Assembly (NCBI RefSeq): GCF_030684315.1 | Contig: NC_081369.1 | Coordinates: forward strand, 57,516,477 to 57,580,476 | DNA: 64,000 bases | From: Stegostoma tigrinum | Taxonomy: Eukaryota | Direction: 5' to 3' | In this document: positions 1-64,000 of the stretch, piece by piece | How positions within the stretch are numbered: position 1 is the stretch's first letter | How the letters are laid out: every line of letters starts with the position of its first letter | Notes under the pieces: generated by a model | The model's input: only the letters and a program-made list of their open reading frames with translations | The model's database searches: none | What the model was told of the DNA's origin: nothing | Translations under genes and position numbers: made by a program

Positions 1-693
1 ACTGAGTTCAGTTTGTGAATTTGTGTGTACTTTGAAAAAAAGATCTTTGATGAAGAAAGCTGGCTATGAAACTATTGATGTTTGTAAAAGTTATTCTTGG
101 AATATGGACATCATTGTCCAAGCCCATCCCTAATTGGATCAGAAATTACCTTAGATCAAATAAGGGTGGCAGGTTTTCTTCCCTAAAGGATTTTAGTGGA
201 CCAGATGGCTTTTAAATAATACTTGAAACATGTTTGAGATCAAGTAAGCTTTGCATTCCAGATTTTTATTGAATTTAAATTTCACCGTTTCCTGTGGTGG
301 TATTTGAACCCAAATCCCCAGAATATTAACCTGGTGTATAGCTTACTGATGCATATCACTAGGCTGTCACCTCCACACATTAACTACTGTTCACAGTTTA
401 AACGCTGTTCCCTTTTGCTGTTTGTCTGACATATGCCTTCAGTCCCACACTGAATATTATCAACCCCGCATAATGACGAGTTGCTTTTGGAGTGCTGTCG
501 TTTTTAAATATCAACAAATTCAAACAGGATTGCGTGTATAAAGAACCTCTTGTCATTTGGTGACACTGGTTGGGAGGAATGTAAGCCAAGATACCAGGAG
601 ATCTCATTATTTCTCTTCAGACTCTGCCTTTGCAAACTGCCAAAAGGTGGCCCTTTTGCCAGTTGTCTGTATAAACTACAGTAGTACCCAAAT

Positions 694-925
694 AAAAAAA
701 AAAATCAGAAATTGCTGGAAAAGCTCAGCAGGTCTGGCAGCATCTATGGAGAGAACTCAGGATTAACATTATAGGTTGAGTAACCCTTCCCGTTCTGAGG
801 AAGGGTCACTTGGCTCACACCGTCAACTCTGACTTTTGTCCGCAGATGCAGCTGGACCTGCTAAGCTTTCCCAGCAATTTTTGTTTCAGATTTACAACAT
901 CGGCAGTCCTTTTTGGATTTTTCTC
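694..925. mobile_element. Decayed family-B palindromic mini-element, approximately 11-bp TSD
   Basis: agtacccaaat (683-693) and agcacccaaat (926-936); arms are reverse complementary. Confidence 0.8.
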
Positions 926-1949
926 AGCACCCAAATGAGGATTGTTTGTTAGCTCTATCTGAGGGCAGCCAGGAATGGACAGTAGATGCTGCTTTTGCTG
1001 AGTTTTTATGATATGTGGAAGAAAGAAATGCATTGTAGCTCAGACGCCTTTACTGTACATTTGATAATTTCCCTAAAGCTTCAGTGACGAATGGGTACAT
1101 TTGGCTGTGCCGTCCCTCACGTGAGATGATAAACCTTTTGACAGGTTGCAAAGGCAGAGTCTGAAGAGGGATAATGAGATCTCCTGGTGTCTTGGCTTAC
1201 ATTTCTCCCAACCAGTGTTGTCAAATTACGAGATTCCTTACGCACATAATCCTTTTTGCGGCTACTGATATTTAACAATGACAGCATTCCAAAAGCAGCT
1301 CATCATTGTGCAGTGCTCCTGGGTCTTTAGGTAAATCAGATGCAATTTTCTTTCTCATTTTGTGTTACTCATTAAAATCAAGTTGCCATAGTACCACTGA
1401 CTCATTCAAAAGCGACAACTGACGATGAGTTTAATCTGAGGGTCACCACATCTTGGGCTAAGATTGAGAAAGAGTGTAACTCTACCAAGTGTGGGAATTG
1501 ACCCCATGCTGTTAATATTGCAAGCTAGCCATCCAGCCAATTGAGCTGAGTCAGCCTTAAACAGAGTAAGCTCGTAAAATAAATACAGGTTGAAGATACC
1601 AGCCTGATTATCACTGTGTGAGAGGCAGAGTAACATCTTACTCTGTGCCCAAATTATTTAGCTTAGAATAATTCCTTATTATTTTATACAAATACCACAG
1701 TAGAGGGAGAGGTCATTCAGCCTATTGAATTCATGTCAGCTCCCAGTAGAGCATTCTACTCCATCCCATTCACTCTCCTCATTGCTACCCCCACCAGCAA
1801 ATTTATTTCTCAAAAAAATGCCCATCCAATTTCCCTCTGGAATCAGATTCACATTTTTTTTGAGCCTTTATTGAGAAAGCACTGACAAATCTCATGTGCT
1901 GGAGAGCAGTCAGAGATTACATTTATAGACCAACTGCCATGTCCTTAGC

Positions 1950-2148
1950 AACAAAACCAGAATTTTCTGGGAACTCTCAGCAGGTCTGGCAGCATCTGTG
2001 GAGAGAAAGCAAAGTCTGAACAAGAGCCGTTGGACTTGAAAAGTTAACACTGCTTTTTCTCCACAAATTCTGCCTGACCTTCTGAGTTTCTCCAGCATTT
2101 CTATTTTGTTTCTGATTTCCAACATCCGCAGATCTTTGCTTTATTTGT
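1950..2148. mobile_element. Decayed family-B palindromic mini-element; further family-B pieces at about 9040-9088/9463-9515, 10600-10687, 19975-20070, 24470-24565, 26942-27120, 33470-33545/33775-33902, 34925-35012, 57505-57600 and 60135-60368
   Basis: Shared motif ctcagcaggtctggcagcatctgtggagag and its reverse complement. Confidence 0.8.
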
Positions 2149-2214
2149 TTCATGCTCTTGGAATCTTCTGAAGTGCTTCACAGCATTTGAAAAATGTTAC
2201 TGAATACTGTTTAT

Positions 2215-2495
2215 TTTTTATTATTTGTTCACGTGCTGTGGATGTCACTGATGAAACCAGCATTTATCACCTGTCCTTAATGGCCCTGGAGGAGGTGGTG
2301 GTGAGAAACCTGATGCACTGCGTTATTTGGGATGCATTGACACCACCAATGCTGATGGGACGGGAGGTCCTCGATCTCGTCCCCACAACAGTGAAGGAAC
2401 GGAGACGTATTTTCAGAGTCAGGATGATGAGTGGCTTGGAGAGGACCTTGCAGTTGGTGGTATTCCCATGTGTCTGCTGCCCTTGTCCTTCTAGT
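2215..2495 (-). mobile_element. 3' fragment of the 17800-19236 LINE family; others at about 7500-7830 and 13560-13800
   Basis: ccagcatttat...ggtggtggtgag...tttcagagtcaggatg...ttgcagttggtggtattcccatgtgtctgctgcccttgtccttctag is the reverse complement of about 18945-19215. Confidence 0.8.
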
Positions 2496-4284
2496 TAGTA
2501 AAGATCAAGAGTTCAAATACTTATCAAGAGCAACCTTGCAGGGTTATGGGCAAAAAGGAGGTGAGTGGGACATATCGTTTTATAAGATCAGCACAGGCAC
2601 GATGGACGAAATAGGCTCTGTTGTGGTGCAACATTCTGCAAAAGGCCTATTTTGATTTCTTACAGCATATTGATGGACGAAGAAATTTCACCATGTAGGA
2701 AGTGCTGAATTTATTGTGAAATCAGGGAAGTATATATACCTGAGGAGGTTTGGGGTGTTGCTACAGTACATCTTTTATGCTGCTGCCACCGTACAGCAGT
2801 GATGGACAAGGTACCAAAGCATGCAGAGGTAATAGACAACTTGCACACAGCAAGGTTTCACGTGCTGCATTAAGATAACAAAGTTATTTACTATTGTTAA
2901 ACTAAATTAGAACTATTAATATTATAACTCTGTTATTAAACTATTACCCTGCTTTTATTGATGTTGCTTGGATGGATAAATATTGGCCAAGGTGGTGAAA
3001 TAACCTCTTCTCTTTCCAGCCATGCTATGGGACCCTTAGCAGACATCTCAACTGCTAACTCAGGCCTTAGCTTAATGTGTCATTTGAGCATTGGTACTTC
3101 TGACAGTGTAGCACTCTGCCAGTCATGTGTTTCAGGCATTTATTTCATGTTTATGTTGGGGGTAAACCGAGACCCTCATTGTGCCGAACAAGAGTGCAAC
3201 CAAATAAGGTAAGTTGGCATTTGGAAGGTGTATTGCAGAAAGAGAAAGGTAGGAAGCAGGAGTGAATGAGAGTGCATTGATGTCATTTCACCATATCTTA
3301 TACCTTGTATACTCTATGTATACTGTCACTTCTGGCTATTGTTATATTCTGATGTGATTGAAAATTTTTGCAGGTGGCCAAAGCACACCTTTGAACCTCA
3401 GCTGATATTTTAGATCAGAAAAGGCAATGATTAATTGCTGTCATCGTTTATGATGCTGAGGAGAGCCTTTTAGAGAATAGCTCATGTCACTTTACTGGGG
3501 CGGCAGTGATACCCAGCAATATCAGGGTGCTGGTAGTCTTCATCATGGAAGTATAGAATCTGTACAGTGAGTAAGCAGGCTAATTAATTGTCCCATCAAG
3601 TCCACACAGAACCTTTGAAGAACATCCCACCCAGATCCACACGCCTCATGCCCTATTGCTGTAACCTTGCCTTTTCTGTGGCTAATCCATTAAACATGTC
3701 TAATCCTGGATACTATGGACAATTTAGCATGGTCAGTCCACCCTAACCTGCACATCTTTTTGGACTGTGAGAGGAAACCAGAACACCTAGAGGAAATGCA
3801 TGCAGATGCAGGGAGAAAGTGAAAACTCCATTCTTGACTTACTAGAAAATTGTTCTGTGGGCAAGGGTTCAAATCCCTCAATGACAGGCAATCACATTTG
3901 CATTAAATAAAAAACCAGAATGAAAAAAAAGTAGCCTATTAACATTTTACACAAAATTACCTGGTTCACTGATGTGGAAGGAAATGCTGCCTTTATCTGG
4001 TCTGGCTTACATTTGACTGCAGACCCCTGCGAGGTGGTTTTCTCTCAAGTACTCTCTGGGCAATAAATTTTATCCAGTGTTGCTCTCATTGCATTAATGT
4101 ATATTTAAAATAAGGACACGGAGTGGAGAGGAGACAGTAAAATATTGCGGGATGGGGCCAACTTCCATGCAGTGAAAGCTCAGTTGAGACTTGTTTGGAG
4201 TTCTGTCTCAGTTGTCAGTGTGTGATGTTGTGCCTGTGCCTGTTCTTTTCTGGGGATTTTCTGAAACTTGGGTTTGTTTTGTAG

Positions 4285-4390
4285 GTTTTGCTCCAATTAG
4301 TGGAATGTGCAGCAAGTACCGAAGCTGTACCATCAATGAGGACACAGGCCTTGGCCTGGCTTTTACCATTGCTCATGAATCTGGACATAA
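4285..4390 (+). CDS. ADAMTS18: ADAMTS exon (106 nt): catalytic domain, first half of the zinc-binding motif
   Basis: Acceptor tttgttttgtag|GT, donor CATAA|gtaagt; encodes (G)[34 protein letters not shown](N). Confidence 0.96.
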
Positions 4391-7300
4391 GTAAGTGATT
4401 CTTATGCTCTGTTTGATCCACTTTGTCAGGCCTCCCATTTTGATTTGCTTTTGCCAGGGCTGCCCCAGCTGTTCAGGTCCCACTGGCGTTCTCCATTGGC
4501 AAGACCAAACAATGGATATCAGCAGCCTAATAAAAACTGAAAAAAAAACTGCAGAGGCTGTAAATCGGGAACAAAAACAAAGTTGCTGGAGAAGCTCAGC
4601 AGGTCTGGCAGCATCTGTGAAGGAGAAAACAGAGTTAACATTTTGGGTCTGGTTCTGAGGAAGGGCCACTTGGGCCCGAAACGTTAACTCTGTTTTTTCC
4701 TTCACAGATGCTGACAGACCTGCAGTGCTTCTCCAGCAACTTTGTTTTTGATATCAACAGCCTATTCACCATGGAAGGCATAATGGCCTCACATGATCTG
4801 CTCACATTTCTGAAGTGGGACTTGTTGACATATCAGTAATGCCACTGTCCAGAGCCCGAGGCATTTGGTTCAAATCCTACCATGGTAAGTAGTGAAATTG
4901 ACATTCAATTGATTACATCTAAAATTGAAAGCTTGTTTCAGAATAATATCAACCATCAATTGTTGTCAAAATCCATCTGGTTTCTAGGAAGGAAATCTTT
5001 CGTCCTAACCTGGTCTGACCAACATGTGACTCCAGACCTAAACTGCCCTCTGAAATGGCCTAACAAGTCACTCAATTGAACTGCAGAGATGGGATTCTCA
5101 GGATTGTGTTAGTTCAGCTATGGTTTCAATTCTAAATGCAATTTGGACAACAAACGTTGATGAGCAATACCCACATTGCATCAAATAATAAATAAAAAGG
5201 GAACCTTCTGCATTTGAGGGGGGGGCAAGAATGCTGCTCACTGAACCACAGCTGAGGTGAATAATTTTAGGGAGAGAATTTTCAAGTGAGGGAAGACTGA
5301 AAACTGATTAACCATTGACGGGACAGAGAGAGTTAACAGGAAAGCAAGAGGTTTACATAAAAGAGAGTAGGTGGCTGGTGGCAGGAAGAAAATACTTCTC
5401 AAGAAACCTGTTCTGGACCATAAATCAGCTAAAGCAGCAATTATTATGTTTTATGCCTAAACTTATCTAAGTTATTAATAACCTACCTAACAATCAGAAT
5501 CAGAGGCCTACCTAAGAATCAGAGAGAGCTGTCTTTTACTTATTCATTCACGGGATATGGGCATCACCGGCTAGGCCAACATTTATTGCCCAGAGAACAG
5601 TTCAGACTCAACCACATAGGAGTCTGAGAGTCACATGTAGGTCTGACCAGACAAGGACATCTGATCCTTTTCCCTGAAGGACTTTCATGAACCGTGTGAG
5701 TTTTGATAGTAAAGGTACATGGCCACGATTAGGCTGACTTTTTATACCAAATTTTTGTTAACTTCAAATTTCACCATCTGCTTTGGTGGAATTGAAAGCC
5801 AGCACCACTGCCCCACCCCACCCCACCCCCGCCTTGGCTCCCCTTATGGCATTAGCCTGGATCACCACTACAGTGATATTACAACCGTGTCCAACCAATA
5901 TAGTTGAGGGTTTGAGTCTGTTATTATTGACGATGAGCTCCTGGAAGCAAGTTGGGAAGCTAATGGAGATGTTTGAACTGTTGAAGATAAAATAACGAAT
6001 GCCTTGGAGGACCTTTAAAACACTGAGTGGGCCCGGATAGTTTGGTGAAATTCAGTGATTGATAACCATGCAACCAAAGGTAATTCCTGCCTTGAATTTG
6101 CTCCGGTAAATGTGTCTTAGGATTTTTATTTTTGTTTTGTCTTGTTGGGTTTATTTCCATTTGAAACTGAGACAATCAGCTCCTATTGACATCATTGTTC
6201 CTTAACCCCAGTGAGGACAAAGGTAAATAATGGCCCCTCCTGATCACTGTGAGTGAAATGTGTGGGTGTGTGGATCAACTCATCATGTGACTGGATTGGC
6301 GAGGATGCCCCCTGCTCTGTCTTTGCTTGCCACTTTGGATGTGCCTCTGGAGGATTGTTAGACTCCATGAGGTTGAAACAATCTTCACCCCTTCTCTACC
6401 TACTGCACCTGGCAGTCAGGCCTCATCAGCCAAGACTGACCTTGATCGAACGCATGGTGGGAGCTGGAATTGAAAACTCTGCCAGACTGTATAAGTGGTG
6501 ACATTGTTCATGGAGTGGGAAAAAGGAAAAGCAAGAACTTGTTATGTGATCAGAGATAATGGGAACTGCAGATGCTGGAGAATCCGAGATAACAAAGTGT
6601 GAAGCTGGATGAACACAGCAGGCCAAGCAGCACCTAGGGAGCACAAAAGCTGACGTTTCGGGCCTAGACCCTTCATCAGAGCCTGTGAGCCTGGAGTGGT
6701 ACTGGAACAGAAAACTCACTTTGGCAAAGGGGCGGGTTGTGAAAGGAAAGCCACTCACTTTAGTTTTCAGAGGGGAAAAGGGTTTGGAGGTTGAGAAGTG
6801 ATGATCTGGCCCTGGAAGTGATTTGAGGAAGCTGCTGCTTCCTCTTTTCCGGTCATTAGCATTCACCCCATGTAGAGAAAATGTTACGGCTTTTATGATG
6901 CCTGTGGTCACTAATTGTATATGGCCTCAGGCTGAGTGCCTCAGTGATTTGCTGTCGGCCTCGGGAGACTAAGGCTCTTCCTGTTCATTGTCGTGCACGT
7001 CAGATCAACCAATGCTGACTTTTTATTGGATTTGTTTCCAAAAATACTGCAAAGCTGTTTGAAGAGGAAGAAGGGAACCTGATGCATTTTGTGCTTGATA
7101 ATGCCACCTCCACCCCTCAGTAGCACAGCAGGTTTAATTACATCATCAAGCTGGGAAGATCTGAGGCACAGTTCCTGAGCCGCGCTGTCAACTGATTGCA
7201 TTTAAGAGCCTTCCATTACCAGCCCCCCAGAGAAAAATAAAGACCTCTGGATTCACAAACATGATAGTCAGCTCATATACAGTGAGTTCTCTCAAACTGC

Positions 7301-10300
7301 AATCTAGCAATGCGTAGAAAAGCTACGTTATTAATGTTTGCTGAAGGACCTTTATTAGCCAGGCAACAGAGAGACCTTTGCTCTTCTTCACTGTAGTCCC
7401 ACCAGATATTTTACATCCAGCTGAAAGACTAGATGAGGCATCAGTTTAGCATCTCAACTGAAAGGTGATTCTTCGGCATGCTGTGAGTACTTCTTAAAAC
7501 TTTCTTCATGGGATGTGAGCATCACTGGCTGGGCCAGCATTTACTGCCCATTCTAAATGGCTCTGGAGCTGGTGATGCTGACATGCCTTCTTAAACTGCT
7601 GCTGAGGAAAGGACACATATACTGCTGGTAGGGAGCTAATTCCAGGATTTTGACTAAACAGCAGTCAAAAAATGACAATATATTTGCAAGTCAGGATGGC
7701 GCGTGGTTTGAAGGAGAACTTGCAAGTGCTGGGGTACCCTTCCGTATCTACTGCCATCGGTAGAAGGTACATGCTTAGAAAGTACAGTCGAAACAGCCTT
7801 GGTGAGATACTGCAGTGTATTGGCCTAGGTTACTTGTTCATCTCCAGAAATGGGCCTTCAATCCACACCTTTTTGACTTGGAAACATGTGAATAAGGAGC
7901 AGCGTAAGCAGCATCTTAGGAGCAGGAAAGCCGACGTTCCAGGCCTAGACCCTTCATCAGAAATGGGGGAGGGGAAGGGGGTTCTGAAATAAATGTGGAG
8001 AGAGGGGTGGGGGAGCAACTGCAGCTCTCTCGTAATCTCTTCGGCCTTGAAACTGCTCGATCATGTCCTGCACCTTTACTGGCTCCATCCCTGCCTCTTT
8101 AACTTGTCTGTCTCCTCTCCACCCATCTTCTCCTCTATCCAGCTTCGATCTGCCTCTCCCTCTCTCCCTATTTATTTCAGAACCCTCTCCCCCTCCCCTA
8201 TTTCTGATGAAGGGTCTAGCCGGAAACGTCAGCTTTCCTGCTCCTAAGATGCTGCTTGGCCTGCTGTGTTCATCCAGCTCTACACCTTGTTATCTCAGAT
8301 TCTCCAGCATCAGCAGTTACCATTATCTCAGGAGCAGAATGGACCACTCAGTTCCCTCAAGTCTGCTCCATCATTCAAAGTACAAAGAAAATTACAGCAT
8401 AGGAACAGGCCCTTTGGCCCTCCAAGCCTGCGCCAACATGCTGCCTATCACAACTAAACCCTGCGACCCTTCCAGGGACTGTATTCCTCTATTCCCATCC
8501 TATTCCCATTCCTTCAGTGAGATCAGGACCTATCTGATAACTCCACAGATTTTTGCCCATCCCTGGTTACCCATCACCCTCCTGTTTGCCAAGAAACTAT
8601 CTATTTTCATGTCTATCATGTCAAGATTCTGCTTCCATTGCCTCTAGCAGAAGATAATTTGAAGGCTACATGGCCCTCACTGAGAAAGAAGTGATCCTTA
8701 TTGCTGTCTAAACTAGGAAGCCCGTTATTTTTAAACAGTGATCTCTTTTCCAGTCTTCTTCAAAAGCCAACCCCCCACCCCCCCTTTCCTAATAAAAGCT
8801 CAGTAAACCTTTTATGAGCTACTTCCAATGAATTAACACCTTTGCTTGAATGAGATGACCGATACTGTACACAATACTCCAAATACAATCTTACCAATGC
8901 TTTGTATAACTGAAACATAACTGTGCTATTTTTGTATTTTATTCTCCTTTGAAATAAACTGACATTCTATTAATTCTCCTCGTTATTTGCTGTATCTGCA
9001 TATTAACCTTTCACAATTCATTCATAATATTACTCAGAAGCAAAAACAGAAATTGCTGGAAAAGCTCAGCTGGTCTGGCAACATCTGTTTTACACTCCAG
9101 GAATATTAAACAAATGGGTTAGATTCTGACTGCAATACCTGTCTGTGTGTATTGTTGGCTGGACATTCTGGTTTGTAAGACTGTAGTGCTGTGAGTGGTA
9201 CAGTGAGGGCAACAGCCATAAAGTCATAAGCATAAGCATGTGGAAGGAGCTGCTAGTGGAAGTGCTTGAAGTGGGTACGTTAACAACATTTAAAAGGAAG
9301 TTGGATAAATACATGGAAAGGAAAGGTTTAGAAGGATATGGGCCAAGTGCAGGGAATTGGGGTTAGTGTTTCTGGACATTTTGGGTGTCAGCATAGATCA
9401 ATTTGGGCCAAAGGGCCTGTCTCCATGCTGTAGGACTCTATGACTCCATGACTCTAAAACGCTATCTGTGGAGAGAAATCGCAGTTAACGTTTCAGGTCC
9501 AGTGACCCTTCCTCAGGACAAGATTACTCCCATCCCTTTGCATCTCAGAGCTCTGTAATCTCTGACCATTTAGATAGCATGCTTTTTTTTTTATTCATCC
9601 TGGCAATGGCAAATTTTAGCTTTATCCAAATACATTCCATTTATCAGATTCATCCACTCAATACTTTTCTATATTTCTTTACAGTATTCTTATGTTCTCT
9701 TCAATACTTGTTTTCACAGTTACCTTTGTGCCAGCATTAATTTTGGTCACCATATCTTCGGTTCCTCCATCCACATTATTTGAACGAATTGTAAAAAGTT
9801 GAGGTCTTAAAATAGGTTCCTGTGACACACAACTCATTACATATTGTCAACTGGAAAATAACCCATTTATGTCTCCTCCTTGTTTCCCTTTAGACTACCA
9901 GTCTTCTGTCTATGCTAATATTTTACTTCCTACACAGTGAGCTCTGATTTTCTACAACTTAATGTCTTTGATGTGGCACCTTATCAAATGCCCTCTGGAA
10001 ATCTAAGTACAGTACACCCACCAGTTCCCCTGCATCCACTTTCTCGACTAACTCCAATCCATTGGTTTAACATGATTTCCATGTCACTTAACGTGTCAGT
10101 TAGCTCAATTGGCTGGACAGCTGTCTGCTGACACACAGTGACACCAACAGTGCAGGGTCAATTGTTGCACCAGCCGCAGAACCAGGTATTGGTGACCCTC
10201 AGGTTAAACTTACCACCATTTGTCTCTCTCTAACGAGAGGGCAGCCCTATATTTTTTTTTTTCTTCCTTCACAGGATGATGGGTGATTTATTGCCCTTCC

Positions 10301-13300
10301 CTAATTGCCCAGAGAGCAGTTAAGATTCAACCACATCATTACAAGCCTGGAGTCACCAACCCTGTTTCTTTCCTTAAACAGCATTAGTGAACCAGATAGA
10401 TTTTTGAAACAATCAACATTAGATTCGTAGTTCTAGATTAATTCTGGATATTTGTTTAATTCAAATTGCATCACCTATAGTTATAATTGGCATAGGCTCA
10501 TTGGGCCAAAGGGCCTTTTATGCACTGTATGAATTTATGAGTCTGCTGTGATGGTATTTGAACGCATGTCCCCAGAACATTCAGAATTCTGACGAATGTT
10601 CACCGGACGCAAAACTTTAACTCTGATTTTTTTTTCTTCACAGACGCTGCAAGACCTGCTGAGCTTTTCCAAGAACTTCTGTTTTTGTCCCCACAACAGG
10701 ACCTACCACATCAGAAATTATTGTGACAGTACACTGACATGCTCAAGGGAGTTGAGATTTCTGGGGGAGAAAGACTGGACGATGAAAGCTTGCTCAATGG
10801 CACTAACAGCCCATCAATAATACAACTCGGCCATGTCTCTTCCCATAGAACTTATGGTGACTCTATTTGTTTTCAAAACTGGCAGCGTGGGACTAAGAGG
10901 GCTGAATGGCCCTCTCCTATCCCATGCAATTGTGGGATTGGTGTCAACAGACACTGGCTTTTAAGGGGTCACTAGCTCTGCCTTTGAGTACAGCTTTGAA
11001 TGTCACAGAATATTTGATTCCTGCCAGTTGTGTTGTGAGTGTATGAGAGCTCAGTTTCACATCAGTCTAACGCTGGCTAGGCTCGGCACTTGCAGTTACT
11101 GTACAGCACTTTTCATTCACTAAGCAGTGACGTTTACTTCATTCCCCCAGCCCCACTGCTACCACCACCAACACCCTCAAATTTCATGGAAACTCTTAAC
11201 TTCTTTGAAATTTAAAAAAAGCCCTTAACTTTCCTCCAGTGGAAATATTTTGTGTGAAGTTATTTAAAACAGTCGGCGGTCCTAATTCTGATTGACGTCT
11301 GTGGCTTGCTTTGATGATCCATCTCGTGAAAAGGTCATGGTCTTTATGAGCTGTTGGCAAGATGGTGTTTGTCGATGCTTTACACAGCACAGTTTAGGAT
11401 GTCGTAGGGTGTGGCTTCTGTATTAGTCCGGAATTAATTTACTGCCAGGAGTGTTAGGGGAATGCCAACTGAGATATCTGCATTGAATTAAAGTGAAATG
11501 CAGCGTCCCAGGCTGCAAATATCAGCTGTGCAGGGTTTTTTTTTCGTTTTGGGATGTTCTCACATTTGACCATTTTGAAACAATGCCAGAACAAGCAATT
11601 TACAGAAACAAAAGGCCACCTCTACAACAGGTTCCCAATTGAAATACCTCCAGTTTTCGAAAATCAACTTTTCTGATGCTGCATGTCACCATCTTGCAAA
11701 CCCTGAGTGCATAACAACATTTCCCTACAACTGCTTCCATTTATACAAAGCCTTTAATGCGATATTAGGATTCAAGGTGCTTCACATGCCCGATAAATAA
11801 ACTGATGTGCAGTCAGTGAAGGCGGAGCGTACGGAGCATAGGCACTTGAAGTTTGGACACTGAGGTGAATTTATGGAGCATTCTAGAAGAAAAGCCAGGT
11901 GCAAGATTCTTCATAACTCTACCTAAATTTGAATTGGCCAGTTTGTCAACTCCCACCTTCAAATTTGAAGCTTATATCATTGAGCAAGCCTCTATCGTCC
12001 AGTCTTTCTCCCTCAGAAATCTCAACTTCCTTGAGCATATCTGTGTAGTGTCACAATAAGAATCCCAACAGTGCAGGTGCAGGCCATTCGGCCCATCGAG
12101 TTCACACAGACCCTCTGAAGAGCATTCCTGCTAGGTGTAATCCTCTATCCTATCCCTGGAACTCTGCATTTCCCATAGCAAATCCATCTAGCCTACGTTT
12201 CCCTGGCCACTGTGGGAAATTTCACATGTCCGCTCAACCTAACCTGCACATGTTTGGACAGTGGGAGGAAACCAGAGCTCCAGGAAGAAAACTTTGCAGA
12301 ACTTGGAGATCTTGGGAGAACTTGGAAATTTCACACCGACAGTCGGCCAAGACTGGAATCAAACCCCAGTCCCTAGCGCCGTGTGGCATTCGTGCTAACC
12401 ACTGAGCGGCCACATCTTCGGGTTTTCAATATTGAAATGTGCTATGTCACAGCATATCAAGGAATTCACAATTTACAATTATGACTTGTTTAGGACACTG
12501 GTATAAACTAATGGGCAAAATTAATTTGAGGGGAGATGGTGCCGTAGTGATAATGTTACTGGATTAGCCATGGCAGAATCAAACTGAATTGCAAATCTCT
12601 TTTTTGCCTTTTTCCAGAATTTCTGCACATCATTACTGCCCAGATATTCATACGATGTCCTCTTGAATGCTTCAACTGAACCCATCTCTAGCACATTTCC
12701 AGACAGTGCATTTCATACCCTAACAATGCGCTGTGGAATTTTCTTTTTCCGCACATCACCCCTGTTTCAGTTGCACTCAGTTTAAATTAGTAATTCAGAG
12801 GCCCAGTTTAATACTTCTTATCCCATCATGGCAACGAATGCAATTGAGAGTCCGATCAATCAGAAATATGAACCTGGTGCCATTAATGATGACCAAAACG
12901 CTGCCATCAATAAACAGAAAAACCCGTCGGGTTTACTAATGTCCTTCAAAGTAGAAATTGTGCCTTCATCTTATCTGACATGGCTGTTCAAGGACATTTG
13001 GGGACGGTTTCCAAATGCTACCCTTGTCACTAATGCCCACATCCCATCTAAGACTCAGAGGTAAGATGAGGTAGAATTTGCTAGAATGCTTATGAGGGAC
13101 TGGTGACAATCAAGTCAGCCTGACTCAAAGAGTCAGCACAGGAATGATGGTCTGAAAGGTCTCTTTCTGTTTGGTGATCTCAGAACAAGACCTACCCTTG
13201 ATGTTAGAGATAGTAGGAACTGCCGATGCTGGAGAATCTGAGATAACAAGGTGTGAAGCTGAATGAACACAGCAGGCCAAGCAGCATCAGAGGAGCTGGA

Positions 13301-16300
13301 AAGTTTGACATTTCGGGTTGAGACCCTTCTTCAGAAATGGTAAGAAGGGTCTCAACATGAAATGTCAATTGTCCAGCATTGGCAGTTCCCACTATCTCTG
13401 TAACAATTTTAACCCCACTGTGAAACCTGTTCCAAGGATGCTGACCTTAAAGAAGTTACGCCATTTCTGAAGAAGGGTCTCAACCCGAAGCGTCAAACTT
13501 TCTTGCTCCTCTGATGTTGCTTGGCCTGCTGTATTCATCCAGCTTCACACTGTGTTAGCTCGATGAACATGTCTACAACCTCATGGTGGACAGGCTTTGG
13601 GGAGTCAGGAGGTGAGTTATTTGCTACAGTATTCCATGCCTCTCACAATCTCTTGAAACTATTGTTTTTTTATGTGGTGAGTCCAGTTGATATGGTCAAT
13701 GATAATCCCTAGGATATTGATAGTAGGGAATTCAGTGATAGTAACACCATTGGGGTGGTGGCTAGATTGTCTCTTATTAGTGACGGTCATAGCTGACCAT
13801 CAGTTTGCTGACATTCTATTGGTACTCTGCTTGAAACCCACATTTGGTGAAAGCAAAATTGTTACATGTTTCTTTTTAATATATCCACTTATCATGCATG
13901 AACCCACAGTTTATCAACAGTTACACTAGTGTTACATCTCTTCCCATTCATGCCCTGACTTCCATTTGCACACTCTCCTACCCTGGTCACAAAATCCTGG
14001 ACAAGCCTTCCTTTCAGCTCATCATGCTCCACTCATTTGACTCTACCTCAGTTCTGACCTTACTTTACCACAAGACTCTACACATGGCCTTCGACACTGG
14101 CCCTCTAACCATGCAAAAAAAAAATTGGCTGGGCAAAAGACCATCTGACCCATGAAGCCACGCTTGTGCTATGGTCTAGTGAGCATGTAATCTCCTGAGA
14201 GAGACAGGACCAATATGTGAAGAAGAGTACTTTGGCAAATTTTGCTGCAAGCCTTCTCTGTTGATTGAAACCATCCAGGAGATCGAGTGGAGGTTGGACT
14301 GGAAAAGGATTCCTTCTTTCTTCTGTGCTTACTGGATCACTGCAGCAGTAGCCAGGGATCCAAATCTGAGGAGCAGGCGTTTCTTCAGCCAGAGTTGCCT
14401 TCAGTGAGATCTTCAGCAGCGAATATATGTGAATCGTCTGGAGCAGTTGCTTCAAACAAATATGGGAAAGAAATATTGATTTGAATTTCCCTTAGCAGCC
14501 AGGCAGCTTGTGCTTTTTCAAAGCAGTTCTTGCTTTGAAAATATATATAATAACAAAGATTTAAAGCAAACCTATCCAGCCAAGAAGATGTCAATGCACC
14601 AAGTCAACATTGTCTCTGAAGTGTTCACTGGTTTAAGTCTGTCAGCTGCTGAGAAAGGAGACTTGTTGTGAGGAATAGAACGGTTGTAGCGGGGGGAAGC
14701 ACCGTGTTACGTATTCATTATAGTCTGCAAGTTAGACGAAAGGATGTCAGTGTCACTCAAACTACGACTGGTTTCCTGCAGACAATGAAGATTTAATTAT
14801 AGTGTTTTACTGTTGAACGCAACCTTTGCTGCAGAGTCAGAGCTGAGCAATTCACTGAAGATCAAAACACCTTTTTTTTTCTTCTTTCTCCCAAATGCAG
14901 CCACTTTGTTCTTTCCCTCCTCGGCCACAATGTAAGACTTGCCTTTTTTTTCCCATAAAAACAAAATTATCATTGTTGTTCCTGTTTCATGCCGTTGCAA
15001 CAGAAGTTGATAACTGTAGGGTGTATCCTGCCTGCCACTGAAGCATGAAGCAGGGATTGACTGCATGGATTGGAAATTATATGTAGGGAGCAGATGTGCA
15101 GTATCCACATCTGCACACCTACAATCAACATTTCAAATGGCTGTGATGCACCAGCAATAGAGCCTACTTATCAGTGCAGGAGTACCCCATCTGTCCCCTA
15201 AGGGCAATGTGAAAGAACCCATGATACAATTTTCAAGAAGGTCAGGGGAGTTTAATTTTCCTTTGGTTAACATCACAAACATATTATTGTTTTAGTGTTT
15301 GAGGAGCTTCCTAGGCACAAACGGGTTGCTGCGTTTCCTGTCTAAGAGCAAAGGCTACATTACAGAAGGAACAGATTTGCACTGTGCTCGAGAATAGTGC
15401 TGTAAAAATGCGAGTTCTTTGCCAGTGAAATGTGTTGTCACTTCAAGAATGCCCCAACTTTCAGATCCTGGATCAAAATCATAAATATGCATATCAATTT
15501 ACCGTGAATTAACGTATTTCTGATGCCGGTACTGTATCGAACTATGTATCCAATAAACTTAATTTATTGCTTAAGAAAGGCTGAAGAAACTGCCAAGCTC
15601 CTTCATTTTTCAACCTTATCACTAATAGCCATTTGTAAAAACTGCTTCTTTTCATTTCTTTTATTTTTGGATTGTGGCCTGAAAGGAAAAGGTACTGCTT
15701 TAAACAAAGGAGGCCCTGCAGAGAGCTGGCTGTAGTTATGTACATCATGGTCACTGGAGTTGTATGAAATGTTGCCTTTCTTTGCAACTGTGCGAGCAAA
15801 GGCAGGTACCATGGAGTCGATAGGTCTTGAATCAGACGGGGCAGGAACATCTTGGTTGGCTCCCGACCAAGTTTTCAGTGCTTGTGTTTGGCCAGTGTGG
15901 TGGGGGAACATCGAGCCTGCAAAGTGAAAGCATCAGAAAATCTCTCTGTGTCATCTCTCGTGCTCCCTCACTGTGGTAATGTGCTGGACATCAAGCCTTT
16001 GCAGTCCTAGAATTGACAGAAAACTTGAAGATTTTATCAAAATTCACAGAGTTCCCTAATTTACCTGATTTTCGAATCCAGGTTGACAGAAACCATGGAC
16101 AGGTTTTTGTACTTGGTACAAATTTCTGTTCACAATGAGTAAGGAGGTTTTTTGATTCAAATAAGTAATTCTGAGCTGTCAGCCTTCAACTCTGCTGGTT
16201 AGAACACTAACTTCCTCTCTACACACAGACAGTCACAGACAGCAAAATAAATGATGTTATGGGCAGTAGGAAAGAATGGGAAGATAGTCCAGTGGTCCCT

Positions 16301-19300
16301 GTTCACAGAGTGCGCTGATCAGATCAGTCTTCCTTCTCCAGGTGTTTTCACTTGTTTGCACAAAGTGCACGGTGAATGGTTTACACTTTTATGAAGGACT
16401 TTGACTCACTAATTATAAGTCCCAGTTTATAGCAACAGTTGAAAGAAAAATAAGCGAGCTTTCTTCAGGGTTACAGTTTTTTTTTCCTCTATGGAGGACA
16501 GCGATAACTTTCGGAAGTCTGGCAGCTTTTCATTATCTTATTCACAGCCTCATCCTGTTGCCCTATCTGGGAGCTAATCTAGCATTTTTAACAGGCAGAA
16601 GGCCTTTGTCATCGATAAACCATCCACAGAACAAACAGCTACTTGCTGTTAGCTGAATCTCCATTTGTACAAACCCCCAGGCTCCAGCTCATTTGTGAAC
16701 CTATTTCCATTGTGACCTGAACCAGCATCTGTGTAAACTGAACTTACAATGAGTGTCAGGTGACTTGCCTTTTAAAACTGTGGTAATCCTTCAACAGTTC
16801 TTGGTTTTAAAATAGTTTTCATTCCCATTTCAGTCCACAACCAAAAGTACTACAATAATTGTATATACACTCTCTTAGAAGTGCCTACAAGTCTCCAGTA
16901 ACTGCTAACTATCTTCCACTCTCCTTTCTCTGCAAAATCACTTATTGAGGAACAAAACAGCTTCACAGACAATGAAAGGGAAAATTCTCAGCCAGTAAAT
17001 GACAGCATCAATACATGAACAATCTTGTTTCATCAGTGAAGCACTTAAAAGGAATTGAAAGGAAGGGAAAAAAGACCACTGATTGAATCTTGTGGTCCAG
17101 ACTGGTGCTATGGAACAATATTTAACTTAGATTTATTTTTCCTTTTCCATCTTTAATATCCACATCTTGTCTGTTTTTGAGTATCTGTCTCTATGTCAGA
17201 GGATGGAGTTAAAAGGGGTATTTAAGTGATAATGAGTTATAAGTTAGCAATTTGTATTTCTTAATTGCCATCGGTCACAAACAATTAGTCTGCAATGTCC
17301 AGTTACTTCCTTGTGTAGTACAGAAACCTGGTCAGTGCTTTTTTTGACTTTGAATTCCATCAGGCAGGTAAACTGGGGACTTCGGATCATTTGACTAAAC
17401 CTTTTCACATGTATGACAGCCCTTTTCACATTTATGAATAGTGATGCTTAATTTCATGAGCACTGTCCTAGTGAGTTGTGACAAATTTCACTTTACAATC
17501 CTAATTTCTCAGAATTTAAGACAATACTTACAGTTTTTAAAAGATCCTGTGTTTAAAAATGTAGTAATATTTACAATGTTTTTTTAAATCGAAGTTTTGG
17601 CATGATTCATGATGGAGAAGGGAACCCGTGTCGGAAGACAGAAGGTAATATCATGTCACCAACCCTGGCTGGGAACAATGGCATATTCTCATGGTCGGCA
17701 TGTAGTAGACAGTATCTCAGCAGATTCCTCAGGTAGGTTGATAATTTACTATCAACTAAATTTTTATTTTCAATGGTTTTCCAATTTGTTCAGTGTTAAT
17801 CATGCCCAGTTCTTCCAGTACAGTTACAACAATGGCATCTACTCAAAAATGTAGAAATTTGCCCAGGTATGCCCTATAAATAAAAATCAGGACAAATCCA
17901 ACCCGGCCAATTCACACCCCATCAGTCTACTCTCAGTCATCAGTAAAGTGATGGAAGGTGTCATCAACATGCTATCAAGCAACGCCTACTCAGCAATAAG
18001 CTGTTCAGTCTGGGTTCTGCCAGGACCACTCACTACAGCGTTGGTTCAAACATAGATGAAAGAGCTGTATTCCAGAGGTGAGGTGAGAGTAACAATCCTT
18101 GACACCAACGCTGCATTCGACCAAGTGTGGCATCAAGTTGCTCCAACAATGTTAGGGTCAATGCATGTCAGGGTGGACACTGTCCACTGGTGAGAGTCAT
18201 ACGTGACACATAGGAAGATGGTTGCGGTTGTTGGATATCAGTCATCTCAGGTCCTGGATATCTCTACAGGTCTTCCTCAGGGTAGTGTCTCAGGCCCACC
18301 CATCTTCAGCTGCTTCATCAATGACCTTCCCTCCATCATCAGTTCAGAAGTGGGGATGTTTACTGATGGTTACGCAACATTCAGCACAAAATGCAACTCC
18401 TGAAACACTGAGGCAGCCCAAGTTCAAATGCAACAAGATCTGGACAATACCCAAGATTGGGCTGACAAGTGGCAAGTAATTTTCATACCACACAAATGCC
18501 AGGCTATGACCATTACACAATTTAACCACTGCCCCTTGACATTGAATTGCATTACCATCACAAGAGTCCCCCCCAAAATCTATATTCTGGGAGTTATCAT
18601 TGACCAGAAACTCAACTGGACTCACCACATAGAACAGGTAAGAAGCCAGGAATACTGTGATTAGTAATCCATGTTCTGATTTGCGAAAGACTGTCTACCA
18701 TCTACAAGGCACAAGTCAGGAGTGTGACGGAATACTCCCCACTTGCCTGGATGGAGAGATCCAAAAACACTCAAGAGGCTTGACGCCATCCAGGACAAAG
18801 CAACCCACTTGACTGGCACCACCTTCACAAGTATCCACTCCCTCCACTACTGATATTCATTGGCAGCAGTGTATACTATCTAAAAGATGCACAGCAGAAA
18901 TTCACTAAAGATCCTTAGACAGAACCTTCCAAACCCACGGCCACTTCCATCTAGTAAGGACATGGGCAGCAGATACGTTGGAACCCTACCACCTGCACGT
19001 TCCCCTCCAAGCCACTGACCATCCTGACTTGGAAACATATTGCCGTTCCTTTGCTGTCATTGGGTCAAAATCCTGGAATTCTCTCCCTAATGGCATTGTG
19101 GGTCAACCCACAGCAGGTGGACTGCAACAGCTCAAGAGGGCAGCTCACCACCACCTTCTCAAGGGCAGCTAGAGACTGGAAATAAGTGCTGGCCAGTCAG
19201 TGACACCCACATCCCACGTCCCATGACTGAATTAAAATGTACTGTTGATCTTCTGATCAGCAAGGGCAACCACTTGTACACCAAAAAATGACAAATGTGA

Positions 19301-22300
19301 GAAAGTTGGCACAAAGCAAAGAGTTCAAAGTTGTAATTGAGAAGTTGACGGATTTGGAACTGACCTTATCACAACAGGTAGCCCAGTCCTCTCTCAAAAG
19401 CACGGGAGTCAGTTGACAACATGAGCCCAATGTACTGAGGTATCAACTGACGCTTCAATCTAGAGACCATTGGATGAATTTGGACTGAACCCCAACGCAG
19501 AATGAACTTCATTCTTAAAGAAAAGCAGCTGGCAGTTGGTGTCATTCAGCATTCAAATAGTTTCTCCCTAAATGCATTTCCATCCATTGCTGGAAAAGCT
19601 GCCACTTTGTTTGTTTGCCCCTAAATACCCTTGAGAGCAGGTAAGAGTCAAGCACATTACTGTGAAGCCTGGAGACCAGCTAAGAACAACAGATTCCCTT
19701 CCCCAAGCGGCATTTATGAACCAGATGAGCTTTAAAAACATTTGGTCATGGTCATCATACTGAGATTGGCATGGAAGCTTGGATTTTTGCTTTTAAATTT
19801 AACCCAGTTCAAATTCTACAGTTGCTGTTCTGGGAGCTGAAGATATGCCTTTTGGGAATTAGCCTGGCTTTGTGGTCCTAGTGATATTACCACGACATCA
19901 CCGTGTCTTGACCTCTTAACTATACTGTCTTATCCAGCATTCAGAATGGCATGATCCAGGTGTTGGTTGGTTTGTTCTGAAGAAGGGTCACTCAACCCAA
20001 AATGTTAACTCTGATTTCTTTCCACAGATGCTGCCAGACCTGCTGAACTCTTCTAGCAATTTCTGTTTGTGTTGGTTGTTCTCTGTTGTTCAGAGATGAG
20101 AACAGACAGTTCAGCCTCTCAAGGCTTTTCACTCTTTATATTAAACCAAAACTGCTATGTGCCTTGAGTGATAATGGGAACTGCAGATGCTGGAGAATCC
20201 AAGATAATAAAGTGTGAAGCTGGATGAACACAGCAGGCCAAGCAGCATCTCAGGAGCACAAAAGCTGACGTTTCGGGCCTAGACCCTTAATCAGAGAGGG
20301 TGCTCTATCTGATGAAGGGTCTAGGCCCGAAATGTCAGCTTTTGTGCTCCTGAGATGCTGCTTGGCCTGCTGTGTTCATCCAGCTTCACACTTTGTTATC
20401 TTGGATTCTCCAACGTCTGCAGTTCCCATTATCACTGATATAAGGTTTGGAGGGATATTGGTCAAACACAGGCAAGTGGGACTAGTTTAGTTTGGGAACA
20501 TTGTCGGCATGGACAGTTGGACCAAAGGGTCAGTTTTCACGCTGTATGACTCTATGACCCTAATTAAGAAGAGGAGAATTTTCTTCACTCAAAGGCACAT
20601 GTATCATTTGGAATTTGCAGCTCCAGTGAGCAGTGGATGGTCAGTTGTTGAGTATACCCAATGATGAAGTTGTTAATTATTTTAGTACCAGGGGAACTAA
20701 GAGACTTTGGGATAATGTAGGGAGCTGGGGTGAGGCAGGAAATCAGTGATGATCTTTTTAAATAGTGGAACTAGTTAGAATGGTCAAGTAGCCTACTCCA
20801 ACTTCTATTTTGTGTTTTTCTTAAGTTATTAATGGTCCGTTTCTAATATTAAAGTTATGTCCCCTCATTCTGGACTCTCCCAACACAGGAAGTAGTTTCT
20901 TGTTTATCAACCTGATCAGTTTCTTTAATCATCTTAAGCACCTCAGTTAGATGCTAAGTATTGTCAGTAAAACAATCAACAAAAGAGCAGTCGATTCTGC
21001 ACAGATGTGGTGAACAGGAAAATGTTCACAATGTCTTTGGAATCTCAGTAGAACCCAAACAATCACATGCAGTCGACAGTAAACTTCAGGAATTAAGTGA
21101 GGCGTTCCCTCAATTTGCAAGTTGCTGAAGCATCATTTTCTTTAAAAAGAATGTATATTTTTCAGCTGTACGCTGCCTGCCTCCACCCACATGCAACATG
21201 ATAGATTTATTTCTCAGTTTTAGACTTAGAATTGCCCATTCCTGAATTATGTAGGTGATTGATTCATTTGTGTGGAGGTTATGGATGAAATGCCTTTTGA
21301 GTGCCTGAGGTAGAGGGCTAGCAATAGGTCTGCCAGTATAACGTGGAGCCAAGAGGACATTGAAATAGGCTGAGGAGTGGCAGATGGATAAATGTGAAGT
21401 ATTGCATTTTGGTAAAATAAACAAGAGCAGGACTTATACAATTAATGGTAGTGTTGTAGAGCAGAGAGACCAAGGAGTTCAGGTACATAATTCTTTGAAA
21501 TTTGCATCACAGTTAGACAGGGCAGCTAAGAAGGCATTTAGCACACTTGCAGTCATTGCTCAGACATTCGAGTTTAGGAGTTGGGATGTTACATTGAGGT
21601 TCTACAGGATGTTGATGAGGCCAGTTCTGCTGTACTGTGTGCAGTTCTGGTTGCCCTTTTCGAGGAAGGATATTATTAAACTGGAAAGAGTTCAGGAAAG
21701 AATTACCAGGATGTTGCCAGGAATGGAGGATTTGAGTTATAAAAATAGGCTGGAACTTTTTTCACTAGAATGTATGAGGTTAGGGGGTGACATAAATGTT
21801 TATAAAATCATGAGGAGCGTAGATAAAGTGAATAGCAAAGGTCTTTTCCCGAAAGTGAGGTGGTTCAAAACTTATTATTAATGTGATAGGAGAAAGATTT
21901 AAAAAGGACATGAGAGGCAACAATTTTACATGGAGAGGCTCGTGTGTACAATGAACTGCCAGAGGAAGTGGCTGATGCAGATACAGTTACAACATTTAAA
22001 AGACATTTGAATAAATTCATGAATAGGAAATGTTTGGAGTAATATGGGCCAAATGCAGGCAAGGGGGACCAGTTTAGTGTGGGAACATGATCAGTGTGGA
22101 CTGATTGGACTGAAGGGTCTGTTTCCATGCTATATGACTCTATGAAAACTGTTGAGGCTGTTTCCCTTAGTTGAAGAATCTAGAAACAGGGATCATCGTC
22201 TCAGAATAAGGTGTTGCCATTTGGAAATGAACTGAGGAGAAATTGTGAATTTTTGGAATTCTCCACTCCAGACCATTATGGAAGCTGAGTTGTCAGTCCA

Positions 22301-25300
22301 GGGTATCCGGGGATGTGGAGATATGGTGGAAGAATGGAATATGGTAGATTCCCCTGGATCCTATTTAATGGCAGGATAGTCTTGAAAGGTCCATCTAAGT
22401 CTACTTCTGGTCTTTATGATGATGGAACAATCTCACTTTTTTAAAGGTGCAGACCAAAATGTGACATTTTGAACTCAGTTTTAACCAAATAATTTTTGCC
22501 CTCTTCTATTTCCATGCCATTGTTCTAATTCTTAACTCCACGCCCTATTCATCCCAAATTACCACCGTTGAAGAACAATAGCTGTGAAACTAGTCAATGA
22601 TACACACTGATCCAACAAGCTGGAGGTCCAATATGACCACTCCACTCATTCCCAAGTACTATTGTTCTGGTTTTGCTAGTTCTTTTTCCTAACTGCGACA
22701 ACTGCTAACTCACAACTCTGTTGTGAGCTCTGGATCTTTCTGGGTGTTCAGGTATAGCTACACATCCTTGTGTAAGCCTTAAGAAGCTGTTGTGTCATGT
22801 TATGTCAATGCACACAAGCTTGCTATGCCATGCAATTCACTGAACCATAGGAAAGCGTAAAGAGCAGTAAATGGGCAGTCCTTAAGAAAGCCATGGGGAA
22901 GGGTATCTTGCACTATACTTGCATTTCTCCTCCCTTCCCCCACCACCGTACTGCCCAGCTGGTAGCAACTAATTCAAAGTAGACTTTGGGCCAAACATGG
23001 AATATCCTGGGTGCAAACTTGGGAAAAACATTGTTCATATTCTTATAAAAATAGGAATAAATCAACTGTCACCCAACATCCATGGCCTTCTCGTGCAAAG
23101 CCAAATTTGATAGAGGGTTGAGGTATTGGTTCTGGGGAGGGCGTGGAGGGGCAGAGGGGTGTGGTTTGAGAGAGTGGTTGGAGAGAGGACATGATTGCAG
23201 TGGAGTGGGTGAGCACAACAAACACCATCTTCACAGCACTTGACAGAATCTTGTTGAGTTGTCAGGAGCCTCTCAGCTCCTTCACTTCAGCTTCATCCTA
23301 CCCTGGGCTTGAATAACCCTCCCTCACCAAACCCTCGTCCCCTTTCCCCAGTCAGAAGTGACCAGCTGCCTACACTATTTTTAGTTACCATGGTTTTCAT
23401 GTGGTGACCATTCCCCTGAAGCTGTGTCATTAATTGGCCTTCATGAATTCCAATGACCGGGTGGAACCACCATCCACCGCCCTTCCCGGCCAGAGCCTAA
23501 TTCTGCAGAAGTGAGAAGATGGAAAGATTGGCACACCCCATTCTACATAATGACCTGCTGTTCACCCCTCTGCACATCTGCCCCACACCCTCTCCCATGA
23601 ACTTTGACTTCACCACCACAGGGAGCAGAAGAGTCTCTGCACACCCTTTCCACACTTGTATGTATTGCAGGAATCAAGATTATATCTTGACGCCTGACAT
23701 TGTTCCATCATTTCTTCTGTGTCTTTAAGTGAAAAATAAAGTTGTTCATACAATGTTTTCCTGAAGCAGGTTTCCTTTTACTCTATACATTTAACCAGGC
23801 AAGTCATAGGATGCAGGTTTTAACAAGAAAGAGGAATTGTTTAATTTTAGATTAAGGGATGAAGCATTGTTCTGAGCAGTGGGATGTCAGTAAATAGTTT
23901 GCCAACAAAATGTCATCACTCACCCTGCAATCTCCAGTACAATGTTTAGGTAGTAACAGAAAATCAGTTACACTGTCCTTTTCGCGTTGTTCTGTCTTTT
24001 TGACTTTGTCTCCTCTCTAAGTCATACTCAACCAGTCCAGATTTGTTTATCCCTCCACCTTTCACATCCCTTGACGTGTCTGTGTTGTGTTTTTGTTCAT
24101 AGTACGGCTCAGGCCTCCTGTCTGATTGATGAACCAAATCAACTGCATGAGTACCAGTACCCCAAAGGCCTGCCAGGGGAGCTATATGATGCTGACACCC
24201 AGTGCAAGTGGCAGTTCGGAACGAAAGCCAAGCTGTGCTCCCTCGACTTTGTGAAGGTACGTTTCTGGATGCTGTAACCCTTTTAAATCGTATTCTTATT
24301 TTAATGGCATTTTCAGAATGCGATTTCATGGGAGACCTGGAGGGTGTCAACAAGCTTATTAAAATGTTGAATGGTTTCGGTCAGAATCGTGTAGAAGTCT
24401 TTGGAATCTGTTCAGCCACTCAACTAGATAATGGATAATGTGCATCTCAAGTGCCTATACACCAGTTCTGTGGAAGAGTCATATCAGACTTGAAACTGGA
24501 ACTCTGATTCTCTTCCCACAGATGTTGCCAAATGTCACTTTCTCCAGCTCTTTCTCCTTTTATTCCATTTACACCTGCCTTGGTCCCATAACCTGGAATA
24601 TCTTTCTGTAACAAAAATCTATCAATTCTCCTTTGTTGAAATGTTCAGTTGATCCCTTAGCCTCAACATCTCTTTGAAGGAAAGAGATCCTGCTGTTCAT
24701 CATGTGAGATATGTTTCCTAATATCACCTTGGTGTGACCCAGCTGTAATTTTACTCTCCTACTCCCTTGTTCAGGAGCTTGTTCTTAAGCGGAAATAGTT
24801 TCATGGGGACTGGAGAAGATCTGTTCCACCATTCAATGAGTTTGTGGCTGATCTGTGGTCTAACTGCCTTTGGCCCATATTCATTAATACCTTTGCTGAA
24901 CAAAAGATTACTTATGTCAGATTTAAAACTAATAACTGATTTGTCATCAATTGCAGCTTATGGAAAAGAGTTCCATAACTTTCCCATCCTTTGTGTGTTT
25001 CTCTCTCACCCACTCCATCCAATGCCTCAATATCTTGGACACTTCAATTAGATCTCCCTAATCTTTTTTAATTGAGGGAGTAGAAGGTAGTAATGGGGCT
25101 AAGAATTGCTTCTCCACTTGAATATCCAAACAAGATTTTCCTTCATTCATTCATAGGATGAGGGTGTCTCTGGCCAGGCAGCATTTATCGCCTAGAGGGT
25201 AGGTTAAGAGTCAAACACATTGCTGTGGGCTTGGAGTCACATGTAAGCTAGATCAGGTCAGGATGGCAGTTTCCCTCCCTAAAGGGTATTAATGAACCAG

Positions 25301-28300
25301 ATGGGTTTTTTCCTGACAATTGACAATAGATTCACAGTCATCATTAGATTCTTAATTCCAGATATTTATTGAATTCAAATTCCACCATCTGGCGAGATTC
25401 AAACCCGGTCACCCGGACATTACCTGAGCCTCTGGGGCTAACAGCCCAGCAATAATACCACCATGCCATCACCTCCCTATTTTATTTTTCTGTTGAAAAA
25501 TTGCATTAATTGAAAGCACCTTACACTTCGAATAAATTTGACTTGATGAACCTAGCTTTAGACAGAGGCCTTGTGGCAGTGTTACTGCCTCAGAACCAGA
25601 GGTCCCATGTCAGATTCACGATGCAATGCCTGTGTCAGGTATATTTATAACATGACTGAATGTGTTGATATGTAATCTGTCAACTCTTCCAATGACCTTT
25701 CACCATTTACAATAACCTTTGATGTGGTACTTCATCAAATGCCTTCTGGAAATTGAAATACAAAACGTCCATGGGGCCCCCCTTATCAGCAGCACGTGTT
25801 AATTCCTCAATGGACTCCCATAGTATGGTTAATTATGATTTCCATTTAATAAAACATTGTTCACATTATCTGATTACTTTAAAATTATCTAAGTGGTCTG
25901 CTGTAGTATCCTTCATAATAGCATCCTTCTAACATTTCTCCTGTGACATGTTAAACAAACTGAATTGTACTTACTCGTTTCCTGTGTCCCCATTTTGATT
26001 ATTAGTATCACATTCACTATCTCCATGATGGGACCTTCCCTGAGTTTAGGGATTTTTTGACAATTGATACTAACACATCATTGTGTCACTAGTCATTTTC
26101 TTTTCAGTTCTTTGTATGAACTCCATCTGGACTCAGGCATTTGTCAGCCTGCAGATCCAGTAATTTACTCAGTACCAATTCTCTGGTGAATGTGAGTTTC
26201 TTGGAATTCCTCCCTCCATTCCATTTCACAATTTATCACTGCTTCTAGGATGTTACTTGTATTCTCCGTAGTGAATAATCATGCAAAATACATGGTGAAT
26301 TCATCTGCCACCTCCTTAATTGCCATGATCATTTCTCTAGACTCACTTTCTATAGGATCAGTGCTCTCTTTTTTAACAGCCTTTTTAAAAATTAAGAAGT
26401 GTTCAATTTGTGTTTGTTCCTGTCTGGTTTCCTGTCAAGCTCCGATCCTGGGTGTAGCAGATTTTCAGTTGTTATATTCTGTCTAATCTTCTGCTGTGTC
26501 ATTTACCTTTGCATAATTATATGCTTTTTCTTTAAGTCTGATAATATCTTTTAGAGATGACAATGCTCCATCTTTTAGAATTTCTCTTGGCAATTGGAAT
26601 GTGCCTGTTCTGTGTATTCTGAAGTATTTCCTTCGATATCTGCCACTCTGTGATTAGTAACTTATCTTTTAACAGTATTTGACTATTCACCTGAGCTAGA
26701 TTTTCTTTCACATTCTTATAATTACATTTATTTATGTTTTATAAACAGTCTTGGACGACTCTTCTCTTCCTCAAATAGATTTAGAATTCAACTTTGATAT
26801 GGTCACTGCTCTCCAGGGGTATCTTCAATATATGATCATCATTTAACCCAATCTCATTGAATAATATCAAGCCCAGTGTATCTTGCTTTCTGCTCAGCTT
26901 TAGAACTTGGCGTTCCCAGAAACAATCACGAAAACATGCTTCAGCAAAACAAAGAACTGTGGGTGCTGAAGATCCGAAACAAAACCAGAAGTTACTGGAA
27001 AAAACCGAGCAGGTCTGGCAGCATCCGTGGAGACAAAGCAGGGCTAATGTTTCGAGATCAGTGTTCCTTCCTCAGAAGCTGCCCGACCTGCAGAGTTGTG
27101 ACCGCTATTTCTGTTTTTTGTCTAAGAACTTCTTGTCTCGGTGATCTTTGCTGAATGTATGGAACAAGCTGCGAGAGGAAGTAGTGAAGGCAGGTACAAT
27201 TGTGACACACAGAAGGTATCTGGAAGGGTGTATGAATAGGAAGGGTTGAGAGGAATGTGGGCTAAATGCTGGCATACGGGACTAGATCAGTTCGGGATAT
27301 CTGGTTGGTATGGACGAGCTGGACCAAAGGGCCTGTTTCCGTGCTGTGTAACTCCTTCTGTCTCCTCCAGTGTATGTATGTTGATTAAAATCATCGTGAT
27401 TGCTGTGCCTTTCTGACATGTTCCTGTTATTTCATCACTCAAGCTCTAAATCCACCATCTCGTTCGGTTACTGTTAGGTGGGGGGCTGTACACCTAACGT
27501 TGACGTCTTAGCTTTACCATTTCGCATCACGACTCAAACTGCTTTCTCATCTTGGTTTTCTGAACTTAGGTAGTCTCTTCTTATAACTGTCGCCTATCAA
27601 GAAATCAGTGTCTTTGCAGCGGCTAGGTGATAAAGACGGATGAAGAAAAGTAGTGAGCAGTAGTGTCATGATGTTATGGCCAGGAATGGAGACCAGTGCG
27701 CAAATGAGCTACTCCCTTTGGGTTATCTTGAATGAATGGAGAGCTTTCTCTGAATGAATCCAAGCTCTTGGACTGCACAGCCATTGTTTTCCTAGTAGCT
27801 GGCCTGTAATGATTAATTACTGCAGTAACTATATTTGACTTAATGAGGACAAAACAAGAACATAATGAGGCAAGCATTGAGGAAAATATAAACCACCCAT
27901 CCTATCGAACTCACTCTCCCCATGGGCAACATACACGCAGCAAATAGTTTTCCTCCTCCTCTTGCCCAGGGTGTAGCAGATCATTAGGATACTGCAGGAT
28001 AGATGAAGTTAAAAACATGCATTTGCCCAGTGCTCTTGCAACACTATTGTTTACAAGAAGGATGTTGTGGAACTTGAAAGAATTGAGAAAAGATTTACAA
28101 GGATGTTGCCAGGGTTTGAAGGTTTGAGCTATACGGAGAGTCTGAATAGGCTGGGATTATTTTCCCTGGAGCATCAGAGACTGAGGGGTGATCATATAGA
28201 GGTTTATAAATTTGAGGGGCATGGATAATGTGAATTGCCGAGGTCTTTTCCCCTGGGTGAGGGAGTCCAAAATTTGTGGGCATAGGTTTAAGGTGAGAGG

Positions 28301-31300
28301 GGAAAAATTTAAAAGGGACCTAAGGGGCAACTTTTTCACGCAGAGAGTGGTGCGTGTGTGGAATGAGCTGCCAGAGGAAGAGGTAGAGGCTGGTTGAGTT
28401 ACAACATTTTAAAGGCATCTGGATGGGCATACGAATAGGAAGGGTATAGAGGGATATGGGCCACATGCTGGCAATTTGGACTAGATTAATTTAGGATATC
28501 TGTTTGACATGGACGGGTTGGACCTAAAGATCTGTTTCTATGCTGTACAGCTCCATGACGCTACGACCTAGTGTTCTGCAGCCACCAAAGAACTTTTGAA
28601 GTGTAGTTACTCTTGTGAGGAAGTAAAGTTGTTGAATGTATTCCTTCAGCAATAAGCGTTGGACAATCTTTTTTGTAGTGACATTTGGGTTCATTTCAGA
28701 CTGATTGAGAATAAAGTATAGTTGAGAACTGTCTTCAGATTTGAACTCCAAATTGACATTATAAATAATGGATTAATGCTAAATATTGCTGACTGTGGCA
28801 CTCATAGAAACACCAGGTTGAGTTATTGTTGCATTAAGCAGGTACATTATTCACAAGACTGCTCAAGTGCCCTGAGGCCCTTGCACAAGCCACAGTACAC
28901 CCAGTGAATTTGCTGCAGCGTTATTTTATATTAATTGGTGGGAAAGGTGAATGAGCATCAAGCTGAAATCTTACTCAAAAGTTAGCATCTCCTGCAAAGC
29001 TGAACTCCATTAGAACTACATTGTAATTCCAGCCAAGGCATTGGAGAGGATTCTGAGCTCATGATCCACCTGATTAGCAGCAGGGGTCACACCTTGAACT
29101 AATATTTGAATATGTGTTAGCTCCAGTAAATATAGTCAAGGCGGTCGAGATGTCTATCCGGACCCTTTGCATTTCCATTCAAGGTACAAAGGAACCTTGT
29201 ATTATTGTGTGGCAAACTGAAATGCCAAGTCAGCCTTTTTATTTGCTTTAACAGGGTTTCGGGCAGCTCACAGATGATTAGGCTCCAGTAATGTCATATG
29301 ACTGCACTGAGTTTAATGAGCAGTGCAAGCATATGGGTTTCACGGTGTGAATTGAATGGATTTTTCTTTTAGCACTGATTGCTCATTGAGATAGGCTTTG
29401 AAAGAATGATTTTTCAAACCGTGCCATTGTTGCCAGCTTTAATGAGGAACACTGCCAGACCTGGCCCAGGGCCAGCTTTGGTTTGGATCCAACTTTGAAG
29501 CTTACAAAAAGCCTCACTTTATCCAAAGATTGTGAGCAGATTGATTTTCTTTTCTTTAATAAGAGGGTTAGGTTTGTGAATACAAAGGCAAGACATTGCC
29601 AGTTCCTTTTTCTGACCAAAAGAAAGAAAACAAAGGATTTGCTTGTACTTGTTATATGACTTCTACAACCTTAGACAATCCCAAAGTGCTTCAGAACCAA
29701 TTAAGTGCTTGTTCAATTGTAGTCATTGTTGCAAAGCAAGTGGATATGTCAATCAGTTTGGGCGCAATATAACCAATATGATGATAACTAGCAAATCTTT
29801 TTTCAGTGATGTTCATTGCATAACTGTTGGCCAGACCATGGAGAGTTGTTCTTTGTCAAAATACTACCATGGCAACTCTTATACCTGTTTGAAAATGCAG
29901 ACAGGACCCTTCATAAGTATTATTTTGTTATCAGTTCAGGGGTTACAAGTACTGTTGGTTAGACCAGCATTTAATGTCCATCCCTAATTGCCCAGAGGGC
30001 AATCAAAACTCGACCACACTGCTGTGGATCTGGAATCACATGTCGGCCAGACAAGGTAAAAGTGGTAGATTTCCCTCTCTAAAGGACATGAGTAATTCAG
30101 ATGGAGTTTTACAACAAATAGTTCTTGGTTACGTGGTCACCACAGACTACATTGGAAAAGTGGAGAGACTGCAGAGTTAAAGTTTCAAGTCCAGTCTATA
30201 GAGCTGGAGCTCAAAACGTCACTGAACCCAAAGCGTTAACTCTGCGGAGTTAATGCTTTGGGTTTAGTGACGTTTTGAGCTCCAGTTCTGAAGAAGGGTC
30301 GCTGGACTTGAAACTTTAACTCTACTTTCTCCGCACAGATACTGGCAGACCTGCTTAGTTTTTTCCAGCAATTTCTGTTTTTATTGTTTCTGAATTGCAG
30401 CATCCACAGTTCTCTTGTTTCTTTCACACTGGAGAAGTACTGTATAACTAAAAGTTATCTTTGCTCGGACAAGTAATCTCATTGATAATGTAAATCGACT
30501 TGTCATAGAGAGTGACTGAGAATGATCTCAGTAAGGGAGAATATTTTCACTGTACTTGTCCCAGTCACTTACCATCGTGGTATGAATCTATACGCAACGT
30601 CATTGCTTGTACATTTACATGCAGTTGTAATTCTGAAGTATACATGAAAAGACTCAGGACATGATTTTCAGAATTTAACCTGAAAAGGATTATTGAGAAA
30701 TGCTTTACCATAATTCATTGACCTTTAATCAACTGGCAGATGTGGGAGGTTTCATTTTTTCCCTGCAACGTTCATCAATTTTAACAGACTGCCGCAAGTG
30801 AATTTGTTCCTGAAATATTAAACAGCTATTTTAGCCAAGTACTTTAAATCAAAGAAATAAGTTAATTCATGTTTGACCTGCTTTTTCTATTTTCCTGTTT
30901 GCTCTTTTGTTTTTAAATTCATCACCTCGACTTTATTTCTGTTGAACATACTTTAATAATTTTTAAAAAATCATTATTAGTCTGAACGTGGGTACACAGG
31001 GCATGATTTCAAAGCTTGTAGACTTTATTTATTTTATCATCCTCATTGTTAACATGGCCACCATTTATTCCCAACGTCTAATTGCCCAGAGAACAGTTAA
31101 GGGCTAAACAGATTGCTGTGGGTCAGGGTTAGGGTTAGGATTAGGGTAAGACCATAGACCAGACAATGTGAGGACGGTCCTCCTTAAAGGACCTGAGTGA
31201 ACCAGTTGGATTTTAAGGGCCATGAGTAATGGTCACATGACTGCCACCATGTCAGCTTTTCATTCTGGTGTTTATATGAAGACCAGTCAAAGCCTTAAAA

Positions 31301-34300
31301 TGTATTAAACAGTAATAAAGTAGCAATAGACTTTAGCAGGATTTAAACAATCTAATGACCTCAGCAGAGATGGCAAATGAAATTCAATGCAGGTAACAAT
31401 GTACTAAATAGGAGCAGGAATAGGCCATTCAGCCCATTGAATCTGCTGTGCCATTTAACTAGATCTCGGATGATTGCCTACCTCTGTACCATTTCTTGCA
31501 TTATCCAGATAATCCCTTGATATTGTTAATACCTAGGGATCTCTGTCATTACTGTACTCAACGACTGAGCATCTTTTGTAGTAGAGAATACTAAAGATTC
31601 ATCACTCTCTAAGTGAATGAGTTGTTTTTCATCTCAGTCCTAATTTGACTATCTCATATTAAAATGGGAATTCAGGCATTAAAAAAAGGTGCCATACAAG
31701 GTGATAATTTTCAAAATTTTATTATCAGAGATTGCATTAAGCTCCATACATTCAGATTAAGCCAAGAGGACTCGAGTGGGTAAAGTCGGAGCAGCTTCAG
31801 ATTATATAGCTTGTATGAGGGGGTGTAGCTACAAATTTAGGGTGATAGACATAAGACAGATGTCAGAGGCAGGTTCTTTACTCAGAGAGTGGTAAGGGTG
31901 TGGAACGCCCTGCCTGCCAATGTAGTTAACTCAGCCACATTAGGGGCATTTAAACAGTCCTTGGATAAGCATATAGATGATGAAGGGATAGTGTAGGGGA
32001 ATGGGCTTAGATTAGCTCACAGGTCGGTGCAACATTGAGGGCTGAGGGCCTGTTCTGCACTATGTTGTTCTATGTTCTATGTTCTATATAGGGTGACAAC
32101 CTATATTCTAGGTCTGCTCATTGCCTTTGCAAAAATATCTGCCTGACTAATTGCTGTTATGCCATGCACTACATCCTGGTTAAGACAAAAAATATTTTCT
32201 AATTAAGATTTGCTAACTGGCCATAAACTACCCTAGCCATAAGCTAATGATAGTTGACACCACAACATATATGACATGGCTGGATGAACACAGCAGGCCA
32301 GGCAGCATCAGAGGAGCAGGAAAGCTGACGTTTCAGGCCTAGACCCTTCTTCAGCAAAAAAGGGTCCAGACCCGAAACATCAGCTTTCCCGCTCCTCTGA
32401 TGCTGCCTGGCCTGCTGTGTTCATCCAGCTCCGCACCTCGTTATCTCAAACTCAGGCATTGGCAGTTCCTACTATCTCCACATAAGACATGGCAATCAGT
32501 GGTGGGCAGCATTGCTTAATTCTACAGTCTAACCACAGTTAAAATTCCTGTGGATTCAGGAATAATCCTCAATCTTTACAGCTTTAAGCCTTTATGGTTT
32601 TAAGAATTGCTCATACATACTGTTGGCAGCGACAAACACTGGATATTCAAGTAGCCAATGGGTTAATAATAGGAGAAATCAATAATGGAGAAACAACACT
32701 TAATCATAAAGTCTTTCGCTTCAGACTTGTAGGACAAGTGCAGGAGCACATATGAGCTAGAAGCTAGTCAGTTGGCAGTTTGAGATCCCATTGGGAAGAG
32801 AGGATTTGTGGGAGCAATCCTGTTCAGAGGTCCAAGTAGGAAACAGGAAGATATCCGGGTTCCGTGAGTAAGGTTAGAAATCACTGTTGAGCTAGGGGAA
32901 TTAGTTAAATTGGTGCAGAATGGGCTGAGAAAGTTAGAATGTAAAAAGGATTACATACAGAATGAACATTCACGTTGGAGTGAGCAGACATCATGCGGTG
33001 CAGCTACACTAGGGAAACCCAGAGTGGGAGCAATAATTTAACTAGATGTCACAGAAGTCATAATGCCAAGAAACCAGAATTAGGGAAACACAACAGCCAT
33101 TTAAAATCCTAAACAGACAGAGTCTAATTGAAGAAGCTGATAAGGAGACTATTGAGACTGTCATCAGAGCAAGTGCTCCCTAATGTAAAGAAAATAGTTT
33201 TGGCTTTACCTGGGAAAGTGATGTGAATAAAAGGGTGTTGTTTATCAGGCCATGAAAGCCAGGAAGTCAATCACGTGGCCACGATAAATCATAAACTTAC
33301 ATGTTGCATTCAAACAGATGGCAGTCTACAATAACTGATGCAAATTTTAAAAAGTTGAAGGAGCAGTGCAACCTGAGAAGTCTTTAAAGGTGACACATTC
33401 AGTTGTTAAACCTATAAAAAATTAAGATTGTATGATCCTTGTTTTTTTTAATCTCTGAACTTGGTGGAGAAACTCAGCTCTTCTGGTAACATATTTGTGG
33501 AGAGAAACAGAATTAATTCAAGCCCAAATGACTGTTTTTCAAAACAGATCTGAACTGACCTGAAATAAGTCCAAAGCTGTGCAGGTTCAGTGGATTAGCC
33601 ATGCTAAATTGCCCATCGCATCCTGGGTAGATTAGCCAGGGGAAATGCACAGTTACAGGGATAGGGTAAGGAGGTGTGTCTGGGAGGGATGCTCTTCAGA
33701 CAGTTGGTGTGGACTCGATGGGCTGAATGGCCTGCTTCCATATTGTAGGGATTTTATGATTCCATGATTGTAAGAGTCATATCAGAATCAAAATGTTAAT
33801 TCTCTTTCTCTGTCTCACTAGATGTTACCAGAAGTACTGAATTTCTCCAGCGTTTTCTGTGATTATTTCAGATTTCCAGCATCCATATTATTTTGCTTTT
33901 ATTCCTTGTTTTATTTTAAGTTGAGGCATTGAATACAAAGGAAAGGAAGGAATTGGAAGCCTTTATAAATCACTGGTTAGGCCTTAATTGGCAGATTATG
34001 TCCAATTCTGACCCAACATTTCACGAAGGAAGTCAGTGCCTAAAAGAGAACATCAAACAGATTTACCATTGGACCAGGGATGATGGACTTTAGTTCTGTA
34101 AAGATGCAGTTGAATCTGGGTTGTTATCCTTGGATCAGAGCAGATTCGTGGCAGATTTAATAGGTGTCTTCAAAGTTATGAAGAGTTTGGTAGCATTTTA
34201 GAAAGAGAGAAACTGTTTTCTCTGATGGAAGGATCAGTAACCAAAAGAAAGTGATTAAGAGAATTATCAATAACGCAGGGGGAATGTGAAGAGAGTTCTT

Positions 34301-37300
34301 TTATTCAGTAGATTGCGATACCATGGAATGCAGTGCCTGTATATTGGTAGAACCTGAATCAGTGGTAATTTTCAATTCAAAATTGGATGAATTTTAAAAA
34401 AACAGGAATGTTTTACTGTGTTATGACAGAGCAGGAGTGGTAATACTAATTAGGCATTTTTTAGGAAGAATATGCATATTGGATCAAATAACATGATAAG
34501 ATTCTATGAGAGTAGTTTTCACTAAAGACAAAGTTTTATTTGAAATGTATTGATTCATGGGATGTGTACATTGTTGGCCAGGACAGCATTTTCCCATCAC
34601 TAATTGCCCTGGAGAAGGTAGCAATGGACAGGAACATAGGAAGAGGCCATTCAGCCCCTCAAGCCCGATCTGCCATTCAATGTCTGAACTGAGGTGGTGT
34701 GCTGAGAAGAGTGGTTTGTGCTGAGTAAGGAATCAAGTAGTTTTAACATCTTGGATTCAGCTGTTCATAGCTCAATTTAATTAGTCTCATTGGTGAGCAT
34801 GAGTCACGCTCTGACATGATGTGGTTTTCTATGTGTTACTTCGTGTAACAGATACCATGGAGAGTAAGGTTCTTATTGAGTGAAATATCTCAGAGTTTAT
34901 TGGCAGCTAACAAGATATGATATGTAAGAACCAAAAGAACTGCGGATGCTGTAAATCAGGAACAAAAACAAAGTTGCTGGAAAAGCTCAACAGGCCTGGC
35001 AGCATCTGTGGAGGGTTTAGTATCATAAAGGGCTTGATGAAAAAATAAAGAAAACAAACTGTTCGCATCGGCTGAAGCACAGAGAAGCAAACTTAAGATG
35101 ATTGACAAAAGAGATAAAGGCGATACATAGAAAAACTGCTTACAATTTGTTAGGATTTGGAGTGGAAGTTCTTACAGCTTAGTAGGTAGTGTCCCTATCT
35201 CTATCCCAGAAGTCCCAGCATCAAGTCCCATTCCAAGACTTGATGGCCAAGGAAGATGTGTTCAATTGTGGCCAAACTGGTGGGCTGTCATATGTTAATC
35301 CTCACAAGACGCCAATAGAGGAGCTCACACTGAGAGACCATTGCTCAGCTGTACAAGATGTGGAGTGGCGATAACTCAAGGTGCAGTCTGTGGCAAACTG
35401 CTTGAGGAGGAATTAGCTGTGGAAACATATATGTTCTATTTGTGTCATGTGCCATAAGATATGGGATAGAAATAAAGAATAAAGAACGAAAGAATTGAAA
35501 GCTGATAGGGTCATACAGATTGTTTCAATTCCAGATTGGATAAGACTGATGGAGTGATTGCTTTTTGAAAGACTGATACAGATTCCATGGATGAATGGCC
35601 TCCTTCTGTGCACTTAAATGATCTACTTGGATGAAAGGCCTGACTGGAACCTAAAATATCTCCAGTCAGCCCTTTGATGATTTGAAGTAGATGAAAGGCC
35701 CAACTTGAATCAGTATATTTGTTTCCTGATGTCCTTGGAGCACAGGGCTAAGCAAATCATAACCTTGTACACAGCACTTTAAATAAACTTTCTGTCAAAT
35801 TCAGAACATTGTACTTAGAGACCTAATGTTTAACAACATTATCACCATAAGGGTCACTTATGAGCTGACAATGAAAAAGTGATTGTTCAGAGCACACAGA
35901 AGTCATTGATTTGTTCTTGTGCTGCATGTAAGGACAAGATTGCTGAATGGTGAATCTAGAATATAAACTAGTGATTGCAATTTTTGTTTTTGGTCAATTT
36001 AATCTCCAAATCCTGGTGGGTATTATGTGATTCTGGAATGTGATTTCATAGGAACCAGCAGTTTTGCCTCGTCTCATTGTTGTTTCATCTCTTTTCTTGC
36101 CAATTTCCTCCCCTGCTGTCCTTATCCTAACCCCATCAATTCCTCGTGGGTTTCATGGTATTGCTCATTCTCAGGTGTTTCATGAAATGGCTGGTGCTGA
36201 TACATAAGTGGCACCAATTAGTTTTCGGGTTGTGAGATAATTACCAAGAGTGGAAGGTTTGGAGCAGTTCCTCATTGTTACAGCCCAGAGACAGTAAGGG
36301 CCTATTATAGTACTTCTACTTGTGAGTCAACTCTACTTTTAGAACATAGAACATAGAACATAGAACATAGAACATAGAACAGTACAGCACAGAACAGGCC
36401 CTTCAGCCCACAATGTTGCGCCGACCATTGATCCTCATGTATGCACCCTCAAATTTCTGTGACCATATACATGTCCAGCAGTCTCTTAAATGACCCCAAT
36501 GACCTTGCTTCCACAACTGCTGCTGGCAACGCATTCCATGCTCTCACAACTCTCTGCGTAAAGAACCTGCCTCTGACATCCCCTCTATACTTTCCACCAA
36601 CCAGCTTAAAACTATGACCCCTCGTGCTAGCCATTTCTGCCCTGGGAAATAGTCTCTGGCTATCAACTCTATCTATGCCTCTCATTATCTTGTATACCTC
36701 AATTAGGTCCCCTCTCCTCCTCCTTTTCTCCAATGAAAAGAGACCGAGCTCAGTCAACCTCTCTTCATAAGATAAGCCCTCCAGTCCAGGCAGCATCCTG
36801 GTAAACCTCCTCTGAACCCTCTCCAAAGCATCCACATCTTTCCTATAATAGGGCGACCAGAACTGGACGCAGTATTCCAAGTGCGGTCTAACCAAAGTTT
36901 TATAGAGCTGCAACAAGATCTCACGACTCTTAAACTCAATCCCCCTGTTAATGAAAGCCAAAACACCATATGCTTTCTTAACAACCCTGTCCACTTGGGT
37001 GGCCATTTTAAGGGATCTATGTATCTGCACACCAAGATCCCTCTGTTCCTCCACGCTGCCAAGAATCCTATCCTTAATCCTGTACTCAGCTTTCAAATTC
37101 GACCTTCCAAAATGCATCACCTCGCATTTATCCAGGTTGAACTCCATCTGCCACCTCTCAGCCCATCTCTGCATCCTGTCAATGTCCCGCTGCAGCCTAC
37201 AACAGCCCTCTACACTGTCAACGACACCTCCGACCTTTGTGTCGTCTGCAAACTTGCTGACCCATCCTTCAATTCCCTCGTCCAAGTCATTAATAAAAAT

Positions 37301-40300
37301 TACAAACAGTAGAGGCCCAAGGACAGAGCCCTGTGGAACTCCACTCACCACTGACTTCCAGCTTCACCTGATGGTGGTGTACAATTTCCAAAGTTTGCCA
37401 GTGGAGACAGTTAGGATCAAGGTCCCAATCTGTATTTTGACTTATCTGGCGGCAGGCACCTTTCACAAATTGTGATACCCTTACAGATATGAGTGCCACT
37501 AAATTATCAAAGCATGATTCAAAGAGGAGATTTACTTCCCGTAGAAGTTTGGAACAATGTAATTTTATCTGCAGTGAGATTTTGGATCAGTTAATTTGGA
37601 TAACAAGGATTTCCGACCACTTTAATAAAGGTACTTCTTTGGTAACACCACTTGTTTCAGTTTACAGTCATAAATAATGCACAGAACAGGGAAATATACA
37701 TACAAAAAATACTTGGAGCTAATATCAATGTTATTATAATCCTCAAGGCACTTCACATTGAGAGAATTACCTCAAGAATGTCTAATTATTACGCTGCTCT
37801 TGCTAGCCTGAATTGACATGGTCAGTGACCGTAGAGAAAGACTCAGTTGTCATGTGAGCCACAAACAGGACAAAAGTTGGCCTCTCAAACAATTTAACAA
37901 CCATTTGAAATGTCACAAGTTGCAGTGGGACTTAAATCCACATTCTTTAGACTTGGTATTCAGAATTCTATCAATCAAACCAAACAGATAGACTCTTACG
38001 TTGCAGTTTCTTTATGAATACTTGAGATAAGTCTAAGTGGTGTGAGTAGCCTCCGACCTATCAGTGCACCTTATGTGGTAAACTTCTCAATTTGCAGAAA
38101 ATACCATTTTTATGCATTTGCCCATTTCAGACAGGGAGATGAAGGCTAGAAACAAAAACAAAGTTGCTGGAAAAGCTCAGCAGGTTTGGCAGCATCTGTG
38201 AAAGAATAAAAAGAAGCTGCCAGACCTGCTGAGCTTTTCCAGCAACTTTGTTTTTGTTCCTGATTTACAGCATCTGCAGGTCTTTCGGTTTTTACTTAGG
38301 GAGATGAAGGCTGGTTGAGGTGGTAGTGGTGGTCATTGGGTGAGAAAGTCTGCAGTTCTCTTGTTGGGGGATGGTTTTGCTGACACGAATTTTACTTTTG
38401 TGTTCCACCACAGGATATTTGCAAAGCCCTTTGGTGCCATAAGAGTGGGCACAGATGTGAAACGAAGTTTATGCCAGCTGCAGAGGGTACAGTTTGTGGA
38501 CCCAACAAGGTAAGTGGTACATGGGCATCAGATTGCACTGTCTGCTCCACCAGCGTCTGGTCATTAATTGTGGGTTACGTTTCACTCTCGTGGAGTGCGC
38601 TAAGATTTGGGGGCAGCAGTAGGCCATTCAGCCCATCTAGTCTGCTCCACCATTCAGTGAGATCACGGCTGATCTGATAATCCTGCACTCCACTTTCCTG
38701 TCTTCTCCAGGTTTTCGGTGGCTATATTACCACCCTTGGCTGAGGTGGCAGAGCAATAACCTAATGAAACTTTTCACATATGCCCTGATGCCCCAGTGAC
38801 TTAATTTACCCCCACCCTGTTATGTTACAGACTGGGCAAGTTCTTCCTCACCTCTCTGTTGTGTTGACTGATCTCCAGCTGGCTGCAGTTGTCCCTTGGC
38901 TATATCTTGGAGAGCACCAGCTGTGCATGCCAGGTGACAGGTGGGTTCCATAGTGCCTTGTGGTGTGAGCCAAGACCTCACCTTAGTTTAACAGCTTATT
39001 GGCCAGATTCCAGCATGAGTCAGTGCCTTCAGGAGAGAAGAGAAGTAAATTGAGGGCCTATTTAAATATCTGTTTAAGAGAGAGGATAAAAAATATACCT
39101 GCATTACTATTCCGCTGCTTAGATGATCCCCCTTCAGGCTTGTCTCAACAGTGGAACTCATCAATGAGATTACAGCCCGGTGCTCTCAATATTCTTTGCA
39201 GAGGGTGCAGGTGTAAGATGGGAGGCAGCATTAAATGATAAATTGCATAGTGCAGTACTCTGCAGAACTCACAGCACAGGATGAATGCAGGCATCTTGCC
39301 AGCCTGTGGTTCTTAATGCTAATTATACTGTATCTCTATCTTCCCTAACACTTGGACTGCAAAATTCATCACATGATTATAATTCTGGTGCTACAGGGAG
39401 TCTCAAGTTGAGAGTAAACATCCCCGGTCAGTGCCAATGCAGTCATCTCAGCTGGTATCAATCAGTTAATGCCCCCTTATTTTGTTAAATGTTAATCCTC
39501 TTAGTAGAGTTAGAAATGGTGGAGCAGAATCTCAGCTGCGAAGGAAAATGTTGTTCATGTCTGTTGCCGTCTCCAGCTCAGCTGGACAGTCTGGCTTTTG
39601 AACTGAAATGCTGTCCTGCAAAAAGAAAGGGGTGCTAAGTATCCTTGCTGTCTGTTGTTTAGAGAGATATTACTAAATGGCATCACCTGTGAGCCTTTCC
39701 CTGTCGTGTAACTGAAGGCAGAAACAAACTAGCACTGTGGGTCAGTGAAACATACAGCATGTATTCAGATGGCTTTCTCATGTGCTGATTCATGGGATTG
39801 AGGTGAGGGTTGGGGGGATGGCGGGGTGGGGTTGGGGGTTTGTTGGTATGGGTGGGTTCTGACTCCTTGACTTGACCCCTGTGCTTTTGGGACTTTTTGG
39901 CCTGCGCAAGAGATCCCCGACTGGAAGGAAGATCTGGCTACCCCAGATTCCTCACAAAGCATCTTTGCTGGTAGGGAGCTTTGCATTCGCAAGGGGTTTG
40001 CATAAAGTTAGTGTTGACAAGTCTTCATAAGCTCACGCTTCTGCCTTCCTTATCATCACAGTGGTGTCGGCGAGGTCAGTGCTTGAAGTACGGAGACGAA
40101 GGCCCCAAGCCTATTAACGGTCAGTGGTCCAACTGGTCAGAGTGGTCAGAATGCTCCCGGACCTGCGATGGTGGGGTTAACTACAGGGAGAGACACTGCA
40201 ACAGCCCAAAGTAAGGAACTTCTAATCCAGCTGCTTCCTCACAGAGAATATTTTATCTCCCATCTGTAGCTTATGTCAGGAATGGGTGTGTTTTGTTGAT

Positions 40301-43300
40301 TAGACCCAATTTGTGCCATGACTGTTTCCACCACCCTCAGTATTGTTACTGTGATCCACCCAATCATAGTGGCCCCTTTTCTGTCTGCCCGGCAGCAGAA
40401 ATGGGCTTACATGATTTACTGCATTGCAAACATCCTCCATTTATCATTGAATTATTATTCGCGGGTGAGCATTTGGGAGCACACAGGATTGGCGCCAACA
40501 CACTGTGCCATATGATTCTGTATTCAAGCACTTGGTGTGTGTGTATATGTGTGTGCATGTGTTTTCATGTAAGCATTAATCAGCGAGCATAGAAAAGCCA
40601 GCTTTGATGCCAAAGTTGAAGAGTATCTGATTTAATTAAAAAGAAAAGATGTAAAACTGGCAGAAATACAGAAATTCTTTGTGAAATCTTGGGGGGGAGG
40701 GGGGTTTCGGGGGAGCCACACCCTTGGAAAGAGTACGGATATAATTTCTGGTGATTTTGAAAGCTATAGTGTTCCCTGGGCAATTTTTTGCCAATAAAGA
40801 GAAACTGTATAATACAATTATTAGAAACATCACCACCCTCTGCACTTACATGCTAGGATGAAGCAAAAATCTGCAATATCAGAGAAAATGGGAACTGCAG
40901 ATGCCGAAGAATTTGAGGTAACAATGTGTGGAGCTGGATGAACACAGCAGGCCAAGCAGCAAAGGGTCTAGGCCCGAAACGTCAGCTTTTGTGCTCCTGA
41001 GATGCTGCTTGGCCTGCTGTGTTTATCCAGCTCCACACTTTGTTAATGTGACACTATCACTGCGTAACACTCACAAAGCCAGGTTAGCAGAGGCTTGAAA
41101 TCTCACTCCTGAGACTTGAATGTATGAGAAAGGCCGAAGCTTCATCCTGTACCGAGAGAGTGCTACACTGATGGAGGTGCTGTCTTTCAGCTCACATTTA
41201 ATCCAGGGGCCTTGCCTGTCCTATTACAGAGATGTAAAAGGTTGCTGTCGCAAAGAAAATCATGGCCATTCTTCTCCATTTATCTGGACAGTATTTATCC
41301 ATTGATCGTCACCACTAAAACCAAATAACTGATTTAAGGGCGGCATGGTGGCTCAGTGGTTTGCACTGCTGCCTCACAGCGCCAGAGACCCAGGTTTCAT
41401 TCGACCCTCAGGTGACTGAATGTGTGGAGTTTGCACATTCTCCCTGTGTCTGCGTCGGCTTCCTCTGGGTGCTCTGGTTTCCTCCCGCAGTCCAAAGATG
41501 AGTAGGCTAGTTGGATTGGCTGTGCTAAATTGCCTGTAATGTTCCGGGAAGTGTAGATTAGGTGTGTTAGCCATGGGAAATGCAGGGTTACAGGGGAAAG
41601 GATAGGGGGCTGGGTCTGGGTGGGATGGTCTTCGGGGGGTTGGTTTGGATTTGTTGGGCTAGATGGACTGTTTTCAAACTATAGGGATTCTCTGGTTAAT
41701 CCCTGTTTGTGAGCACTCATGCTTAATTAGACTGTCACATTTCCTGTATTACAACAATGCAGTTTATTGCCTGTAACATTCTGAGGTTGCGAAAGGTTTT
41801 TTTACGTGCAAACATATGTTGTAACCCATAACCCTGAGTGTGTTATGTATACTTGTTGATCCTACCAGTTGGTAACTAAGACCAAGTGTTATCTTCCAAT
41901 AACAAAGAGTTGGAATCTGGGGATTTTTAGATGAACATATACACAGTTGTAACTGAGTCCAAGCATTTTGCATTTTTTCATTCCCATTATAAATGACTAA
42001 GTCGACATTCATGTCAGTAACCATCTGGTGAAAGTTGTGACATTATAATTGCAGATAACAAAGTGTGGAGTTGGTTGAACACAGCAGGCCAAGCAGCATC
42101 TCGGGAGCGCAAAAGCTGGTGTTTTGAGCCTAGACCCTTCATCAGAAAAGGGGGGATGGGGAAAGGATTCTGAAATAAATAGGGAGAGAGGGGGAGGCGG
42201 ACCGAAGATGGATAGAGGAGAAGATAGGTGGAGAGGAGAGTAGAGGTGGGGAGGTAGGGAGGGGATAGGTCAGTCCGGGGAGGATGGACAGGTCAAAAGG
42301 GGGGGGATGAGGTTAGTAGGTATGAAATGAAGGTGCGGCTTGAGGTGGGAGGAGGGGATAGGTGAGAGAAAGAACAGGTTAGGGAGGCAGGGACGAGCTG
42401 GACTGGGTTTGGGATGCAGTCGGGGGAGGGGAGATTTTGAAGCTGGTGAAATCCACATTGCTACCATTGGGCTGCAGGGTTCCCCAACTGGAATATGAGT
42501 TGCTGTTCCTGCAACCTATGGGTGGCATCATTGTGGCACTGCAGGAGGGCCAGTATGGACATGTCGTCTGAGGAATGGGAGGGGGTCTTAAAATGGTTTG
42601 TGACTGGGAGGTGCAGTTGTTTATTGCGAACCGAGCGCAGGTGTTCTGCAAAGCGGTCCCAAAGCCACTGCTTGGTTTCCCCAATGTAAAAAGGATTTTC
42701 ATGTTGATTTGGTAATTGTAATGGAAAAACCTTGACCAGAAGTGTGGGCAGTTGCAAGCTTTTTGACAAACGAAGAGCATGCCCATAGTTGCAACATTTT
42801 CTATGATTCCAGCTGGTGATATCATTGGACAGGTCTGATCCTAGACTGAAATCTGACTTGACAGATTATTGTTTGTGCACTTTTGTTTTAAGGAACTGAT
42901 CCCTTGCTGAAAAACAAGCATGCAGTCCTTCCCCTCTCCCATTTCTGAATAAGGGTCTAGGCCCCAAACATCAGCCTTCCTGCTCCTCTGATGCTTCTTG
43001 GACTGCTATGTTCGTTTAGCTTCACACCGTGTTATCTGAGATTCTCCAGCATCTGCAGTTCCTACTATCTCTGAAACAATTTTAACCTCGCTTTGAAGCC
43101 TCTTCTAAGGACTCTTCCATACCTACACTGGCCCCAAACCCCACCTCTTCCTCTGTTACATTGATGACTGTATCAGCATGGCCTCATGGACCCATGAGGA
43201 TCTTGAACAGTTCATCCACTTCGCCAACACCTTCCACCCCAAACTTAAGTTCACCTGGACCATCTCTAATAACTCTCTCTCCTTCCTGAACCTCTCTGTC

Positions 43301-46300
43301 TCCATCTCCGGCAACCACCTAGAAACCGGTATCCATTTCAAGCCCACCAACTCCCACAGCTACCTAGAAAACACCTCCTCTCACCCACCTTCCTGCAAAA
43401 CTGCCACCCATCTTCCTAATTCCTTTCCCTCCACCGCATCTGATCCCAGGTTGAGACATTCCTCTCCCGTACATCTCAGATGTCCTAATTTTTCAAGGAC
43501 CACAACTTCCCCTACTCAGTGGTCAAGAATGCCCTCGACCATGTCTCCCGCATTTCCCGCAACTCATCCCTCACACCCTCTCCCCGCAATAATAACCAAA
43601 ACAGGTACCTCACACACCACCCCACCAACCTACGGATCCAACGCATCATCCTCTGACATTTCAGCCATCTGCAATCCGACCCTGCCACCAAAGACATTTT
43701 TCCCTCCCCACCCTTATCTGCCTTCTGGAGGGGCCACTGACTGCCTTGTTTGCTCCACACTCCCCTCCAACCCCACCACACCTGGCTCTTTACCCTGCAA
43801 CCGCAGAAAGTGCTACACCTGCCCCGAAACCTCCTCCCTCACCCCCTCCCAAGCCGCAACATGACTTTCCACATTGAGCAGATGCTCACCTGCACATCTA
43901 GTAATGTGGTATATTGTATCCACTGTACCCGTTGTGGCCTCCTCTACATCAGGGAAACCAGCGAAGGCTTGGGGACTGCTTTGCAGAACACCTACTCTCG
44001 GTTCGCAATAAACAACTGCACCTCCCAGTCGCAAACCATTTCAGCCCCCCCTCCCATTCCTTAGATGACATGTCCATCCTGGGCCTCCTGCAGTGCAACA
44101 ATGATGCTACACGAAGGTTGCAGGAACAGCAACTCATATTACGCTTGGGAACCCTGCAGCCAAATGGTATCATTGTGGACTTCACAAGCTTCAAAATCTC
44201 CCCCTCCCCCACTGCATCCCAAAACCAGACCAGCTCATTCCTGCCTCCCTAACCTGTCCTTTCTCTCACCTATCCCCTCTCTTTCCTCAAGCCGCACCTT
44301 CATTTCATACCTACTAACCTCATCCCGCCTCCTTGACCTGTTCTCCCCGGACTGACCTATCTCCTCCCTACCTCCCGGCCTACACTCACCTTCCCTGGCT
44401 CCAGCTGATGCTGCTTTACCTGCTGTGTTCATCCAGCTCGACACCTTGTTATCTAAGAAATATAACAGACTGGGTTTTTAGCAGGAAAACAGAAGTTCAT
44501 TACATAAAATAAGTGAATGTAAATCAGAATAAGCTGTACTATTTCCAGATAAACATGTTCAAGTATTTGTATCTATCTGATAAAACATAATGCCCTGAAT
44601 CCTGACAGTATTCTTTGATAATACTCAAACCAAAGAGAATTTTCTTTCCTGTCACTTCTAAAGGACTTAACTTTGCTTTATTTCAGTTTATTTCAAAATC
44701 TTAAGAATCTGATTGCCTCTCCCTTGAATCACCTTACTACTGAGCTTAGACTTTCTCATCTTGGAATAACGCTTTCATAGACATAGATCAAACAAGCTTT
44801 CTGCTAGTTAAAGATATAAAAATCCAAAATAAATTATATTAGAACATATGTAAATGGCATCACATATTGGACAAAGCCTGTAATTCCATTTTTTTTACCC
44901 CATGCTATCATGTGTGTACATTGGGGTGGCAGTTTAAGTGTTTGTAGGCTGGCTGCCTGGCTGAATCACGTGCATTATTCCCTGATCTAGGTTTGAGCAT
45001 AAGGGGTGGACATGTAGCTAAAGTGTAACCAAAAAAAATCAGATTGTTCAGTAAAAGGAGAGGGAAGTTGAAACAATGGAGGTGTGTTTACACGTTGTTT
45101 CATCTGTTCTTATCAGTGAGAGAGAAAGAAGTCCAAACAATCATAAACAAATTGTTTTGTGACTTCAAAAGTGCTGTATTCTTTCAGGAAATTGTGGCTG
45201 CTGCTTGATGCAGTATTGTAAGCCTAGAAGTTGCTCCTCTTGGTTAATGATTAAATTGCTACAACTCTTGGTTATACTCTTAATCACTGCACTGTACCTC
45301 CCCCTGCCCGATTCCAAGGAATTAAAATGAAAATAGTCAGTCATTTAACTTAGATAATAAAATGTGAGGCTGGATGAACACAACAGGCCCAGCAGCATCT
45401 CAGGAGCACAAAAGCTGACGTTTCGGGCCTAGACCCTTCATCAGAGAGCAGTTAACTTACTTCACCCATCGACAATAACCTAAAACTCTGAGCAGCGCAG
45501 CTACTAAGTATGTCTTTAATTGATTCTCAGCTCTGCTCCATTCTTTACAAATGTTGATTCCTCATACTAGGTATTTGCTTCCTCGTCTTGCAATTTATAT
45601 TAATTTTCCAGATTTTGCCTTTCTCATTCTTTAGTTTTGCAATCCCTTCATGGTCTGACTCCTCCCTATCTCTGAAATTTCCTCCAGCTCCATAATCCTG
45701 CAAGATATTTAGCTTAACCACATTGGGTATCTTCAGAAATAATGGGAACTGCAGATGCTGGAGAATCCGAGATAACAAAGTGTGAAGCTGGATGAGCACA
45801 GCAGGCCAAGCAGCATCTTGTGCTCCTAAGATGCTGCTCGGCCTGCTGTGTTTATCCAGCTTCACACTTTGTTATCTGGGTATCTTCAGCATCCCTGATT
45901 TAAATCGCCATCTGTTGTTGACTATATCTTCAGCAGTCTAGGCTGTCAGCTTCTCTGCATGTCTCAATCTTTTTACCTCCCTTTAAAATATTCCTGAAAA
46001 CCTGTCTCTGACTTCTGATCATCTGCTTTCAAATCTTCTTTTGACGTTGTTGTCTAATTTGATTTTGTAACTCTCTGTAAAGTGCCTTGGTCCATCTTCA
46101 TTTTATTGTCTAAATTCAGGTTGTAATTTTCCATAGCCCATGCAACAATGTTGATAGTTCCTTGAAGGTGGAGTCACAAGTAGGCAGGAGAGTGAAGAAG
46201 GCACATATTGATCAGTGCATTGAGTAGAGGAGTTGGAATGTCATCTTGCGGTTGTACACGACCTTGGTCCGGCTACTTTTGGAACACTGCATTCAGTTCT

Positions 46301-49300
46301 GGTCTCCCTGCTTCAGGAAAAGCATTGTTAAATTTGAAAGGGTGCAGAAAAGAGTTATGAGGTTTTGAACTGCAGGGAGAGGCTGAGGCTATTTTCCCTG
46401 AAGTGCCAAAGGCTGAGGGGTTACTGATTGAGGTTTATAAAATCATGAAGGGCATGGATGGGGGTGATTAGCCAAGGTCTTTTCCCCAGGTTTGGGGAGT
46501 CCAAAACTAGGGGTATAGGTTTGAGATGAGAAGGGAAAGATATAAAAGGGACTGAAGGGGCAACATTTTCATGCTGAGGGTGTGGGTGTATGGAATGAGC
46601 TGCCAGAGAAAGTGGTGGAGGCTGGTATGATTACAACATTTAAAAGGCATCTGGATGGGGATATGAATAGGAAGAGTTCAAAGGAGTATGGGCCAAATGC
46701 TGGCAAATGGGACCAGATTAATTTATGATACCTTATTGGCTTGAATGAATTGGGTCTAAGGTTCTGCTTTATGCTGTACAACTCTATGACCCTCTGTATG
46801 TCTGCTCAAGATCATTTTGAGGAAGATAAGTCCACATTTTCCCACTGGTTTAAATAGCTTGTGACTTCCAAATATGTGGATCAGTCTTGAGACCTATTTT
46901 TCTTGGTTGCTTCACCTCTGCTGATGGCCTCAGTTCATTGCAAAGGCTGAAGGTGTAATTTGACCAGATCTTGGCATAATTTAACCGTGATTTCTTCTGA
47001 CTTCTCCCCTATTGTTTTGGATATGGAGCTGAACATTTAATTAACTTGGTTGACTACTGCACCATTCTATTTGGACGTGTTGGGAGAGTTTTTAATCTTC
47101 AGGATAGAGGACAGGTGGAGCAGTAACAATTGTGATACACTTAAACCAGCTGACAACCCAGTCATGTATAGTTGTAATGGAATTAGTAGAGGGGTCAACC
47201 AATCCACTCTCAGAAGCCAAAATAGCAGCTAAAATCTTTTAAGCAGGCATTATTTTAAGCAAAGTTTTGCCTTTGTCACTGGAAGCAGTCATCCTGACAG
47301 GCACGAAGAAATGAAGAGAACCAATCCCCAAAGAAAAATAGATTTCCAGCACTACCTGTGGGTTGAGGGAGCAAGGAGTGTTTTTTTCTAGTTCAAAACA
47401 GGCTTATTTTCACATGTTCTGATTATACTCATTTGCTTCGATTGTCTCCCCCTCAGTTGATCAACATTTTCACACTCTTTTTTTTTTGGAGACTATGTGG
47501 AAAAATCCGTAATTTCTGACTTCCAACCTGAAAATCACTTATCCCACCTCTCTGCCTTTTCCTCTATGAGGTGGTGAGTAAATGTCAAGATAACTGGGTG
47601 TGTAGTCCATCAAGATGCCATTGATGTTTCTTCAACTTTATCTTAGTTATCCTGTGATATAAGGCATGTGATTTATACATATTAATATCATGTATACTAG
47701 AGTATGGGTTTTGAACTGGTGGCATGTGATTGATTTATTGATTGACTGTCACATGTACCAAAGTACAGTGAAAAGTATTGCTTCAAGCAGTACAGGAAGA
47801 TCACAGCAAGCAAAAGGTGTACAGATCAAAAAGACTGGTTACATTGCAGGTTATATTATTTGAGGCTACAGTCCATTCGACAGTCTGATAACAGCCAGAG
47901 AGAAGCTGTTTCTGAACCTGCTGGTACGTCTGTTCAGGCTTCTGTATCTCTGCCTGATGGAAAAGGTTGTAGGAGATCATTACCAGGGAGCAATGGGTCT
48001 ATGACGATGATGGCCGCCTCTCCCATAGCAGCGAGCCATGTAAATGGAGCCCATGGATGGAAGTTGCCTTCTGTGATGGTCTGGGCTATACATACCACCT
48101 TCTGTGGTTTCTTAAAGTCCTGGGCAAAATTGTTGTTATACCAGGCTGTTATGCGCCGGGACAGTATGCTTTCTATGGTGCATCTTTCGAAGTTGCTGAG
48201 GGAACTTATGGACATACCAAATTTCTTTTGCCACCTGAGGAAGAAGAGGCATTGTTGTACCTTCTTGACTGTTGCATTTACGTGGAAAGTCTAGGACAGG
48301 TCATGGGTTATGGTCATTCTGAGGAACTCGATGCTCTTCACCCTCTCAACCTCAGTTCTGTTGATGTAGATGGGTGAGTGTTCTCCTCCTTTCTTTCTGA
48401 AGTTGGTGAGCAGTTCTTTAATTTTGCCGACGTTGAGACAGATTGTTTTCATTGCACCACGTCACCAAAGCAAGCAATCACTCTCCTGTACTTTGACTCA
48501 TCGTTGTTAGATATCTGTCCCACTACATTGGTGTCATCAACAAACTTGTAGATGATGTTTGTTCAGAATTTGCTAATACAGTCATGGGTGTACAGGGAGT
48601 ACAGTAGGGGTCTCAGGACACATCCTTGGGGGCTCCAGTGTTGAGTGTTATTGTGGAGGGGGTGCAGTTACCTATCCTCACTGATTGCCGTCTGTGGGTC
48701 AGAAAGCTAAAGAGCCAGTTAGAGAGGGCGGAGTTGAGACCAAGGTCATGCGGTTTTGAGATCAGCCTGGAGGGGATAATGGTGTTGAAGGTGGAACTGT
48801 AGTGAATGAGCAGGAGTCTCACATAGATGTCTTTGTTGTCCAGATGTTCCAGGGATGAGTGCAGGGCTAGGGATACGGCATCCTCTGTGGACCTGTTGTG
48901 TTGATAGGCAAACTGCAGGGGATTAGGGCAGGCTTGGAGGCTGGATTTGATGTGGGCCGTGACCAGCCTCTCGAAGCACTTCATCATTATTGAAGTCAGA
49001 GCCTTTGGGCAGCAGTTATTAAAGCACAGTGCATATGTTTTCTTGGGTACGGAGATGATGGTGGTCTTCTTGAAGCAGGTGGGGACTTCAGCTTGTCGGA
49101 GGGGGAGGCTGAAGATGTCAGTGAATACCTCCACCAGTTGGTCCACACAGGACAGGAGTGCTCGGTCGGGGACACTGTCCTGGGCCCTCGTTTTCCTTGG
49201 ATTGACTCCAGGAAGACCAATCTAACATCTGAAGCAGTGACAGAGGGAACAGGTGTGTCAGTGGCTGACAGGCCAGACGTTTCCACACCGGTGGTATTCT

Positions 49301-52300
49301 GCTGGAACCAAGCATAGGAAGCATTGAGCTCATCAGGGACAGAATTGTCTACATCTGCTATCTTACACTGTCTCATTTTGTATCCTGTAATATTGTTTCG
49401 GCCTTGCCGTAGACAGCTGTCTGAGCCTCTAACTTGGCCCAGTACTGCCTCACTGCCTCCCTGACAGCTTTGTGGAGGTCATATCTTGATTTTCTGTATT
49501 GGCCCAGGCCACCTGACTTGAATGCTGCATGCCTGGCCATCAGCAGGAAGAGGATTTCCTGGTTCATCCTAGATTTTTACTCTGTGTGTAAGAGGAGGTT
49601 CACAAATTAACTTGTCAGTGTTTCTGGAACTATAACCTTTTGAACCAGTATATATCTGAATCTGGAGCCCTCCTGGATTGATGGCAAGAGTTTATTTATA
49701 TTGTGAATCTGAGATAACATCTGGGAAAGCAAACATTGAGAGCTCCCCACCACCTCTTTGACCCGAAGAAAGTGGGAGGTGTAAAGGGCCCCTAGCCACA
49801 GGTCTTTTTCTGATACATCAATGCTGCTTCCATCTGTCATCTAGAATTGGTAAAATTTATCAATTTCGCTTCCAATTTCCAGCCTGCTCTCACCTCCACC
49901 TGGCCCATCTCTGATTCCTCCCTTCCCTACTTTGACATCTCTGCTTCAGTTCTGAAAGAAGGTAATTGGACCCAAAACATTAACTCTGCTCTCTCTCCAC
50001 AGATACTGCCAGATCTGCTGAGGTTTTCCAGCAAATTTTGTTTCCGTTTGGGATAGATTCTTGATCTGTTGGGGAATTAAGGGTGATGAGGAAAGGACAG
50101 GGAAGTGGGCACCAGAAATGTTGGATCAACTGTGATGCTGTTGAATGGCAGAGTAGGCTTGATGGGGCCAAGTGGTCTACCCTGTCCCTATTTCAGGTGG
50201 TTTTGCAACTCAATTAAAAAGACTCAATTAGAGGCAGCTTGGATGTATGACTGTGGGCTGTGAGTTATATAAAGAAAATGATTATATGCTGTGTTGTTCT
50301 TCGGCAAGACTCAGCCAGACCTGAGGTACAGTTGTAAGCACCTTGATAAATTCCTAGTCTAAAATAAAGTCGAACATGCCCTGTCTTGTGCTCTGACTAG
50401 AGAAGAATGTCAGAATTATTACTGGAACAGCAGTCTTATTTCTTTGTGATATTTGACAGTTGGAAAGCATTGAATATAACATATTGAAAATGGGAGATTG
50501 TGGGTGATCTCATCAAGATATTACCCATGATAAATATTTACCAGGGTAGAAATGGAGAAATGATTTCATCTCACAGAGGAACAAACAGCAAGAACCCATC
50601 ATCTTAAATTATCATTCAGGAGTGAAATCAGTATCTTATTCTCCATGCAGAGAGTATCAAAGTTTGCAGCCTTGTCCACCAAAAAGACACTGCATCATTT
50701 GACATTTTCAAACTGTGATTGAGAGATTTTCGTTGGTAACTATCATGCAACAGTTGAATGTGACTTAGGTTGAGAGAAACTCTGAGCTAACTGTATGGCA
50801 CCACATCTTTGGTGAGCCTCCTCCAGTTTCAGTTCCCATGTTCCTGATACCTTAAAACCAAGATTCCTAAATGACACACACTGTAATTTTTAAACTAACG
50901 AACGTTAACAAAAACATTCCCTACATTAAAGTAGCAACAGAAGAAAAATGAGTTTTGCTATCTAATAGATAGATACAAACCAGACAGTCTGCATCAAAAC
51001 AGTCAGAACAATTTCCTCGCAGAACAATTTATTATTGCTAGTAAGGAAGATTTGATCTAACTTTGGAAGGATGTGGGAATGAGGGCATTAGATGTTATGA
51101 TTTCATTTCGGCATGGTTGTGTTTTGTAGACACCACTTGAATCTCATTAGTTATAAGGGTTGTGAGTGTATCCCACACTAATGAGCTGCTTTCTTTATGT
51201 AGGCCACAGGAATGCCTATTCCATGCGTTATTGAGTGATAACTTCACTGCTTTCCCCATCGCTCCAACCATTGACAAGGAAATACACGAAAAAACTTCCA
51301 GAGAATTTAAGTTTCTGCATGATTTCTCTTTAAAATGTCTCAAATGGCTTCAGTTTTGTTCTGTCAGTCGTGGAGGCTAGTGTCACTGTGAATCTTGTCT
51401 TTTCAGGTCTTGTCATTTGAATTATTTAAAATAAATTCACGTCACTATTGGCACCCTGGGCATATCATTAGCTGTTTAAACCAAATTGCCAGTGTGACCT
51501 GAGGGACTCATGTTTTTACCACTGAAGATTAACTACTGGAAACATGTGCTTGTGACAGTGAGGTCTTTTGGTCATGTCTGATGACCATTGTCTTTTGGTG
51601 CAACACCAGACTGATTTTTCATCGGCTGATGACCAGAACCCTCTGCTGGATTCAGGTTTGATTTGGTCTACTTCAGTGCATAGACACATATTACATCCCC
51701 ATCGACCATTTTGACATTTTTTCAAGGACTAAATCTGAAATGTTTCAGTTACGCAGTGAGACCTCATCTGGAGTACTGTGTACCTGTACCAGTCTCTGTA
51801 CCTACTGAAAGATGTCAATGTGTTGGAAGCACTTCAGAGATGATTTTGTGGACTAATATTGGGAATGAGCAGGTTACCTTTTGAGATCATAACTGGGAAA
51901 TTGGTTGAGTGGCAGACAACAGAATGTAGGGATATAATGGGTAGATCCTCAAATTGGCAGGATGTGACCAGTGGTATCCCACAAGGATCTGTGTTAGACC
52001 CTGAATTATTCACACTATTTATTAATAACTTTGGATATTGGCATAAAAAAATCATGTATCCAAATTTGCTGAAGGCACAAAGTTCAGCAGCATTGTAGAT
52101 TATGTAGATTATAGAACAGAATGATAAAGGATTATTGAAAGACTAATTGGCAAAACAGATGGAGTAAGCAAATGTGAAGTTATCAAAAGAATAGATCAGG
52201 ATACTTTATAAATCATGTGAAGTTAAATACAATGGATGTCCACAGAGACTTGGAAGTTCAGATGCATCAATGTTTAAAATGTCACAAACAGGTGCAGAAA

Positions 52301-55300
52301 ATAACCAAGAATACCAATGGAATTTTGGCCTTTATACCTCATGGACTGGGGTACAAAGATGTGGAGATTGTGCTGAATTCATGCAAAACCTTGGTTAGAT
52401 CCCATTTGGAGTACTGCGGGCAGATATAGGCACCGCACCTTAGCAAGAACATAGAACAGTACAGCACAATACAGGCCTTTCGGCCCACAATGTTGTGTCG
52501 ACCTAGTATGGATATGGTCTTGGAAGGAGTACATGGCAGGTTTACAGAAAGATACTCAGACTTCAGGGTTTAAGTTATAAGAAGAGATTTTACACATTAG
52601 AGATAACAAAGTCTAGAGCTGGATGAACACAGCAGGCCAAGCAGCATAAGAGTAGCAGGAAAGATGACATTTTGGGTCTAGACCCTTCTTCAGAAAACTT
52701 CAGAAAACATTTCTGAAGAAGGGTCTAGACCTGAAACACCAGCTTTCCTGCTTGGCCTGCTGTGTTTGATTCAGCTCTACACCTTGTTATCTCAGATTTT
52801 CCAGCATTAGCAGTTCCTATTATCTCTTTAATAAATTAGGGTAGACAGCAATCCAGAATCCTAAGCTGATGTTCTGGGGACCGGGGCCTGAATCTATCCA
52901 TTGTAGATGGTGAAATTTAAATTTAACTTGGAGAAAAAAATAATAATTCTGGACTGAAGTGGTTTCAGAGATATCAGGAACTGCAGATGCTGGAGAATCT
53001 GAGATAACAAGGTGTAGAGCTGGATGAGCACAGCAGGCCAAGCAGCATCAGAGGAGCAGGAAGCCTGACATTTTGGGCCTCGACCCTTCTTCAGAAAATA
53101 TCACAACAGCACTTCATATTTATCACATTACCCATTGGCATGGCAAGCAGGACTTTTTTTTTTCGGCTTAATAGAAACAATTCTGAGAATTCTTCCAGGA
53201 TTGGGGAACTTCAGGTAGGTAGGCCGACTGAAGAAGTTAGGGCTAGTAGGAACTGCTGATGCTGGAGAATCTGAGGTAACAAAGTGTAGAGCTGGAGAAC
53301 ACAGCAGGCCAAGCAGCATCAGAGGAGAGGGAAAACTGATGTTTCAGGCCTGGACCCTTCTTCAAAAATTCCTGAAGAAGGGTCCAGAACCAAAATGTCA
53401 GCTTTCCTGCTCTTCTGATGCTGTTGACCTGCTGTGTTCATCCAGCTCTAAACCTTGTTATCTGCAGAGAAGTTAGGATTGTTTTCTTTAGAGATGAGGA
53501 AGTTGAGAGGAATAGAAATATTCTAATTGATGAGGGGCCAGGCCAAAAGGATCAAAACCATGAGGGAACAAATAATTGGCAAAAGAGAGAATAGTGGCAC
53601 GAGGAAATCCCTTTCTGTGCAGTAAATAGTTGGGATTTGGAATAAACTGAGGGTCTGATAGGGGCAGTGTCAACGGAGACCTTCAAAAAGGGAAACGGGT
53701 CAATATCTAAAAAGGAAAAATGCAGGGTCATGTGAAAAGAAAGGTGAGTTGTTTTACAGGTCAGCACAGCCCCCACAGGCCAAATAACCTTCTATAACCA
53801 TTCTATGATGATAAGATTCAGTGTTTTGTTTCATAGACATGTTGTTTAATAATAAATCAAATTCTCACTGGTTAGCAGTTCACAGCAGGGTCACTTTATA
53901 GGTTATTTACAGAGAAGGAGTTTCTTAGCTGGAGGGAAAGAAGAATCACAGTTTGTCTTGGCATCCAGTTAACATTCTAGCTGTCAATCAAACTCTATCC
54001 GAGAGTCAAATTATCTGTTATTTTAGGTTCTTCAACTCTACAGACCGTCTCGTGTCAGAAATGGTGGACATTAAACTTTAAGACTTCTGCAAATATTATA
54101 TGAAACTAAACAGATCAGACTAGCAAAAACTAAACTTGGGGTTAAACTACTCTCGCTCCTTCACTCTTTTGCTCTCTGTCTTTCACACTTTCTACTCTGT
54201 TGGCTGCCTCTTTTCCCTTCTCTCTCTCTTCACCAGTCTCGTTTCTCATTTGTCTGATTCTTTCCCCCCATCTCCTCTAACTCTCTTTCTGTCATTTCCT
54301 TCTCCATCTCTCTTTACGCCTCTTTCAGTAAATCCCTTTGATCTCTCTTGGTGTATCTCCATTTCTGACACCCTTCCTATCTGTCTGATTTCCTCCTTCT
54401 GTCAGGACCTATCTCTTGCAACTTCCTCTTTTTCTCATCCTTTCCAACTCCTCGCTCCGGTCTTTGTGCTGGCCATCATTGCACTCCACTGGCACCATTG
54501 AAGGAGCAGAGTGAGAGGTTAACTACAGCAGACAGCCTGCCCACTGCTTTTCAACTGGTCCCTGTGCTCTCCATGATATTACCAGGGGTAGAGGGCCACC
54601 CTGCTCCACAAGTTTTACCCACATTTTCCCCTCCAGGTCAGCCACCTCCTTTATCCAGTTGAAATCCTATCACCTCACTGCCCTATTTTCCAAGGCTGCT
54701 GGCTTGGCTGTAGCAGGAATATCTGGACCCTACCTCCATAGATTAAATTGTACAGTGCCAGAGAAATTTTGAACTCTGGGCCGACAGTGTCTTCTATCTT
54801 GGATTCCCTTTGGGAAGGGCATTTTTTTTTCATTTTGTCCATGAGAGGTGACTCTGGCTGGCTATATCAGTATTTATTAAGAGTCAATTCCGTTCCTGTG
54901 GATCTGCAGACTCATATATAGATCAGGTCTCCTTAGAGTAAAGGGAAGACCTTTCAGAACAGAGATACGGAAAAACCTCTTCAGTCAGAGTGGTGAATCT
55001 ATGGAATTCACTGCCACAGAAGGCTGTGGAGGTCAGGTCATTAAGTACATTTAAGACTGAGATAGATAGGTTCAAGGGGTTCAAGGGTTATGGGGAGAAA
55101 GTAGGAGAATGGGGTTGAGGAACTTATCAGCCATGATTGAATGTCAGAGCAGACTTGATGGGCCAAATGGCCTAATTTCTGCTCCAATGCCTTATATTCT
55201 CATGGTCAGATGAGAGAGGCTGGTTTCCTTCCCTAAAGGAGATTAGTGACCCAGGTGGGGATTTATGGCTATCAACCTTGGTTACATGGTCGCTGTTGCA

Positions 55301-57020
55301 TTAGCTTACTTTATAAATGTGAGATATTTACTGAATGCATCATCTGCCATGATGGGATTTAAACTAGGATGGGATTTCCCTCAAACATGAGATTGGGGTT
55401 CTAGATCACTCCATCAGTGACATTAAAACCTATTGCATCCAGTGCTTCCGATGTGGTTTTCTCTATGTTGCTGAGACTAAACGTATGCTAGGTGACTGTT
55501 TCGCCAAGTGTCTCCACCCAGGCCTGTAATGGCCAGCCCACCCTCCCGGTCACTGCCCATTTCAACTCCCCATCCCATTCTCCCTCCAACATGTCCATCC
55601 TTGGCCCCCATCAGTGTCTCGGCTACACCCAATGCAGATTTGAGGAGCAACACTTTATCTTCCACCTGGGCACCCTACAGCCCTAACAACTCAACTGTTG
55701 AGCTCTTCAATTTCAAATAACCTTCCCACCCATCCCCAACACCCCGCTACATCCCCAATTAAGCTAAGTAGTGGCTCAATGGTTAGCACTGCTGTCTCAC
55801 AGCGCCAAGGACCTGCGTTCGATTCCACCCTCAGGTGACTGTCTATTTGGAGTTTGGACATTCTCCCCATACTTGCATGGGTTTCCTCTGGGTGCTGCAG
55901 TTTTCTCCAAGTCTAAAGATGTGCAGGTTAGGTGGATTGGCCATGCTAAATTTTGCCCCTTGTGTCCCGGGATGTGAAGGCTAAGTGGATTAGCCATTGG
56001 GGAGTACAGTGTCAGAGGGATTGGGTGGTGGGATGGGTCTGGGTGAGATGCTTATCAGGGGTTGGAGTGGACTCAATGGGCTGAGTGGCCTGTAAGGATT
56101 CTACGCAAAAGCTCTTGCTCATGATGGTAAGCATCTGGTAGGTCCTGGGGAATGATCCTGTGTTGTACTTCTCTTGTACAGGGCACTCAGTCAACCAGCT
56201 ATACCTTGGTACTATGGAGCAGTCCACAAGCCTGCTGGTTTTAAAGTTACCAGCTTGTGAGCATGAGTGCAAAGAGTTAAGCTGTTTCAACACAATCACT
56301 CCACAGCAGGCTTTCTACTTAGTGAAGCACCAGCGAACTGATCTGTTGCCAACCAATGCAGAGCAGGTTAATAAATATTGTCAGCTGTAACTCGCGCTAA
56401 CAAAATCTTGCTGCTACTGCATGTTAAGGAATTGTCCATCAGACCTTGTAAAACGCTTCTCATTTTACGTAAATTGGAGAGACTGGGCTATGAAGCAGAA
56501 ACCACTTGAAAAAGGGTAATAAATATACTGGTGTTTTTTATTTTGCTTTTCACACTCAGTGGATGCTGCACAATGGCTTGCTGCCAGACAAAGTCATGTT
56601 GCTGATGTAGGGAGAGTGGCAATTGCTTTGTCTGCAGCAAGACCCCACAAACAGCAGTATGACCTGTGAGTAGGTCGATGATTTTCAGAGGGCTGATGGA
56701 CAGACAGGGCTCGGTAGTCAGGACTTCAAGGGAGATATCTGCTGCTGTTCTTCAAATAGTGACACCCAGCTGAGAGGGCAAGTGGGCCAAAGGGATAACT
56801 GTCTCATCTGAAGGACAACACCTCTGACAGCAATATCCCCTCATAGTGTCAGGTTGCGTTCTGTACCTTGAGACTCTCAAGTGGAACATGAATCTTCCAG
56901 ATCAAACAAGGAATGCTGTTACTGGGGCTTTGCTGACCATAAAGTGAGAGGTCTTGGTAGTTTTACAAAGCAGATCTGTTACTCACTTCCCTGCAGCCTC
57001 TTCTCTCCGCCCCCCCCCCC

Positions 57021-57056
<36 letters not shown>

Positions 57057-59788
57057 CCCTGCCTCTTGCCCTTTTTGCCTCTCTGTCTCTCTCCCTCTTT
57101 ACCTCTGCCCCTCCGCCCCTCTCTCCCTCCCTGTCTCTCCCTCTCTGCCCCTCTCTCCTGCTTTCCCTCACTCATTTGCCTCTCTGCCCCTCTGTCCCTC
57201 TCTACCTCCTTCCCTCATTGTCTCTCCCTCTCTGTCCTTCTCCCTATCTCTTTCTGCTTCTCTCCCTCTGTCTCCCACTCTGTCTACCTCTAACCCTCCC
57301 TTACTTCTTCTCTGTCTCTCTGTCCCCCTCTCATGCACGCATCCACTCTCATCCCTATCCTCACTCTCTCACTCTCCCATCCTCACTTTCCACAATCATG
57401 CTCCTTAACCCAACTCTGCTGTTTCTGACGTTTAACACTTTCATAACTTTTATTTTCAAATTTAGCTCAGGTTGTGTACGGTCCCTGCATTATAGGTAAA
57501 AAGCAGAACTGTTCTCAGGAACAGTGACTGGGACCTGAAGCAGTCTGCTTTCTCTCCACAGGCGCTGCCAGATCAGCTGAGTTTCTCCAGCAATTGTGTT
57601 CAAATCTCACCTCCTGCCATGTTCAGATTTGAATGTGGCTCAGCAGGACATTGCCTGAGTCACTGGATGTATAATCCAACAACAGCATCACTATGCCATT
57701 ACCTCACTCCAATTAAGTTTTTTTCTGATGACGCCAGCACTGCGAATGGTTGAAGTTATGAGGTAAAAACAGAGAAAGAGCTGCAGGTCACTGCTTTGTT
57801 GCATGTGGCTTGGAAGCGAGTTCATGGGCAGCACTTGGTCATTTTCTCTTTTTCATTTATTTATTCAAAGTTGAGAACAAAAATGAGTGTATGACCGTAG
57901 ATTTGGATTCACTTGGGATAGTTGGGCACGTCAAACTCTCTCACTCTCTTTCTCACTGGCTCGCTCTCTCTCTCTCTCTCTGTCTCTCAAGTTTTTTTGA
58001 AGCTTAGCTCTTGTGCTTGAGCCCAGCTGGGAAGTCTTTGGCTTCCTGCACAGCTGTATGCAGGCAGTTGGATGTCTGCCAACATTGTAATAATCAAATC
58101 AGTTCAGTCAACCTTGGGGAATGATTTAAGGTTTGCCCCGGGGAGGGATTGGAGTTGGAGAGGGGGGGGTAGGAGGGGTGGGGGTGTTGGTGCCTGGGCG
58201 CTGTGTGAGAGAAGCTTTTATAAATCAGGTAATTTGGAAGTAGTCCCTTTGTAAAGGATGAAATGCAAAAAAAAGATTTTTTTTAACAAATCAACTTTTG
58301 TGCCACGTGATGTTTACGTATTTAGTTGGGTGTCACATTGGGAGCATAATTGTCTTTTCCCATCTCTCTCAGTCCATCTCCTGTCTCTTCCCCACTATTC
58401 TCCTCTTGTTCACCCACAAGAGAATGAGGACAGGTCTGTCCAGCATGGTCAGTGACACGTTAGGCAAGTATGTATGTTGCTGCCAGGCAAAAAGAAAGAC
58501 TCTGAACTTGATGTAGTGATTTACATAGCCTCAGGATACCTTAAAGCATTCAATAACTAATTAAGTGCTTCTGAAGTGTAACCGTTGTAATGTTCTGAGG
58601 AAATTTGAGAGACAGTGTTCAAAATCACAAAGTGTTTCAATGGAGTAAATAAAGGACAGTTGTCTGCGGTTCCAGATGGTTCAATAACCAGAGGGGACAG
58701 TTTTAAAGTGAATGGCAAAAGAGCTCGAAGATTCATGAGCAAAGTACTTCTACTCAAGCTGTTGCAATTTGGAATTCGCTGCCTGAAAGAATGGTGACAG
58801 TTGGAGCAATGGCGATTTTCAAAAGGGAGCCGAATAAATGCTGAAAAGGAAAGTCTGACGGAGGTGTGGGCACTGACGGGAGGATTGAGATTATTAGGAG
58901 AACTCTTCCTGACTGGTAGGCCCAAATAACCTCCACCAGTGATGTGAGGGCTTGTGCCTCTAACATCGCCGTGAATTTGCGGCCAGCAAGCTCCCACTGT
59001 GTAGACTAAATCATCTATTTTTGTTGAATTGCTGCCCAGACCACAGGGTGGTTGCTCCGTCTCTGCCTGGGTCCTTTCCCCACATCTGAGAGGGTAAGCA
59101 GGCCTTAGCTTGGTGTTTTAACTGAAAGGCAACACTTCTGATGCCTGTAGTCATGAACTGGAGTGTTAGTCTGGAATTCATGAGAACAGGGTTTTAATCC
59201 ACAAGCTTCTGACTCCAAAAAAGCATGTACTTTACCAGCTGAGACATGACTGACACAAATGCAATGTTTGGCCTTTGTTGTGGTGTAGCCTCGCATGTTA
59301 TCTCGGTTTGGGTATGAAGGCGAGGTAAAGTGGGTAGCTGACACAAGGGTGTCATGGCCCACCATGGAGAAGTGGAGAGCCACCAGCGTTGAGGAAAACA
59401 ACAAGATTAAGTATTAACGGCTGTGGGTATTCACAGTTTGCCTGTGCTTGATTAANNNNNNNNNNNNNNNNNNNNNNNNNNNNNNNNNNNNNNNNNNNNN
59501 NNNNNNNNNNNNNNNNNNNNNNNNNNNNNNNNNNNNNNNNNNNNNNNNNNNNNNNNNNNNNNNNNNNNNNNNNNNNNNNNNNNNNNNNNNNNNNNNNNNN
59601 NNNNCTGTTCCTCAGGCCTCAGTACGGGGGAAAGTTCTGCCATGGCTCCAGCCGGCTCTATCAGATGTGCAACGTACAGGCCTGTCAACACAACGGCATC
59701 CTGTTTCGAGACCAGCAATGTGCTGAGTACAACAGCAAGCCCTTCAGGGGCTGGTACTACAAGTGGAAGCCCTACACAAAGGTCAATG
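4285..59788 (+). CDS. ADAMTS18: Partial multi-exon ADAMTS16/18-family metalloprotease gene, most similar to ADAMTS18; six internal exons, gene extends beyond both window ends
   Basis: Joined exons read [93 protein letters not shown]...[52 protein letters not shown]...[14 protein letters not shown]...[19 protein letters not shown]...[24 protein letters not shown]. All junctions are GT-AG with compatible phases (2,2,0,0,2). Family is near certain. The 18-versus-16 call rests on my recollection of human paralog residues ([40 protein letters not shown]). Confidence 0.8.
4530..4750. mobile_element. Family-B palindromic mini-element with 15-bp TSD
   Basis: Arms about 4572-4650 and 4672-4750; flanked by gatatcagcagccta (4515-4529) and gatatcaacagccta (4750-4764). 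Confidence 0.88.
4651..4689 (+). ncRNA. Putative minimal type I hammerhead ribozyme on the pre-mRNA strand
   Basis: GGUU-CUGAGGA-A-GGGCC(ACUUG)GGCCC-GAAA-CG-UU-AACU: intact core, 5-bp stem II, 4-bp stem I, palindromic ACGU in place of helix III. Confidence 0.65.
6647..6684 (-). ncRNA. Putative minimal type I hammerhead ribozyme (family A, antisense to the gene) within the insert at 6553-6681
   Basis: Minus strand reads AGGCU-CUGAUGA-A-GGGUCUAGGCCC-GAAA-CGUC-AGCUU: GUC cleavage triplet and 5-bp stem I. Confidence 0.65.
7893..8330. mobile_element. Inverted pair of Penelope 3' termini (family A)
   Basis: 7893-8015 is the reverse complement of part of 8160-8260; both match the 42055-42240 Penelope end. 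Confidence 0.85.
8330..10085 (-). mobile_element. Highly degenerate CR1 with nested inserts (CR1 tails at about 8375-8510 and 9240-9455, family-B pieces)
   Basis: gtggcaccttatcaaatgccctctggaaatctaagtac is YLDFQ.AFDKVP on the minus strand; CR1-like 3' UTR near 8330. Confidence 0.7.
10095..10250 (+). mobile_element. Further tRNA-derived SINE family; second copy at about 1400-1555 (-)
   Basis: tagctcaattggctgga...gggtcaatt...ggtgaccctcaggttaaac is shared by both loci in opposite orientations. Confidence 0.7.
12058..12411 (-). mobile_element. HE1-like V-SINE; partial copies also at about 3553-3835 (-) and 33575-33768 (+)
   Basis: Reverse complement of the 41338 element (gtgctaaccactgagc, gtgggaggaaaccagagc, cctaacctgcaca). 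Confidence 0.85.
13205..13558. mobile_element. Rearranged family-A Penelope terminal cluster (inverted plus tandem pieces)
   Basis: Three terminal segments plus the post-terminus sequence acaattttaacc that also occurs at about 43076. Confidence 0.8.
15949..17483. mobile_element. Two diverged, related LTR-like repeat ends in inverted orientation (about 15949-16260 minus and 17110-17483 plus)
   Basis: Collinear blocks agtaca.aaacctg, caggtaaa.t.ggga and cagtgag/tagtgag, both ending TGACA; no internal ORF seen. Confidence 0.4.
17595..17732 (+). CDS. ADAMTS18: ADAMTS exon (138 nt): third zinc-binding His and Met-turn
   Basis: Acceptor ttttaaatcgaag|T, donor CTCAG|gtaggt; encodes (N)[45 protein letters not shown](S). 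Not shown in this frame by the ORF track. Confidence 0.95.
17800..19236 (+). mobile_element. Degenerate CR1/L2-group LINE (second family), RT region to 3' end
   Basis: Fragmented frames give [58 protein letters not shown] and AAHHHLLKG; ends ggaaataagtgctggccagtcagtgacacccacatccc. Confidence 0.85.
20167..20436. mobile_element. Family-A palindromic mini-element made of two inverted Penelope termini, each with a hammerhead-like core
   Basis: Arms of about 132 bp, near-perfectly complementary (about 6 mismatches by eye) around a loop of about 4 nt. Confidence 0.92.
21345..22145 (+). mobile_element. Degenerate CR1 LINE 3' fragment
   Basis: ORF 21384-21881 (DKCEVLHFG...YCVQFWLP...LERVQ..TRMLPG); tail ctatatgactctatga. 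Confidence 0.9.
24103..24256 (+). CDS. ADAMTS18: ADAMTS exon (154 nt): end of catalytic domain and start of disintegrin-like domain
   Basis: Acceptor ttttgttcatag|T, donor GTGAAG|gtacgt; encodes (S)[51 protein letters not shown]. Confidence 0.96.
25141..25478 (-). mobile_element. Same SINE family as 60891; decayed copies at about 96-375, 3862-4105, 4830-5195, 5540-5890, 10265-10580, 19590-19900, 29935-30140, 31045-31270 and 54835-55440
   Basis: Reverse complement aligns along its whole length with 60891-61260. Confidence 0.85.
25700..26935 (-). mobile_element. Highly degenerate CR1 ORF2 middle fragment
   Basis: gtggtacttcatcaaatgccttctggaaattgaaatac (Y.DFQKAFD.VP) and ccatctggac (PDG) on the minus strand. 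Confidence 0.65.
28050..28565 (+). mobile_element. CR1 LINE 3' fragment
   Basis: [32 protein letters not shown] followed by CR1 3' UTR. Confidence 0.9.
30162..30425. mobile_element. Family-B mini-element with an internal hairpin, approximately 13-bp TSD
   Basis: acattggaaaagt (30149-30161) and acactggagaagt (30426-30438); internal inverted repeat about 30204-30283. Confidence 0.8.
31835..32088 (+). mobile_element. Short CR1 3' end with (ATGTTCT)n tail; other short CR1 ends at about 20440-20560, 27150-27350, 33915-34510, 54930-55205 and 58610-58940
   Basis: gatgtcagaggcaggttctttactcagagagtggt...tggaacgccctgcc matches the end of the 36449 ORF; tail tctatgttctatgttct. Confidence 0.85.
32279..32478. 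mobile_element. Family-A palindromic mini-element with approximately 15-bp TSD
   Basis: catatatgacatggc (32266-32280) and cacataagacatggc (32479-32493); minus-strand core CUGAAGA..GAAACGUC is intact. Confidence 0.88.
36341..37361 (-). mobile_element. Young 5'-truncated CR1 LINE: RT C-terminal half, 3' UTR and (ATGTTCT)n tail
   Basis: Uninterrupted 300-aa ORF 36449-37351 with [20 protein letters not shown] and [13 protein letters not shown]; tail seen as (agaacat)n at 36341-36380. Confidence 0.95.
38148..38297. mobile_element. Family-B palindromic mini-element with perfect 15-bp TSD; hammerhead part absent
   Basis: agggagatgaaggct at 38133-38147 and 38298-38312; internal arms are reverse complements. 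Confidence 0.9.
38414..38509 (+). CDS. ADAMTS18: ADAMTS exon (96 nt): disintegrin-like domain
   Basis: Acceptor ttccaccacag|GAT, donor AACAAG|gtaagt; encodes [32 protein letters not shown]. Confidence 0.96.
40062..40210 (+). CDS. ADAMTS18: ADAMTS exon (149 nt): end of disintegrin-like domain and start of central TSP1 repeat
   Basis: Acceptor cttatcatcacag|TGG, donor CCAAA|gtaagg; encodes [49 protein letters not shown](K), with WxxWxxW and CSRTC motifs. Confidence 0.96.
40882..41045. mobile_element. Family-A palindromic mini-element with internal deletion
   Basis: Left arm ends at gcaggccaagcagc; right arm starts aagggtctaggcccgaaacgtcagc and lacks CUGAUGA. Confidence 0.85.
41090..41810 (+). 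mobile_element. Old Deu-domain-type SINE (SacSINE1/AmnSINE1-like) split by the V-SINE; similar relics at about 2830-3180, 15170-15420, 29640-29920, 56620-56900 and 59040-59240
   Basis: gagtgctacactgatggaggtgctgtctttc...tatttatcc...actaaaac, resuming after 41692 with tgtttgtgag...tttcctgtattacaaca...tgaggttgcgaaagg; family name is from recall. Confidence 0.6.
41338..41692 (+). mobile_element. Full-length tRNA-derived V-SINE (HE1-like)
   Basis: A box ggtggctcagtggt, B-box-like ggtttcattcga, V-domain gtgtggagtttgcacattctcc...ctctggtttcctccc, CR1-type tail. Confidence 0.88.
42050..42690 (-). mobile_element. Penelope-like element 3' part (GIY-YIG C-terminus plus terminal repeat), inverted relative to the neighbouring copy
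   Basis: ORF 42461-42769 contains [33 protein letters not shown]; reverse complement closely matches about 43945-44400. Confidence 0.92.
42930..44455 (+). mobile_element. Penelope-like retroelement, internally deleted and frameshifted: terminal repeat, RT C-terminal part, GIY-YIG endonuclease, 3' end
   Basis: YIDD at 43157-43168 is in frame with [17 protein letters not shown]...LSFL...[15 protein letters not shown]; then [39 protein letters not shown]...VANHF...HS and [15 protein letters not shown]. Confidence 0.92.
45353..45448 (-). mobile_element. Single family-A arm with intact hammerhead core on the minus strand, approximately 11-bp TSD
   Basis: gacgtttcgggcctagacccttcatcag; flanks catttaactta (45342-45352) and cagttaactta (45449-45459). 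Confidence 0.82.
45737..45876. mobile_element. Family-A palindromic mini-element with perfect 13-bp TSD
   Basis: tgggtatcttcag at 45724-45736 and 45877-45889. Confidence 0.9.
46155..46790 (+). mobile_element. CR1 LINE 3' fragment
   Basis: Aligns by eye with 28050-28565 and 21500-22145; tail gctgtacaactctatgac. Confidence 0.88.
47725..49572 (-). mobile_element. Rex1/Babar-clade LINE fragment, RT to 3' end
   Basis: ORF 48613-49146 (VFTDIFSL...[15 protein letters not shown]...[14 protein letters not shown]...LQFAY..NRSTEDA...LNTGAP) and ORF 47934-48215 ([14 protein letters not shown]); 3' end ttttcactgtactttggtacatgtgaca plus short repeat tail. Confidence 0.85.
49843..50045 (+). mobile_element. 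Penelope-like RT fragment joined to a family-B terminal repeat
   Basis: [30 protein letters not shown] resembles 43200-43300, followed by decayed agttctgaaagaagg...aaaacattaactctg. Confidence 0.75.
52600..53098. mobile_element. Family-A palindrome (52600-52826), SINE fragment, and single family-A arm (52968-53098)
   Basis: Repeated agctggatgaacacagcaggccaagcagcat...gacccttcttcagaa in both orientations. Confidence 0.82.
53245..53467. mobile_element. Family-A palindromic mini-element inserted in a CR1 fragment, 10-bp TSD
   Basis: agaagttagg at 53232-53241 and 53468-53477. Confidence 0.85.
55435..55735 (+). mobile_element. Older Penelope-like GIY-YIG fragment
   Basis: [23 protein letters not shown]...[15 protein letters not shown] parallels the endonuclease C-terminus near 44000-44170. 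Confidence 0.85.
55771..56103 (+). mobile_element. HE1-like V-SINE
   Basis: gtggctcaatggttagcact...gttcgattcc...tggagtttggacattctcc; same layout as the 41338 copy. Confidence 0.88.
57000..57390. repeat. CT-rich low-complexity tract with a (CT)n microsatellite
   Basis: C run at about 57010-57020, (ct)n at about 57024-57052, then degenerate ctctctgccc units; similar tracts at about 54150-54460 and 57935-57988. Confidence 0.95.
59456..59604. other. Assembly gap (149 N)
   Basis: Run of n characters ending 11 nt before the last exon. Confidence 0.99.
59616..59788 (+). CDS. ADAMTS18: ADAMTS exon (173 nt): end of TSP1 repeat and start of Cys-rich domain
   Basis: Acceptor ctgttcctcag|G, donor AATG|gtaaat; encodes (K)[57 protein letters not shown]. 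Confidence 0.95.
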
Positions 59789-60890
59789 GTAAATATTTGA
59801 ATGTGGCCACTCACGCTTTGGGAAGAGGAACGAGTGTAGAATTGTGTTCCAGACTTGTGCACAGCTAAAGTACTAGGACATTCCATCGAATTTCACCATA
59901 TTGCAGCAGACCATTTTCCTCCATTTTTCTTCCATTCACTCCACCAGCCTCTCCCCACACCTATGTTTACGTCTTGCACTATGTATAAAAGACCCATTCT
60001 GTCCCTTTCACACCTTAATTTGCACCCATTTTGCACCATCTTTCTCCACTATGAACAACCCTGTGTCTTTTTTTTACACTGGGCATCTGCCTCTGTCAAA
60101 AGTATCCAAAAAAAAGAATTCCAACACCTTTCAGTCCTGAAAAAGAGTCATAGTGGACTCAAAATTATAACTGTTTCTCTCTGCACAGATGCTGACACAC
60201 CTGCTGAGTGTCTCCAGTGTCCTCTCAAATTTCCAACATCTGCAATATTTTGCATTTATTAGACCACTTCATCGAATTGATTCAAAAACAGAAATCGCTG
60301 GAAAAGTTCAGCAGGTCTGACAGCATCAGTCGAGAGAAATCAGAGTTCAGTGACCTTTTCTCAGAACGGATCACTCAGTTGATTGGTACTTGAGCTTCCT
60401 CCTACTCGACTTCATTTTATCGTCGTCAGCCACATTCCATTCTCCCTCACGTACCTCCTTCACTATTCACTTCACGTCCTCCTTAGGGGCAAACTCTACA
60501 TTCTCACCACTGTCCGACTTGAGGCGTTTTTCCTTCACCCTTTTTGTATTTAGAAGAATATTTTGTATTAATGACCTCTTGTTTCGGGCTCCTACACATT
60601 CGGAAACGTTTTCCCTGGATCTACCTTGCTGAGATTTCATAATTGTAAAGTCCTTTGTGGTATTGCCCCCTCGCCCTTTTCTACTCGGGAGGAGTCACAG
60701 CAAAAATATTCCAAAATAAGAACTTAAGAAATGTGATCAGGAGTAGACCACAAGGACCCCCTGAAGCCGGTTTCTGTTATTCAGTATGTTTGGGGATAAC
60801 CTTTTGCCTCAATGTCCCTCTGTCTTCCCCCTCCTCACCTCTCTGTTCCCTGAGACACCAAAGAAATACCCATCTCAGCCTTCCTGGGGA

Positions 60891-61260
60891 AAGGTAATGG
60901 CCTAGTGGTATTATCGCTCAACTGTTAATCCAGAGACCGAGATACCGTTCTGGGGACCCAGGTTCAAATCTCGCCACAGCAGGTGGTGAAAGTTGAATTC
61001 AATAAAAAATACCTGGAATTAACAATCTAATGATGACCATGAATCCATTGTCGATTGTCAGAAAAAACCCATCTTGTTCACTAATGTCCTTTAGGGAAGG
61101 AAACTGCTATCCTTACCTGGTCATGGCCTCCATGTGATTCCAGACTCACAGCAATGTGTTTGACTCTAACCTTCCCTCTGGGCAATTAAGGATGGGCAAT
61201 AAATGCTGCCCAGTCAGCGACACCCTCATGCCATGAATGAATGAAAAGGGAAAAAAAAAT
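60891..61260 (+). mobile_element. tRNA-derived SINE whose 3' tail matches the LINE at 17800-19236
   Basis: A box tggcctagtggta, B box ggttcaaatc; tail gggcaattaaggatgggcaataaatgctg...gcgacaccctcatgccatgaatgaat plus A-rich end. Confidence 0.85.
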
Positions 61261-63097
61261 ACAATGAACGGTGGGAGATCCACAGCCCCTTGGGCCAACC
61301 GTGTTCGCCAAAATTATGTGCACTCACAAACCTGACTGTTTTCGATATGCTATGAGGTGTGTACCTGGTAACCTCTTTCTCCAAGCTCTGGTGAGTACAA
61401 ACTTCTGCACTTACTTGACTTCATTGCAACTGAGGAAGTTCTTTGAGTGAACACCGCCACTGTCGGTGGTAAAACTTCACCAGATGGACCATCTCGTGAG
61501 AAGGCTGTATCGTATGTAGTCTTGTCATTCTGAAACATTTACAAAGCTGTATGATACCATTAGGTAGCCTGAGCGAGGCAGCCACATTTGCTGAGTTGTG
61601 GGGGTGTGGTGCAAATGGGGTTCAACTGAAAATGGGTCAGCAATGGAGACGCGGCTCAAACAGGAAAGGTCCATGGAAAGTTGGGCTGGGTGGAAAGGTC
61701 CAGCAGGGAATTGAACTTAAAGGGAATGGTGGTCTGGGGTCGCTGGATGGATCTTGGATTTGGAGGGAGAATGCAAAGGGAAGAATTGTAGAGACAGGGG
61801 CAAGGAGAACAAGGAAGGGTTGGGAAGGACATGTTGAAGTTGGGGACACCACTGGGAGTAATTTGGGATGCGACTTGCGGAGGAGGAGCAGGGAACTGAA
61901 TGAGGTGTGGTGTAAGAGTTCGGTTCAGTATGGGCACCTGGATGGAAGTAGGAACAGGAATATAGAGGGAGCTAATGAATCAGCCAATAATCGCAGGGAG
62001 AGTTTGAAGGGATAACAGAAGAAAGGAGGAGAAAGCCATCTGCAATTGGTGGTGGTGGTGGGGCAGTGTGAGGAGGAATGTTTGCTCATCATGGAGTGAG
62101 TAGAGGGTTAAAGAGTCAAGGGAAATGTGTGGAATCACTGTCTTTCTGAAGATAATTTCCCACACAACTAGAGAAGAAATTACTTACATCTGCCAACAGG
62201 CAGTTCTGCAGCTGCTTGGGTAGGGGTTGCATCAATATGCCTCTGGCACTGAAGGTGACACCTGCGCTGAGTCCCTCGCTGTTGGTTCCTTTCAGTCTCC
62301 CAATGGACTGCCTATATGGGCATTTGTGACTTCACCAACACCGTTTGCAGGAAAGCAAAGCTATTGTCCAAATCACCATGTGCCCAGGGAATTGAGGACC
62401 CTGAGTCAGTGGATTTGCAGCCATTGCTGGATTGCCACAGCTTCAAGACTATTAACTGGATTTATGATGCTCAGTGCTCCCTTGCTGAGATATAAAGAGG
62501 CTACACCATCCAAATTGGCTGTCAAAACCCAAACATCTTTCTTAAGTTGCCAGTTTCCAGAGGACAGCAGAGAATGACAACCTTAGCACTGTGTGTATTT
62601 CTACATGAGATGTGCTCACTGAGGATGACCTTAGCATCTCAATGTAATCTACAAAACAAATATAAGTCCCTGGAAGTTTTACCAGATTGAAAGAGCCACA
62701 GCTTTATCATGCAAAATGTTTTAATTGTTATAATTCCAATGCAACAGATTCTGTCAGGTCATTTTGTGTTGACCCCCATAGCCAACCACTGGCCAAGCTA
62801 CTCTTATCAGCTGGCCTGGTTCCTGTTGCCGTCTCTTAGGAAAAGCATTGCTGTTCTCTCCTGGACAGTCTTCAGGAGAATATCTCGGGAGGCATTGCTG
62901 AACCTGTGGTGCTGGTTTTGCCAGAATACCTGACATCTCCAAGAGTGGGAGAGGTTGATGATCATAGGGAGAGTGATGCTCCTGGGTTGCAGAGAGCTAT
63001 GTGTGGTCCAGCTGCCTTTCAATTCAGTTTGAGCTCAGAAGGTTCAGCAGAGGGCAGTACACCCTGCCCATAATTTTTTTGAGCCATAATACCAGAA

Positions 63098-64000
63098 GAC
63101 CATAAAATGCAAGGGCAGAATTAGACCATTCAGCTCAACAAGTCTGCTCTACAATTCAATCATGGCTGATTTGTTTCTCGACCCCATTCTCCTGCCTTCT
63201 GCCTGTAACCTTTGATCCCCTTACCAATCAGGAACCTATATATCTCTGTTTAAAATACACTCAATTACTTGACCTCCACAGCACTCTGCAGCAATGAGTT
63301 CCATGGATTCACTCCCCACTCTGGCTGAAGAAATTCCTCCTCATCTCAGTTCTCGAGGGTTGTCTCTTCACTCCGAGGCTGTGCTCTTGGGTCTTAGTCT
63401 CTTCTACCACTGGAAACATCATCTTCACATCTACTCAACCCAGGTTTCTCAGTATTTTGTAAGTTTCAATCAGACACCCCTCATCCTTTTAAACCCCATC
63501 AAACACCCCATAATCTTCATCCGCCTCTCATATCACAAGCCTATCATCCCCGGGATTATTCCTGTAAACCTCCTCTGGACCCCCTCCAATGCGAGCACAT
63601 CCTTTCTTGCGCACAGGGCCCAAAACTGCTCACAATATTCCATATGTGGTCTGAACAGAGCCTTCACAACCTCAGCAGTACACCTCTGCTCTTGTATTCT
63701 AGCCCTCTTAAATGAATACTAACATTACATTTGTCTTCCTAACTGTTAACCTTAGGAGAATCCTGAAGTCGGACTCCCAAGCCCTTTTGTGCTTCAGATT
63801 TCTGAAGCCGTTTCCCATTTAGATAAGTGCCTACATTTCTATTCTTCCTGCTCAAGTGCATAAGCTCACACTTTCCAACTTCGTATTTTATTCGCCAAAT
63901 CTTTGCCCATTCTCCTAGTCTGTCCAAGTCCTTCTACAGTTCTCTTCTTCCTCAACACTACCCATCCTATCTTTGTGTCATTTGCAAACTTAGCAACGTG
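63098..64000 (-). mobile_element. CR1 LINE 3' portion running off the window end
   Basis: ORF 63739-63927 (DRLGEWAKIW.I...VGKCE.MH); tgtgtcatttgcaaactt is the KFA(N/D)DT motif on the minus strand; 3' UTR near 63100. Confidence 0.88.

Follow-up and report, generated by a model that had tools for sequence, protein, structure and literature searches.

Genomes have been reported to contain minimal hammerhead ribozymes of Penelope-like elements (PLEs) by the thousand as solo motifs (Cervera and De la Pena, 2014; PMC4209133), with about 4000 motifs found by descriptor in Latimeria and about 9000 in Xenopus, and also as pairs on opposite strands lying 100-700 bp apart. Inverted pLTRs are described for endonuclease-bearing (EN+) PLEs of Adineta (PMC3846280) and for Naiad and Neptune (PMC8557442), with the published insertion pattern also given in PMC8969392. 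In vitro work on the Anolis Poseidon element PAc (Frangieh, 2024; PMC11167929) reports two internal reverse transcriptase (RT) start sites that define the tail, cutting and extension of both target strands and a product length fixed by the template's 5' end; uncleaved RNA was used as substrate and the hammerhead needed protein. Transcription of D. virilis Penelope starts 46 nt plus a 75-nt intron upstream and not at the hammerhead (PMC2377424), and the end of this intron maps to helix I. Non-LTR retrozymes (bioRxiv 10.64898/2026.07.22.740005) are non-coding, pLTR-derived and carry a type I hammerhead, with one chondrichthyan example. Solo and inverted or opposite-strand hammerhead-bearing PLE ends with tails and target-site duplications (TSDs) are already described as a class.

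Here we analyse a 64-kb stretch of the zebra shark (Stegostoma tigrinum) genome, referred to as the window, in which two short repeat families, A and B, recur. These repeats are terminal (pLTR) fragments of Neptune/Nematis-type PLEs, a link that is direct for A and indirect for B. They share with the hammerheads of PMC4209133 the CUGANGAH box, the G10.1-C11.1 pair, GAAA, a palindromic 15.2-16.2, an extra base after A9 and a helix I of 2-5 bp, and they are likewise mostly solo and truncated, with pairs on opposite strands. They differ from the hammerheads described there in that family A has a helix I of just 2-3 bp and a competing hairpin, and fixed 5' ends are absent from the description in the sections of that paper drawn on here. 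With the EN+ elements of PMC3846280 and PMC8557442 they share the head-to-head pLTR, TSDs of 8-10 bp, a one-sided 30-40 bp tail, microhomology deletions and partial tandems. Both families show direct or inverted pLTRs, the one-sided tail of 30-40 bp and a variable TSD. However, the inverted pLTR of Adineta, Naiad and Neptune usually flanks an ORF-bearing copy, whereas both shark arms are usually bare units of 100-140 nt, with 29 insertions per 64 kb. PAc belongs to the Poseidon clade while the shark parent is of the linker-bearing Neptune/Nematis type, and fold-back products are not analysed in the part of PMC11167929 consulted. Retrozymes form head-to-tail tandem arrays depleted from introns, whereas the shark copies are solo or inverted, and intronic; no head-to-tail tandem units were found in the window, where the longest tandem period is 22 bp.

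In the literature searched, PMC5753468, PMC12602865 and a killifish Neptune paper among it, these shark families are not described, nor is a 5' end fixed at the hammerhead or the sharp end geometry set out below; Repbase, Dfam, a whale shark library or the retrozyme supplements may list them. The part of the PMC4209133 supplement searched held no shark term, and the whale shark repeat table (PMC8455134), in the portion available, has 10.85% unclassified and no Penelope row.

Genomic setting and inventory

The window is spanned by a plus-strand vertebrate ADAMTS gene (Pfam ADAMTS_CR_2). Its exon-like peptides lie near 4374, 17650, 24190, 38430, 40100 and 59700, and all repeat arms are intronic, lying outside these exon positions. 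A gap of 149 N at 59456-59604 ends where an ADAMTS exon-like reading frame begins, and the 5' part of this exon may be missing.

Profile searches built from window copies identified 48 arms, of which 23 are A and 25 B; they lie between 697 and 60370 and total 4683 bp or 7.3% of the window, with no strand bias (25 plus, 23 minus). First-round profiles gave no matches in three locally shuffled windows and none in the reversed window. Assigned by hand, the 48 arms make up 29 insertions, 15 of which are head-to-head fold-backs (Table 1), a total slightly above the roughly 25 copies of two families counted in the initial annotation. Short copies outnumber coding copies by 26 to 3 among the 29 loci. 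The A sequence quoted in that annotation occurs exactly twice (6649-6679 and 45414-45444, both minus), and its B form with intact boxes and stem once (4652-4689, plus).

Table 1. Family A and B insertions and PLE fragments in the window (hammerhead positions are those of C3).
Position	Strand	Feature	TSD
694..928	.	B fold-back; short arm minus, tailed arm plus, degenerate cores	8 bp, exact
1946..2150	.	B fold-back; sole case of an arm (minus) that begins at the hammerhead cleavage position	
4530..4750	.	B fold-back with the only intact host-sense hammerhead (C3 at 4655)	17 bp, 2 mismatches
6549..6681	-	Tailed A solo; motif intact (C3 at 6679) and antisense to host	
7903..8330	.	A fold-back; both arms include 3' UTR sequence (46 nt and at least 79 nt)	8 bp
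9037..9520	-	B solo split by a later 375-bp insertion (9089-9463)	
10580..10690	+	B solo, short end	
13203..13556	.	A fold-back, subfamily with 3-bp Watson-Crick helix I	
13350-13460		Internal partial tandem in fold-back 13203..13556, comprising a deleted hammerhead, the tail and some 60 nt from further downstream in the element	
19974..20068	+	B solo; 5' boundary, anchored by a TSD, lies about 3 nt upstream of C3	
20164..20438	.	A fold-back; 94% identity between arms, each with a tail (exception); hairpin of -257 kcal/mol	
24464..24569	+	B solo; stem II contains an A-U pair; 5' boundary 4 nt upstream of C3	6 bp only
26940..27117	.	B fold-back	
30160..30425	.	B complex fold-back, three arms	
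32281..32481	.	A fold-back	8 bp
33446..33900	.	B fold-back; 222-bp SINE-like repeat inserted at centre	10 bp
34925..35013	-	B solo with tail, without hammerhead	
38148..38297	.	B fold-back; both arms without hammerhead	15 bp, exact
40879..41046	.	A fold-back without complete core	
42047..42688	-	5'-truncated Penelope-like copy with GIY-YIG fragment, 3' UTR, A hammerhead whose C3 is at 42145, and short end	
42927..44458	+	Penelope-like copy with internal deletion: tailed A arm, RT C-half, CX4CX2C linker, GIY-YIG, 3' UTR and an end that has lost the hammerhead; carries frameshifts and stops	
45353..45448	-	A solo; motif intact (C3 at 45444) and antisense to host; 5' boundary, anchored by a TSD, 4 nt upstream of C3	
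45735..45879	.	A fold-back without hammerhead	10-15 bp
49787..50045	+	Penelope-type RT fragment joined directly to B arm	
52600..52828	.	A fold-back; 10-nt duplication at junction	
52964..53098	-	A solo with tail	
53242..53466	.	A fold-back	10 bp
55431..55731	+	Divergent GIY-YIG fragment, no arm attached; SINE-like repeat follows at 55771	
57510..57597	+	B solo, degenerate	
60133..60255	+	B arm with tail	
60281..60368	-	Short B arm, tail-to-tail (convergent) with arm at 60133..60255	

Parent elements

Family A had been described as the terminus of RT/GIY-YIG elements, and this was borne out at 42047-42688, where the A hammerhead follows GIY-YIG and 3' UTR sequence in an EN-bearing element. A arms also bound the deleted RT-EN copy at 42927-44458. 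Window fragments of family A align to whale shark protein P0002, which has RVT_1 and GIY-YIG domains, and a predicted zebra shark RT-EN protein (P0003) reads from the EN through the 3' UTR into the A motif, providing an independent link of A to an RT-EN element. The window contains a CX4CX2C linker before the EN at 43796-43822, and a CCHH was read in the EN of P0002. A CX2-5CxxC linker together with CCHH in the EN defines the Neptune and Nematis clades (PMC8557442), and this linker motif places the parent of A with Neptune or Nematis. The closest named relatives of the window's Penelope-type RT are from zebra shark, whale shark and bamboo shark; a search of the PDB returned no relative of P0002.

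A family B end had also been noted after a Penelope RT fragment. This fragment (49787-49951; tblastn E 4.6e-10) does adjoin a B arm, and it matches ray proteins at 50-67% compared with 39-46% for the A-type element, but neither an endonuclease nor a 3' UTR lies between the two, indicating a jump or deletion junction and not the native terminus of B. A protein search with a B-derived peptide gave no match, none of the 269 proteins collected reads into B, and P0003 is the only one that reads into either motif. B is tied to RT-EN elements indirectly, by its homology with A, the same insertion anatomy and the chimeric RT junction. The Penelope-like origin and mobilization by RT/GIY-YIG proteins put forward in the initial annotation are thus supported directly for A and indirectly for B.

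Two ray proteins (P0007 and P0011), host gene isoforms annotated with a kinase domain and a chitinase domain, consist of Penelope-type RT/EN sequence and are probably annotation artefacts or exonized elements. Human Eulor/UCON repeats were considered as relatives and rejected: in the source material consulted only UCON13 is named as Penelope, with no link shown.

Hammerhead motif

The descriptor search that had been proposed for the window, for a minimal hammerhead with palindromic helix III, returned three sites against 0.01 per shuffled window (200 shuffles). Both families match the published consensus of the PLE minimal type I hammerhead, in agreement with the original identification of the motif. 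This includes an extra A between positions 9 and 10.1 that is present in all 25 scorable arms and had been left out of the initial annotation. Individual copies are another matter: they had been taken to fit the core, and most do not, with both boxes kept in 10 of the 25 scorable arms and the whole motif in three. The G10.1-C11.1 pair is G-C in 15/25 arms, and the helix III remnant, a palindromic ACGU in both family majorities, is kept in eight. Helix II is 90% paired, with a stem II of 3 bp or more and double changes at two pairs, while helix I has 4 bp in B and a weak 2-3 bp in A.

Helices I and II together hold 12 double-sided changes among 27 arms, compared to 5.3 in shuffles, with 2/500 shuffles as high, in a control that ignores relatedness. 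Examples are a G-C to A-U replacement in stem II and the helix I pair 2.2-1.2, which is UA in 11, UG in 10 and CG in three of the 27 arms. These changes point to selection on the hammerhead fold in the parent or source subfamilies, as the initial annotation had suggested.

Rfam covariance models gave no hammerhead match in the whole window at the gathering score, the Rfam hammerhead models gave none at E up to 10 on two intact copies, and RNAalifold recovered almost no consensus structure. A second stem downstream (7 bp with a 4-bp hairpin, 90% paired) showed no covariation and is not claimed. miRNA-like matches at 4620-4711 were far below gathering scores and reflect the fold-back.

Relationship of families A and B

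The two families had been said to differ outside a shared core. Their majority sequences are, however, homologous from end to end, with identities of 11/11 in the core (the CUGANGA and GAAA boxes, U16.1 and H17, with G12 of the B reference set against CpG decay), 9/10 in stem II, 6/8 in helix I, 30/38 in the downstream block and 10/11 in the tail block. The difference in conservation between core and downstream block was not significant (P = 0.17), so that conservation limited to the core is not supported. Divergence at non-CpG, non-core positions is 17% in B compared to 10% in A, and B is, judged from sequence, the older family.

Just after the B hammerhead (e.g., 20005-20035 and 4682-4712) lie a branch-like word, a pyrimidine tract, CAG and then ATG, a stretch which we take to resemble a 3' splice site and which is mostly missing from A. 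In four B arms YCAG stands directly before helix I, the position at which D. virilis has its intron end.

Target-site duplications and fold-back junctions

An exact TSD of 8 bp or more was found at 10 of 26 loci (one doubtful) compared to 28 of 1000 random sites. A second, greedy scoring, which under-scores some exact repeats, gave a score of 8 or more at 9/29 loci compared to 12/600 random sites. The TSDs vary in length from 8 to 17 bp. Eight of the 15 fold-backs are enclosed by one TSD and are therefore single events. The fold-backs share with MITEs, DNA transposons with terminal inverted repeats, a palindromic form of 100-450 bp and flanking TSDs, but their arms are asymmetric, TSD length is variable, the interior is not uniform, there are solo copies, and in sequence they are the terminus of an RT/GIY-YIG element. 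MITE identity is excluded on these features, and we give it next to no credence.

The central junction differs in each of the 15 fold-backs, and a distinct class of mini-elements with master copies of their own is not supported. We regard it as distinctly unlikely, close though this comes to the view of the initial annotation, that the pieces descend from non-autonomous SINE- or retrozyme-like masters of about 140 nt that are self-transcribed and mobilized in trans by a Penelope protein. Their fixed 5' and 3' ends and the excess of short over coding copies would fit such masters, and pLTR-derived non-autonomous retrozymes are known in vertebrates, including the one chondrichthyan (bioRxiv 10.64898/2026.07.22.740005). 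Against this, none of 10 tandem repeats is a head-to-tail array of the unit, junctions differ from locus to locus, a single 5' register is common to at least five sequence variants that would each need a master, and the template continues past the tail into element sequence at 13400-13460 and 43075-43111. At these two sites the same element sequence follows the tail (84% over 37 nt) and then jumps elsewhere in the element, a sign of template switching.

The two B arms at 60133-60368 lie tail-to-tail about 25 nt apart, opposite to all 15 fold-backs, with no TSD found, and are possibly two insertions.

Ends of the inserted units

Each piece is the terminal unit of the element, consisting of the hammerhead and about 65 nt, with or without a tail of 35-40 nt. 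These units are inserted singly or as a head-to-head pair inside one TSD of variable length, were copied from RNA uncut at the hammerhead, and decay neutrally. The 3' ends are bimodal, a short and a long class lying 35-40 nt apart, and by manual count exactly one arm is tailed in 14 of the 15 fold-backs, the exception being 20164-20438.

The 5' ends are sharp: 26 of the 30 arms that reach C3 stop within the next 10 nt, compared with a pooled 15/239 per 10 nt inside the unit. Offsets were entered by hand for 45 of the 48 arms, leaving out those at 13368, 44398 and 9037, which have internal deletions or are half of a split copy. In family A alone, where the upstream sequence is known, 12/16 arms stop within 10 nt, whereas the B ends rest on a lack of shared upstream sequence and on TSDs. 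TSD-anchored solo copies have their 5' end at -3 or -4 from C3, while the A copy at 42927 begins at -18. Only 1/45 arms starts at the hammerhead cleavage site, indicating uncut templates, in agreement with the uncleaved RNA used by PAc in vitro. A word YYANWYY with A at -4, which we take to be an initiator-like consensus, is present in both families, in 9 of 12 arms picked by hand among those retaining these bases, compared to a background of 1.2%, and is missing from one A subfamily. Of 16 pairs tested, eight have arms whose nearest relative is the partner, fitting a single RNA for those pairs only, and the other eight weaken the idea of a common RNA.

Proposed mechanism of insertion

Taken as a whole, the best explanation, which we rate a little above even, has the pieces arising as side products when Neptune/Nematis-type PLEs carry out target-primed reverse transcription. 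The DNA ends suggest that the element transcript would start 3-4 nt upstream of the hammerhead core. RT would start at one of two fixed internal sites near the 5' end of the transcript, giving the short end or the tail end, and would run off after 100-140 nt to leave a solo copy. Where both nicked target strands prime, one per site and possibly on the same RNA, the two cDNAs would be joined 5'-to-5' with variable loss at the junction, producing a fold-back with one tailed arm. Such double priming is comparable to the twin priming of L1 and would need an RT without RNase H. The hammerhead would be a passenger in the insertions and, by analogy, a dimer- or protein-assisted ribozyme under selection in the parents.

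The fold-backs with one tail and the two classes of 3' end match the two RT start sites of PAc, as reported in PMC11167929, and count in favour of this explanation. The D. virilis start site upstream of the hammerhead, as given in PMC2377424, counts against a start at the hammerhead, and the A subfamily without the initiator-like word, the start of the 42927 copy at -18 and the two-tailed fold-back at 20164-20438 count against the explanation as a whole, as do the missing native link of B to an endonuclease or 3' UTR in the window and the lower variability of non-CpG core sites when subfamily-diagnostic columns are included.

With the same origin, the sharp 5' end could have been produced by the element endonuclease, or by repair trimming, at the 5' edge of the hammerhead in the intermediate, or the second arm could have arisen by snap-back self-priming in place of a second target-primed event; we consider this rather unlikely. 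The Anolis enzyme prefers 5'-ATT-3' (PMC11167929) and the A2 arms begin with ATTT just before C3, but B arms stop in the same register without ATT. The tail is ascribed to EN resolution in PMC8557442 and junction palindromes are read as self-priming in PMC3846280, and in the 1946-2150 fold-back, junction and self-complementary helix I strands overlap. Snap-back, however, does not account for a second arm that also ends at that fixed site, and the short end is also found on solo copies, so it is made without a fold-back.

Target-primed reverse transcription could be extended to a broader reading, which we put forward tentatively as possible but short of probable. Shark genomes would then be a very large natural record of Penelope integration intermediates. 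According to this record, transcription would begin at the hammerhead's 5' strand, the enzyme would mostly yield abortive run-off copies from the 5' pLTR, and priming on both target strands would be the work of a dimeric RT-EN that uses two fixed sites of one RNA. If true, the inverted pLTR with a single tail, long unexplained, would be accounted for, and the hammerhead would be the 5'-terminal element of the transcript and not a processing site between tandem units.

These repeats are known as a class, and their value lies in the data they offer on how PLEs make pLTRs, inversions and tails and on the role of the hammerhead. Their less ordinary feature is the sharp 5' end, and what sets them apart is the end geometry rather than the ribozyme. 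With fixed ends at such density, twin priming, snap-back and EN trimming are separable by counting in any carpet-shark assembly. Extrapolating from this one window, the fragments may make up a sizeable, under-annotated share of shark genomes and may be a source of long intronic hairpins.

Decay and folding of inserted copies

G12, the general base of the hammerhead (PMC6155905), is part of a CpG; it has been lost from 5/18 arms of A and 9/18 of B, compared with 15/54 and 22/52 for other CpG sites, a similar rate that indicates neutral decay of the core CpG; the arm at 40877 was excluded from this count, its alignment including fold-back sequence. Non-CpG core sites are less variable than flanks when subfamily-diagnostic columns are included (P = 0.013 for A and P = 0.039 for B) but not significantly so when these are removed (P = 0.31 and P = 0.52).

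The three intact motifs have C3 at 4655 (B, host-sense) and at 6679 and 45444 (A, antisense to host). In folding predictions the minimum free energy structure of the isolated B copy is the hammerhead; in context this copy is sequestered in its own fold-back hairpin of about -138 to -139 kcal/mol, and it has no intact sense partner for a dimer. The A monomers favour a hairpin in which CUGA box and cleavage site are paired with each other (-16.2 vs. -9.3 and -11.4 vs. -3.6 kcal/mol), and homodimers of all three intact copies are predicted to misfold.

The inserted copies are fossils that decay neutrally and not a ribozyme system, since only 3/25 motifs are intact, G12 is lost at the CpG rate and the sole intact host-sense copy is locked in a hairpin. 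They are predicted not to cut the transcript of the host gene. That they work on host pre-mRNA as a functional ribozyme or hairpin system is highly improbable, even with the high intron density of the repeats, their 15 long hairpins of -54 to -257 kcal/mol and the hammerhead fold of the isolated 4655 copy. Besides the state of the intact motifs, two of them antisense and the third sequestered, the neutral decay of the core CpG, the lack of strand bias and the preference of A monomers for a competing hairpin all speak against it.

Other repeats in the window

A search for tRNA genes, run with bacterial settings, found none in the window. LINE RT fragments, presumably CR1-like, are present at 36449-37363 (minus; RVT_1, E 4.8e-13), 21369-22145, 46207-46793 and 28057-28562, and a broken LINE at 47934-49225 (minus), which we take to be Rex/Babar-like, has matches to RVT_1 and an ALKBH8_N-like domain. 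A SINE-like repeat of 220-330 bp, with 67-77% identity among copies, occurs at 3542-3830, 12056-12407, 33549-33770, 41348-41697 and 55771-56093, and the third of these copies occupies the centre of a B fold-back.

Follow-up and report, generated by a model that had tools for sequence, protein, structure and literature searches.

The window, by which we mean the whole 64-kb stretch of DNA analysed, contains 30 loci with copies of two related short families, A and B, whose profiles cross-match and to which all arms of the palindromes described here belong. Fifteen loci are head-to-head pairs (about one pair per 4 kb), and 15 are unpaired copies, two of which, at 60132 and 60283, form the one tail-to-tail arrangement. 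The first-pass annotation had listed seven of these pairs. Four weak nhmmer hits (E of at least 0.098; near 1900, 18212, 29450 and 36771) were excluded before counting. An assembly artefact is an unlikely source of the palindromes, since the arms differ by 3-30% and carry target-site duplications (TSDs). A 31-letter degenerate motif with 10 matches in the window had none among metagenome and viral contigs, which thus gave no further copies. Parts of the region are contained in runs from four related organisms, with a share of words of 0.11-0.20, from which we estimate a divergence of about 5-7%.

Each arm derives from the pLTR terminus of one or other of two related Penelope-like element (PLE) families and is truncated at its 5' end. 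Family A arms are contiguous with an ORF-bearing PLE on the plus strand at 42928-44454, a decayed copy with internal deletions in which a 5' pLTR with tail is followed by RT (YIDD), a C-x4-C-x2-C linker, a GIY-YIG region, the 3' UTR and a deleted, tail-less pLTR. A separate 5'-truncated copy of another subfamily runs on the minus strand (42053-42700) from the endonuclease region to a tail-less pLTR, and no TSD is common to the two copies. Reading both as one canonical unit was rejected because a TSD is lacking and about 220 nt of unrelated spacer intervenes; the similarity of their arms also ranks last or near last. P0001, a 469-aa protein annotated from Rhincodon typus, is 81% identical to the RT piece of the window and maps to 43112-44249 and 42421-42688, both of which continue into family A arms, and the 3' UTR of the Stegostoma homolog P0004 runs on into the family A terminus. 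Pfam recognized GIY-YIG above the cut-off and RVT_1 below threshold in P0001, and gave no hit in the window's own broken frames. Through P0001, an ORF with RT and C-terminal GIY-YIG is joined to the terminus, as in EN+ PLEs. The family B link is weaker, consisting of an RT fragment at 49787-49951 (46% to P0001) that adjoins the B arm at 49947. This continuity with a PLE ORF bears out the Penelope origin suggested for the palindromes by the first-pass annotation. Direct pLTRs occur at 42928/44398 and 13342/13463 and inverted arms at 15 loci, the pLTR arrangement of EN+ PLEs. The C-x4-C-x2-C linker lies upstream of the endonuclease in both the window frame at 43109-43861 and P0001; a CX2-5CxxC linker upstream of GIY-YIG is a mark of the Neptune and Nematis clades (PMC8557442), and by this motif the families are predicted to be of Neptune/Nematis type.

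The 5' part of the arm carries a minimal type I hammerhead motif without helix III and with an extra A, a predicted ribozyme located in the pLTR as in EN+ PLEs. Among 20 arms chosen for presence of the core, C-T-G-A and A9 are invariant, and pairing is kept at 89% in stem II and 69% in stem I, which in family A has only about 2 bp. Covariation was 0.257 against 0.193 in shuffled data (1 of 500), a value inflated by the relatedness of the arms. Rfam produced no match at the gathering score in the window and no hammerhead match; at E<=10, the region 19950-20460 drew only generic miRNA hairpin and frameshift models, all sub-threshold. None of seven single arms folded better than its shuffles (z from -0.7 to +1.2). 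Because most arms cross the predicted cleavage site, uncleaved RNA would be the usual template.

Counting positions along the terminus from C3 of the hammerhead core as 0, the outer ends of the arms fall at two sites about 35 nt apart, a feature that the first-pass annotation overlooked. In family A, 11 of 21 3' ends are distal (+127), 8 are proximal (about +92) and 2 are early, so that ends are canonical in 19 of 21 arms; those of family B lie at about +95 or +133, a similar pattern. The interval of about 35 nt is the PLE tail, in agreement with the optional 30-40 nt tail of EN+ PLEs. In 14 of 15 pairs one arm has the tail and the other lacks it (exact p=0.0017); the tailed arm is the left one in 6 and the right one in 8. 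The proportion was 11 of 12 (p=0.0098) once three early-ending arms were omitted, and would be 14 of 16 (binomial p=0.002) if the copies at 42053 and 42928 were counted as a pair. The sole exception is 20167, where both arms carry a tail and no TSD was found. The ends of three arms are non-canonical and overlap the TSD.

The repeats flanking the pairs were compared with a null of 1485 random position pairs subjected to the same search procedure, the element boundaries having been set by hand once the alignment was known, with 8 nt of slack. In the family B pair at 38133-38312, the left 15-bp TSD copy (38133-38147) is followed by a tail-less arm on the minus strand (38148-38214; terminus +33 to +99, ending at the proximal site), a tailed arm on the plus strand (38212-38297; +49 to about +135) and the right TSD copy (38298-38312), identical to the left one (p=0.002); the two arms overlap by 3 nt of microhomology at 38212-38214. 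The family A pair at 45724-45889 has an identical 13-bp TSD (45724-45736 and 45877-45889) around a tailed arm (45737-45819, minus) and a tail-less arm (45818-45877, plus), the latter with about 10 nt of private 5' sequence, and the arms share 2 nt of microhomology. The third perfect repeat, of 10 bp (53232-53241 and 53468-53477), encloses a family A pair (53232-53477; tailed arm 53243-53369, minus; tail-less arm 53368-53463, plus) whose centre is near-symmetric and lies at the hammerhead 5' edge. These three repeats had been proposed as exact duplications from the sequence alone; their identity is complete and exceeds chance (p=0.002-0.004), a range that also covers the near-perfect repeat of the family B pair at 4515-4764 (4515/4750, 14 of 15 matches; left arm tailed, right arm tail-less and extending about 16 nt further 5').

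The other near-perfect repeats that had been pointed out are likewise present and beat the null. They flank a family A pair at 32266-32493 (32266/32479, 13 of 15, p=0.006; left arm with an early end at +75, right arm tailed), an older family B pair at 683-936 (683/926, 10 of 11, p=0.011; right arm tailed) and a family B pair at 30149-30438 (30149/30426, 11 of 13, p=0.028), at the junction of which short hammerhead-derived pieces make up a nested second palindrome (30195-30294). Swapped-flank controls (n=156) reached a maximum score of 8 in one case and a score of at least 7 in seven, which makes the repeat at 30149 the weakest of the seven. Ungapped TSDs at p<=0.03 were found in 9 of 15 pairs, the additional ones being the 8-bp TSD (7895/8330) of a longer family A pair at 7895-8337, whose left and right arms extend to about -46 and about -130, respectively, in the 3' UTR, and the T-rich repeat (33436/33903, 13 of 14) of an old family B pair at 33436-33916 with about 220 nt of another repeat inside its centre. 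With the family A pair at 40868-41059 (pair 40879), whose TSD of about 14 bp has a single gap (p=0.018) and in which the private 5' sequence of the tail-less arm amounts to 41 nt, significant TSDs of 8-15 bp are present at 10 of 15 pairs, a variable length as in EN+ PLEs. The TSD of the family A pair at 52588-52839 (pair 52600; 10 of 13, p=0.058), which carries a 10-nt templated duplication at its junction, is borderline. The same search gave no significant TSD at 4 of 15 pairs: the old family B pairs at 1947-2149 (junction on hammerhead stem I) and 26946-27123 (left arm tailed), the family A pair at 20167-20436, both arms of which are tailed and 95% complementary, and a miniature canonical PLE layout at 13206-13561, in which an inverted tailed arm is followed by a deleted pLTR with tail, about 60 nt of ORF start and then a tail-less pLTR. 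Single arms at 10587, 19974 and 45352 each have their own TSD. An apparent 7-bp TSD at 6550 was rejected as element-internal sequence.

Random placement of 45 arms (20,000 trials) produced a mean of 0.62 close head-to-head pairs and a maximum of 5, whereas 14 were observed within the simulated distance, plus one split by a later repeat. With CpG sites masked, arm identity was 0.87 within pairs versus 0.81 between loci, and was higher within pairs in 13 of 15 (Wilcoxon p=0.001); in two old pairs the arms are no more alike than average. This greater likeness fits a common source of the two arms. Subfamily age or later conversion could contribute to the similarity within pairs. With TSDs around whole pairs and 15 head-to-head pairs against one tail-to-tail arrangement, these results support the earlier claim that each palindrome arose in one integration event. 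The accompanying view of the hairpin as the insertion unit needs amending: no junction is repeated and single arms have their own TSDs, so the hairpin arises at integration and does not itself move as a whole. The single arms with TSDs also make the palindrome a frequent outcome rather than the sole one.

At the inner side, 31 of 46 arm ends lie within -7 to +6 of the hammerhead core, a clustering that is partly capped in family B, for which the reference starts at -5; in family A alone the proportion is 15 of 22. The internally deleted arm at 44386 was excluded from the 46. Three ends fall at +30 to +33, just 3' of the predicted cleavage site, and six form a second cluster at +43 to +49. A stem between tail and interior as the cause of this second cluster is unsupported, as such folds were no better than shuffles. 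All 14 junctions that were printed are different. By reading, we found microhomology of 2-4 nt in six pairs (1947, 4515, 26946, 38133, 45724 and 53232), five junctions that are blunt or have 1-4 extra bases, and templated or filler pieces at three (7898, 30149 and 52600). The first-pass statement that arms are unequal and the junction differs in each copy is confirmed. In four pairs (4515, 38133, 40879 and 45724) each arm has private sequence, the tail-less arm extending 10-41 nt further 5' than the tailed arm, so that copying of either arm from the other would require a later deletion of the centre. Five pairs (683, 1947, 7898, 26946 and 30149) have a longer tailed arm that contains the tail-less one, and in the remaining pairs the arms are symmetric or complex.

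The lopsided ends suggest that the enzyme copies RNA from both cut DNA strands, beginning at two different start points. We propose, with a probability of roughly 60%, that each palindrome goes back to a single PLE retrotransposition event primed by both strands of a staggered cut. The cut would be staggered by 8-15 bp and both of its 3' ends would prime reverse transcription, one cDNA beginning at the distal and the other at the proximal RT start site, perhaps because two subunits of a dimer sit on different start sites of one RNA or of two RNAs from the same source. Both cDNAs would usually stop at the hammerhead 5' edge, a candidate strong stop that may be the RNA 5' end, a splice site or an RT block. 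Only about 90-135 nt separate the stop from the start sites downstream of it, and both cDNAs would for this reason usually consist of the terminus alone. Their 3' ends would then be joined by microhomology-type end joining and filled in to give a head-to-head palindrome inside a TSD, and extension of one strand alone would give a single arm with a TSD. In the pairs, the ends at which reverse transcription starts face outward. The coupling of the start sites, the nature of the stop and the use of one or two RNAs are the parts of this scheme that we infer. The palindromes themselves are inert insertion scars with no function indicated.

This reading draws on the TSDs at 10 of 15 pairs, the excess of head-to-head pairs over chance, the two outer-end sites of family A, the single tail in 14 of 15, the private sequence in four pairs, the greater identity of arms within pairs, the clustering of 31 of 46 inner ends near the hammerhead core and the link to a PLE ORF. 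It is also consistent with the behaviour of the lizard Poseidon PLE (PAc) in vitro, whose protein, a predicted dimer, cleaves both strands, extends each of them and begins reverse transcription at two internal sites, which are the ends of the tail (PMC11167929). Those data, however, come from Poseidon, whereas the families here have a Neptune/Nematis-type linker. Against it, the evidence comes from one 64-kb window with 15 pairs and hand-set boundaries, and 4 of 15 pairs have no detectable TSD, including the best-preserved one, 20167, with both arms tailed. Palindromes can undergo asymmetric deletion at the centre, and the private 5' segments could stem from such a later event. The longer tailed arm in five pairs is also allowed by fold-back, local snap-back or slippage is visible at 30149 and 52600, and the likeness of arms could have the other sources named above. 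The inner-end clustering is partly capped in family B, and single arms lack a significant RNA fold.

Of the other routes, one that begins with self-priming, for instance on an antisense template, to form a hairpin or palindromic intermediate, and continues with endonuclease resolution that trims one tail before or during integration, appears unlikely. Self-priming on an antisense template was proposed for rotifer PLEs (PMC3846280), and a route of this kind was put forward for the tail in PMC8557442. It would account for one-sided tails on either side as well as for the high similarity of the arms, and the nested fold-back pieces at 30149 are in its favour. However, it requires an unobserved intermediate, the tail ends match in vitro RT start sites rather than cleavage sites (PMC11167929), and three arms have non-canonical ends overlapping the TSD.

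We regard it as improbable that the palindromes are remnants of longer canonical insertions, of an inverted pLTR plus pLTR-ORF-pLTR, that lost their interior through recombination or deletion between the direct pLTRs, the terminus-only form then being acquired after integration. The locus at 13206-13561, which combines two pLTRs in direct orientation with about 60 nt from the beginning of the ORF, has the intermediate form expected on this route, internal deletions are present at 42928-44454 and 49787-49951, and solo pLTRs have been ascribed to recombination or deletion (PMC3846280). Yet recombination between repeats of about 100 bp would be needed at 15 of 30 loci, the single short arms with intact TSDs show that short products form, and the first inverted arm and the one-sided tail would be left unexplained.

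The first-pass annotation had offered twin priming or fold-back as examples of how the palindromes formed. Simple fold-back, in which the first cDNA snaps back and is copied into the second arm, is very doubtful as the general route. It agrees with the five pairs in which the tailed arm contains the tail-less one, with the junction of 1947 on stem I complementarity and with the templated pieces at 30149 and 52600, and self-annealing has been described at ends made by L1 (bioRxiv 10.1101/2024.12.14.628481). It cannot, however, make the four pairs with a further-extending tail-less arm, 38133 among them, unless their centre was deleted later, and it gives no reason why second arms mostly stop at the proximal site of single arms. 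The scheme that we prefer works like twin priming; in the L1 style, however, twin priming copies different parts of one RNA, and the arms here overlap.

Movement of whole MITEs by a DNA transposase, or chance side-by-side insertion, is scarcely credible: the elements are short and non-coding and look like inverted repeats, but in all 11 pairs with a TSD candidate the two terminal 20-mers agree at no more than 3-10 of 20 positions, so that there is no terminal inverted repeat in register, the TSDs vary from 8 to 15 bp, no junction or interior recurs, the arms continue into a PLE ORF, and chance predicts 0.62 pairs. The fixed TSD length and identical junctions expected of a true MITE were looked for in the window and not found, and the argument made earlier against a DNA transposon from variable TSDs and junctions is strengthened by termini that are out of register.

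We return to priming from both target strands, which would have a wider consequence in its strictest form. PLE integration might then be an obligately asymmetric double priming, in which the subunits of a dimer use opposite target strands and different start sites, one at either end of the tail, and usually run off at the 5' edge of the hammerhead; we advance this form tentatively and hold it at somewhat less than even odds. If true, it would account at once for the inverted pLTR, the tail on one side and the abundance of terminus-only palindromes, and would replace the proposals of antisense self-priming and endonuclease trimming. The PLE cycle behind inverted ends and a one-sided tail has been called unresolved, with self-priming or endonuclease resolution offered (PMC3846280, PMC8557442). 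In each mini-palindrome, the two ends and the junction left by a single event are preserved in about 150-450 bp, and this compactness makes the coupling of two start sites directly testable. Such elements are prone to mislabelling as MITEs or miRNA hairpins, as the sub-threshold Rfam miRNA matches illustrate, and they add many near-perfect palindromes to shark introns.

Inverted pLTRs around a TSD-flanked unit with an optional tail at one end have already been described (PMC3846280, PMC8557442, PMC8969392). A close parallel is with the EN+ PLEs Pen2 and Pen2a of Adineta vaga, which have a head-to-head inverted, 5'-truncated terminus (PMC3846280; layout in PMC8557442) and one TSD round the whole unit, of 8-10 bp there and 8-15 bp here (PMC3846280). 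The 30-40 nt tail, often at one end only, is likewise known from EN+ PLEs (PMC3846280, PMC8557442). The unit of Pen2/Pen2a, however, usually holds pLTR-ORF-pLTR, and most pairs here have no ORF sequence; pairs make up 15 of 30 loci here, and the one-sided tail has been counted, in 14 of 15. PAc resembles our families in that a tail delimited by two internal RT start sites comes after the hammerhead, but belongs to another clade, Poseidon; the main text of that study analyses the strands separately and does not address inverted products or start-site coupling (PMC11167929).

The hammerhead shares with the minimal ribozymes of metazoan PLEs the CUGA-N-GA core, the extra base before stem II, G10.1-C11.1, the absence of helix III and the palindromic 15.2-16.2 (PMC4209133). 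In Schistosoma, 'dual min-HHRs' lying 100-700 bp from each other on opposite strands had been recorded in 2014 (PMC4209133); in the available text of that paper they occupy one sentence, without the TSD, tail or junction analysis given here. The claim that the palindromes extend the inverted-terminus tendency of Penelope down to terminus-only products is accordingly right as to the products, which are present, but TSD-flanked inverted pLTRs and the hammerhead pairs of 2014 were already known.

Non-LTR retrozymes, reported in one chondrichthyan too, likewise consist of short non-coding sequence with a type I hammerhead and are related to PLE pLTRs (bioRxiv 10.64898/2026.07.22.740005). They form head-to-tail tandem repeats, unlike the head-to-head pairs and single copies here; no tandem array of the arm unit was found in 29000-54000, and the only direct pairs found are of pLTR type. 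As in L1 twin priming, both target ends would prime, cDNAs would anneal at short microhomology and one TSD flanks the inverted product (PMC2912911). In L1, however, the second priming is internal, homology-guided and on the same RNA (PMC2912911), whereas here each arm begins at a terminal site belonging to the element, one segment is copied twice and poly(A) is absent. In the literature searched, we found no study of coupled start sites or of palindromes in sharks that consist of PLE termini only; such palindromes may already be described in Arkhipova 2006, Evgen'ev and Arkhipova 2005 or Repbase/Dfam, which lay outside this search. The palindromes are thus a variant within the known inverted-pLTR layout of PLEs, and their one-sided tail is a useful lead to the mechanism.

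The junction of the Penelope-like element (PLE) pair at 30149..30438 holds a nested palindrome of short hammerhead-derived pieces (30195-30294), which suggests repeated template switching or snap-back while the ends were being joined. In two 'single' family B arms, at 10581-10592 and 57505-57516, 6-8 nt of the arm's 5' end are repeated in inverted orientation; these short copies possibly represent micro-arms left by aborted second priming or snap-back.

Family B arms also occur tail-to-tail, about 20 nt apart, at 60132-60367, the sole such pair in the window. No shared TSD reached significance for this pair (p=0.09), and the two arms are probably separate insertions. At 52588-53477, a stretch of under 900 bp contains three insertions of one family A subfamily (a single arm and two pairs), which makes it a possible local hotspot.

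Other repeats touch two palindromes. An 89% inverted repeat of 101 nt (548-648/1133-1233), unrelated to the PLE arms, surrounds 484 nt that include the palindrome at 683..936, and is possibly an older MITE-like element that was the target of this PLE insertion. The centre of the palindrome at 33436..33916 is interrupted by another interspersed repeat of about 220 nt (33560-33775), which shares the repeat D15 and is putatively SINE-like.

Among PLE coding fragments, an RT fragment (49787-50046, +; 46% to the Rhincodon typus PLE protein P0001) runs straight into a hammerhead terminus of family B, a fusion attributed to internal deletion or a template jump. An old GIY-YIG fragment of another PLE (55431-55731, +; 53-68% to P0001) is followed by a different repeat, with no PLE terminus detected. 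LINE-type RT fragments matching Pfam RVT_1 lie on the minus strand at 36449-37363 (a 304-aa open frame) and 48613-49478; a tandem tail of a 7-bp unit (36340-36381) adjoins the former.

A short coding stretch adjoining an N gap (59455-59715, −) had no match in Pfam or PDB searches. It looks like an ADAMTS exon spanning the end of TSP1 and the start of the cysteine-rich region, possibly ADAMTS18-like. If this reading is true, the palindromes lie within or close to introns of this gene.
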